This document shows, piece by piece, positions 1 through 64,000 of a DNA stretch of 64,000 nt; within the stretch, counting starts at the first letter, position 1; every line of letters starts with the position of its first letter. Source of the stretch: Leucoraja ocellata. Lineage: Eukaryota. Below the pieces are notes generated by a model. That model did no database searches. It was not told where the DNA came from and was given only the letters and a program-made list of their open reading frames with translations. The translations under genes and the position numbers were made by a program. The stretch lies in assembly GCA_036785375.1 (NCBI GenBank), contig JAWMAR010000201.1, positions 1,798,001 through 1,862,000 of the forward strand, in the 5' to 3' direction.

Positions 1-32
1 TCTCAAATTATGGGTTGAAAATTATAATATTA

Positions 33-938
33 CTAGACTGTGGGACCTATTGGGAGAGGTGGTGTAGGGGGGAGGGTATGGTGTTTGGGGAGGGGGGGGG
101 TTGAGGGGGAGGGGCGGTGTGTGGGTGGGGTGTTGTGGGCGGTGGGGTGGTGTGGGGATGGGGTAGTGTGGTGTGGGGGGCTGGAGTGTTGTGGGGGGTG
201 AGGTGGTATGGGTGTGGGGTAGTGTGGGGGTTGATGGGGGTGGGGTGGTGTGCGGGGGTGGGGTGGCGTGATGTGGGGGAGGTGGGGTGGTTTGGGGGGA
301 AGAGGGAACGGGGGCGGGTAAAGGGGAGTTTGGGTGTGTGGGATGGAGGGGATGTGTGGGGAGGAGGGGGTGGGGGAAGGGGGGAGGGGGGAGGGGGGAG
401 GGGGAACGGGGTAGGGGAAAGGAGGGTGTGTGGGGAGGAGGGGATGGGGTGAAGGGGTGAGGGGGATGGGGGGTTGTGGAGGTCGAGGGGTATGTGTGGG
501 GGACGAGGGGTATGTGTGGGGGGAACTCCACTCAGCGGCCATCGGCCGCGGCATCACAAAGCACCTCCCGACTCCACACAGCGGCTTTCCCGACTCCACA
601 CAACTGATTCCCCAACTCCACTCTTGCGGACTCGAACAGCACTTGTTGTGGACCTAGCCCCGTCTCCGGGCTTTATTCTACAGCGGGTGCCGGAAGGGGC
701 GCCGCCCCTCATGGTTAATGACAGGCCAGAAGACCAATCTGCTATCTCACGATTTTTTGAACCTTTATAACTTTTCTAATATTCCACCGATCGAAACAAA
801 CCTTGTTGCGCTGGCAGCAAAGGAGCACGTTGAGTGTGGTGGCGAATAATCCTAGCGATATAGATGCCGTTTTGGAACACTTTAATTAATAAAAGCAAAG
901 CAGAGTGGTCAAGATGAGAGTTTTAGTAATAATATAGA
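33..938 (-). mobile_element. Non-autonomous Helitron-like element with a G-rich low-complexity core
   Basis: On the minus strand it reads A|TCTATATTATTACTAAAACTCTCATCTTG ... GGTCCCACAGTCTAG|T: TC start, CTAG end, inserted in AT, no TSD. Its ends match the copy at 3619-4382. Confidence 0.75.
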
Positions 939-1598
939 TGTCACTATTTCCCATTGGTTCCTTAAACTTCAGCTCCCGAATAAAATCCGGTGCATTACAA
1001 GTAATACATCCACAATGGCCTGTTTCGTCGTCGGCTCAACTACGAGCTGCCCCTAGAAAACATCTCGTGGGAACTCTGCAAGTTGATTTTCTTGCGGTCC
1101 AGTACTAACCTCATTTTCCTAGTATGCCTGTATATTGAAATCACAATTACCACTGTAACAATGCCTTTCATACTTGATAAATGTATCTCCTGATGTAACC
1201 TGCATCCTATGCCCTGGCTACTGTTCTGGAGCCTGTAATCAGGGTCTTTCTGCCCTTTCAATATCCTAGCTTTATACACAAGGATTCTACATCTGCAGAT
1301 CTAATGTCGCCCATGCTAAGTACTGAATTTAATTCCATATCAGCAGAGCAACCCTACCCGCTCTGCCCACCTTTCTGTTCTTTCGATTGGACTCTACGTT
1401 GAATTGCTGAGTAAATCTCATTAAAGTCCTACTAGACTACACGTTTATATATATTATTATTAACGCCGCCACATCTGTAAAACATCGTTACGTAACATAA
1501 TCGATGAGATTTTAAAAATCGATTAAAAAAATATTTATTCAGACAGACGGAAGCATTATGTGAAGAAAACGTGTTAACGTTTTACGTTGTTCTTTTAG

Positions 1599-1634
1599 AG
1601 GTGAACCAAATGAAGTCAAATTTACAAAATAAAG
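1599..1634 (+). CDS. Micro-exon 1 (36 nt) (E)[11 protein letters not shown]
   Basis: ttcttttag|AGGTG...ATAAAG|gtatat; the first residue assumes the upstream exon ends in G. Confidence 0.8.
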
Positions 1635-4600
1635 GTATATTCTAAATTCTTCTCCATATAGGTGTCATTGTAGACATTATCCGTAACGTTACACGGGGAG
1701 AACTGCAATCTTGTGAACCTTGTGTCTGTTGAATTAATCACGTAAATTAGCCTTCGACTACCATGCCACGAGTTAATATATGTCGCAGATTGTGATCAAA
1801 TTTCTCCGTCTTTTCTCTGTGACATTGCATTGCCAATTTTGGTGGAGGTTCTTGAACCGGAAATAAAATATTCGTGACGCAGATGTTATTTATGTGTAAT
1901 TTGAAGATATCTGTAATGTCATTCAGACGTATGCCATTATAAATGTATGCCATTTACTCCATGCGTATAGAGTATGCACACCTCCCTTAAAATGCGATTT
2001 ACCAATGCTCATATTTTCATACCTTGAACGTCAGAACGTAATGTGCTAACTTTCGACCACGTCCTATATTAACATTAAACGATTGTTCCAACTTTCTGAG
2101 CTCTTCAAACTAATGTTCATGAATATTCCCTGAACAACTATAGTAAATATTTTCCACAGATATACATCCAGCGGTGACTGCGCATATATTTTTGCTTGAT
2201 ATCGTAAACTAGCACGTCCATACCGCAGCAGGTTGGGTCACGGGAGAGCAGCGGGCTGGGACACTCCCGGAAGCTAGCCTGACACCCCCTCCGCGGTCAG
2301 ACGTGGGAGGAGGACTCGCGCGCCGGGAAACAACTACAGGGGAGGACTCGCCCTCCGCTGTCCAATATCGGAGGATAACTCTCACCCCGTAGAACGACGA
2401 CGCAAGGCTAGGCTCGAACACCGCATATTACAAATCGGCCCGAGCCACCGGCTTCGACGGGAACTGCGCCGTCGAGAGCGAGGAGGAACCGAGAGCGAGG
2501 TGGACCGGTGAGAGCAATGGGGGGTGGGCGGCGGGGGGCTGGTTGGGGGAGAGGGGGGGCAATGGAGGCGGCTGTGTGTGTGGGGGGATATACCGATAAT
2601 AACTTTGAACGAGGGGGGGGACCCAGCCTGTGGGGGGGAGGGGGGGGGAGGGGGTCGCCAAGAACAAAGGTGGACCGGATGGAAGGCCGCGAGAACAATG
2701 CGCGAAGTGGCGTGGGGTGGTGGGGACGGGGGTTGCTGCTGCAGGTAGTATAATCGACTGTTCGGTGCTTTTATAACTTTGGCGGCGCCAACAAGTGGCG
2801 ACACTGGTGGACTGCCGAGGTTACATGCAAAACAAAGCTTTGCATTATGCCTAGCACAATCTACTGGTAACAGTCAAGTATCATTCATTCATCCATTCAT
2901 TCTCGCGGTAACCACTACTGTTATTTATCACAGATGACCAGCTGCAAAAAGCAAATAAAGGCAAGTAGACTAAATCATTTGCAATTTCTTATTAGAATAA
3001 TCGGTTGTGAATATGCTCATGATGCCTAAATTGCGCATTACCAATCACCCAATCAAAGGAATCTAATAAAGTTGTTTCACAAAGACAATTACCATCAACC
3101 CATTGGGGATTATTGACCAATTCAAAACGAATGCGAAGAGCGCTGTGCTCCTCCCGCCATTGCATCTACGAAAACTGATCATTCCTTATGCGTATCGTTG
3201 TGCTCTTGAAATATAACCCGATAAAGTATATTTACTAGAGGCTTTTAAGCTTCATCACGTTTAATTAGAATGCCAAAAGAAAAAAAGAGTTTTACTACTG
3301 CTAATATGAAGAAAATGATTTCGGACTATTAGCATTATCTGGCAATGAAGATGCTACTCGATGTCCTATACCTCTAGCATCAGATCAACATTATATGTCG
3401 TAAAGAAAACATGGTTACGCAATTCCTACTCGGCTCTACCGCTGCAAATATAGTTCCACCCCAGAGCCGTAATCATACACTACGTTCAATGCATGTTTTT
3501 GTTGCCTCCTTAGAAGCCGACGATATTCGCCAGAACTGGAGTAAGCAGATTTTTTCTGAAAGCTATATATTATGCACATCCTCTCGTCATGTGACCACAT
3601 TCCTTAAATAATATCACATCTAATTACTAAAAGGCTCACCTTGTCTGCCTGTGTGTATATGCGTGTATGTTTTGTATCTTCCTCAAAATGCTAAGCGCTC
3701 GCGCTTAAATTGTTATATATTCTAATTCACATTTTTCCCGTACACGCCGAAGTCAGGTTCATTTAAGATTTCATCCGATATTTCACATGTTATTAATTAA
3801 AAATAAAAGCCCAAAACCACTTCTCACAGGCAGCCTTTTTCCAGCAGCTTCCAGTGATGATGGCACAATGCCACTCACAATGTATAAATCACAATGGTCT
3901 CTCAAGCTGCCGAGTGCCACAATTACATACAATGGGACGTTGCCAACGGTAACTGCAGCTTCTCACAGAGCCCTTTCCCACGAGCTTCCAGTGATGATGC
4001 TATTTTCACGTTATTGATGATTAAAGCTTTAAAAATGCCAGCTTTAACAAGATTTTTAGTTCAAATCCTTCCTGCCATATTCCAATACGCCGATACTAAA
4101 TTGCAATACAGGAACACTCAGGCCGTTTCACCTTAATGGAGTACACAACACGTGCTTTAACCGGAGGGGTTGCTATTACAATTGGAATTTTTATTCCAAG
4201 TCCACTGCTGAGGAAGGCAGGGGAGTGCTATAACCTTACGTTCGGGAATGAGTTCAGATGGGGCACTACGCCCCACATTGGACTACCACTTAGTAATGCA
4301 CCATTGCGTTGGGGAACGGGTTGTGTTTTTTTAGTGACCAGCCCTCGTGTGGGACAAGGAGCCAACGGGTCCCACGGTCTAGTTGCTCATAAAAGTTAAT
4401 TATGTTTTCGCAATATTCTATATTGTATATTCTATTCCCCAAATCATTGTTTTGCATGCGTTATAACAGAGCAAACAATAATCTAAGTGCCTCGTTGTAA
4501 AAGCATTTCCGCACTTCTCGACATCACACACGATAGTGATGCTGTTTCTATAATCTCTGCTGTGCTCTCATTTTATCCCCGAAGTGCGTGGTTAGATTTT

Positions 4601-7600
4601 TATAAGAAATAAAAACGCTCCTCGGAAGCATTCCCAACGCACACTTAAATAATTAAAATGCATTCTAGTCTATAACCAATATTCCGTGTTCAAGGAACGC
4701 ACCTCAGCAATTTTTTTTAATTTATTCGTATCAGAATTTCCAAACAACGAAATGCAAATTAATTGAAACATTTTCAATAATACGACCGTCATTCCAGTAA
4801 ATGAATGACCCGATATGATTTTGAACGATGTTTTGTTTTGGGGCTGACGGAAGTGATGTTTTAAACAGAAAATAGTACGATCAATTGTGGTTCTATTGAC
4901 AAAACACTTGGTCTTTCAAAACATATTTAAAATTGCAGACAAAATTCATAAATTGAACAAACTACTAAACCTGTGATGTGAATACTAAATCAAGCTAAAT
5001 ATATTGGCTTCCTCAAATAAATTTGCTTTGCCTCTCATTATCAAATTATGTTTGCGTGGTGATCTGAAGGTATGTAATACATACTGCTCTGCCTGTGCTT
5101 GTTCTTTCGCCTTCAGTGTTTGTGATTTTGGTAACACAAAAATGTCATAAAACACGTAACGTATGACCATATCGTGGCAGTGGCAGTGGCCGCAAGTGTC
5201 ACATTGACTTAATCATCCACCCTTACCTTACTCTATTGAGCCAGGTTAACGATCACTTTGCAGCAAAATGGATTTACGGTCCTAGAAGTGCCACGGTTCT
5301 ATGCCTTTATTGATGTTCAATATCTCCGTTTTCGACTTTTCTACGTTCATTGCGCTTTGCTGAATTATTAGCGTTTTGATAGTCGGTGTGGTAAAGGTGC
5401 AAGGTACTTGTCAGAACCCATCACTGCCAGGCATGGTTTGGACAATTATCTGGAAATTTGTGAGTTGTAAAAATTGAAATCCTTGAATTATTTTTTTCAG
5501 ATTACTTTGAACTTCCGAAAATGTCCAAATATTCACATTCCTTTGAATGTGAAAAATCAAATACAATTACGTTTTGAAAACAATCCTTAATTAATCACTT
5601 CATTCACACATCATATTTTGTGTTCTCAAATCATTTGAATGGTGGGACGAATTTGTCTGCCGCTCGAAACCAATTTCGGTAAATTTACGGAGGTTGGTGA
5701 GAAGATGCACTCCACTTCTGGATTCAAGAGAGGGGCCCAAAATTGGAGTTCATCGTTGAACTGTCAGGATTTCTTAAATCTATGCGCATATGCATGGAAT
5801 TGCCAGCGCTTGATTAAATGTAAGACTAGCAGCTGCGCAACATGGGGACGAAGGTTTTCCAGACCTTAAAAATAAAATGCCTATTTAATTGTGTTCACTA
5901 GCGGCATTCTGGATACCCTACAGTAATTTTCAGGATATCCCTCTATGTCCGAGAGAAAGACGTATGGCCAGGCAGCCGATACGTCATTATGTCAGCATGT
6001 TTCGCTGCATGGTAACGCAAGACAAACAATTCAATTTGGCAGGCAACTCCTCAAGTTGAGGCCGTACATCATGGAAGGTTGAAGAGGGAAACGTGTTCTA
6101 CCATTCAGTCGGTAGAATTTATCATACACAGGCCATTGAAAAGTACGTTATATCAAAATTAAAATACACATTACAGCGGAAGAATCGAATTCAGGAACAT
6201 ATTCGACGAATGGATACGTTTCACTATATGTGAGGTTCTCTGAAGATGATTAATATTTGTTATGAGGATGTCTCCCAATCTCCATGTTTGAAATACTTTC
6301 TGAAAAGTGTACCTTGCTTTATTGCTTTTAAGAAATTCATTTTTGGTGTTCTCATGACAGAAATGACGACGGAGCAAAATGATTCAGGTAAAAGTCTCAC
6401 TTTATGACTAATGTTTGGTGTACATTGTCATGTCGTTGTTATTGGCAGTGTCGATGTTAGAAGAATCGTGTTTTATATTATTGACACCAAATTATCAAAT
6501 GGTATGGACTGGTGGCTGACTAATTATTTGGTGTGCTGATATGTTTTTATTCTCAGAAATCAAAAAACTTCGCGATCAGTTAAAAAAGATCGGTAAGTAA
6601 AGCTTCAAAACAATATTAGACAAACGCAGCGGTAAATCATCAGGAAATCATATCAGTTATAATTGTTGAATAAGTGATTTTCATCCTTTTCATTGGAAAA
6701 TGGTGGGATCGCTACGTTCGCGACGCTAATATTAGATCGCTACGTTCTTAACTACAAAATATTCGTGCATTTACAAATATTTTGTTCAAACCTTTCACAG
6801 AAAAGGAGAAGAGAGGTAAATCCATCAGTTTTCGATAAGTAAATTTAACCGCAGCAAACATCGTGTTGCTACGCACCGTCATTTGTATAGTTCGCCTGAT
6901 TTACGGCTTTGCATTCGTCGCATTCTTCCACTTACAAGTTCAATAGGAGAGATAAGTAGCTTCTCAGGTCGTATCATATCTCTTCTGCATTTACTAACAT
7001 TCTGACCTCTTTTTGAACGTGTGGCCACATTCATACAGTGAGTCACAGTAATCCGATGTCTGATCCCTTTAAAAACTCTGGTAATGGCGTTAAAATTTGC
7101 TGAGCGGCGAAATCCAACTGTATCAATTTGAGTCACAGACTCGGATTTCAAATTGTATTATTGCTATAAATGTGCTTCGAAATAGCTCCAAACATTTCAA
7201 AAGCAGGACGTGCCGGCATTGGAAACCTGGAAAGAAACAGGCATGACTGGAAATAATCTGGAGGACACCCATAATCATTTTCGGAACAAAATCGCATTAT
7301 GGTGCAATAGCAAGATCTCGACATCTACTATTTCATTCCACCGACTATTTTGCCACTTTTCACCAATTTGATTCATGCTATCATGTATATCAGGAGACAC
7401 CCAGGTGCACTGGTCAATACAACCCCATTGTAACAAACAACAGTTAGATTGTGAAAATAAAGACTGATGCTTTGTGTTGTGAGATTGGACGTATCCAACA
7501 GAAAATTCGTCACCAATGTTAAAGTTATCTTCAAGCTAGGACTAACCCGCATTAGAAATTATCATAGCTTTAGGCAATAGACAATAGGTGCAGGAGCAGG

Positions 7601-10600
7601 ACATTTGGCCCTTCGAGCCAGCACCGCCATTCAATGTGATCATGGCAGATCATCCGCAATCAGTACCCCGTTCCTACCTCATCCCCATATCCCCTGACTC
7701 CGCTATTTCTTGAAAGCATCCAGAGAACCTGCGTCCTCTGAGGTAGCGAATTCCACAGAATTCGGAAACATTCTAAAAGGAGCGAAATTCCCGAGTTCAG
7801 ATGAGTGTTAGAATGCGATTACAAGGCAGTACGTGGTCAGGGCGGCTTTAAAGATATCCTTGAACCATAATCTCGGATACATCAATATAAATACAGAGCA
7901 AGCGTGTTAAATTGTAGAAGCACTCACACGTCAGGCGACAGTAAGAAATAAGGTTCATGTTTGTGATCGAGATCCTCTCAACAGAAATTTAAATTACGGG
8001 AAATGTAAGAACTGCACATGCTGGAATCTTGAGCAAAAAGCAAAGTGCTGGAGGAACGCAAAGGGTCAGGTAGCATCTGTCAATCCTTTCCCTTTCCCCT
8101 GACTCTCTTTCTGAAGAAGGGTCCAAATCGGCACCTTTTCATTTTCTCCAGATATGCTGTCACGACCGCTGAATTACTCCAGCATTTTTGTGACCGTCAT
8201 CGGTTTAACCCAGCATCTGCAGTTCCTTCCAAGGCATCATATTGAACTTCAATAGAATACCATGGTTCATGAGCCAATTGCATCGAAACGACAAGGAAAC
8301 TCCGCCCATTCCTTCTCAACAGCAAGAAATAGTTGTTTTGTGCAGGTAAGCCGCCTATAACCCTCCCACCACGAGCACTAATCCCCGGTTTCCCTTTGAA
8401 TGCGAATCATGTCAAGGTAATTTTCAGAAAAATACACAAAATACTAGTTATTCCGCGGGTCAAGCAGTATGTGTGGAGAACATGATAGGCGATGTCCTCG
8501 GACACAGAAGTAGGGTCCGGACCAGAAACCTCATGCTCTTCAGTGCTGCCTGGCCTACTTATCCAGCACTTTGTACCTTTTTTGTAAAATAGCATCCACT
8601 GTTTCTTGTAGTCAGGTTTATTGTCCGACACGCGAGTTTGATGGGGTACAGCTGTAATGAAAAACCTGCTGCCACATCTTTACAGGCACGAATGCTCAAA
8701 CAGCAAATATAAAGATAATTTATACATTCATTTTTCATAACTTACATATACATTCTGCAAGATATTTAAGAGTAAAAAATGTGCATAGAAGTGCACCTGA
8801 TGGACCGGAGTGTTCCATTGTCGTGCATCAACACCCTGGTAGCTGTCGGAAATGCATTGTTCCGCAACTTGCTGGTGTGGGACTTCAGGCTTTTGTTCTC
8901 AGCACAGAATAATTAGAAGACTGAATGTATTTATCATTCACCTGCTGCAAGTGTAAAATTATAAATCTAAATGTCATGAGTGAATGCTTACAAATAGCGG
9001 TGTGGGGATAAATATGTAATTTCGAACTAATTTTACGGTTAATGTGTCATCTTAATAGATCTAGAAAAACACAATCTCATCGAAGGTGAGAAATCGAACA
9101 AACATATTCAAGTAGTGAGGATACCTGTCGGCAAAATAATATACACTACTGTTGATCCTACCGTCTCCTCATAACGAATGTGACATTTGACATTATTATG
9201 AAAGTCAGGATGCTGTTCTGGTCACACTTCTAGAATTAAAGCTTATAATTGAACTATTCTACTTGCATTTCCTGCAACCCTTGATATATACCTGCATTGC
9301 TGCGTTCTTGGCATTCCGTGTTCAACACAACTCGCAATATATCAACGGACATTATTGTTTCAACGCAAACTTTGTACCTTGCGTTGTAAAGCATTTTACC
9401 ATTTACTGACAAGACGTCTTCGTTTTCTTTCTGGGTTGAGAAATAATGCATTGTACCAACGTTACTGTGCAGATGGTCAGGTCGTAATGTAATTCGAGTA
9501 GATTATTTTATGGCTGTCTTTTCAACCAGTTATATTCCCTACGCTGGACCCGTCGTCTCACAGATCACGATAATTTAAGACAGAGCAAATCCAATTCAAG
9601 AAACTTAAGATAAACTTTAGATAACATGGTTACATTGAGTACTTCTATTGACATCCTCTCTATAACATGTTTCTTAATAAGCCATAACCCTCTGGGCAAA
9701 CGCAATTTATTATTCTTTGCTCTCCTTTACTTTGCCAGTTTGACTGCCCACCACTCCTGACCTGTTGCTGCTGCACTTTGCTTTTCACTTTCATGTTCTG
9801 CGCTATTTCCCCTTTATCTCAATTTCCCAGCTCTCTGCCGATCTATCCTTCCTGCCACCATTCTCAACTAATTCTTCCTTTTTCCTCCCTTTCGTATCTT
9901 CTGCTACTCAACATATCTGAAGCACACACACTCATCCGTTCACTCCCATTTACCTATTGCTCTACGTATTGCTGTGCCTGACCGACATTCCTCACGCGAT
10001 GATACAATGCGCATTCAAGCACGACAGCTATTCAATAAAGCCAGGATATTATGCCAAAAGATGAACCTTCCGCAATTACTTTCAAATGTAGCAAAGTACC
10101 CCTTGTAACAGGAAAACGGTGCGAGACTATAAATGACTTCTATTTGGTCAAAAGCAGGTTATATGTATGTGAGCATGTGCTTTAAGCCGGGAAGGGGGGC
10201 GCGCCATACAATCATTAAGCGCAATGAATGTCGAGGTTGGCCTGCATGTCAAACATTCATTTTATTATGCAGATGATTTTACATACAGAAACGATTTACA
10301 GTAAAAGAAAAACGGCCCTTATTCTCCGTTTTCACGATAATAAGTGATAAAATCGGTACAAACCAAATGCACAAAATGAAACGTGACTTCAACGTGCACA
10401 CCATTAAATATTACTCTCACAATCATATCCTTAGAGAGCAATAATAATAATAATAATAATCTTATTTATATAGCACATTTTTAGTCAACTTGCATTGACC
10501 CCAAAGTGCTTCACATAATTACATTACATTTACACACAGGCAAAGGTGGGTGAAGTGTCTTGCCCCAAGGACACAACGACAGTATGCACTCCAAGCGGGA

Positions 10601-13600
10601 TTCGAACCGGCTACCTTCCGGTCGCCAGCCGAACACTTAGCCCATTGTGTCATCTGTAGTCCCAAGCTTCCTAAAGCTATCTCCAGCTGACAGGCAGCAG
10701 AAGGCTCGTAAATTCTGAGAGCTCTTAAAGTGGTTGATTATTAATTGTGTATCTATTGCTCGTATGCAGACACAAAATCAAAGGGTTACGTTGTATTTCG
10801 AGTTATAATGAGAGCATTAGCAAGCCAGTCATGTGGTCAAAATATTTAGTTATTCAAACGCAACGTTTTAATTCGGACACACCTTGACTAAATATTGGTA
10901 AAAAAAATATCTAGGCGGTGTGCATTCCAATGTCCCTTAGCATAGAAATAAAAAAATCTTCGTTGTTAGATTGTAACATATCCAGGTCAAAGATTTAACA
11001 GCGGTACAGGACATCGTATATTAATTACTAGAAGCAACAAGGGATTTGCACGGGGGCTCGGAGAATGTCTTTGGAACTTATCTGGCTACACGCAACATCA
11101 CGGAGTATTCGCAGAGACAAATAATGTTGTTTTCATGGTTTCAGAGTGATGGTAGCAATACTGCAAGGATTGACTCCCATTTGGAAGATAATGTATTAAT
11201 TTGGGACACGCATCATGACGTCATCGTGGCAGATCATAACGTACTAACTTGTTTGAGTTTGTTGAGAAGATGATGAATGTGATCCATGAGATTTGGGCGT
11301 GGATCTTGTTTACAAGAAGTCCAACAAGGCATTTGATAAATTAATTTATGGCAGGCTAATCCAGAAGATGATGATGCACGAGATTCACAGTGACTTGGTC
11401 GTATGGATTCAGAATTGTCTTACCCAGATAAAACAAGAAATTGTAATGTATGTGGAAGGTATACATTTGACGGCAAACCTTAACGGCAGTGATATGCAGA
11501 GGGATATTACGGTGCAAGTCCATAGCTCCATGTGTGTTGCAACATAATTAGACAGTGGTTAAAATGTATTATATGTGCGCATCGTTATTGGGCGGTACTT
11601 GAGTACAAGATTCAGGAAGCATCATGCTGCTCTCCTCTTGCAGACAATAGCGGGTGTATTGCATGACCTGGCAGAGGAGGTAATTGAGGCAGGTGCAAAT
11701 ACAGTATTTAAAAAATGTGGGCAGGTACATGTATAGGCAAAGCATGGAAGCATACAGACTGAATACGCGCAGGTAGGACTTGAGTAGATGAAACACAATG
11801 CCCTGAATGGCCTGTTACTGCGTTGCACCTCTCCGTGTTTTTTTTGTTTTTTTTGCAAAATAGCTTAATCCAGACCTTACAATTCTCGATATACTTTGTA
11901 CTATTACAGCCGCACTATTGGTTGCTTCATAACCACTTTGTATTTACCATGTAACCAATGTTATAGGCGTCTTAGCTATTCGTACTTCATCATTGGATTT
12001 CTGAAAGTCCTCACAAAGCTAACGATTTCTAGGTAAGCCTGGTGGTCTCCCGAACAAGGTCTATCACCTTGCCATTAAGCCGACACAGATAGGACTGCTG
12101 TTAACTCTACCAGTGTGGTAATTACCAACCGTTAATCTTGCCATTAAGCACGGAGCTCGTTTTAGAAATCTCTTGCAGTAGATCCCTTGTCTCCTACTCC
12201 TGATGAAAGTAGCTGGTCACTTTCCCTATTAGCCCCATTTATTGCTGCGGATTAGTAAAGAAAATATAATTTTGCGAGGGACATTGCACAGAGACGTAAC
12301 TGTACCAGATCCTTTTCGTAGCCATACATGCTTGGCAATATGCAGTCAATGAATCCGAGAGATATACTCCTTTCATTCAATTTTGATCATCTCTTGCAAC
12401 ATATTTAATGACTCCATATGCAGTAGATTTCTCAACACGGCTACAACTGAGAACATTGTCCAATTCTTCTCTTCTGTGATGGGCTTGTTAACCTTGCTGA
12501 CATGAACAGTATTATCTGCCCAGTATCATGGACATGGTTTGTCATAGATTTTGAAGGGTTAGTTTAAGGTTTACGTGTGCCACGTGTACCATATGAGGCG
12601 CGAAGCGTCGTTTAATTTAGTTAAGTTTAGTTTAGTTTAATTTAGTTCAGTTTAGTTTATTATTTTATTATTGTCAGTGTACCGAGCGAGGTACAGTGAA
12701 AATGTTTTGTTTGTGTGCTATCCAGTCAAATAAAAGACCATACATGAACGCAATCCAGCTGTCCCTCCAGCTGTTGGAGGGTCTGGAGGGACTACAGATC
12801 CTCCAACATCACCCCCACATCCAGCGACGCCTCCTTCCTTGATGAGCTTAATCACTTCTATGGCCGCTTCGACAGGGACAATCTAGAGACAGCCATCAAG
12901 GCTGTGCTACCTGCCGATCACCAACCCCTCACACTCACCCCCTACGACGTGTACGTGGCACTGAGTAGGACTAATGCACGTAAGGCTGCTGGCCCTGACG
13001 GCATCCCCGGGCGCGTGCTCAGGGCCTGTGCTGCGCAGCTGACAGACGTCTGGACTGACATCTTCAACCTGTCACTTGCCCAAGCAGTTGTCCCCACTTG
13101 CCTTAAAGCCACCTCCATCGTGCCAGTGCCAAAACACTCCACTGCGGCAAGCCTCAACGACTTCCGCCCAGTTGCACTTACTCCCATCATCACCAAGTGC
13201 TTCGAGAGGCTGGTCCTGGCACACCTCAAAAGCTGCCTACCCCCCACACTGGATCCCTATCAGTTTGCCTACCGCAAGAACAGGAGTACGGAGGATGCCA
13301 TCTCAACGGCACTTCACTCCGCCCTCTCCCACCTCGACAACAGAGACACTTATGTAAGAATGCTGTTCATCGATTACAGCTCAGCATTCAACACCATTAT
13401 TCCATCAAAACTGATCACCAAACTCGGTAACCTGGGCATCGACCCCTCCCTCTGCAACTGGATACTGGACTTTCTAACCAACAGACCCCAGTCTGTGAGG
13501 TTAGACAAGCACACCTCTTCAACCCTCACCCTGAACACCGGCGTTCCTCAGGGCTGTGTGCTGAGCCCCCTCCTCTACTCCCTCTTCACCTATGACTGCA

Positions 13601-15537
13601 CACCTGTACATGGTACTAACACCATCATCAAGTATGCAGATGATACAACGGTGATTGGCCTCATCAGCAACAACGATGAGCTGGCCTACAGGGAGGAGGT
13701 CCAGCACTTAGCTGCATGGTGCGCTGACAACAACCTGGCCCTTAACTCCAAGAAGACCAAGGAGCTCATTGTAGACTTCAGGAAGTCCAGAGGCGGCACG
13801 CACACCCCCAACCACATTAAAGGGACGGAGGTGGAACGTGTTTCTAGCTTCAGGTTCCTGGGAGTCAACATCTCCGATGACCTCTCTTGGACCCACAATA
13901 CCTCTACTCTGATCAAGAAAGCTCATCAGCGTCTCTTCTTCCTGAGGAGACTGAAGAAGGTCCATCTGTCTCCTCAGATCCTGGTGAACGTCTACCGCTG
14001 CACCATCGAGAGCATCCTTACCAACTGCATCACAGTATGGTATGGGAACTGCTCTGTCTCCGACCGGAAGGCATTGCAGAGGGTGGTGAAAATTGCCCAA
14101 CGCATCACCGGTTCCACGCTCCCCTCCATTGAGTCTGTCCAAAGCAAGCGCTGTCTGCGGAGGGCGCTCAGCATCGCCAAGGACTGCTCTCACCCCAACC
14201 ATGGACTGTTTACCCTCCTACCATCCGGAAGGCGCTACAGGTCTCTCCGTTGCCGAACCAGCAGGTCGAGGAACAGCTTCTTTCCGGCGGCTGTCACTCT
14301 ACTCAACAACGTACCTCGGTGACTGCCAATCACCACCCCCCCCCCCCCCCCCTCCGGACACTTATTATATTTTTTTATTCAAATCGTTTGCTATGTCGCT
14401 CTTCAAGGGAGATGCTAAATGCATTTCGTTGTCTCTGTACTGTACACTGACAATGACAATTAAAATTGAATCTGAATCTGAATCTGAATCCACAGTGCAC
14501 AGATAAAGGGTAATGAGTAAAATATTTAATGTAAGATGAAGCCCAATTACATATATTTGAAAGGTCTCCAACGAAGAAATGGACGATCAGGATTGATCTT
14601 TGGTTGATCAGATGATCGTTCAGTTGGCTGATACCAGTTGGGATAAACGTTTTCCTGGATATGGAGATATACGTTTTCAAACTTCTGTTCCGCATTGAAT
14701 ACTTTCCAAACCAATGAGATAATACTATAAAAAAATACAAGCAAGTCAAAATCAATTACAATAGATATATGTCTAGGGATGCTGCCTGATCCACTGAGAC
14801 ACTCCAACACATTGCGTCCGTTTTCATATTTACCAGCATCTGCATTTATTCGTTTCTCTACTTTATAGTACTCGTGTTATAGTGCTTTCATGCGTATTTT
14901 GACAACAAATAGAGGTACGACCCTTTCTTTGTAGTCTATTATCGTAACATTACATCTGATGGAGTTGTATATAAATGTCTGACATCTTAATTTGCCAAAA
15001 ATATATTTCTCTATTTGAGCCATAAATATGATTCATCAACTGAAACTTATTATCCAATGGTCACTTATATTGCATTGATATTGGTTTACAAATGAATTTG
15101 ACTTCGCAGTAGCTAGCAATTCTTTGGAGATAAAACACTTCAATAATCGAATTAGACATCTTGTAAAATGAAATATAAAGTATCGTCCAATATGTTGGCC
15201 TAATCTCCCATGATCCTTTCCAGTAAGGCTATTGGATTAACTGTATAACCAATGTGCCCGATTTTCTTGTAAGTTCGAGAAATTCCTAATCAACACTAAA
15301 CATATCCATTGGATCCATGTAGCTTGAAATAACCTACACCTACGCGAGTAATTTGATGTTTCTGTTTTGGTACACAGATGAAGAAATGCGAGAAAAGAAC
15401 GCAGGTGCAATTACAGCAAAATTGCTAAATTAATCTTCTTCTTCTTCTTCTTGCGTATGGCGTGCACAGCCTAAAGTTGTAGGACAACCTGCTCTATTCG
15501 ATCTTATTTGATTGTGCACGACAGGTTGATTGCATTC

Positions 15538-15583
<46 letters not shown>

Positions 15584-18500
15584 TTATATATATATACACA
15601 CACATCGACTTGTGCAATAATATCAATAATAGTCTATGTAGTTCAGAGCTCAGATGAGATTGGACCAAAGGGTAAAGAGAAGATCCACAAGGACATTGCG
15701 AGGGTGCGAGCTATGGAAAGAGATTGAGCAGTTTAAATACTATTCCTAGGCGCGCAGGAGGATGATGGGTGATCTTATAGAGGTTTATACAATCATGAGA
15801 GGAATAGATTGCGTATATGGACAAAGTCTCTTGCCCAAATAAGGTGAATCGAGGACCAGAGGACATAATTTTAACGTGATTGTTTATCAGTAATTTGAAG
15901 ACACCTTTTTCACACAAATGATGGTGGGTGTATGGAACCAGCTGCCACATGAGGTAGTTAAGGCAGGGATTATCCCAACATTAAAGAAACAGTTAGACAG
16001 GTACATGGATAGGACGGATTCGGAGGGATTTGTACCAAACGCGGGTAGGTGGGATAAGTATAGCTGGGACATATTAGCCGGTGTGGCCAAGAAGGGCCAA
16101 AGGGCCTGTTTCCACACTGTATCATTCAGTGACTCTATGACTCTATGAACCTATGGATAAGACCATATTAAGTATTTTTTCCTGGAAGGAACACTGACGA
16201 GGTAGTTGAATTTTAAGTACATTTTATATAAATAACAAAGATTAACTTATTAATATTTGAAAAGCTGTTTTTAAAGTTGTAAATTATCAAATGATGTGAT
16301 TCCAAGTAGCCCGCCAGACCACATCAACTGCGTAGCGTGTGCTTTTGAGTTTGTTTACAAAGAGAGTTTGCTTTGCAATAGATAAAGTGCAACGAGGCTT
16401 CCCCAATCCGGTTACATATTTCGAGGACATTCTCCATAAAGAGGAGTTGTGTAGAACAACACTGTTCACAATGTTGAGGAGGCTGAGGAGACTGTAAGGT
16501 GATTTCACTGAAATATTTGTGAATAAAGTGGATTTGGGGAGGATATTTTCATTACCCAACGAAATTAACATTTGGCATCACAATCCTAACTTAATGAACA
16601 AGGCATTAACAATTAGGTGACAGAAAAATTGGATCTACATTTATTCTAAACAGACTTTAATAGTTTTCACAATATTAATGAAATAATGGAAAGGAGGGTA
16701 ATACAGAACAAATTGAGCAGACTTAAGAGATTATCCTCGCACTGGATCAACGGCAGAGAAGACCCAACAAGTCAGATTGCATGCTCCAACCACTAAATCT
16801 TAAGTTTATGTCTTTGGTAATAATGCGAAATCTGCACCTTGATTGAGTGGATTATGTGCCCAGAAAACGGACCATGATGAAATACAAAAATGAAAATGAA
16901 TAAAAAACATCGTGATAACATATAGTTCTTTCGTGTGGGAAATATGCTTGTTCCATATAAACATCGCCTAATACGGTAGGATTTAATATGTTCTTTTTAG
17001 ACATATGTTCTGTCCGACAGTAGACTAGCTGTATATTTACATTGAAAGCCATTGATAGATGTGTCCTTTATTTCTTTCATTTTATAATACTCGGACGCAA
17101 ATCACAAATTTATTTACCGCGGGATTCCCGATTCTCATTTATTTTGCTTCACCGCAGAGATAGCTGTTTTGCAGAAGAAACTGCAAGATACAAGTAAGGT
17201 TTCGAAGAAAGTATAGCAGCTACAAAGCATGCCATTTTTGTTATTTGTAATGCATCTTATTTGGATATCACCTCGATGTTTGTAGTGACTTAGCATTCCA
17301 CAGGGAAATAATAATATTTTAATAGAGGTGGGCATAACCATCACCCTTGTATTATTCAATTCCTTATAGTTTACGGTATACGTTATAACTATTAATACAT
17401 TCGTTAAGGGAGGGGTGTGGGGGAGGAGATGGTTGTGTATGGGAAGGGGGGTTCTGTGGAGGAAGGGGGATTGTGTGGGAAGGATGATGAGGGGAAGGGG
17501 CTGTGTGTCGGGGAGGGGGGTGTGGGGGAGGGGGGTGTGGGGGAGGGGGTTGTGTGGTAGGGGGGTGTGCGCACTTTCCTATAGCAGTGTTCATTCCTTA
17601 CAATCCGTTCACCACCCCCACTTCACACTATGCAGCAAAAGGCCTTATCTCACAGTCGTAACTATGCGATTCGCCATGGCTATTGTCCCAGGAGGGTTCA
17701 GGCGGAGTTCGCCCCATCTGAACATCTTCCGTCTTCCCCAATACTGATAACTACAATGTCCCACCAATTCTGGTTTAGGCTCCACCCCAAACGTCACACC
17801 TTCCTATTCTTCAGCGATGCTTTGAAGCTTTGCGCCATATATACTCCGGAGAAATATGTGTACCACTTCGCCAGCTGAAGTCGAGCAATATCCATTTTGT
17901 TTTGCTGACATTGCGAGAAAGGTTCTTGTCCCGACACCAGACCACGAGGCATTCAATCTCCGTCCTGTAATCCGTCTTGGGTTGCTGAGCGAGACACGTA
18001 GCATCTCTGGAGAAAAGAGATGGGTGACATTTCGAGTAGCTTATGCTTAGAGATTGCAAACAGATGGACAAATAAAACAGATTAAGATCCGCATTTCTCA
18101 TCAGCTGGACGATGAAGCTACTTACCAATCGGCCCAGTACACTTGCTAGACGCATCAAATCTCATTCAAAATGGTTCAGTCATCGTTAAAGCTAAACATG
18201 CGCTGTTCATAGTACATCTGAGCAATGAAAGCGGAGCTCAGCATTATTGAGCAAACGACAGCGTGTTGTGCAAACACTCCATCAAGTAAAGTATAGGAAG
18301 AAACAATTGGGAAGAGATGTTAGACGTCAGTTGCCGTTATAACTACTCTGCCACAGAAGGTAGTTGAGGCCAGTATATTGGCTATATTTAAGAGGGAGTT
18401 AGATGTGGCCCTTGTGGCTAAAGGTATCAGGGGGTATGGAGAGAAGGCAGGTACAGGATACTAGGTTGGATGATCAGCCATGATCATATTGAATGGTGGT

Positions 18501-21500
18501 GCAGGCTATCTTCCATGTTTCTATAACAGTTGTTATGAGATTTGTTCTGCGAAATGCATCCATGTCAAAATTATAATTAAAATGTTAAATTGAGCTTTCT
18601 AATGGGGGGTAAAACTGTGACAAGTGTGGGGAGATCGGTGATTGTGATTTGCTCTGGCCCTCTCTGATTTCCCGAAGTTTGTGGCTTCCTCCAGCTCACG
18701 CTGTCTTCCTCGATCCCGCTATGTCCTTTTCGGTAGCAAACCCCAAATCCACCGCAAAGTTTTTTTTTGATACTAGCTGACAGTTGTGATAATAAATGCA
18801 CTGCATCGTTTATTAGGTCAGATTCACTTTACCTCAGCATATTATCAGCAGGGTCAAACGTGGATGGCACTGATATAATCGCAATGAAAATATGCACCAA
18901 TATACGAGATGTATTCGTGAATATGTAATTGTATCCATTTGGAAAGTACTGAGTATCAAGAGTGAAGAAAATGCTAATATTAAGCATCAGAAAAAAATTG
19001 ATAATAACACAATTTTTATAATTTTAGAATGATAATATTAAATAGGGAACGCTGTGAAATATATTTTAGTTGTTCATTCATATTTATTTTTATTCAGCGG
19101 GAAGTATAACGGCCCAGCATGAAGGTAACGATTCGTACAACTTCCCCGAAATAACAATTGAATTCAATTGAACTTATTTGTAATTTTAAAAAGTTTGAAC
19201 GAAATGTCGTTACCATACAGTCATATCAACAAAAAGCAAACAGAACACACAATTACATAAATTTTACATAAACATCCATCACAGTGACACTCCTCCAGGC
19301 ACCTCCTCACTCTGGTGGAAGATAAAACAAGTATTATTCCTACCTTGCTTCTTCTCCCGCGGTCAGGCAGTCAAACTGCTGCGTCGAGCCGATCGAGGTC
19401 CGCGATATTGAAGCCCCCGCCGGGCGATGGAAGATCCCGCGGCCGTGCCGCGCCTGGCGATGAAAGGTCTTGCGAACAGGCTGATTCAAGCTTTGCGAAT
19501 CATGGCGGACGAAGCTGCTGCGGTTGGAGCTCCTGAAAATTGGTCGCCTCCCAGGGACCTGCGAGCTCCCGGTGTTACAGACCACAGGACACGCGGCCGA
19601 AGCCTCCGAACGTAGAGTCGCAGCCGCAATCGCAGCGCCACCACAATCTCCGAAAGTCAGTCAGCTCCGGGAGTCCACAGGCTCTGCGACCGGAGCCATC
19701 AAGGTCAATCCAGCTGGAGGCCACCCAGCTCCTCGGTGTTAGGCCGCAGTGCGAACGGAGATACAACGCGGGAAAAAGCGCATATCCGTTAAAGAAAGGG
19801 ATTTGTTTTAACGTTTCCACCATTGCCCCCCCCCCACCCCCCCCCCCCCCTCCCCAACATGACACACAACTAAAAATAGACCATAACATACATCTAACAT
19901 TAACGATAAGACAAAGAAGGAAGAAAGACAGACAGACTGCAGGCGAGGCGCAGCCACAAATGCAACGCCGCCAATGCTCCTCTATTGTGACGACTTATTC
20001 AGTGTTCAGTCGTAGCCTTGGCATGACTTACTTCTGTGATTTGCTTTCCACCCTTACATTCCACCGTCATCCATTCTGGTGTCCTCTTTCGGTCAATTTG
20101 GCCAGTTCCTCCCTCGTGCCTCTGTGGACCGCTTTGCCCAGCTGCGAAATCGACACATCCGATTTCACCTTCTCCTTGTAGACTAAGTTAGAGTCAACTT
20201 TAGCCGCAAAATCATGAGTGTATCGGGAGTAAAGAACGAGATGCAGAACGCATCCTTGCTAAACACAGTTTTTGAGCTTTATTCTGCACGAGGAATAGTA
20301 ATCTATCTTCAATAATCAGTCTTCCGAGGAGGCCGAAACTTCAGCTATCTACGTCTTCCAAAGATATTGCCTGATCCGGTAATTGCTCAAGCAATGTGTT
20401 TGCGTTTACTTTGTAAACATGCAACTCCAGTTCCTTTTATCTCCTCGCTGAATGTGGACTGCGGATAACCAGGTCGTGTGTCCGGTAACAGCTGGCGCCC
20501 AGGTCCCTATGTTTGGAAGTGAATGAATATGGGATAATGGTGTTGAAGACGGAGCTATTGTCGATAAATTGTAGTCTAAAATAAGAACCCTTGAGTTTTA
20601 GTTGGTTTAGAGATGCGTTCAGGGCCAGAGGTATGGCGTCTCATGTGGACTAGTTGCGACGGGAAGCAAAGTGCAGTGGATAAAGGCTAACTTCGAGGCT
20701 AGATGTAATGTGTGGCTTTATCAGTTTATGGAAGCATTTCATGATATTGGTGATTGTCAGTGTCGCTGGACGGTTGTTCTTAAGGCATGCTACCTTGTTT
20801 TATTTAGGCTCGGGTACGATATCAGACTACTTGAAGCAGCTGGGGATTTCAGAATGCAGTTGTGAGAAGTAAGATGATGCCTGAGAATACCTCTGCCAGC
20901 CGATTCACACAGCTCGTGACGACACAACAAGGGGTTCCATTGGCCAGTTGTTTTCAGCGGATTCACTCTGAGGAAGGCCGATTTTACGTCACCCAACGCA
21001 ACATTTGGTACAGGTGCAGCCGTGAATGGCGGGGTGGGTGATATTGCTCCACTGACTTGCGGTTCAAAGTGGGCGGTGAATGCATTCAGCTCATGGGCGA
21101 TGGTCCAGCGATACTGCCCATGTTCGGTTTGCAGCCCGGTATCGCGACCATGCCGTGCCACTATCTTCCGGTATCCGTTCTATTGCTTCGGGACTTCAGC
21201 TTGGCTTGGACCAGAATTCACTCTTGGCATCCTCGATAGATCGCCGAAGAAAATAGATACATTTCTTTTACCGCTCCAGATCATTCCACATGAAATTTGC
21301 AGAATTGGACTTTGCCTAGAATGTGGTTCACCCATGGTTTCCGTTTGACGAGCACATACATCGTGATCTTTAATCCGCAGTCCTCTACACACTTGATAAT
21401 GAAGTCTATTACACGAGTGGTATACGCATACAGGTTAGTCACCGAGTCGTTGCATATTGTCCAGTTTACCGATTGAAAGCAGTTGCGACGGATCGCATCT

Positions 21501-24500
21501 GTTTCCTCTGACTAACAATGTACGATTTTTTTCTCTGCTGGATCCTCTCGCTTCAGTTTTATTTCATAGTTTTAACCAAAACCCATTTGTACAACACAGA
21601 AACCAATCAAATCAATTCATAATTTTGAAGGTCTTTTCGTTTTTTCTATGTCACTCGTGATTTGAAAGGGGCTATCGGAAAAAAGTTTATTCGGCGTTTC
21701 TCGCTGCAACTTAAACTGTGTTGTTTCCCTGCCGGCGTGTGTCCTTAACACCAATTTATGAAACCCGCTATAAATTTTAAATGACCCAAATAATTTTCAT
21801 GCCGGATATGATAATCGTTCAACATTTATATTTTCTCTCTCCATTTTCTCAGAAATTCAAAGCAAAGCTAGCATTCTTAAAAGTAATGGTGAGTCAATTG
21901 TCACGATAAATGGTTTCAGTCTGTAAACCATGCGCATTTGTCAGCATTTTAAGCTGCAATCGCATTCATTTAATGATGTGCGTTTGTTTTTGACTGGGAA
22001 AGGGTGGATTTATAAACCGGATTTATAAACTGCTAGATATTTCCTTTGGCACTATTGCAGTAAATGACGATACATGCACAATGTCATATCTGACCTGAAG
22101 TGCAGCAATTACGTGAGGCACATAACTCGGAATGTATCTGCGGACATTGAGCAATTGTAGCAATTTTTGAGCGCGCTCCATAAGAGGACACACACTATCT
22201 GCCCAAGGAATCTCACTACCAAATTACATAATCTGCGACTAAAAATAGTTCAAATGTAGTTGTAATCTTCGTTCAAAGTTGTGTTATGAAATCTTAACAT
22301 TTGCCTCACATTTCTATTCGTTCACTTGAATAATATCTTCCAAAAATGGCATAATCGGGGTCTGATTAGGAACAGTCAACATGGATTTGTGCCAGTCAAC
22401 ATGGATTATAGGAAATATGTCAACAAAATAGAGAGAGTACAGAGGAGATTTACGAGAATGTGCCTGGGTTTCAGCAACTAAATTACAGAGAAAGGTTGAA
22501 CAAGTTAGGTCTTTATTCTTTGGAGCGCAGAAGGTTGAAGGGGGACTTGATAGAGGTCTTTAAAATGATGAGAGGATAGACAGAGTTGACGTGGATAAGC
22601 TTTTTTTCCATTGAGAGTAGGGACGATTCAAACAAGAGGACTTGATTTGTGAATTAAGGACAGAATTTAGGGGTAACATGAGGGGAACTTCTTTACTCAG
22701 AGAGTGGCAGCTGTGTGGAATGAGCTTCCAGTGGAAGTGGTTGAGGCAGATTCGATTTGATCATTTAAAAATAAATTGGATAGGTATATGGACTGGAAAG
22801 GAATGGAGGGTTATGGTCTGACTGCAGGTAGATGGGACTAGGGAGAATACGTGTTCAGCACGGACTAGAAGGGCCGAGATGGCCTGTTTCCGTGCTGTAA
22901 TTGATGTATGTTTATATGGTTAATACAGAACTAAGTACACGTTTTCATACTGCTGTTGTTATTATCGTTAACATTAACATTCTACCTTCAGAAGAATCTT
23001 TGACCGTTAAAGATAAAGGTGGGGATGTTTATCGAACATTATTAAATTACTATTTTGTTCCTTTTCCAAGTTTTATCACGAGATATGCCGTGTTTCTTCT
23101 TAAGTGTTTCGGTTATAATTTTATTTACCCCTTTCAGATCTCCAGTTGGCAATTATCTTAAACGCTTGATTTATTTACGTTATTCAATTGCCCTCGCCAT
23201 TTTGTTGCACCGAGTTATGCACAGCCCAAACTCTTATATGTTGGCCGAGTTAAGGGACTGTACACCTGATTGCATTTATATTTTACGAAATAAGGAAGCA
23301 ATTCAATGTCTTGCATTAGTATTGCAATCATTTGAGGTGGACTCGTGGAATTAAATACGTATTACTTTTCCTAGATTTATTTCGTTAAACCTAATCTAGA
23401 TCACATAGCATAGATATTCAATTTCAAGATTTCGATTTTAATGCTAAGTAAAATAAAAGTTCATAATTAAGATGGCCACAAGTCCACTGTAGAGTAAATT
23501 GGACTTGTGTGGTGGATTACTAGATTTGATGTAATTGACGCTCAATTTGCAATTCTGCGAAAGCGGAAAAGCCTTGATGACTTCTGAGCAAGTGACAAAA
23601 GAAGGTTGTTGTAGGAAATAAAATCGCTGGAAACAACATGATTGTCGAAGATTGGCAAGCCAAAATGAAATAAAGGGATAGTGCATCGGATAATCTTATC
23701 TTACGTTGGAAAGATGTAGCTCAGCTTCAGTCTCATTCATTAATTTACGTAATTGCTCGAAAGAGCATACCCCCTGGGATTACCTTTGACAAGACATAAA
23801 AACATGTTTTTTCCTCCTTTCAAACGTCACAAGCTGATTGGAGTCCAACTTTCCTCTGGCTGCAACCAAGCATCCGTTTTTTTTTTACGGTTTGTCCAAA
23901 ATTACAAAAATGGTCATTAGTTCCTCATTAATTAATGCATTTTAGGCACACCCTTTTACAATACAATCAGTTGTATTCGTCACATTAAGTTATGTATTTT
24001 AGACACACCCTTTTTATAGATTTCTTGTCACGGAATTTTCGTTCACCGTTATGTTCCATCTCATTCAAAGCTGCACTAAAAATATCTGTGCCTTCTATTG
24101 CCATCAAATAACAAAATGAAAACAACAGAACTAACTATTTATAAATCGTACATCTCTCCGCCTTTGATAATGTAATGCAAGAAACCTACTAATCTGCCGA
24201 TGTTCTCAGCATCTGTCATAGATTATTCTTAACCAGCAGAATGACACTTTCCAGCAATTATATTTTCGAAGGACTGGGACTGATTTCCTACTTGAATGCT
24301 CCGCAAGCAAATTCGTATTCTTGCTCTATTATATACAATGTCCTTTTGTATTTCTACACATCCGACATGTCCTTTATCTTGATATAGATCCTTTATGTAG
24401 ACTTTTTCTAATAGTATATTCAGCAAATATACTCAAAAAAATATTATTTAACTTATTTGCAATAGTTCATTTTTCTGGAATGTGGAAATCGTACTTATTA

Positions 24501-27500
24501 AATCGGCGGCCACTGCACCGTTATTATGCTGCCCTGCAACGTTTCCACTTTTTCTGGCATCGCTGCTGTTTTTTTCTCACTCAAAATTTGCCCGAGATCA
24601 TTTGATAATAATGTTACTTGTGCAAATAAAAAGGCTTCGGAAAATTGCAGCTGGCGATGATCGTTTAGAGAGAGGACCAATAAGAGGCCCAAAACGCTTA
24701 TGCGTAAATTCAAGAGACAAGACAGGAGACAAGAGACAAGAGACATTTATTGTCACATGCACCAATTGGTGCATTGAAACTTGTGGTCACCATACAGCCA
24801 TACGAATAAGTTAATGAACACAGCCACGATAGTCTTTCACATAAACATCCCCACACAGCGGAAGCAAAGTTTCTCATTGTGAGGGAAGGCATAGTTCACT
24901 CATCCTCCTCTTTGATGTTCTTTGATGTTCACCCGTGGTCGGAGCCTTCCGAGCCCTCCGCAGTTGCCGGTACGGTCGGCCCGATGTTCAGGCACTCTCG
25001 CCGGAATGATGGACCTCCGACGTCGGAACGGAAGAACATCCTCAGCGGCTTGGACTTCCGAATCGGCAACTTCTTACCGGAGAACGCGGCTCCCGAAGTC
25101 CACCGGCCGACCTGGGCGGAGATTCAACGCTGCTGACCCCCGGCAAAGGATCCTAGGACTCCGTGGTGTAGGTCAGCGCCGCCCACGCTGGAAGCTCTGC
25201 AAACCACAGCTTTGCGATGTTGAAGCAGCAGGCCCAACATTCCGGAGCTTCAAACGGCGATCCAGGCATCGCCCGCCCCACGATGTATCCAGCGCTGCGC
25301 CGCTGCAGAAGTTCTGGTCGGGTCTACACATCAGGAGGTGCAACTCCAGAGCCAACAATATCATGAGAGACCCCTTCCACCCCTGCAACGGACTGTTCCA
25401 GCTGCAAACGCCTCCGTTGCCATGCGGTGAGAACGGGGAGGTTGAGAAGGAGTTTCTTCCCAGAGGCCATTCGGACAGTAAACGCCTATCTCACCAGGGA
25501 CTAACTGTACTGAACGTTTTTCCTTCCATTATTTATTATGTAAAATAATATGTGTGTTATGATTGTGTTTATAGTTATTTTGGTTGTTTTGTTGTTTGTC
25601 TTTTGCACAAAAGTCCGCGAGCATTGCCACTTTCATTTCACTGCACATCTCGTATGTGTATGTGACAAATAAACTTGACTTGACTTGATTTGGGTCCCCG
25701 GCAGGAAAGGCCGCGCCAATACAGCTGGTAGGCCGTGAGGAGGGGGGGGGGGGGCGACAACGCGACTCTGAGAATAATCGCAACCTCGCCAGGAAGTGAC
25801 TGGGAAACGGTTTCCCCCTTACCCTACCCCCTCCCCCACATCGAAATACTAAAAAAAATCCTGCAACACATACTTTAAACAAACTAAAAATAAAAAAAAA
25901 ACGTTAGGAAAACAGACAGACTGTAGGCAGAGGCTGACATCATGCGGCACCCCTAGTGGCCAAATTCGGGTAAAACGGTGTAAATTGGAGGGATATTTTC
26001 CCGATTTCCCTTTTAAGTTGTCTTTTTACCTCTTCAGAATTGGAAAAACTACGAGCCAATTTAGAAGAAAATGGTAAGCAGATAGTATATGTTCGTTCTG
26101 TTTATTTGCCAACGCATTAAAATGTTGCTCGAATGTTCTCCATTAACCTTTATACTGAGGCCAATGATTTTCAAAAATAAGGAATCTCTTAATGCTACAT
26201 GTAAGGAACTGCGTTTTGTATATGTACCGAAGTAAGGCAAGGCCAGGAAATGAGCAAATCTCCTGGTTGCAACACACAAAGCACACTCAGCCCTTATTAT
26301 CTCACAGTATGTAAATGATTTCTAGCTGCCATTTCCCTCTATAGAACGATCTGCCCACACATCTTCCCACATCATATTTCAAAAGTCTTAATTTTAAATA
26401 CGTATTTAAAGTAATATACCGCTCGCAGTCTCTTCGTTATACACACAACTATATCCGACGGAAAAATTAAAAAGCACATTTCACATCCATCGCTACTGCC
26501 GTCGGTACCATCGTAATGGCCGCCTCGCCAGCAGTATGTCTTGTCGGTTTTTATGATTTTAAGTATGACTTGAATGCTTGTTTTAATGTTTATTGGTGTG
26601 TTTTCTGTACGGGGTGGGGTTGGGGGGGGGGGGGGGGGGGTCGGGAGAAACCTTCTAAAGCCACTTACCTCGACTGAGATGCGATTTTTCTCCGTGGCTT
26701 TTCCTCGAGACAGGCCGGAGCTTCAAGCAGCGGGTGCGGCGCGGAATTACCATCTGGTCCTGATTGATTACTGCACAATCACCTCGTAATGCCCCTGTCC
26801 CACTTTGGAAACCTGAACGGAAACCTCTGGAGACTTTGTACCCCCACCTAAGGTTTCCGTGCGGTTCGCGGAGGTTCCCGGAGGTTTTTGTCAGTCTCCC
26901 TACCTGCGTCCACTACCTGCAACCTCCGGCAACCACCTGCAACCTCCGGGAACTGCTCGAAAACCTTAGGTGGGGCGCAAAGTCTCCAGAGGTTTCCGTT
27001 CAGGTTTCCCAAGTGGGACAGGGGCATAAGTGGTTATCTCGCGCAGGTCGGAGTAGGTAGAGTAGTGATTAAATTTTGAAGTGGGCCTTTTTAAACAAGT
27101 TGATGAGATCTAGTTGCTCAATCCCCTTTTAAATGACTTGACACCTGGAGCAGCACGGGTAACATATTCCATTCCATTGTGGTCCGTGAGTAAATGGAAT
27201 AATTGGAAGCAAAGTTTATTGAAATTTAGCTAGTTGATGATGTAGGGAACGTTATTTTGTCTTGTTTCATGGCATTTTGTGCTCTGTGCTGACAGAAGAT
27301 TTGATGACGTGATTTTGAGATTCTCCTGGTAAATTACAATCAGTCTTAGACTGATTCTGCGGAGCTCTAGGGTATCCCATCCAGGAGAAGTCAGCATATT
27401 GTTCACGATTGATGTGCACTTGTAGTCATTACATACAAAAAGGCTGCTCGGCATTGTACATTATCCAGGGTGATCTTGGTGTTGTTGTTGAAAGGATCCC

Positions 27501-30500
27501 ATAAGGATCCACAATACTCCAATTTGGGCCTCACCAAGGATTTGGTGCCATTCTCTTTGACGGATGTACTACATGCGTGAAATTTTATTTTAAGAGGGCT
27601 GAGAATTCTATTTGCTTTGTTAGACACTTGATTAATATGATTCGCCCAACTTAAATCATTGCTTTATTCGACTCCTAGATATGGGTGATGGTCGACAGCA
27701 AGCAATGTATGGCTATCCATGTTGTATTCCGATAAAAGTGGATTAGTCTTGTGCGATACATGCATGGTATCACATTACGTTGTGTTGAATGGCATCTGCC
27801 AGGTGTTCCCCCACTCTCAGAGAGCGTCCGGATCATTTTGTAAGGACAAGCTGTCTTCTGGTGTTTTAATCTCTCTGTAAATTATGGCATCATTTGCGTA
27901 GACTCGAACTCTGGACGAAACTGCATTTGGAATATCATTGATATACAGTAGGAAGAGCAATTGAGCAGGTTAACATGCAGTAAAGTCCATTCGGATGCAC
28001 CGTGAAATATAGATACATATAAAATGGAAATACTGTATAACCTTCGATCCGCAGACAGAGACCATTCTTTGAACCGCCCAAATATGCCCGTTCTTCATCA
28101 CTCGAATTTATGTCACCATCAGTACAGCAACGGAAACGAGAGTCTGACGGTAAGATTTATAATATTTAATTTGCCTTCTCATTATTTTTCATCAACTTAA
28201 TATACTATTCTCCTCGACCTTGGAATTCCATCACAAGTTTATCGTGTTATCATCTGTAACAGACAGATCTGTCTGTAGTAATTTTGAAATGTATGTCCTG
28301 GTTCCTGTACGCATCCTTTCCACCAACATTAGCCTATAGTACAACACCGTTATTTTCCGTCACAATGTCAATATAACGCGCGATTAATGATTCGCTAGTA
28401 ACGTAGGCGCTTTGGTGGATGGAGAGACACATGCTGAAGATCACAATGAGACAAAATGATGTCAGATAATAAGGGAAGAATAGTACAATGAAAAATTAGG
28501 GATATAAGTAGAAGGGGACAGGGGATGAGACTTGCTGGATTATGAAATAAATGATTGTGCGCGGCTTGGGGCGCGTTAATGTTTCTATTTCCCCGCAATA
28601 TTTCCATCTATCTGTAACTCGTTTCTTTCATTTTGCAAAGCGTGATACATGAACTATCGGGACCCACACTGGCGGGATATTCAGTTTTGCATATATTATC
28701 CCGATGACAATGAAACTCCCTTTTCATAAATAGCTATTTATATCTTTACTTGATACAGGACTCGAGGAAATGAAAACAGCGCTCCAAGTTTGTGGTGAGT
28801 GCACAGCATTGTAAAAGTCATTGATTAAAGGGGAATGTGGCAGCTTGTTAAAATAGATTTCTTCACTTTTATTAAGGCACGGAATGTTACATCTTCTAAT
28901 AAGATATCCGATTCGCCTTCGGCATTTACGACAGAATGTGTTTCAAGTATTCGGGGGCTGGGGTGCATTTGACCCAAAAGATGTAGAAAAAATAACTTTT
29001 AATAGACCCTCGTCGGCAGTATCGCCCGGTTCATGAGAGGCCAAACAATCGAAACAAATGTAAAGGCACCATAGTGTCTCTTTTTGTAACTTTAAAGATT
29101 CCAAGTGAAAGTTATGTCATCATCCCTAGAACGATCGCCCATGATTCTTACTCCTCCATTGACCTCTTCCGAAACCATGGTGCCAATATTATAATACATC
29201 ACTTCAGCTCATGTTTACTCATAATATGCAGAACCTTTGTGTAACACATTATTTTTACCTTTTAAGTTTCCTTTTAACCATGAAAGAAGAACTTTTCCCT
29301 TCTTCCACTATGTCTTTGTCAACTTTTACTGACGAATCGGTGGTAATTCAGGGAGAGACAATTCGTACTCTCTGCAGTAATGACTGGGATACCGGTGTGC
29401 AAGTGATATAGCTGACAACAATCAATCACATTGAAGTGATATCATGACGAATCTTAGCACCTAAATCAGGTATTTTTCAGTTCAGAGAAAATTCACTTCA
29501 TAATTTAGTAATTTCAATCTAAAGCTGTTGTATCTAATTGGCCTTTGGTGACGGACACGCTTCGAGAACGCTTAAAACTGTGCCTTTGGATTGTTTCGCT
29601 GAATAATACGTTTAAAAATTGGACACCACCAAGCAATCTTTAGAAGTAGTGCAATCGTCGATGGTGACCGGTTCAACATATTTTCACTACAAAATCAACA
29701 GATTGACTGGGTTGTGCCCGTGTGGCATAATTTGTTGATGTAGTTCCTGCGGCACAATATTTAAGCTCATCAATGCGTCTCGTAGCTGTAAAGCTGTAAA
29801 GCCCCTGGGTTATTGCACTATTGCTTTCAATAACCAGAACAAGATTTGAGAAAGACTACCAATGGTAAGCGGAAACAATTTATTTCATATAATTGAATAA
29901 TATATATTAAACTGCCTTTCGCTTTCACTTTTTATCAATCAGATTCGTTCCTGTTATAATTCCGAGCATCACTTTAAAAATGTGAACAGTGGAATCTATT
30001 GCATATTAAACGGACAATGTCTCAAAAATCAGGTTTTGACCAGTTCTAATTCATTCTGATTCATTTAGGGCGCACGGTGTCGCAGCGGTAGAGTTGCTGC
30101 CTTACAGCGCCTAGAATGCCAGAGTCCCGGATTCGATCCTGGCTACGGGTGCTTTCAGTACGGAGTGTGTACTTCTCACCGTGTCCTGCGTGCGCTTTCT
30201 CCGAGAAATTCGGTTTCCTCCCACACTCCAAAGAGAGTGCGTCTTTGATTGGCTAGATTGATTGGCTTGGTATAAATGTACAAAGTATCCACTGCGAAGG
30301 AGAATATTAATGTGCCGGAATTCCTGGTCGGTGCGGACTCGGTGGGCCGAAGGGCCTGTTTCCGTGCTGTATCGCCTAATTAAACTAAACTAAATTTGTC
30401 CTGTTCCAACAATGACTTCTAAATTCGTCGTCATATATTCTCTGCGCTTACCCTGTTGACAAATAAAGCAGCTATGCTATCTTCCGTCGAAAACAATATT

Positions 30501-33500
30501 TTCAGTTATATTTACCTGACATTTGTTCCTTCCCGAAATATTTTCAGTGCCCTATGCGTGGACTTGCGTGTAAAACTATTTACTGGTAATTTCTTTTCCG
30601 GAATTCTTCAAATTTTCTGGACATTTGTTTTGCAACTCTACAATCCATAATCTGATGGGATCAGTGTAAAATGTATTATCATGGCGTTACGGTAAAGTTT
30701 CCAATTATTTTATTTCGCGACAGTTCAAAATCTGGATTTGTTCAATATGCTTTCGATTTTCACAACGTTGTATTTTTCTCACCATTTTTACGTGTCTTTA
30801 ATAAGAATATAAATAAGAAGGTAAAACACAAATATGGTTGGTATGTTCCATTCAATAGCATTGAAGCTGATGGCTTTTGCACATTTTCCCTGCAGTAAAT
30901 TGATATGTCTTGATTTCTTGATATTCAAACGCGTAATTGTTACTTTGTTCAGCACATTCAGCAATGAGCCTCCGCGGCCTTATTTGCGAACTAGATTCCA
31001 CAGGTTCAGCAGTGTTGCCGAACCGTTAATTTATGACGCTCGTGCAGGAGGGAAAAACACAAATATGCACTTACCGTGTCTAGATTCGTTGAAGTTGTAC
31101 ATTATGTTCCTAAATGATTTTCAAGCATGCATCATCTGCGGAAACGTGAGGAACACATCACATGAATTGTGTTACAGCGTTTATCTTCTCTTCTGAAGGT
31201 GATTATATTTTAAACAAACATCGAAAAATGAAATCTTACAGAGAATTGCGCCTCCTATGACACGTTCACCCGAGGAAATATTTTACTGCAATTACAGCGA
31301 CAAACGTATTTTACAACGATATCCAAATTACTCTGCAGATCAAATAACCCAAAATATAAATATATATAATTTCTCATTTATAGAAATAAAAGAATTGAAA
31401 GACAGTTTTAGCAAGGCCAGTAAGTAGAATTCATTGAAATTGAATCATTCTGCAAATTGTAATATCGTCTCATTAAATTATCCTAGCGTCATCGTCAGTT
31501 CTTCTTCTCAGTCCCAAAAAACTGATGAGCGGTTGTCTCTACTTCAGAATATGCCATAGTTTAATATAACGGAAAATACAATTGGACTTCAGCTTGCTGC
31601 GTGAGGCTATGTTCCAAATTGTACAGAAGCAGCAATGTGACGCACATCTACTTAATTCGTTTGCAAGCATGTGGGTGTGAAATTGATGTAAAGAGCCAAA
31701 ACTTTGACTACTTGGCCTATCGGAATAATTTGCCGACTGAAAAGAAGAATGGTTCACCTTAATATCATATCACAACACATATGTTCAATGTCCAGGCATC
31801 CAAAATGACCACGTTTGCTTTGTTTAACCTACGATAACAGCCGATGGAAATACTGGCGCGTTATTAACATGAATAAGGATTTTCAATCTGTTTAAATCAA
31901 TATTGTGCTATATGTTTCCATATCCAATAACACTTCGTGGAATCTCTGGCAGGTGTCAAAAGAGCGTCTGTCTGAACCTGCCTTATTACATATAAACATA
32001 TAAATGTCAAAATTAGACGCAGGACTAGGCCGTTCGACCCTTCGAGCCAGCACCGCCTTTCATTAAGATCATGGCAGATCATCAAAAATCAGTATCACGT
32101 TCCTGCGTTCTCCCCATAAGCCTTGATACCGATGCGTATTTTGGAGGAGAAGACAACAATAATAGGTCCGCTTTTGATACTTTTATCATTAGAACAAGGA
32201 TTGAAAAACAAAGATACAGGTGACATTTTCAAAATTCTTTGTTTGATTATCTTACCTTTCGTTATTGATTAAAACATCACTGCTTCGCTTCTCTTCCATT
32301 CCATATGGTCCCACTCTACAATATAGAATGACCCTAGCAGAACTTTCCAGAAGATGATGTTTAAGTTTGCATACTTTTAACATAATTAATTGATTCTTGG
32401 CGTAGGCCTGAACGTTGGGTATTTACGTTCAGTCCATGAAACATGGACGAGACTCCAGAGTGTGGATATGATCATGGTGACATCTACGCTGACAAGCCCT
32501 ATTGGATTCGTTTCAGAATTCCAAGGATTTCACTACTTTTATTTATATTATAAGAAAGGGCCAATGTTTTTCATCGATCATCATCAGATAAACACCGCCC
32601 ACCTCCTGAACCAATTTGGTCATGACATATTGTTCTCCCTCAGTAGAATGCATTAACTCTGGCGTCAGGTGTTGGAGGGCAGGGATAGCAATATAAAACA
32701 GATTAATGCGTGGCGGAACATTTAGGGAAGGGGATGGGGATTTTGAGTTTAAGCCCATTGGGATCTCTGGGGCTGAGCTGAACTGTACGAGAAGGACAGT
32801 TTGCATTTCAACATGATAGGCACAAATATCCTTGCAAGGAGTTTCGCTAGTTCCACTTGGGAGGGATTAAACTAAAACGACAGGGGCGAGTGGGAGCTAC
32901 AGCCGAACATCAGTAAATAAAAGGACTAATCAGAGAGCAGAGTTGTGTCCAGTCAGTGTCAAAGGAAGAATAGGCAAGAAGCGGTTATGCATTATGGTGA
33001 AAATAGACGCAAGGTACTTGTGTAACTCAATGGTTCAGGCTGCATTTCTGTAGACAATTAAACGGCGAAGTTTCCGGTCGGATCCGTCTTCAGACTGAAG
33101 GTATGTCTGGGGATGGTCTTATCTCAAGAGGGTGACAATGTGGAGAACAGCGGAATTGATAACACGACTATGGTGGAGAAAGGGTGCAAGGGGGTAGGGG
33201 AAAAGAGTGTAAAGTTAAGTTATTTAAAACTGGAGAATCTAACGTTCAAATCGTAGGTATTTAAGCTACGCAATCGAAATATCAGACGCTGTTCGTCCAA
33301 TTTGCGTGTGGTCTCACTCCAGCAATAGAGGAGGCCCATGCAACGGTTGTCGGGGTGCCTGGATGGACTACATGGAGGAGGTATAAAAATAGAACATTGT
33401 GAAATCGGACTAAAATCTACTTATTTTAATAAGGTGTATCCTGAGTAAAGCCGATGAATTTACGGTCTGGATTGGTACATGTAAATGTGACTTTCTAGCT

Positions 33501-36500
33501 ATCACAGAGTCGCGAGTTCTAAGAAGTAGCAGCTCAAAGTTTCAAAACATAACAGAAGAAGTTAAAATAGGTGATGGATTGGCTCCACTAATCAGGGAGA
33601 ATCTCATGACTGCACTCAGCGAGGACGTTCTGAAGGGTTCATCCACCGAGACAATTTGGGTAGAGCTCAAAAATAAGAATTGTAAATCATTCTAATGGAA
33701 TTGTGCTATAAACCTGCCAAAAGACAGCGTGAACATATATTTAAACATGGACAAGATGAACATACAAAATTAGTAAGGGGTTGGACAGGCTAGATGCAGG
33801 AAGATTATTCCCAATGTTGGGGAAGTCCAGAACTAGGGGTCACAGTTTAAGGATAAGAGGGAAGTCTTTTAGGACCGAGATGACAAAATCATTTTTTACA
33901 CAAAGAGTGGTGAATCTGCGGAATACTCTGCCACAGAAGGTAGTTGAGACCGGTTCATTGGCTATATTTAAGAGGGAGTTAGATGTGGCCCTTGTGGCTA
34001 AAGGGGTCAGGGGGTATGGAGAGAAGGCATGGATGGGATACTGAGTTGGATGATCAGCCATGATCATATCGAATGGCGGTGCAGGCTCGAAGGACCGAAT
34101 GGCCTACTCCTGCGCCTATTTTCTATGTTTCTATATATTTAAACATGTTAGAGAAAGATGGAACAGCAACAGACGTGTCACAGTGGATGACCTTAATTTC
34201 CCTAACATTGACTGGGATTTACACAGTACTGAAATCTTAGACAGGCCAACGGTTGTTTGGTGTAATCAAGATGTTTCCTGGGAAGGGGTTTGAAGGGACT
34301 CGAAGCGGGGCAATGCTGGACCTTGCACTGGTGAACGGGCCAGGCCGTGTGGAATTGTCAAATACTAGGCGACATAAATCTGAGGTAAGAGGGACATAGT
34401 TTAAAGAAGATGTGCCGGACATGTTCTTTTACACGGAGATCTGTCTGTCCGGAAGGCGTTGCCAGGGTAGAGCTCGAAGCAGCCACGACATTGTCATTCA
34501 AGTCGCATTTGGACGGGCACGTGAATATTCATCTCATCTTAAAACTCATAGATCTTTGACCCATACACCACAATCAGTGACGATATTGGACGATATCCTT
34601 CCGTTTGCTCTGCCCTTTTACTTAACTTTGGCTTAACCATGTCGGGTGTTGTTTTTTATGGATTATTTCAGGATGACTTTTAGTGGTGGTGTTAGGGTCG
34701 GCATCCACAGTTCCCTGAAGGTGGCAATGAAAGCAGAGAAGTGAAGAAGTGTTATGGTTAGCTTGTTTTCATCTGTCGGGCTTCTGAGAATAAGAGTCAA
34801 GACGTCATGGTACAACTTTATAGGACTTTGATTAGGCCGCATTTGATGTATAATGTGCACTCCAATGCAGATGGATGTGGAGAATTTGGAGAGGATACAA
34901 AGATGATTTACCCAGAATGCTGCCTGGATTAGACTATATTGCCTGTCAGCAGAGGCTGCGGATTGTTTACTCTGGAACGCAGAATGTGAGGGGAGACCTG
35001 ATAGATGTAAATACAATTAGCAGAGGTTTTGGTATTGTAGACAGTCAAAACCCATTTCCCACATTGGAAAATCCAAGTTGGACACAGCATTAAAGCGAGG
35101 GGGAATGGTTTTAAAGGAGGTGTGCGGGGTAGGTATTGTGTACAGAGTGTGTAGGGTAACTGGAACGCTTTGCCAGCGTTGGGCGTGGAGACAATTAGAA
35201 CTTTGGGCCGCCTTAACGATTCGTAATTGGCTTTTACATCCGATCGAATCCTGTATGTAACTGCGGATGAATTATGGCTCAGAGAAGCAAAGCACACATT
35301 TACCAAAAGTAACATTTCATCATGTGGTTTGCATTACAGACATAGAAAAATGCAAAATGAAACTCGTGGATTGCGGTGAGTTGGGTGCGAATATGTATTT
35401 ACTTCAAACGTTGAGTTTTCCGTCCACTTCCAGACTTTCTTTTGACACTTTATAGAACCGCATGGTGTTAACATGGCGTAAATTGTACACATAAATTGAA
35501 GTAGAACCGTGATGGGTGGACAATTGCTATACTGCCAAGCTGGTCTCCTGCCATGTATGCCGGGCGATATTTTCCACTCAATACTGGATAGTTTCTAGGT
35601 AGAGACAAAATGCTGAAGTAACAGCGGGATATGGTGCATCTTCGGAGAGAAGGAAATTGTGACGTTTCGGGTCGAAACCCTTCTTCAGACTGATAGTTCT
35701 TAGCTCTGCTTCTGCCAAAAAAATCGCTGACATATTTAGTGCATACATAATGTAAAAGGCGTGTTAGTTCTCACAGTGTTAGTCGCATACCATAATGCCC
35801 ATTAGGATAGACGGACAAATTTGCGCCCTACCTGGATTGCTGCGTTTTCGGCCATTTTTATCTTACATTATCTCCACTGTCAATGGTAATTTAGTTCATC
35901 GGCGTATGAACATTTACGTTGGCAAATAGGAGCCCTACTGTTTCCCCATTAAGCATTTTAATTGCAGTCACGTCGACTAAATTACATTTCTTGGGCATTT
36001 AATTTTGTTTTATTTTGAAAGATGGTGGCACATTTCAGCCAATGATATTACATTCGCAGATTATCAGAGCACATCAGCATTACTTCACATAAATAATTAA
36101 CAAAAATGAATCCAGAAGTGCATTTATCATTAAAAGACAGCTACAATACAAGCCCGAAGGTGGGTCTATTCAGCTGCGTCATCGGGCTAAAATACACCCA
36201 TCAGATCAGCGAAGAATGTGTAGCTTCAGGCTTTGTATCCTGACTTCCACGCACACGCATATCCGTCATCTGGATCTAAGGCCTCCTGTTTTGCTTTGGT
36301 CTCAATCGTCATATTAAGATTTACCATGAATATCTAGAGCTGAACCGACAGATATACTTCATAATTCACCGTTCATCATAAAAACAAGTTCAAGGTGATA
36401 CATTTCACATTAATGTATTTACTTCAATTGAGCTTATGATCTTGATTCAAAATATGTACATTTCTACTTGAATTTCCCTGAATTTTAAAGGTTATTTACG

Positions 36501-39500
36501 AACATATAAAGTATGTAATGTTTAGCTTTTTTTAAAGTTCTTAAATATATATTGAAACAATTTTTCATAAACCATAGAAAAAAAAAATCAGAATTTCAAA
36601 CTAAGCTGTCGAAATGTTCCCCGAACTGCGCACAGGCAGAAAATTAGGTTTACGCACAGGTGCCACCTGACGCCCCGCTCAGTCTCGTGGAATACCCAAG
36701 ATTAGATCCGAAATATTAACCAAAGATCACCCAGACATGTAACTGGAACAGGTAGCGCACTGCTTGGTACGAGTTCTGGCCCAATAATGTGGACGCTTCA
36801 TTGAATGGAGCAATTTAATTAGGTCAGATCATGTTTGTGCCAGTCTTCATACTGCACTTAATATTCATCCATCCAACTCGACCACGGTGTATAAGGTTTA
36901 TCTTCTGAACCTACACTTGACCCACATACACATAGAGACATAGAGTCATCCAGCTTGGAAACAGGCCCTTTGGCCCAGTTTGAGCACTCCATGCCCCGTC
37001 TACACTAATCCCAGCCTTTGGCCCATATCAATCTAAAACGTTTCCATGCGCGAACCGGTCTGGATGTCTCTTAGACGATTTGATGGTACCGATGTCAAAT
37101 TCGGCATCGCGTTCCATATGCCTAACACGCTTTGCGTCAAAATGTTGTCCCACATGTTTCTATTAAACATTTCTACCCTAAACCTAACCCTACGTCCTCT
37201 GGTTCTTGTTTCCCCAACTTTGGGTAAAATAAACTGTGCCTTTACCCTATCTATTCCTCTCGTGGTCGTACATACATCTGTAAGATCATTCCTCGTTTTC
37301 CTGCGCTCCAATAAATAAAGTCCCAGCCTGCCGAACTGATCTATATACCTCAGGCCTTCGAGTCCTGGTAACGTCCCCGTAAATCTTGTCTGCACCCTTT
37401 CAGATTAACAACATCTTTCATATAGCATGGTGCCGATATCTGAACACAATAATCTAAATGCCGCCTCTAATACAACTGTGACTTGAACTCACAACTTCTA
37501 TACGCAATACTTTGACCAATATTTCCACATTTCGTTATATTGTTTGTCCTTTCCAAACTTTAGTTCATTTAAAATAGAGTGTCGGATAATTCGCATGATC
37601 TATCCATCTTTTACCTATTCTTGTTTCACTGACGGCATTGTACATTTCTGTTTTGCTGCACAGGAGAATTTGTTCATCTAACTCGTTAGCTTTCCACCTT
37701 AAAGGCAACGAAATCTGAGAATCTTCGGCAGATTATTTCGGAAATTGGAAACCTCGCCACTGAAATTATGGAATTATGGTTCAATGCCGATTTTTTTTTG
37801 AGGGAATGTAGGCGAACAATGTAACTAAGGAGTAGTAATATGCTTCCGGGAATCTGACTAAAGCCGTGAAAGGTAACTCATAGTCATATTGCACGGAAAC
37901 ATGCCATTCGGTCCAAATTCTCAATGCCGATCCCGATGTCCGACCTACAATCGTCCAGCCTTCCCGCGTTTGGCTCATATCCCTCTAAATCGTTCTTAAA
38001 CGTGTAAATGTCCACAATTTATATTACATCTTGTTACAATACTTGCTTCAACTACCTGGTCTGGCAGCTTATTCTATATAACCATGTGAAAAATGTTGCC
38101 CAGTAGCTTCCTATTAAACCATTACCATAACAGCGATGTCCTCTGGTTATTGATTCCCCTAGTCAGTATCAATGAATCAGTTCATTCACAATCCCTTTCG
38201 CCCTCGTTATCACATTCACTTTTACATGATCACCCCTCAGACTCCTGGGCTTCAAGGAAAAAAGTCCAAGCCTGGTCAACCTCTCCAGAAAGCTCGAGCC
38301 CGCAAGTCTTGGCATCATCCACGTAAATTCGCTATTAATTAACAAATCATCCAGGTAAATTCACTTTCACTAGCATTCACTTTTTAAATGAATAACGATA
38401 ACCTATCTAACAGGAAACTATTGAACAGAAAGATTCAAATTCAAACGATTGAATTGTCACTGGTGATCACGCAGAAACGATTCGAAATAATGTTTGTACT
38501 CAGAAGACCAACTGATTGATATGCAATCAGTACAGAAATGCAATTGTTAGCATCACCCGTTTTGAATTTTGATTTTCAAATCGTCTGCTTCAATTTATTT
38601 GGAAAGAGAACATATCAAATTCTATACTCCAAATGGAAAGCAAATATTCTGCTGGACTGTCTGATATACAATCTTATTAACTGTTACTCTGAATATGTAT
38701 TCAATGTAGATAAAGTCGTTTGGTTCTAAATGCTCGTGATAAAAGCATCCATCTCGCACAAGATCTGATGTGCGGTTTCTTAACGTTCACTATAAAACAT
38801 ATTGTGTTGCGGTTTTGCTACGCCTGCCGATAATCTACATCTTGATCAAGGTCAAATATGTACAGGACTGAAAACGTTAGTAGAGAAAACATATTATTTC
38901 ATCGTTATATCTGAAGAGGCACGGGAAATATGTTTCCGTCGAACTAACCCGCCTATTCCCCAATTGACGGGTACAAATATTTGGCGTTTAGAATCAACAA
39001 ATTGTACGGAAATCAATATTTAGCGGCATATTTCACGGAGCTCTTAATACGCCTATCCCTGTGGACATTCCGACCAATGTCTCTCAACTAAAAGGTAAAC
39101 ACCTCTCTTAAAATTACAGGACAGGTATTTGGCAATTCAGAAAACATAATTTACATCTTTCGAATTAAATAATTTCGCATCAATTGCCCTTTTAGATTAC
39201 TTAAGGAAATGTTGGAACACCAATCAATTCAAACGGTTGTCACTGCGCAGATTACAAATCTCATGTAATTGTTTTATTTCTGGGACATTTTATGCAAAAA
39301 TATACTCAATCCACGGTAGAAATCAAATTGCCAACCACTGTGATAATCATTGAAAATTTGGGAATTTTGTGTGCATAATTATTTCATACGTGTAATATGT
39401 GTAGAAAGCATTTAAGGGATGATGAACAAATCTGCAAACAACAACCATTGTTCTAGGTGCAACGGATGAGTACAACTATTTATTGTTTTATAATTCCGTT

Positions 39501-42500
39501 GTTTCTTGTTGGAATGACACATTATTGAATTACATCCCTTACATTAGAAAAATCGCTCACTCAAAAGAACAAAGGTAAGGACGAGGGTATAAATATTCCT
39601 GAATGATCCTAAGACAGACCCAAAATGATGGAGCAACAGGAAGCATCTCTGGAGAGAATGAATGGGGGACGTTGCGGGTGGAGACCCCTCTTCAGACTGG
39701 TCGTTTCTCGCCTCCAGCTCTTTCAGTCTGAAGAAGGGTCGCAATCCAAAATATCACATTCTTTTTCCAGAGAGATGACGCTCTGAGTTACTCCATCACT
39801 TTGTGTCTATGTTTGGTTTCAACCAGCATCTGCAGTTATTTGTTTCTAAGTTCATAATAATCGCCATTCTCATTTGGTGAAATTTGTATTACGTCTGCGA
39901 TTTCAGCACAGCCTCAGATTTGGGCAACTATTCCACAGTCGTATGGCCATTGCAATAATAACATTTATGCTCTCCTCCTGTTCAGTATTAGAAAGCATGA
40001 AGAATGATCTGCAAATTACAGGTTAGAAAACATTTGATGTTCGGATTTTATTGTAAACGCAAGTATATATATTGGTCTGATATAACTGGAAAATACTTCC
40101 ATGAAGCGTGTTACGATCCGTATTCTTGGCGGACCAAGGAAAGTTTACCGCATATCACACAGCATGAAAACTTTTTCAAACTTCCGGTGTTCTCTAAATA
40201 TATACAAATGCCATTACTATATCTTCATCCGTTTGGCAAATTGAAACAAACGGTANNNNNNNNNNNNNNNNNNNNNNNNNNNNNNNNNNNNNNNNNNNNN
40301 NNNNNNNNNNNNNNNNNNNNNNNNNNNNNNNNNNNNNNNNNNNNNNNNNNNNNNNNNNNNNNNNNNNNNNNNNNNNNNNNNNNNNNNNNNNNNNNNNNNN
40401 NNNNNNNNNNNNNNNNNNNNNNNNNNNNNNNNNNNNNNNNNNNNNNNNNNNNNNNNNNNNNNNNNNNNACAACGAAATTTCAGATGCACTGCCCGAGAGG
40501 AGCTCCTACGTATCAGATAAATAATAACGGATAACGAGTAAAAAAAACGGCAAGAAATCGTTGTCATGATGTGCATTGTGCAATATTTCACAATATAGTT
40601 TTGTGGCAGAACAAAATATTGGCTATGGGGGCTGTGTGTACAGTGGAGATTTCAGAGTGGTGATGGGCTTGGGTTAGAGACTGTCCGTTAATCTTTTGGT
40701 GTGTGATTTGATGGACCTGTAACGCTTTCCTGAGGGCAGAAGGGCAAAGCAGTGATGTGCGGGATGCGATGAGTCCTTCAGTAAGCAACGCAATTCAGTC
40801 GACAGGCAACGAGAGCTAAAGATCTCTTCCAGGGCAGTCAGGCGTGTGTTGGTGATCTTCTGGGCTGTATTGATCACTCTCTGAGGAGCGTTCTTCTCAG
40901 CCGCAGAACTGTTGCCATACCATACCAGGATGGCATGTGTCAGGACACTCTCTATGGCGCAACGGTAGAATGACACTAGCAGCAGTTGTGGCAAGTTGAC
41001 TTTCCTGTGTGATCTCAGGAAGTAAAGTCGTTGTTGTGCCTTCTTCACCAGTGCGTGCGTGTTCGTTGACTACATGAGATCTGCTGAGATGTGGGTGCCA
41101 AAGAACCTAAAACTGGAGACACTGTCCACTATTTCTCCGTTGATGTGCAGTGGAGTATGGTCACCCTGTTTCTTCCTGAAGTGAATGATGAGCTATTTTG
41201 GGGGGAGTTTGGATTGAGTGTTAAGTTGTTCTCTGAGCACCAGCCTATTAACCTCTGCACCTCCTCCCTGTAACGCGTGGCAGTTCATCTTTCGTCCGCG
41301 AAATACCATCATTCTACTTTTCCAAATTTCAGTTTTCCCACCTATTCGAAATAAATAGTATGTGTTTCCCGACATAATATACCACGTGCATTATATGTTA
41401 CTTGCTATTATATGTGGGAGAAACAGGCATATAAATACAAATTTCATATTAAAAAGATATAGCATGGAATAATAAAATTAATATTATTTTGGACCAAAGG
41501 ATTAACATTCTGAATTGGAACAGTGACTTAAATTTGTTCACTCTGTTCAATTGATATCTGTGGTATATTGCAAAATATGTCTGTGTTGCACGATCTTCCC
41601 TGCATTACTGATTTGACTTCCCTGCAGACGAAGAACTCAACAATAAAAACAAAGGTAAGCTTTACCTATAGGGGCCTGTCCCACTTAGATGACCTCCACA
41701 GCAACCTCTGGAGACCTTGTTCGCCACCCATCGTCGCTGCAACGTCGCCACGAGGTCATAAGAGGTTTTGGTCACTCTCCCTAATGGTTTCCGCGTGGTC
41801 GTAGCATCACCGAGGTCGCTGCATTTTTTTCATCATGATGAAAATCGGCCTCGATAGGTCGCCGTTTGGTCATAGCCAGTGGAGTGGGGTCGCTATTTAC
41901 AGGCAGTCGAAGGCAATCTTCTTCGCTGATGAGCCATTTTGATGGGCTCATTTGTGTTTCACGACCTAGATAACACACCGGTATGTAAAATGTCGGCTAA
42001 AATTTATTAAACGTCTTAAAACTGTCTCCACTCCTTCTCCAACCCCCCCACCCCCCCCCCCCCCTTCTACCCAACCCCCATCCCCTTCTCTCCCCATCTC
42101 CACCCTTCTCTCTCCCTTCTCTCTCCCCTCTCTCTCCTTCTTTCTCTCCCCTCCTTCTCTCTGCCTCTCTGCCTCTCTCTCCGTCTCCCCCCCCCCCCCG
42201 CGCTCTCGAAAGGACTTACGGTTCTCTGTGGCAGCCGTTTACCTTCATCTTCATCGTGCAGACAACGCTCCTCCGCTCTCCATNNNNNNNNNNNNNNNNN
42301 NNNNNNNNNNNNNNNNNNNNNNNNNNNNNNNNNNNNNNNNNNNNNNNNNNNNNNNNNNNNNNNNNNNNNNNNNNNNNNNNNNNNNNNNNNNNNNNNNNNN
42401 NNNNNNNNNNNNNNNNNNNNNNNNNNNNNNNNNNNNNNNNNNNNNNNNNTCACGCTTCGGTCGATCCAGCTCACGGTTTCAACGCGGCCGGTCGATCCAG

Positions 42501-45500
42501 CTCCAGGCTTTCCAGGTGAGTGCCCTTAAGTGACCAAAACCTCCTGTGACCTCGTGTCGACCTTGCAGCGACCATGGGCGGCGGGCTACGTCTCCAGAGG
42601 TTGTTGTGGAGGTCTCCTAAATGGGACAGGCACTTTACTCTCCGCTCTTCCTGTTAACCATGTAAGTGGCAAGCTTTCAACGAACTTGGACGTCAGCAAT
42701 ATCATCTATACGTTCACCCCAATGCATTAATTTACCCGTTGCCCTTCGTCCGTATGACGGAAAGAGCCAATACTGTCGCGATTTCACACCCAACGGGAAT
42801 AATCCAGGTTTGTGCAGCAATGACCGTATGACCGTACATATTCTGGGGATAATGGAAACTGGAACAAAACGAAACCAGTCACAATTAACGCTCTGCCAAC
42901 ATGTCACTCCAAAATATGGAAGCGAAGTATAAGCAAATCAATGGATGTTCTCATATGGAAATTCTAATTTCACGTCTAATTAGAAGACATTGTTGGCATT
43001 CATGATACCGATTTCGTCAAATGGACTCTGAACCCCGCGCTGCGAACTAGCAAGAGATTACAACTAATATGGCAAATTCGTTCATGAGCATTCAACATTT
43101 TCTGTTCTTGACATCGCTATTTACAGATCAGAATTCCTGACCCGTGAATGATTATATGCAACTGAGAATAAACTGATCTCCTGCAAGTAATAGGAACAGA
43201 ATTAAGTACAACAACAAACAAACGGTGGAAATGTATTGCATTCCATATTACGTACACTACTGCCTCCATAATAGCAGTCGCATCGCTTGTGCCAAACTCT
43301 CTGGGAGACTCAACAACCATCCAGGCAACTAGAATGGATTATTGAGGAATTGTCTAAAAGAAGAAAAACATTAAATCGGGCAGAGAGAAAGAATGGAGCA
43401 TTAGAGAGGATTCGTAGACAATGTGTGATAAGAGTGCAAGCCACGGAAATTATTGATGGAGACTCTGGCAGAGGGTGAAGGATTACGCCTCCTGAGGTGA
43501 GGTGGACAAACAATGAACCGAAAATCAGAATAAATATCTGAAAATTGTTGACGAATGGCTGGGCGAGTAGCGTCTCATCTGCTAACCGATTTATTTTTCA
43601 ATCATTCTTTTGCTTCGCTCTAAATTCTCCGGGATTGAGTGGCAATTATGTTGACAATTAATCATTTGGGGGGGGGGGGGGGGGGGTGGACATCAGGAGC
43701 AGAGATTAAATCATCATTGTATTACATAAATTCCGAGGTCAGAATGGAAGGTCTGCAACTCATTTTAACCGACATGTAGCTGCATTTCTGACGGAGATGT
43801 GTAAAAATCGTAGATTTTACGTAATATAATTTGATACCTCCATTTTATAAACTTGCCCCTCAAGCATATTGCCATTGATCTATTAAATGGCAAAATAACC
43901 CGTTATCAAATATCTATGCTTCTGGATCTGGACTCAGGTCTGAAGAAGGGTCTGGAACCGAAACGTCACAAATTCCTTCTCTCCAGAGATGCTGCCTTAC
44001 CCGCGGATTTACTCCAGCATGTTGTGTCTACTCTGGACTCAGGTACTTTAGAAACTTGCTGTGCATTGCAATTGCTTTCCCTTTACTGTTGTCTGTTCTT
44101 CTCCACGGATTAATCTCAAATATTCTAATTTCCTCTCCGCAGAATTAGAAAAAGTGAAGAGTGGTTGGCGCGATAGCGGTAAGTGGAGAGACTTGTCTTA
44201 TTTTCCTGATTTTTAGTGTCATATTGACAATCGGTCAATGACATTTACACTCCTGCTACAATTCCATGAAGTTTGTAAATCCGATATTTCAGAATGGACT
44301 ATAGTAATCATTCAGCCACGGAGTTATAAACCACGCAAGCAGGCTCCTCCTCTTTGCAATGAAAAGATGCACTGTGTTCCGAATCATTCACATGAACACA
44401 GACTTATTTTCCAATCGCCATTCGTGCTCGGGTCACCTTCCAATCAACATCAGCCATCTCCTCCATCATGCATCTGCCTCTTTACTCAACAGTAATACCG
44501 ACATATCCGCGTTCAGCTTCTTCCTCTCAAACTGCAGCTGACATTTTATCATATTTGGATTATTGCCACCTAATGATTCATTGACCCGAATCTACCTAAC
44601 TAAACCTAGATCATTACACAATACTAACACAAAAAACACTTTTCCCCTCGTGGATTCGACCACGAGCTGCTCAAAAAAAGCCATCTCGTAGGAATTCTAC
44701 AAATTCCTTCTCTTGGGTTCCAGCACCAAACTGATTTTCCCAATGTACCTGCATATTTCAATCCCCATGACCATTGTAACATTGCCTTTCCGACATTTCT
44801 ATAGACATGTGAAGGTTCAACAAATGCAGGAAATTCTTATGAATTATTTATGTTTGGATTTCCTAATTGCTCTTTTCACTGCAGAGGAGAAACTGCTAAA
44901 TAAAACCAAAGGTATGCGAAGAAAATCTTCATAACACTCCGTGAATGTTCTATTTTCTATTATGCTATTTGAATTTCCTACTGCGATTTTTTTCATAACT
45001 TTTTTTCGCACGATCGTTCTCCAATCTATATCACATTTTCTTTGGATTCGTTTGTTTGTTTGTTGGAGATCTTGTAATTTCGCGAATAATGCGAAGAATA
45101 AAGGTTGAAGGATAATTCTGCTCACATGTGCCACACTTCAATGGCATTCAACTATTACATATCACTATGACGATGGAAATGTGCTATTTTTCCGGCCAAA
45201 TGTTACTCCAACGAAGAATACAGAGCATTTGGTTATAATTCATGTTAAACTATCTTTACTCAGTGGAACAAAGGTAATAGAATATTGTGTTCTGCTGAAT
45301 AGGAAAAGACCCATCATCTCACTGAATGCCAGGAAGAAATCTGTAAAGCGCGTGGTCTATACTCGTTTCTGAGCATCTTAAGCGGCTAAATCTTATGGAC
45401 TCCAGTTCAATCATTGTACAGAGATTACATTTTTATTTTACTGTAACTGAGCGTCGGTTGAGTCACTCCCCTAGCAAACCCCCATGGTGCTCTGCTCTAT

Positions 45501-48500
45501 CGTTTACTCTTCATCTACTCTCATCATTGGCAACAATTCAGTAGATAATCAGAGAACACACCTTAACATCACAAAATTAGAATACTCTTGTGGCATCTGT
45601 AGAACAAACAACCTGATGCGCAAATTAAATGCTTGCCTACCTGGCGGAAGCATTTCAGATATACTGAATGAATTGTTGCTATTTATGGTTATTGGCGCAG
45701 CGGGAGAGCTGCTGGTGATAATATTGGCCATTTTAGTGTCTGAACAAATGGAGGATTTCTGGCTTTGCAAAATCTGCTTGGCATCTTTTTGCAAAGTCTG
45801 CAAGGGCAACGAGGTTCATGGCTCCAGAATGTCTGGGTCCTGGGAGGAAGTCTGGGTACAGGGTGATGTCCAGATGTCCCCTCAATTGTTAATATGTATG
45901 AGGGTTTTGTAGAAGGAGCTGCGCTTTGTTGCAAACGCATGTTCAGTATTAGTTGGGGAATGGTATGTTATAATACCCCTGTTAACTATGTTGCATGGTC
46001 TTTGCACTGTTAGCTTGTGATTTTTTGGTCAAGGTGAGGGGTCTTGCCCGAATTGTTTATATTAACGACATAGGGTTACCAAGGGATGTATGTAGTCAGC
46101 AGCGGTCTGAAGTTTGGGATTATTGAGAGGGTTACTGAGGGTCAGTATTTGTATAAACGATTGGCAACTTATCTTAAAATACATTACTGAGAAGTCAATA
46201 TTAAGCGGTGGAACTATTGACGTGCCAGCGCTGGGTACGATTGACTATTTACTTTAAAAGTCAGCGCTGATGTGCTGTCAGTACATTAAGAGTCAGTACT
46301 GAGGTTGATGAGGGCTAAGGTAGATTGGTATATTGAAAATTAGCGCTGTAATAGAACGCAGCGACGTTCGGGAAGATGCATCTGTGACTGTGATTTAATT
46401 TTTTTTAATTCTAAATTCCTCTAAATTTGAGGTGCTCACATTGAATACGTTTGGGTTCCTTAATATCTCGAGTAATAGCTCGTGCAATTTAAAACTCTCT
46501 TATGTTTGTATCTTCATCGTATTATGCCAGAGTTGGATAGAGTGAAGAATGAACTCGAAGATTGTGGTAAGTGGAGAATATACAGACATCCGTATGTGAA
46601 ATGTTTCGATATGTTCAATTACTTCGTTGCGCATCTGCCTTTTCCTTCCGTGACGCATGTTAAATGTTATAAGATTACTTCTCCAATAAAATTCACCTGC
46701 TGTATTATTGGAATGACTCGCGATTCGAGACGCTTGTCAATGGAGACAATATCGTGCGGAGAGAGTACATTCTGGAGGATAACCACGAACAATAAAGGGA
46801 ACCTCATCATAACTCAATTCCAGCAACATAAAACAAAATTAAATTTCATGACATTCCACGCCAGAACGTTTCAAGCACTGTGCGCCTTTATTTTGAAACC
46901 GCATTATATACACCTTTAGTATCATGTGCTTTACGAATTTAGGTGCAAAATGAGGCAATTAGATGAACGCTGTGTTCAAATTCTTGGTAAAACGTAACGT
47001 CTGAGGCTACATGAAAAGGCAGATCAGTGAAGCCAATCTGCACATCGACGTCAATGTATGTTTAAATGTGTTGATATTTACACTGTGGCATGCATTTGAT
47101 TGCTGCTAGAAATGAATCTGAGGAACAAAGGAAAAGGTATGGTTAGATGATTAATTAGAATATTTTTGAGAACGTTGTTTCTTTAAATATTTAAATTACA
47201 ATCTCTTTTGGTTTGCATGGTGAGCGAATGATCCCGCACAATTCCGATGTATAACTAATTTCTGTACTTAGAGGACTCAGTTTAGTTTATTGTCACGTGT
47301 ACGGAAGTACAGTGAAAAGTTTTTGTTGCGTGCTAACCATTCAGCAGAAAGAAAATATATGATTACAGTCGATCCAGTTCCAGGGTGTAGATACATGATG
47401 ATGAAATAACCTTTAGTGCAAGGAATGCCAGCAAAGTCCGATCAACGATAGGCCAAGGGTTCCCAAAGCAGTAGATAATAGTTCAGGTTACACAAAAATG
47501 CTGGAGAAACTCAGCGGGTGCAGCAGCATCTATGGAGCGAAGGAAATAGGCAACGTTTCGGGCCGAAACCCTTCTTCAGATTGATGGGGGGTGACGGGGT
47601 GAAGAAAGGAAAAAGGAGGAGGAGGAGTCCGAGGGCTGAGGGATGGAAGGAGACAGCCCGAGGGCTGAGGAATGGGAGGAGACAGCAACAGCTAACAAAA
47701 TTGGGAGAATTCGATGTTCATGCCCGCAGGCTGCAGACTCCCCAGGCGGAATATGAGGTGCTGTTCCTCCAATTTCCGGTGTTGCTCGCTCTGACCATGG
47801 AGGAGACCTAGGACAGAGAGGTCGGATGGAGAATGGGAGGGGGAGTTGAAGTGCTGAGCCACCGGGAGGTCAGGTTGGTTATTGCGGACCGAGCGGAGGT
47901 GTTCGGCGAAACGATCGCCCAGCCTCCGCTTAGTCTCACCGATGTAGATCAGCTGACATGTAGAGCAGCGGGTGCAATAGATGTGGTTGGAGGAGATGCA
48001 GGTGAACCTCTGTCGCACCTGGAACGACTGTTTGGGTCCTTGAATGGAGTCGAAGGGGTAGGTAAAGGGACAGGTGTTGCATTTCTTGCGCTTGCAACGG
48101 CAAGTGCCCGGGGGCGGGGTGGTACTGGAGGGAAGGGAAGAATTGACAAGGGAGTTACGGAGGGAGCGGTCTTTGCGGAAGGCAGGCATGGGAGTAGATG
48201 GGAAGATGTGGCGAGCGGTGGGGTTACGTTGGAGGATGCGGACCATTGTCACCATTGTCAATCAGACACTTTTCTGTTCACCACCCGCGTTGCAGCCTGC
48301 TGCCTCGGGCACTCTGGTCACCGCCTTGGAAATGTCGTCTGGCCCCTCTGAATCAGTAGCTCTTGGTTGATTTTGGGCTACCTCATTTAGAATGGCTCTG
48401 GACATGTACTTTGTGACGCTCGATACATTTCTTTTGGAGCTAAATACTTCTGGAGACTTGACTGTCACCATGCTGCCGCTCCTCGATACGACATTGTATG

Positions 48501-51500
48501 CCTGGTAATGGTAAGGACTGTCTATCTTACCGCCATCATCTCGAGTCACCAGCACGTTATCACCACGTATTACTTCAAAGTGCCTGGCTTCTCGTCGGCA
48601 TACCATTATGCCGCATTTCTTTTCGGCATCACAGTCTCTCAGCTCCTGGTGTTCCATGATCTCTCACACTTCTGGTATTTTAGTGCGAATTTCCCTTCCA
48701 CACAAAGCATCTGCTGGGCTTTTCCCTGTCGTGGTGAGAATGATCGCCCGATATACTGTTACGTATGCTAGCCTTCCTCCTTCCAGTTTTTCCCCTTGGC
48801 ATGGGCGATTCGTATCCTCTTCTCTATGGACTAGTTTTGCCTCTCTACTTCTCCGTTAGCTTGTGGCCATTTAAGAGTCACCTTGTGATGATGAATAACT
48901 GTGATTCCCATGTATTCAGCAAACGTATCGGAAACAAACTGAGGTCCATTGTCGGAATAAAATGTAACAGACAACTCATGTCTGGCGAAGAGCTCTGCTA
49001 ATGCTTTACAGTCCTTTCTGCTGTAGTTGACTTCACCACCGCATACTTGTAGTACCTACTATAGTAGTCCACCGCTACCAAAATTGATTCACCTGTTGGA
49101 AGTCAAGGAAGTCAACAGCTACGTCAACCCATGGTCCTGTTGACAACTTTGCATTTGCAATTGGTTCTGGTGGATTGCTCCTGCTTGAGATTAGGCATCC
49201 GTGACATGTCTTGACAATTTTTTCGGCATCTTTCTCACACTGTGAATGAAGCCAAGTGCAAGTTTGGCGTCTCTGATATCCTCACTTGAGATCAATTTTG
49301 GAGAACACTTTACTCGTTGACAACTCTTGTAGCACATAATCGACCATTGGAATAAGGTATCTTGCTCTAATTATTACCTCATTTGCTCTCCTCATGTCAA
49401 TGCATAGTCTGATGTCATTATTGGGCTTCGGCACAATCACTACTGGACTCACCAATGGTGTCGAATATTCAACTGGTTTAATAATGCCCTGATCAATCAG
49501 CTCCTTGATTTTAGCTTCTACTTTTCCACGAAGTCCAAATGTCGTTCTCCGCACCGGTTGAGCTATCAACTTGACATTATTATCAATGGCTAACTTAACT
49601 TTCCGGCCTTTCAATTTTCCAACCGCTTGGAATACTGAGTGAAAGTCCTGTATGATCATAATATGTCATAATATAACCGCACTGAATTGACATGCAATCC
49701 GATGTGAAGCACTCCCAGCTCTCGAGTAGTATTTCTACTCAGTGGAGTTTCACCCTTTTCCTCAATCACCACGAATTCGGCTTCAGTTTTTCTATCTCCT
49801 ACTAGCGGTGAAGCATTCAATGGGCTGCAAAGGTTTAGTTGCGGTGTATGGATATAACTTCCAACTACACCTTCTTGACGTGCATTTGATGTTCTACCGT
49901 TTCAAGCATTCCCAAAGTGATCTGTCAATTACTTTGCTCTCGCTACCAGCATCTACAATCATTGGCACTGTAACACCTACAATAGTTAATGCAACATTCT
50001 CGTGATGGCTATAATTCAATGCAAACTGATAAGTTCTTTTAACAGCATGCTCACCAGCTTCATCACTGCCTTCATCACTTCCGAAATTACCTTCTACGTG
50101 ACTGACGTGGCCTTTCTTTTTCTGCCAAGGTCTGTCTTTCTTTTCACTGGACTTCCCTTTCTTGGTGTTATACCTTGTCTTGTCTTTGGTCTTACATTTA
50201 CATTTCTATGGAAAATGGTCTTTATCTCCACATTTCCTACATGATCTACCTTTTGCGGGCCAACATGCATCTCTCCCTATGTGAAACGTGTCGACACTCC
50301 TGTAACACTCGATCGCACGTTCAGGCTTACTTCTTGGTCTACTGTAACTGTTAACTTGGAATCTTTCAATTTCATGCTTTGAAATTGTCCTTCAACAGCT
50401 TCCAGTCCGGCTGCAATCTACAAATAATTATTAAGGTTTAAGTCATCCCCTTTATCTAGCAGCCTTCTACTGAGCTTGTCTGACCTGCAATGCTGGGCAA
50501 CCTGATCCAATATCTGGTCCTCCACCCCAGCAGCCACATATGTGTATCCTACAGTCTGAGTCTCGTCACAAATTAAGCAACAGTCTCGCCCTCTTCTTGC
50601 ATTACTTTACGGACTAAATGGCGTTGAAATGTAGCATTCGACACAATCACAAAACGACTGTTCATAGCATCAACGGCTTTCTCATGGTCTTCCTTTATTC
50701 CGGTGCCAGTCAGTGTTTTAAACGTTTCTCGAACTACTGACCCTGCGGTGAAGAGCAGCAACGCTCTCCGCTGCGCCTTCTGCCCCGACGTACTCACCTC
50801 ATGAAAGCCCGCGACTGTGGGCGTGGGCCTCCAATTCCTCCAGCCAAGCATTCCACTTCACGCTGACGGTATTCGCATCACCTGTCGGACAGAAGTGGAG
50901 AACTGCACGAAGTGCGAAGAAACCAGCTCCAGCGACTGCCATTTTCTTTCCTTTTAATCCTTTTTCCAGCTCGTAGCCACGGATTCAGAATCCAAAATAT
51001 CCAAAATATCCAAAATGTCGTCGTGGCCATTTTTTCAGTATATGTTCCCCTCGTGACAAATGAAGTTTCCTGCGTTTTAATGTGAAGGTCTTTAATATCT
51101 CTAGTCTATGCTCATAAAATGTAAAACCCTCTTGCGTTTGTACCTTCATCGTACAGAGTTGGATAGAGTGAAGAATGAACTGGAAGATTGTGGTAAGTGG
51201 AGAACATACAGACATCCGTATTTGAAATGTTCCGATATGTTCAATTACTTCATTGCTCATCTGCCTTTTCCCTCCGCGACGCTTGTTGTAAGATTACTTC
51301 TGCAATAAAACTCACCAACTGTATTATTGGAATAACTCGCAATTCGAGACGCTGGTCAACGGAGAAAATATCGTGAGCAAACAGCCAACCCTGGAGGATA
51401 ACCACGAACATTAAAGGGAACCCGATCAGAATTAAATTGCAGCATTTGTTGTGGCAATCTTAAAAAAATAATAATTTCATGATATTCCACGCCAGAATTT

Positions 51501-54500
51501 GTCAAGCACTGTACGACTATATTTTGAGTCCTCATTATATACACCTTTAGTTTTATTTTCTTAACGAATTTAGGTACAACATAAGGACATTAGATGAACT
51601 CTGTAATCATCTTCTTGGTTAAGCGTAAAGTCCGAGGCTACATGAAAAGGCAGATCAGTGAATCCAATCTGTACATCGATGTAATTTTATTGTTATACAT
51701 GTTGTAATTCACACTGTGGCGTTCATTTGATTGCTGCTAGAACTGAATCTGAGAAACAAAGGAAAAGGTATGGTTAGATGCCTGATTAGTATATTTTTGA
51801 AGTCATTGTTTCTTTAAATATTTAAATTAGAGTCTCCAATGGTTTGCAAGGTGAGCGAATGATCCCGCACAATTCTGATATATAACTAATTTCAGTACTT
51901 AGTTTACTCAGTTTAGTTTATCGTCACCTGTATCGAAGTACAGCGAAATGATTTTGTTGCGTGCTAACCATTCAGCAGAAAGAAAATACATGATTACAGT
52001 CGATCCATTTCCCGTGTATAGATACATAATGATGAAATGACTTTTAGTGCAAGTAAAGCCAGCAAAGTCCGATCAAGGATAATCCAAGGGTCACCAAAGC
52101 GGTAGATAGTAGTTCAGCACTGCTCACTGGTTGTGGTAGGGTAATTCATTTGCCTGATGACATCTGGGAACAAATTGTCCCTCAATCTGGTCGTGTGCGT
52201 TATCACCCTTCTATACATTTTACCTGATGGGAGAGGGGAGAAGAGGATGGCCAGGGTGCGACTCAAACTTGATGATGCTGCTGGGTTTGCCGAGACAGCG
52301 TGTCACACGTGGAGTCAATCTAAGGGAGATTGGTCTGTGAGATGGTTTGGGCTGCGTCCACAATGCGCTGGAATTTCTTGCATGGAGCTGTTCCCAGACC
52401 AAGCTGTGATGAATCCTGGTAAAATGCTTTCTGTGGTGCAACTTGTCACATCTTCGCCTCAGATGTGGAACAATAATGATACTGACACAATATTTATATG
52501 TTACGTTCCTTTGTCTCTATGGTTGTTATCTCCCCCAGCCAAGGCCTCCTGCCGTGGCTTACTCATCGCACACCCGATCTGATCTTCAAGTCAGCTGATA
52601 CCAAGGTCAAGATATTAACATATCATTATCATGACATCGTCACGACATATCTGAAAAAGTTAGTGAGACTTGTCGGGGACATGCCATGGTCCCTGTGCCT
52701 TCTAAGGAAGTAGAGACGTCGGTGTGCTTTCTTGGTTCTTACTTCCAGAAGAGGTTGTTGGTGATATTGATTCCTAGGAATATGACATTTTCAACCATCT
52801 CTACTTCGTCACCATCATTGAAAACTGGGGTATGTGTACCGCTTTGCTTCCTGACGTTGATCACTATATATTTTGTCTTGCTGACATTGAGAGAAAGGTT
52901 CACAAAAGTTCAGTAGAAACTCAGCGGGTGCAGCAGCATCTATGGAGCGAAAGAAATAGGCAACGTTTCGGGCCGAAACCCTTCTTTAGTAATGCAACAC
53001 CTGAAATTTGCTCGTTGTAAACTCCATCCGCCAATTATCCGCCCATTTGTGTCATTGATCTATATCCCAATGTTATATCTTCCTCGTAGTGTGCGACCCC
53101 ATCAATCGTGGTGTACTTTGAAAACTTAATAACAAAGCTGTTAAACGTCCAGCTCAATTACGCTTATATCACATGCAGCAGAGTTGTCCGGCAATTTTAC
53201 ATTTCTCTGGTCACTGACCTCAGCCTGAATATTTTCCATCCATCACAATACTCTGTATTATATCAGTATATAAGCTCTGAATCTATACGACATAGTAACT
53301 GTTGATCCCGGGCGGTTTAATTTTCTGGAACAACCAACCGTGGGGTACTTTATAATATACCTTACTAAATTGCATTGTTATTGTTTTCTGCATGTTCTGT
53401 TCATATGTTTCTGTATTTACAATCATAGAGTCATAGAGTACTACAGTGTGGAAACAGGCCCTTCGGCTCAACTTGTCCACATCTGCAAACATGTCCCAGC
53501 TACACTAGTCGCACCTGCCTGCGTTTGGTCCATATCCCTCTAAACTTGTCCTCTCCATGTACCTGTCCTACTATTTCTTAAACGTTAGGATAGTTCCAGC
53601 CTCAACTACATCCGCTAGCAGCTTGTTCCATACCCTCACCGCCCCTTTTGTGGAACAGGGTTGCACAATTTGCTTGAAGTCGTTTCCCGTCTACCGCATA
53701 TGTGTTCTTTACAATAAGTAAAGGATAAGAAAGCAGGGCCTGCAGGAAATAACAAACAAACGTAAAACAAGCATATCTGGCAGAAATGCAAAAAAAAAAT
53801 GAAGTTATTGCAGAGGCTATAACATTTTAACGCCCACTGAACAGAAATAGATTTGATGTGGCAGTATAACAGAATGCTTCATATTAGACTTTTGATGACA
53901 TCAATGCATTCGAAAAAAAATCAACGTCCCCTGCGTATCGCATGTCATGCTCTGTGAAAAAAGTGATATGAGAAAGGGACAATGACAGGTCATGGGAACA
54001 AAAGTAGAACATTCAGCCCATCTAGTCTGCTGCGCATTTGATGTTACCTAATCCATGTTTTCCTCCCAACCCATGTACTTCTGCACGTACATTTTGACGC
54101 CCTTGCTACTCAAGTATATATTGATCTACTTGAAAAAAATACCCAACTGCTTGGACTTCACAGCCGTCTCTAGCAATGCTTTCTGTAGACTCACCTCCTT
54201 CTGGCGAAAGATATCCCTCCTACAAAAAAATGGCAAGAGCTTTCGCAATTGTAATGGTGGAAAATAAATACATCGACAACATTCACTTCCAGGTTTTTTG
54301 TCCATAATATCTTTCTGAAGGTAGTTGCACATTTCAATGTGATGCTACAAAACATATCTGGACGCGATTCGCGGAGAAAATAATTTCACATGATCTGACT
54401 GCAGCATTAGTGAGAGGCAATCGGGATACGTACATATATCGAAGACGAGACTTCGACGAAACAATGCTTCGTCTGGTTGGCCGATAGTGCAGCAATATGT

Positions 54501-57500
54501 AGAAAACAATAACCATACGTGAACTGAGAACCAATTAAAAAAGGGGGAGGCAAAGTGATGTTGACAAAATATTGTATGATACGAGCCTTGATCACTGCAG
54601 AGAATCTTCTAAGGATTTATATGCCGAAGTATTGGAATATGGTAGGGTGGGTGGCGTGAGGTACAAATGAGGAAACATGAAGTTCCCTCATGATTGGGTC
54701 GCTGAATCTCACTATTTGTTTTCAGAACTGGAAAATGTTACAAAAAATCTTCAAAGCACAGGTGAGTGGAAAGTTTCTGTATCACAACTCACTTGTTATC
54801 ACACAATATGATTACTACACACACATACGTCACTTTGTTTTGCATATAGATAGCTTAAGACATTAACGACAGACAGAGTCGAGGATAGAGGAGACATTTG
54901 CCACTTAAAAAGCCAATGATGGAAGGATTGTCTGGAATCCCACAAAACGCATCCCAATTCTGCAAGCCAGCCATATGTGTGCAAGAATGTGAAATACCCA
55001 AACATGGCGACAAATGTCAGTATAGGATGTCCACCTCTTTACAATTATGGGCTCATCATAATGTCCGTGTGGAGAGACGTACATCTAAATTTCCCTTCTG
55101 CTCCAGGGAAGACGTGGTCGAAATAAAAGCCATGTATTTGAATTAAGAGAAAGGATCGAGAGAGAGATGAACATTGAACTAAATTTGCATTTCCGCACCG
55201 TTTTAAACTTCCTTTGTGCGCTTTATGAGCTCGAATGTATATTTTTTGCGTTTATTTCCATGTTGCTATTTCAAAAGTTTGATATTTAATGGATTCTAAT
55301 TCCTGATTTTCTTCCTGATCATAGCAACATGCAGATACCCCATCGCCATTATATATCGTTTCCATTATCCCAAATCTGTCTGAAGAAGGGAATCGACCCG
55401 AACCGTCACCCATTCTTTCTCTTCAGAAATGCTGCCTGTTCCGCTGAGTTACTCCGGTTTTAAACCAGCATCTGCAGTTCCTTCCTGTCAATGTCTTGAT
55501 GGGTTGACAAATTGATTGATCGGAGATATCGCTTGGTCTCCAGTCACAGATCTTTCAGCATTTTTGCGGTGGTTTCTTCTCAGATATTGCATACAGTGAC
55601 AACTAGTTGGCAAGAATGCAGCGATTGACAGCTCAAACGTTCCGGGAGTCACGAGTTATCAACCCGACAAATAACGTTTTTTAGAGATGAACCAACAGAT
55701 GTCTTAAATGGGACAGCACGTATCAGGTGTCGGGCATGGCTACACGCACAGAAAGCGATATTTATAAGGATATGAACCGCTCAATATATACGAGTCATTA
55801 TAGATAATTTTAATTATTGTTAGAACGGGCATAGGTAGGCCGTTAAACGCCTCAACGACCTGAAAAATGGCATCTCAAACGCAAAATTTGGATTCGGAGG
55901 AAATGTTATTCCTCGGAGATAACATCATATATTAGGACCGAGGCAATAGTAGAGACGAGAATTCGTGAAGTCGCTGACTTCTGGGGAATCATGTGGCGCC
56001 ATCTTTAGGCCCAGCCTCTTTGGTCTCGAACTTTCGTTGGTTGAGCTCGAGCTCTCGCGTGAACTGGCGTGACCTGGGCCGAGCAATGAACGCCGATCTG
56101 TGTGGTCAGCTGACAGGGTGCAGGAGACGGAGCTGGACTAATATTAAACTGAGTGTTTAAATATTAGACGAGTGTTTATACAACACGTGAACCTCGTTCA
56201 CTATGCACATACTATGTTCAGATTTCCGCAAATCCAGAATGCTGCATTATTGATCATGTTACGAAGGAGAATATGCTCTAAGTTTTCCGGGTAGTAAAAT
56301 TCGTCAATGTCATATGTAGTTCTGAGGTTCAGGCTTTCTTTCTTACAATGACCGGGTAATGTTTCGATCCCTGGTAGTTTGAGTAACGCGCCTCCAAAGA
56401 ACCAATTATGTGATCTGACACATTTACGAACCGCATACTGATATAAAAGTTATCCTAATCTTGGAAAGACACAACATTCGAAGGCCGTTGATATTTCTAG
56501 CTATGCGTGCCCTTTTCAGTTACGTTCAACTGTAAATAATATTGATCAGCTGCCATTACTAGAAACCGTCAAATACTGTTAACATGTTTTGCAGAAAAGC
56601 TATATCAAGATAAGCAACGAAGTAAAGAAAAGGGTGATTACAATTCAGATTTTGGAACACGGTTGCTTGGACCATGTAAATTAGCTTTAATCGTGCTCTC
56701 TGTTTTTCGATTAGATTTACAAAAAGTAAAATATTTTTCCGTGGTATCGTATAGTCCTACACCTATTGTTCGAAGTTTCGGACATTGTCCTCTGCTATGA
56801 TACGCACACAAGATCGGAGAAAGAGAAGCATATGTACACCGTTGGAAACCCTGTATCTAAGCCACTAATGAAAAAGCAACGTCAGAACTTCTCACTGATC
56901 AATTTCCAACACTATCCCTCTATCACGTGATTCCCTGAATATTCACGTACCTGTCAGTCTCGGTCTTAAATATGCTGAGTGGTTGAACCTCCGCAGATAT
57001 CTTGGCGGGAGGGGAGGAACACCAAAATTGCAATATCGCTTCTTACCTCTGCTTGGAATACCCGTCAGATAATTCGAGACCCTCACAAAATATCACAAAA
57101 ATTCCTCAATTGATCCCTCGTTCCACCTCTGCTACTACATTTAGACCATGATCGTGCTTCGCTTCATCCACAACCCCGTTCCCACACCATCGTCCCCCAC
57201 ACCCCCCCTCCAACACACACCCCCTTCCCCACATACCTCCCTTCCCCACGTACCCCCTTGCTCACATACCCCCTTCCCCACATACCCCCTTCCCCACACC
57301 CTACCTTCCCCACACACCCCCTTCGCCACACCCTCCTGCCCCAACACCCCCATTCCCAACACAACCCCTCCCCACACACCCTCTTCCCCACGCCTCCTTC
57401 CCCACGCCCCCCATTCCCACATTCCCCCATCCCCAACCCACTTCCCTACATCCCCCCCTCTACAACCCCCCCCCCTTCCCTACACACCACCCTTCCCAAC

Positions 57501-60500
57501 ACCCCCTTCCCCTAATATCCCCTTCCGCACCCCACCCCACCCCCCTGCACCACACCCTTCCCCACACCCCACATTCCCCACACATCCCCCTTCGCCACAC
57601 CGCCCCTTCCCCACGCCCCCATTCCCCACGTAACCATTCCCGCCACACCCCCTATCCCACACCCCACATTCCCACCCTCCCCATTCCCCACACAACCCCT
57701 TCCCCACACCCCTCCCCTTCCCAACCCCACCCCATTCCCCACACCCCCCTCCCCACAACCACCCTTCCCCAAACACCCCCTTCCCCACCCTCCTTCACCA
57801 CACCCTTGCTTCCCCACGCCCACCTTTGCCACACCCCCCTCGCCCTTGCCACACATCCACTTCCCCACACACACCCTTCCCCACACACCCCTCTCCCCAC
57901 ACACCTCCCTCCCCGCACAACCCCCTTCCCCACACACCCCCTTCCCACCACATCCAACGGGTCCCACTTAGTCTAGTTTACCTTTAAGTTCGTGATAATC
58001 TAGTGTAATATTAAAATAATAGAACTCCTATGGCTATCATCCAGCATTTATCAAGTTCATGTAAATGCTTACGTTTCAATAGCACTGCAAATCCAGAGAG
58101 AAGGTAATCTCATTGCCCATTATATCATATCCTTTATTGCGTGAAAATTACTCAATATTTTGGGTATCATACAACGATGGAAAATATCCCCAATTGTTTT
58201 CATTACATTGAGAAGTGTTACAAGGTCATGGAATGCGAAATATTAAACACGTGTTCTTGATTTCCTTTCTCCAGAATTAGAAAACGTGTCAAAAAAACTC
58301 AATGATTGTGGTAGGTTGCAAAGATTGCCTTTCTGGTGGCAATAGAAACATAGAAACATAGAAAATAGGTGCAGGAGTAGGCTATTCGGCCCTTCGAGCC
58401 TGCACCGCCATTCAATATGATCATGGCTGTTCATCCATAGACTTGACTATTGTCAGAAAATTGGCTCAAGAACCTAATCTGGATCCCTACAAACCGAACC
58501 GAGCTGCGCATGATCGAGAAATAGACCACCTCTTTTATCTCCAAAGGTTGGCCGATTGTGTTTACGAGCAGGGTGACTGTATAAATTCCTTACCCTATTT
58601 AAAAATAGATCTCAATTTTAATCTTCCGATGCTTCGGCGTTCATTCATCGTGTGTCAATCAAAGGGAAGTTGGAAGGTTTTCCATACATTGTTTGGATAT
58701 GACAGATTTACTGTGATGAATACTTGCTCTAATTCTGCTAAACCTGCTTTTCCAGAACAAAACATGTCTGCGAAGGAGAAAGGTGAGCGCAATTAATTGA
58801 TTCAATCTGATTGCGTTATCTGAAAAATAGAACACTTCCGCTCTGTCCGCCATGGCCTACCATGGTCTTCGCTCCTTAGATGCTGCTGCACCCGCTGAGT
58901 TTCTCCAGCTGTTTTGTGTACCTATGGCCTACCTGATGCCTGGTTGTTAAGTATTTTAACCTCCTTTTCCATCCCCATATTGATGTTTCTGTCCCAGCCC
59001 TCCTCCTTTGCGCGAGTGAGGCCATACGCAAAATGGGAGGAACAGAAGCACACCCACCCTCCCCCCACCCCCGCCCGCTTTCTTCAACCTTCCCCTCTGC
59101 CCAACATAGACCCGAGCCTTGGCCTGTTTTCACGATTGACCTGCCATGCTTTATCCTGTCCCTCTTCTCTTATAGCTGTCTCTTCCCCTCCTCCCAATAT
59201 CATCTCAATCACGGTCTCGACCCGAAACGTCACTTAACCATGAGTTATTGCGGCACCTTGCGTCTTTTTGTTAAGATAATAGAAAATGGATGTTGTACAC
59301 CTCAATTTGTGATAATGACGCATAAAGCACGGAAATAAGTCCAATGGTTTATTATGTCCGTGGTGGACATCATTTACAGCATTAACTGATATCAATCTAA
59401 TTGTCCAGCCATAGATTCTACAAACGGCCATGACGTGATCTCTCAAGAACACGCAGAATGTCACATGGTCTGATTGTAGCACTGATGAGAGGAAACCGGA
59501 ATATGTTATCTCGAAGACGATTATTTGAAATAACATTTGACCTGAGTGGCCATCAATACACCGATTTGTAAAAAGTAATAACGCTTCGCCAACTGGTATC
59601 TGATTTTAAAAAAAGGAAAGCAAATCAATGTACCCGAAATATAGCATGGTACGAGCCATGATCCCTGCACGTAACCTTGGAATGATTTAGATGCCTAAGT
59701 ACTTGAATATGACACATAGGTTAGAGAAATATACGAATGGGCGATAATAATGTCGACTGAGATACACTCTGGAATTTAGAAGGATGAGAGGTGGTCTTAT
59801 TGAAACATAAGATTACTAAGGGTTTGGACACGCAGGAGGCAGGAAGAGGCGGTAGAGGCAGGAGATATGTTGGAGGAGTCCAGAACCAGGGGCCACAGTT
59901 TAAGAATAAGGGATAATCCATTTAGAATGGCGATGAGGAAACACAATTTCACACAGAGAGTTGTGAGTCTGTGGAATTCTCTGTCTCTGAGAGCGATGGA
60001 GGCTGGTTCTCTGGATGCTTTCAAGAGAGAGCTAGACAGAACTCTTAAAGATACCGGAGTCAATGGATATGGGGAGAAGGCAGGAACGCGGTACTGATAG
60101 TGGATGATCACCTGGAATGGCGGTGCTGGCTCGAGTGGCCGAATGGTCTACCCCTGTACCAATTGTCTATTGTCTATATTGAGCTCGAACAATAGAAAAT
60201 GATTTGCTTGCTGAATATCACTTAATTTTCTCAGAACTGGAAAATGTTAAAACTAATCTTCGAAACTCAGGTGAGTGAAAAGTTAGTCCATCACAAATGA
60301 TATGTTATAAATTATTCTAATTACTAAACAGACCTAAGTCATTTATGTTAGCTTATAGATGGTTTATGGCATGAACTACTGTATTTCTTAAAAATACGCG
60401 AGTTGTAGAGAATATGGGTAATATTTCCCACATACACACCTAATGATGGGATTGTCATCTGATAACATAATGAATGCATGTCATGCAGGCATTTGGCTTA

Positions 60501-63494
60501 AATAATGTAGCGTGCCACAGGTAATTGTGCATGGATGTGAAAGGCCCAAACATGGCGACAGATATCAGCATAGGTTTTCCACGCGTCCCCAATATTGGCC
60601 TCGTCATGAAATCCGGGGGGAAAGCGCGTGCCTATTTTTTACTGCTCCGAATGAAACGCTTAAACGAAAATCAAGTCATTTTCTGTATTAAGAAGAAACG
60701 CTCTCGAGATACACGAACATTGAACTAATTCGCATTTGTTTCAGTTTGTTCAAATGTTTCAAATTTCCTTCCAGCATTTGCTGAACTCGAATGTTTCCAA
60801 TATGTTTCAGCGATTAGTTACATTCTAACATTTCTAAGGTTTCATTTTTAATAGATTATAATTAATTGTTCCCGTTGATCATAGAAAAATGCAGAAACGA
60901 TTTCATTGAACAACAGATTTCTTACGGTAGACACAAAATGCTGGAGAAACGCAGCGGGACAGGCAGCATCTCTGGAGCGAAGAAATGGGTGACGTTTCAG
61001 GTCGAGATCCTTCTTCAGACACTCTAACAGAATTCTTACGACGGTTGAAACTTTTAGCAATGTCGGACATCGCTGCACTCATAGAAACATAGAAACATAG
61101 AAATTAGGTGCAGGAGTAGGCCATTCGGCCCTTCGAGCCTGCACCGCCATTCAATATGATCATGACTGATCATCCAACTCAGTATCCTGTACCTGCCTTC
61201 TCTCCATGCCCCATGATCCCTTTAGCCACAAGGGCAACATCTAACTCCCTCGTAAATATAGCCAATGAACTGGCCTCAACTACCTTCTGTGGCAGATAAT
61301 TCCAGAGATTCACCACTCACTGTGTGAAAAATGTTTTTCTCATCTCGGTCCGAAAAGATATCCCCAATCATCAAAGATTTTGATACGGATTTGCATCGTT
61401 CAGTACGGATGAGTGATCAAGGGTAATTGTAAGTGATTGGAACGGACGTACGGTGTCGGTTAACCACCTAAACGTAGTTTTATGGATGCTAGAATCCCTA
61501 GAAGTTCTAGAGACGATGCATCAAAATCATGCTTTCAAATTGCATCACAGCCTGGTTTGCGGATAGATCTGCGCAAGAAATGGCACAGAGGACCTGATGT
61601 AGCCCACGCCATATTCGACTTGATTCCCCACCAGTGACCCCATATACAATTCAACCCACCTCGGAATAACAGCCGTCATAACCAAGTCTCGGCCATTCCT
61701 TCGTCTCCCCACCCCCGTGGGGCATAAGATGCAGAAGTTTGAAAACGAGTGCCACGAAACACATGACCATCTTTTTCTCCTCTGTTATGTGACCTGAAGA
61801 TTCCTTTCATAAGCTAGGGTACACAAGCCGATCCCCTCTACCACAGTGTGGTGATTGGACTTCGTCCCACTTGCTGTTGCGCTATAGCTCTAACACATTC
61901 AGCACTGTATCTCTCCCTTCACTCTATAAATTGTATTTCGGTTTGGCTTGATTGTATTTATGTGTATTATTTTCTCATACGATTGGATCGCATTTTCACT
62001 GTACGTCGGTACACGTAAAACTAATAAAACTGCAGCTAAATCTAAGCATAACCTCGCATATACCATGGCACCCCTCCTTCAGTTCCATCAGAAACTCCAG
62101 CAACACTGCAAACATGCAAACCAAACCATCAATATATATGTCCAAATCATTTATAAAGATCCCAATAGAAATCCAGCGCAAATCCCTACACATCTCCATT
62201 GGCCACAGTCCTCCAGCCAGAATTCACCATAATTCTTTGTCTTCTGTTAGTAAGCTAATTCTGCATTCGTAACACCAAATCACCGTTAACCAGCGCGTTT
62301 TCAAATTCTGCATTAGCCTATTCAGGGGGACGTTATCAAATGCCTCACTGTATTCCATATAGACAACATCTATGGCCTTACCTTTATCGTGCATATTCGT
62401 ACTCTACTCAAAAAAGTCGATAAAGTTAGAAAGATATATCCTGCCGTCAACAAAGCCGTGTGGACTATCCCTAACTAGCCCATTCTCTTCAAAGCAGAAG
62501 AGACAGCTATCCTGAAGAATCCACTCCAATAGTTTTCCTACCAACGACCTGTGGCTCATCGGCATGTAATTCCCTGCATGCTTTTAATTTCAGTGCTTAT
62601 GCAGATGAAGACTACAAGCTACACTCCATCCCTCCGGGATCTAAACTATCATTAATGAAGATTCCAAAATCCCCTGCAATCACATTATTTCCCTCTCTTA
62701 CTAACCTATGAGAGATCCCATATATCCACCGCAATACTTTTCAACAGCCTCGTAACTACTGCACATTTTTCTGTCCTTAAACTGTACTTGCATATTTGTA
62801 TTCTCCATAGTGATCTCATTATCCTGCATGCCCGTCTGCTTGGTGAATACACATCCAATGTAGTTTACTATCCCTCCTCCACCCTCTGACTCCTTTGTTC
62901 TTGTGCGGCACCATCTTCTACAAACTGCACGTGTAAAATACATGGGATTTTCTATAATCCGATTGGCCAGCGAATTTTCATGCCCTCTAATCGCAAGAAC
63001 AGGCTGGCACTGAGGTTTCATCACCTGGCCATTAACAGATGCTAGATGCTAGTATTAGGTCTGGTATAGTTCCTCCTCGAGTTAGACTATGCACATAACC
63101 TTTTCGGATTTAGCCAAATCCAGCTTTGCCGCACTACTGGTCATGTTATGAAGGAGAACGCGAGCTGGGTCGCTCGGGTAGTGAAATCTCAATTATAATT
63201 CAGGCTTTCTTTCATACAATGACCGGGTAATCTTGTAACCGGTAGTATTTTGTGCCACGCACAAATATACCGCACGTCCATTGATACCCAATTAATTGAT
63301 CTGACAAATTTACTGACTGAACACTTACACAATTCGAAAGCCGTTGCTATGTTTAACTATCCATGCTTTTTTAATTACGTTCAACTGTAAATTATATTGG
63401 TCAGCTGCCATTAGGAGAATCCTCCAAATAGATTAACGTTATTTCTGTCTTGCAGAAAATATATATCAAGATAAGCTACGAGATAACGAAAAAG
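1599..63494 (+). CDS. Partial multi-exon gene (both ends outside the window): about 32 phase-1 micro-exons encoding a ~337-aa coiled coil with a 21-aa repeat
   Basis: Each exon has an acceptor AG and a GT (once GC) donor, a length divisible by 3 and the same phase. Joined: (E)[336 protein letters not shown]. No stops, no Pro. Confidence 0.88.
2230..2901 (+). repeat. GC-rich interspersed repeat ending in a (TTCA)n tail
   Basis: GC-rich body with poly-G runs and a tcattcattcatccattcattc tail. Similar GC-rich blocks lie at ~19170-19980, ~24720-25310, ~25690-25960 and ~26500-26750. Family unresolved. Confidence 0.45.
2934..2960 (+). CDS. Micro-exon 2 (27 nt) [11 protein letters not shown] donor
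   Basis: ttatcacag|ATGAC...ATAAAG|gcaagt. Confidence 0.75.
3619..4382 (+). mobile_element. Non-autonomous Helitron-like element
   Basis: A|TCTAATTACTAAAAGGCTCACCTTG ... GTGGGAC-aaggagccaacgg-GTCCCAC hairpin, then GGTCTAG|T. Confidence 0.78.
6557..6592 (+). CDS. Micro-exon 3 (36 nt) [12 protein letters not shown]
   Basis: ttattctcag|AAATC...GATCG|gtaagt. Confidence 0.88.
6801..6815 (+). CDS. Micro-exon 4 (15 nt, tentative) EKEKR
   Basis: cctttcacag|AAAAGGAGAAGAGAG|gtaaat; irregular size, but it preserves heptad register together with exon 5. Confidence 0.55.
7575..7760 (-). mobile_element. CR1/HER1-type LINE 3' end
   Basis: caatagacaataggtgcagg...cccttcgagccagcaccgccattcaat matches the reverse complement of the CR1 tails at ~34060-34135 and ~60110-60177. 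Confidence 0.75.
9059..9085 (+). CDS. Micro-exon 5 (27 nt) DLEKHNLIE
   Basis: catcttaatag|ATCTA...CGAAG|gtgaga; an alternative in-frame acceptor 6 nt downstream would give 21 nt. Confidence 0.65.
10441..10657 (-). mobile_element. tRNA-derived SINE with a (TTA)n tail
   Basis: Minus strand: B-box GGTTCGAATCCC, body gtgtccttggggcaagacactt, tail gtgctatataaataagattattattatt (L2-like 3' end). Confidence 0.7.
11230..11830 (+). mobile_element. Degraded CR1 LINE fragments
   Basis: [14 protein letters not shown]...WIQNCL (RT-like), followed by a CR1-type 3' region. Confidence 0.65.
12790..14490 (+). mobile_element. 5'-truncated Rex1/Babar-type non-LTR retrotransposon with an uninterrupted RT ORF (12904-14322)
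   Basis: [57 protein letters not shown]; tail (TCTGAA)n. Confidence 0.93.
15378..15404 (+). CDS. Micro-exon 6 (27 nt) DEEMREKNA
   Basis: ttttggtacacag|ATGAA...CGCAG|gtgcaa. Confidence 0.75.
15436..15540 (-). mobile_element. Retroposon 3' tail ending in (AAG)n, RTE-like
   Basis: cttcttcttcttcttgcgtatggcgtgcacagcc...; family call is tentative. Confidence 0.4.
15541..15596. repeat. (TA)n microsatellite
   Basis: Directly visible. Confidence 0.95.
15680..16150 (+). mobile_element. CR1/HER1 3' fragment
   Basis: [10 protein letters not shown]...LDRYMD, then an 8-bp terminal repeat gactctat x2. Confidence 0.8.
17158..17193 (+). CDS. Micro-exon 7 (36 nt) [12 protein letters not shown]
   Basis: gcttcaccgcag|AGATA...TACAA|gtaagg. 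Confidence 0.85.
17408..17570. repeat. G-rich low-complexity tract (GGGGTGTG-type)
   Basis: Same composition as the Helitron cores; no termini seen. Confidence 0.6.
18345..18525 (+). mobile_element. CR1/HER1 3' fragment
   Basis: Nearly the same sequence as 33926-34135. Confidence 0.8.
19098..19124 (+). CDS. Micro-exon 8 (27 nt) TGSITAQHE
   Basis: ttttattcag|CGGGA...TGAAG|gtaacg. Confidence 0.78.
20440..21560 (-). mobile_element. Degraded Rex1-type LINE fragment
   Basis: [11 protein letters not shown]...[12 protein letters not shown] resembles the start of the 12.8-kb element; many frameshifts. Confidence 0.6.
21853..21888 (+). CDS. Micro-exon 9 (36 nt) [12 protein letters not shown]
   Basis: ttttctcag|AAATT...TAATG|gtgagt. 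Confidence 0.87.
22375..22920 (+). mobile_element. CR1 3' fragment
   Basis: [10 protein letters not shown]...[15 protein letters not shown]-like coding remnant plus 3' UTR. Confidence 0.8.
22992..23018 (+). CDS. Micro-exon 10 (27 nt) EESLTVKDK
   Basis: accttcag|AAGAA...TAAAG|gtgggg. Confidence 0.83.
25325..25688 (+). mobile_element. Rex1-type LINE 3' end
   Basis: [22 protein letters not shown]; tail aataaacttgacttgacttga. Confidence 0.7.
26038..26073 (+). CDS. Micro-exon 11 (36 nt) [12 protein letters not shown]
   Basis: acctcttcag|AATTG...AAATG|gtaagc. Confidence 0.9.
26790..27026. mobile_element. Palindromic MITE, PIF/Harbinger (Tourist)-like
   Basis: Long inverted repeats TGCCCCTGTCCCACTT... 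/ ...AAGTGGGACAGGGGCA flanked by TAA on both sides. Confidence 0.85.
27225..27960 (-). mobile_element. Degraded non-LTR RT C-terminal fragment, clade unresolved
   Basis: [10 protein letters not shown]...VYANDAIIY (degenerate YADD); [17 protein letters not shown]. Confidence 0.75.
28123..28149 (+). CDS. Micro-exon 12 (27 nt) VQQRKRESD
   Basis: caccatcag|TACAG...TGACG|gtaaga. Confidence 0.75.
28759..28794 (+). CDS. Micro-exon 13 (36 nt) [12 protein letters not shown]
   Basis: cttgatacag|GACTC...TTGTG|gtgagt. Confidence 0.87.
29838..29864 (+). CDS. Micro-exon 14 (27 nt) EQDLRKTTN
   Basis: aataaccag|AACAA...CAATG|gtaagc. Confidence 0.85.
30068..30393 (+). mobile_element. tRNA-derived SINE, HE1-like
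   Basis: A-box-like ggtgtcgcagcggt, B-box ggattcgatcc, CR1-shared tail gggccgaagggcctgtttccgtgctgtat, (TAAAC)n end. Confidence 0.8.
31384..31419 (+). CDS. Micro-exon 15 (36 nt) [12 protein letters not shown]
   Basis: ctcatttatag|AAATA...GGCCA|gtaagt. Confidence 0.87.
32193..32219 (+). CDS. Micro-exon 16 (27 nt) KQGLKNKDT
   Basis: tttatcattag|AACAA...TACAG|gtgaca. Confidence 0.85.
32600..35200 (+). mobile_element. Old fragmented CR1 LINE with nested younger insertions
   Basis: ORF1 esterase-like [14 protein letters not shown] (~32800); endonuclease remnants [10 protein letters not shown] (~33650) and [11 protein letters not shown] (~34190); RT C-terminus ~34700-35200. Interrupted by a Penelope fragment and a younger CR1 3' piece (~33760-34135). 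Confidence 0.7.
33005..33380 (-). mobile_element. Degraded Penelope-like element 3' fragment
   Basis: Minus strand [22 protein letters not shown] resembles the C-terminus of ORF 47692-48261. Confidence 0.7.
35340..35375 (+). CDS. Micro-exon 17 (36 nt) [12 protein letters not shown]
   Basis: ttgcattacag|ACATA...TTGCG|gtgagt. Confidence 0.87.
36930..37520 (-). mobile_element. CR1 3' fragment
   Basis: [16 protein letters not shown]...[12 protein letters not shown]...GIWNAMP. Confidence 0.8.
37900..38330 (-). mobile_element. Degraded CR1 3' fragment
   Basis: Similar to 36930-37520. Confidence 0.55.
39548..39574 (+). CDS. Micro-exon 18 (27 nt) EKSLTQKNK
   Basis: ccttacattag|AAAAA...CAAAG|gtaagg. 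Confidence 0.87.
39986..40021 (+). CDS. Micro-exon 19 (36 nt) [12 protein letters not shown]
   Basis: ctcctgttcag|TATTA...TACAG|gttaga. Confidence 0.83.
40256..40468. other. Assembly gap (N run)
   Basis: 213 N. Confidence 0.99.
40660..41275 (-). mobile_element. Rex1-type LINE RT C-terminal fragment
   Basis: [11 protein letters not shown]...[11 protein letters not shown]...[11 protein letters not shown], homologous to ORF 12904-14322. Confidence 0.85.
41628..41654 (+). CDS. Micro-exon 20 (27 nt) DEELNNKNK
   Basis: ttccctgcag|ACGAA...CAAAG|gtaagc. Confidence 0.88.
41670..42634. mobile_element. Harbinger-like MITE, longer member spanning a gap
   Basis: Inverted ends GCCTGTCCCACTTAGATGACCTCCACAGCAACCTCTGGAGAC / GTCTCCAGAGGTTGTTGTGGAGGTCTCCTAAATGGGACAGGC; TIR related to 26790-27026. 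Confidence 0.75.
42284..42449. other. Assembly gap (N run)
   Basis: 166 N. Confidence 0.99.
43940..44031 (+). mobile_element. 92-bp Penelope-terminus-derived insertion with a hammerhead-like core and a 13-bp TSD
   Basis: CTGAAGA-agggtctggaacc-GAAACGTC; flanked by TCTGGACTCAGGT at 43927-43939 and 44032-44044. Confidence 0.65.
44143..44178 (+). CDS. Micro-exon 21 (36 nt) [12 protein letters not shown]
   Basis: cctctccgcag|AATTA...TAGCG|gtaagt. Confidence 0.88.
44885..44911 (+). CDS. Micro-exon 22 (27 nt) EEKLLNKTK
   Basis: tttcactgcag|AGGAG...CAAAG|gtatgc. Confidence 0.87.
46531..46566 (+). CDS. Micro-exon 23 (36 nt) [12 protein letters not shown]
   Basis: attatgccag|AGTTG...TTGTG|gtaagt. 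Confidence 0.88.
47110..47136 (+). CDS. Micro-exon 24 (27 nt) EMNLRNKGK
   Basis: ttgctgctag|AAATG...AAAAG|gtatgg. Confidence 0.86.
47488..48240 (-). mobile_element. Penelope-like element 3' part (GIY-YIG endonuclease plus terminal repeat)
   Basis: [33 protein letters not shown]...[12 protein letters not shown]; terminal ctgaagaagggtttcggcccgaaacgttg. Confidence 0.9.
48240..51040 (-). mobile_element. Degenerate Ty3/Gypsy LTR retrotransposon internal region
   Basis: Minus-strand order: gag (50573-50851, zinc-knuckle remnants ~50210-50310), protease (IVDAGS ~49950), RT N-terminus ([20 protein letters not shown]), integrase ([15 protein letters not shown]). RT core and RNase H deleted; multiple stops; no LTR pair seen. 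Confidence 0.85.
51157..51192 (+). CDS. Micro-exon 25 (36 nt) [12 protein letters not shown], paralog of exon 23
   Basis: catcgtacag|AGTTG...TTGTG|gtaagt. Confidence 0.88.
51741..51767 (+). CDS. Micro-exon 26 (27 nt) ELNLRNKGK, paralog of exon 24
   Basis: ttgctgctag|AACTG...AAAAG|gtatgg. Confidence 0.86.
52150..52900 (-). mobile_element. Degraded Rex1-type LINE fragments
   Basis: [20 protein letters not shown]...; a [11 protein letters not shown]-like frame matches the KAHQRLYFLRR region after a frameshift. Confidence 0.6.
53424..53660 (-). mobile_element. CR1/HER1 3' end
   Basis: catagagtcatagagt...ggaaacaggccctt; reverse complement of the 15900-16150 type. Confidence 0.78.
54726..54761 (+). 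CDS. Micro-exon 27 (36 nt) [12 protein letters not shown]
   Basis: tttgttttcag|AACTG...CACAG|gtgagt. Confidence 0.9.
56595..56633 (+). CDS. Micro-exon 28 (39 nt; an internal GT would give 27 nt) [13 protein letters not shown]
   Basis: gttttgcag|AAAAG...AAAGG|gtgatt; alternative donor CGAA|gtaaag after 56621. Confidence 0.78.
57170..57976 (+). mobile_element. Helitron-like 3' part with a ~780-bp C-rich (CCCCACAC-type) tract
   Basis: Ends CCAACGGGTCCCACTTAGTCTAG|T like the other two copies; no 5' end found. Confidence 0.65.
58275..58310 (+). CDS. Micro-exon 29 (36 nt) [12 protein letters not shown]
   Basis: ctttctccag|AATTA...TTGTG|gtaggt. Confidence 0.9.
58756..58782 (+). CDS. Micro-exon 30 (27 nt) EQNMSAKEK
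   Basis: gcttttccag|AACAA...GAAAG|gtgagc. Confidence 0.88.
59750..60177 (+). mobile_element. CR1/HER1 3' fragment
   Basis: [12 protein letters not shown]...[12 protein letters not shown]; tail attgtctattgtctat. Confidence 0.85.
60235..60270 (+). CDS. Micro-exon 31 (36 nt) [12 protein letters not shown], paralog of exon 27
   Basis: ttttctcag|AACTG...CTCAG|gtgagt. Confidence 0.9.
61081..61360 (-). mobile_element. CR1/HER1 3' end, young
   Basis: (atagaaac)n tail followed by conserved 3' UTR; shorter copies at ~58343-58436 and ~31990-32130. Confidence 0.85.
62050..63000 (-). mobile_element. Degraded CR1 RT fragments
   Basis: [18 protein letters not shown]; minus strand [14 protein letters not shown] (~62330-62370). 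Confidence 0.65.
63456..63494 (+). CDS. Micro-exon 32 (39 nt) [13 protein letters not shown], paralog of exon 28
   Basis: tgtcttgcag|AAAAT...AAAAG|gtgact. Confidence 0.82.
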
Positions 63495-64000
63495 GTGACT
63501 ACGCATAAGATTTTGGACTATAATTGTTTGGATCTTGTAAGTTAACTTTAATCATGCTTGCTGATTTTGATTAATATTTACCCAAAGCAACGGATGTTTT
63601 CGGTGGTTTTGTATCGTCCTACATACATTGTTCACCATTCCTTGCATTATCTACTGCTATGAAACGCACGCAAGTTCTAATAAATATGTAAACCATTCCA
63701 AGGCCTGCATCTATATCACCAACAAAACGACAACGTCCGGTCTTCCCAAGGGCCAATTTTCAATACAACCCCGCTATCATGCGATTCCATGAATATCCGC
63801 ATAACTGTCGGACTCGAACTTACATATCTGAGAGGCCAAACCTCTTGCTGGGAGGGGACGAGGGAATCCCAAAACATTAATATCGTTTCTTATCTCTGTC
63901 TTGAATGGCCTTTACATAATGCGAGGCCAGAAGAAATATAAGCAACACTTCTCCATTGGTCCCTGGTTCCCGCTCTGCTACTACATTACACCATGACTGA

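What the first reader, a model, noticed from the sequence alone, without database searches (positions are those of the whole stretch)
1599..63494. Hidden gene: a 62-kb array of about 32 alternating 36/27-nt micro-exons encoding a 21-aa-repeat coiled coil
Seen in sequence: 15 exons of 36 nt, 14 of 27 nt, two of 39 nt and one of 15 nt (1011 nt, 337 codons). All are on + and all are phase 1-1. From exon 6 onward a 36-nt exon strictly alternates with a 27- or 39-nt exon. The joined peptide has no stop or Pro, and hydrophobic residues recur at positions 2, 5, 9 and 16 of each 21-aa unit, so each exon pair is three heptads. Coding sequence is only ~1.6% of the span, so ORF-based annotation misses it. 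Established knowledge: butyrophilins and chicken BG proteins build coiled coils from small heptad exons (mostly 21 nt), and the CD23 stalk uses 21-aa repeats on 63-nt exons. Inference: a split 36+27 module repeated about 15 times or more is an architecture I do not recognise. It may be a lineage-specific expandable stalk or rod.
Basis: partly seen in the sequence, partly recalled or inferred. Interest (0 to 1): 0.92.

Follow-up and report, generated by a model that had tools for sequence, protein, structure and literature searches.

The report
Giant micro-exon coiled-coil B30.2 gene
The tiny exons are real and are most likely the middle of a roughly 510,000-base cartilaginous-fish gene that spells out a very long helical rod in about 200 pieces of 27 and 36 bases and ends in a butyrophilin/TRIM-type binding domain, one of several such genes in this genome.

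Summary
Confirmed, and larger than reported. The 32 window exons belong to an array running about 192 kb upstream and 254 kb downstream: 204 high-confidence phase-1 exons, 2,101 codons. Of 141 exons picked by splice sites alone, 1 has a stop in phase 1, against 91 and 68 in the other phases. The array ends in an intact B30.2 (SPRY) exon. A head-to-head paralogue starts 20 kb from the first exon, and that interval holds no detectable Ig, RING, B-box or membrane exon. More arrays lie on this contig and three other examined loci. The B30.2 forms its own clade with shark, ray and chimaera database models that carry automatic names; one chimaera model is a 1,697-residue rod with the same repeat. 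Best reading: a butyrophilin-like tail without ectodomain, a roughly 300-nm cytoplasmic rod tipped by B30.2. Caveats: no transcript seen, the true 5' end is unknown, three scaffold gaps lie inside the gene, and recent exon duplicates drift near-neutrally (dN/dS 0.91). This scan noted the same design before in another shark genome (e1-8029465, e1-8029509). New variant of a known kind.

The parts
1599..63494 (+). Window part of the micro-exon array (32 high-confidence phase 1-1 exons, 1,011 nt). The gene runs beyond both window ends: first recognisable exon 191,679 bases before the window (L031:8321); last exon, encoding B30.2, at window-relative 318,208-318,728 (L056:4208-4728); head-to-head paralogue B on the - strand from 211,962 bases before the window outward
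   Evidence: ends and paralogue:
1599..1634 (+). 36-nt exon
2934..2960 (+). 27-nt exon, GC donor
3514..3540 (+). weak 27-nt candidate, not counted
   Evidence: score 2.3
6361..6387 (+). 27-nt exon
6557..6592 (+). 36-nt exon
6801..6815 (+). 15-nt exon
9059..9085 (+). 27-nt exon
15378..15404 (+). 27-nt exon
17158..17193 (+). 36-nt exon
19098..19124 (+). 27-nt exon
21853..21888 (+). 36-nt exon
22992..23018 (+). 27-nt exon
26038..26073 (+). 36-nt exon
28123..28149 (+). probable 27-nt exon, below threshold; fills the one break in alternation
   Evidence: score 6.7
28759..28794 (+). 36-nt exon
29838..29864 (+). 27-nt exon
31384..31419 (+). 36-nt exon
32193..32219 (+). 27-nt exon
35340..35375 (+). 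36-nt exon
39548..39574 (+). 27-nt exon
39986..40021 (+). 36-nt exon
41628..41654 (+). 27-nt exon
44143..44178 (+). 36-nt exon
44885..44911 (+). 27-nt exon
46531..46566 (+). 36-nt exon (recent duplicate of 51157)
47110..47136 (+). 27-nt exon (recent duplicate of 51741)
51157..51192 (+). 36-nt exon
51741..51767 (+). 27-nt exon
54726..54761 (+). 36-nt exon
56595..56633 (+). 39-nt exon
58275..58310 (+). 36-nt exon
58756..58782 (+). 27-nt exon
60235..60270 (+). 36-nt exon
63456..63494 (+). 39-nt exon

Best explanation
The window is the middle of one very large protein-coding gene of a cartilaginous fish, probably a ray or skate (inferred from the tree). About 200 symmetric phase-1 exons of 36 and 27 nt are spliced into a rod of 21-residue units (12+9), three heptads each, at least 2,100 residues or roughly 310 nm long, ending in a B30.2 (PRY-SPRY) domain. 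It works like the cytoplasmic half of a butyrophilin: a parallel coiled-coil spacer that carries a B30.2 binding head. It has lost or never had the Ig ectodomain, and the rod is hugely lengthened. Most likely it is a cytoplasmic tether or filament-binding scaffold, as shown for the chicken BG tail (zipper protein, actin-myosin), and B30.2 captures one conserved intracellular partner. Because every exon is a multiple of 3 in one phase, exon pairs can be duplicated or skipped without breaking the frame, so rod length can change in evolution and by splicing. Shown: exons, frame, periodicity, B30.2 end, paralogues, orthologous models. Inferred: splicing into one mRNA, start at the first array exon, dimer, location, partner.
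For: Frame-blind stop test 1 of 141 against 91 and 68. 204 exons alternate long/short in 155 of 203 steps, shuffle mean 99, maximum 127 in 10,000. Hydrophobic core at positions 2/5/9/16; 5 Pro in 2,101 residues. Last exon: Pfam SPRY E 4.9e-15, best solved relative BTN3A1 B30.2 E 1.8e-26, model matches B30.2 folds. Three other B30.2 loci of the same clade have 52 such exons on the sense strand and 1 antisense in 3 x 40 kb. Clade support SH-aLRT 100 for 13 of 156 rows. Callorhinchus XP_042192744 is a 1,697-aa rod plus this B30.2 with 8 matches to the 21-aa profile against 0.16 in shuffles. Two models of that gene differ by 17 blocks, 10 of them exactly 9 or 12 aa. The catshark model's residues before B30.2 resemble this gene's last exons. 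No Ig, RING or B-box match in 734 kb or in 150 of 160 open frames of the 20-kb 5' interval. Glycosylation sequons not enriched, 15 against 11.8.
Against: No transcript or junction of this gene was seen. Three 200-N scaffold gaps lie inside the model (window-relative -52,300, 134,921, 257,890), so the link from the window to this B30.2 exon and to this 5' end rests on scaffolding. Recently duplicated exon pairs show dN/dS 0.91 and are hardly more alike than their introns (0.82 against 0.79; 20 pairs), so most residues are not under visible purifying selection. Only two of three heptads have a full core: positions 12 and 19 are 12% and 10% hydrophobic. The Callorhinchus model starts with a hydrophobic stretch followed by basic residues, which would suit a membrane anchor. 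Arrays A and B on this contig have no B30.2 that I could find. Short or divergent 5' exons would escape my searches. Nothing tested here bears on the binding partner.
Confidence: 0.55

Rival explanations
1. Membrane-anchored form: a short N-terminal anchor, or an Ig plus membrane part that I missed, holds the rod at a membrane, making it a true butyrophilin/BG-like protein with a giant cytoplasmic tail.
For: Butyrophilins have short heptad exons between membrane segment and B30.2 (PMC6790196, passages). Both Callorhinchus models begin with a hydrophobic 15-mer (hydropathy 2.3 for P0128) and a basic cluster. Every array exon is phase 1, so an upstream exon ending in phase 1 is expected.
Against: The 5' interval is only 20.2 kb, has no assembly gap and is shared by two genes. 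No Ig match by tblastn or Pfam. No ATG-hydrophobic exon on +, and one on - against a background of 0.93 per 20 kb. The Callorhinchus N-terminus matched only another model of itself and nothing in the 734 kb. Hydrophobic starts of other short models look like intron read-through (inference).
Confidence: 0.25
2. The window's exons are real but belong to another member of the cluster than the B30.2 exon and 5' end assigned here; the scaffold joins pieces of several paralogues, and some arrays may lack B30.2.
For: Two scaffold gaps separate the window from the B30.2 exon and one from the first exon. Arrays A and B end at a scaffold gap with no last exon found. Four or more array segments on contig C253 have only two B30.2 hits.
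Against: Strand and phase continue across the gaps. The last exons resemble those before B30.2 in the catshark model. Even so the 85 exons of the window's piece between scaffold gaps form one array.
Confidence: 0.15
3. Secreted structural or display protein (jelly, mucus, egg case), like the teleost signal-peptide + 1,400-aa coiled coil + B30.2 proteins.
For: Such teleost proteins exist (P0163-P0165). Symmetric phase-1 exons are common in extracellular modules (own knowledge). Cys occurs at unit position 12 in 9% of 36-nt exons.
Against: Teleost B30.2 domains fall outside this clade and match the 21-aa profile only twice each. No signal exon found; sequons not enriched.
Confidence: 0.08
4. Relaxed or decaying array: a once-functional gene whose exons multiply by tandem duplication with little selection, or a pseudogene.
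For: dN/dS 0.91 on 20 duplicate pairs; no expression shown.
Against: 1 stop in 141 frame-blind exons and fixed lengths across 510 kb; intact B30.2 exon; the design is kept in chimaera, sharks and rays.
Confidence: 0.04

Closest known systems
Butyrophilins (BTN3A1 and relatives)
   Same: Short heptad exons followed by a last exon encoding B30.2 (PMC6790196, PMC8813856, passages); BTN3A1 is the best solved match.
   Different: No IgV/IgC or membrane exon found; about 200 rod exons rather than a few; B30.2 in a separate long-stem clade; the BTN3A1 phosphoantigen-pocket residues (positions recalled, read on the alignment) are mostly replaced.
Chicken BG genes and zipper protein
   Same: Long coiled-coil tail built from many tiny exons, variable in number and alternatively spliced; the tail acts on actin-myosin (PMC4046983, PMC8813856, passages).
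   Different: BG exons are 21 or 24 nt, 13-36 per gene (PMC4046983); here 36+27 nt pairs, over 200. BG has an IgV and a membrane segment and no B30.2; here the reverse.
Guinea-pig enterophilin-1
   Same: Recalled from memory as a cytoplasmic heptad-repeat protein ending in B30.2 with no Ig domain; binds sorting nexin 1 (seen only as a table row and reference title in PMC13749957).
   Different: Recalled as about 45 heptads against about 300 here; its exon structure and B30.2 clade were not tested; the primary paper was not held.
TRIM proteins with PRY-SPRY
   Same: Coiled coil followed by B30.2; databases name the relatives 'TRIM39/58/69-like' or 'A33-like'.
   Different: No RING or B-box in the locus or in the relatives scanned.
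Teleost secreted coiled-coil/B30.2 proteins (XP_026230924, KAL7387049, XP_067384923)
   Same: About 1,400-aa coiled coil ending in PRY-SPRY.
   Different: Hydrophobic signal-like N-terminus, different repeat, B30.2 24-26% identical and outside the clade: an analogue.
Callorhinchus milii XP_042192744 ('nuclear-pore anchor-like') / XP_007898089 ('myosin-2 heavy chain-like')
   Same: Same B30.2 clade, same 9- and 12-residue modules, long rod.
   Different: Automatic annotation only; shorter (1,697 and 1,722 aa); extra N-terminal 100 residues and a Thr/Ser/Asp-rich repeat.

Membership tests
Butyrophilin | C-terminal B30.2 on a single last exon | tested here: met
Butyrophilin | Short heptad exons before B30.2 | tested here: met
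   sizes 27/36 nt, about 200 copies
Butyrophilin | IgV and IgC ectodomains | tested here: not met
   tblastn of 170 stored proteins (21 with an Ig-like motif, one Pfam-verified butyrophilin) against 734 kb: no Ig match; Pfam on 150 of 160 frames of the 5' interval: none
Butyrophilin | Transmembrane segment | tested here: inconclusive
   no candidate above background in the 5' interval; the Callorhinchus model has a hydrophobic start
Butyrophilin | Linkage to the MHC | not tested
   the only neighbour identified is a Kv1-type channel gene
Chicken BG | Single IgV plus membrane segment | tested here: not met
Chicken BG | Many 21/24-nt tail exons and no B30.2 | tested here: not met
   1 exon of 21 nt and 3 of 24 nt among 204; B30.2 present
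TRIM | RING and B-box | tested here: not met
   46 RING-motif proteins among the tblastn queries gave no such match; Pfam none
TRIM | Coiled coil plus PRY-SPRY | tested here: met
CD23/FCER2 | C-terminal C-type lectin domain | tested here: not met
   last exon is SPRY
Enterophilin-like | Cytoplasmic heptad rod plus B30.2, no ectodomain | tested here: inconclusive
   anatomy fits; the definition is recalled, and 5' end and location are unshown
Any expressed gene | Spliced mRNA across the micro-exons | not testable with these tools
   see Tried and rejected

The most novel reading that the evidence does not exclude
An undescribed third branch of B30.2 proteins, specific to cartilaginous fish and at least as old as the chimaera-shark split: clustered genes of up to half a megabase or more, each built from hundreds of 27/36-nt frame-preserving exons, that act as length-tunable molecular rulers (about 300 nm) placing a conserved B30.2 head, with rod length set by exon duplication and by skipping; possibly the Ig-free ancestor of the butyrophilin/BG cytoplasmic tail.
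Probability: 0.4. Interest if true: 0.85.

Novelty: new variant of a known kind. Interest (0 to 1): 0.72.

Why it matters
If expressed as modelled, this is an extreme gene structure: over 200 consecutive micro-exons, 1.3% coding, repeated in several genes that together cover well over a megabase. The database models of its relatives are mostly short and carry misleading TRIM or myosin names. It gives a system for asking how hundreds of consecutive micro-exons are spliced and how a rod's length evolves in 21-residue steps. It also bears on the origin of the butyrophilin/BG heptad tail and on the immune or cytoskeletal toolkit of the oldest living jawed-vertebrate lineage.

Tried and rejected
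Expression: no RNA holder listed for window:54000-63900. Two runs guessed to be RNA (X4, X5) had no contig depth on the B30.2 exon and no splice joints among the joints shown on L080, while a probable DNA run (X1) covered it; this says nothing about expression. P0009 is 100% identical to the C3233 B30.2 but comes from an unnamed run assembly and may be the same DNA, so it is not counted as support. Word-based search with P0001 for longer proteins: none of 104 candidates scored. The Callorhinchus N-terminal 330 aa matched only another model of the same gene and nothing usable in the Atlas. A homodimer prediction for a ray relative returned no verdict, so oligomer state is untested. A genome-wide count of family members was not obtained; numbers of arrays come from samples and are lower bounds. 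Rejected: a 93-nt candidate at -197,247 (begins in a repeat tail); a recurring 36-nt false exon from a LINE, filtered from the counts; 57-63-nt candidates, left out of the high-confidence set; an inversion making A, B and this gene one locus (B's first exons best match this gene's first 30 exons in 11 of 31 cases, against 6 of 166 for its own later exons, 1 of 23 for A and 1 of 6 for late B); orthology with the teleost proteins. Literature: 8 searches found no paper describing this family; the library lacks most subscription journals, two primary papers were not held, and no supplements were read.

Full report
OBSERVATION. I scanned both strands for AG..GT(GC) segments of 9-63 nt with generic splice scores. 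The + strand shows spikes at 36 and 27 nt (13 and 6 at threshold 6) that the - strand lacks (1 and 0). The window lies at G000:C201:1,798,001-1,862,000 in a 3.44-Gb genome. Places outside the window are given relative to its first base.

EXTENT. In 734 kb of scaffold the array runs from -191,679 to about +317,200. A profile trained on its exons finds 106 of 27 nt and 83 of 36 nt on + (leave-one-out) and 2 on - in that span, and none on + in the 108 kb before or 114 kb after. A test that ignores frame is cleaner: 141 candidates chosen on splice strength alone have stops in 91, 1 and 68 cases in phases 0, 1 and 2, and the length spectrum has 70 at 27 nt and 71 at 36 nt against 3 and 4 on the other strand. 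A recurring LINE-derived 36-nt false exon was filtered out before these counts. The high-confidence set is 204 exons, 6,303 nt, 2,101 codons, median intron 2.0 kb; long and short exons alternate in 155 of 203 steps (shuffle mean 99, maximum 127). Coding share is 1.3%.

PRODUCT. The 21-residue unit has hydrophobic residues at 2, 5, 9 and 16 (93, 91, 81, 81%), small residues at 12 and mostly Lys at 19; Glu, Lys and Leu make up 45%, Pro 0.2%. This is a heptad pattern with a polar-weakened core. At about 0.148 nm per residue (own knowledge) the rod would be roughly 310 nm.

THE 3' END. At +318,208 (L056:4208) a phase-1 acceptor opens a 172-codon frame ending in a stop, with AATAAA about 55 nt on. 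It is a B30.2 domain: Pfam SPRY E 4.9e-15, no Pfam PRY hit; best solved relative BTN3A1, E 1.8e-26; a model of modest confidence (pLDDT 66) matches TRIM58, BTN3A1 and TRIM7 B30.2 structures. The next gene is a voltage-gated potassium channel of Kv1 type (Pfam; subtype recalled from the sequence).

THE 5' END. A second array (B) starts on the - strand at -211,962 and runs outward, leaving 20.2 kb without an assembly gap for both genes' first exons. B's early exons best match this gene's first 30 exons in 11 of 31 cases (control 6 of 166), so the two are head-to-head paralogues with related N-terminal blocks, not halves of an inversion. tblastn of all 170 stored proteins against the 734 kb gave only the B30.2 exon and repeat-derived pieces. 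Pfam on 150 of the 160 open frames of 50 or more codons in the interval (ten of the shortest left out) gave LINE domains and two weak sub-threshold hits. No start exon with a hydrophobic core was found on +; one on - equals the background of 0.93 per 20 kb. The first array exon's first whole codon is Met. The start is therefore unproven, but an Ig ectodomain is unlikely.

FAMILY IN THIS GENOME. Six B30.2 hits stand above the mass of TRIM-like hits with four different queries: this one, two on C253, C3092, C3233 and C3305 (the last three may include haplotype copies). The 40 kb before three of them hold 25, 14 and 13 exons of 27/36 nt on the sense strand and 1 in all antisense. Samples show a third array (A, +) on C201 from at least 1,150 kb to 1,432 kb, meeting B at a 200-N gap, and arrays in 11 of 16 samples across 1 Mb of C253 with three strand switches. 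No B30.2 was found for A or B; about half of the A-B interval was not read.

FAMILY ELSEWHERE. Among the best 150 of 2,416 hits in the representative library, the closest single-domain matches are models from catshark, little skate, electric ray, basking shark, epaulette shark and Callorhinchus, named TRIM39/58/69-like, A33-like or BTN3A1-like; those scanned hold only SPRY (one with a weak PRY) by Pfam. In a quick tree (careful search unfinished; 156 rows; 13 isoform rows and short matches left out) they and this genome's copies form one clade, SH-aLRT 100, on a long stem; P0128 has a long branch. P0128 is Callorhinchus XP_042192744, 1,697 aa of coiled coil plus this B30.2, with 8 matches to my unit profile (shuffles 0.16, maximum 2; unrelated coiled coils 1-2; six shorter relatives 0-1). 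It and an older model differ by 17 blocks, 10 exactly 9 or 12 residues, and four isoform pairs in three species differ by single blocks of 9, 9, 9 and 6 residues; two further pairs involving an older model gave 7- and 9-residue and other blocks. These are predicted models whose RNA support I could not see, but the block sizes mostly match the exon sizes. One C253 copy is 66% identical to the electric-ray model, which points to a ray or skate as the source. Teleost 1,620-aa coiled-coil/B30.2 proteins fall outside the clade.

AGAINST. No transcript was seen. Three scaffold gaps lie inside the model: 85 of the 204 exons share the window's piece, 49 lie before and 70 after. Twenty recently duplicated exon pairs give dN/dS 0.91: length, frame and core are kept while most residues drift or diversify; selection for diversity is reported for BG tails (PMC8813856, passages). 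The Callorhinchus model's hydrophobic start keeps a membrane anchor open.

MECHANISM. Most likely (0.55) an ectodomain-free butyrophilin-type tail: a cytoplasmic parallel coiled coil that tethers or spaces, with B30.2 binding one conserved partner; the clade keeps a Trp/Arg-rich set of positions (W80, R82, S84, W90, W95, N96, R105). Growth is by tandem duplication of exon pairs with their introns, seen at 46531/51157 and 47110/51741. Location, dimer state and partner are inference from butyrophilins, BG/zipper protein and enterophilin.

LITERATURE. Seen: PMC12841164 (first of four parts of the text and passages; butyrophilins in all jawed vertebrates, no such family in the parts read); PMC8813856, PMC4046983, PMC6790196, PMC11788884 (passages); PMC13749957 (one table row and a reference). 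Enterophilin's structure and the BTN3A1 pocket positions are recalled. Eight searches found no description of this family; supplements were not read. Two earlier notes of this scan report the same design in another shark genome; my reading was written down before I saw them and they are not independent proof.

VERDICT. Real; a new variant of the heptad-micro-exon plus B30.2 design, not a member of butyrophilins, BG or TRIM by the features tested. Interest 0.72.

Noticed in passing
L060:5943-7475 (window-relative about 359,900, +): Single-frame voltage-gated potassium channel gene (BTB_2 + Ion_trans, Kv1 type) with a poly-Gln stretch, 41 kb after the B30.2 exon; useful as a synteny anchor.
   Followed up: partly
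G000:C201 about 1,150,000-1,432,000 (+) and 1,434,000-1,586,000 (-); L081-L087, L109-L112, L021-L029: Two further arrays (A and B) converge on a 200-N scaffold gap with no last exon found; the short contigs C3233 and C3305 might hold their 3' ends.
   Followed up: partly
G000:C253 738,000-1,926,000 (L068-L075, L093-L108): At least four array segments on alternating strands between two B30.2 exons.
   Followed up: partly
window 46531-47136 and 51157-51767: Recent tandem duplication of a 36+27 exon pair with flanking intron, showing how the rod grows.
   Followed up: yes
window 56595 and 63456; downstream at 74,400 and 75,886: 39-nt variants replace the 27-nt exon (25-residue unit), a local four-residue shift of the heptad register; 56595 also has an internal GT at 27 nt that could be an alternative donor.
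   Followed up: no
L041-L043 (window-relative 164,000-193,000): A young block of about ten similar 36+27 pairs whose 27-nt exons vary strongly and hold two of the gene's five prolines.
   Followed up: no
P0163-P0165: Teleost family with signal-like start, 1,400-aa coiled coil and PRY-SPRY, under automatic names; convergent design, not searched in the literature.
   Followed up: partly
window 58-522 and 57195-57948: G-rich and C-rich simple-repeat tracts inside introns.
   Followed up: no
G000, many contigs: Large expansion of canonical B30.2 exons (990 candidates, 150 scored), many in clusters on C367, C813, C622 and C591.
   Followed up: no
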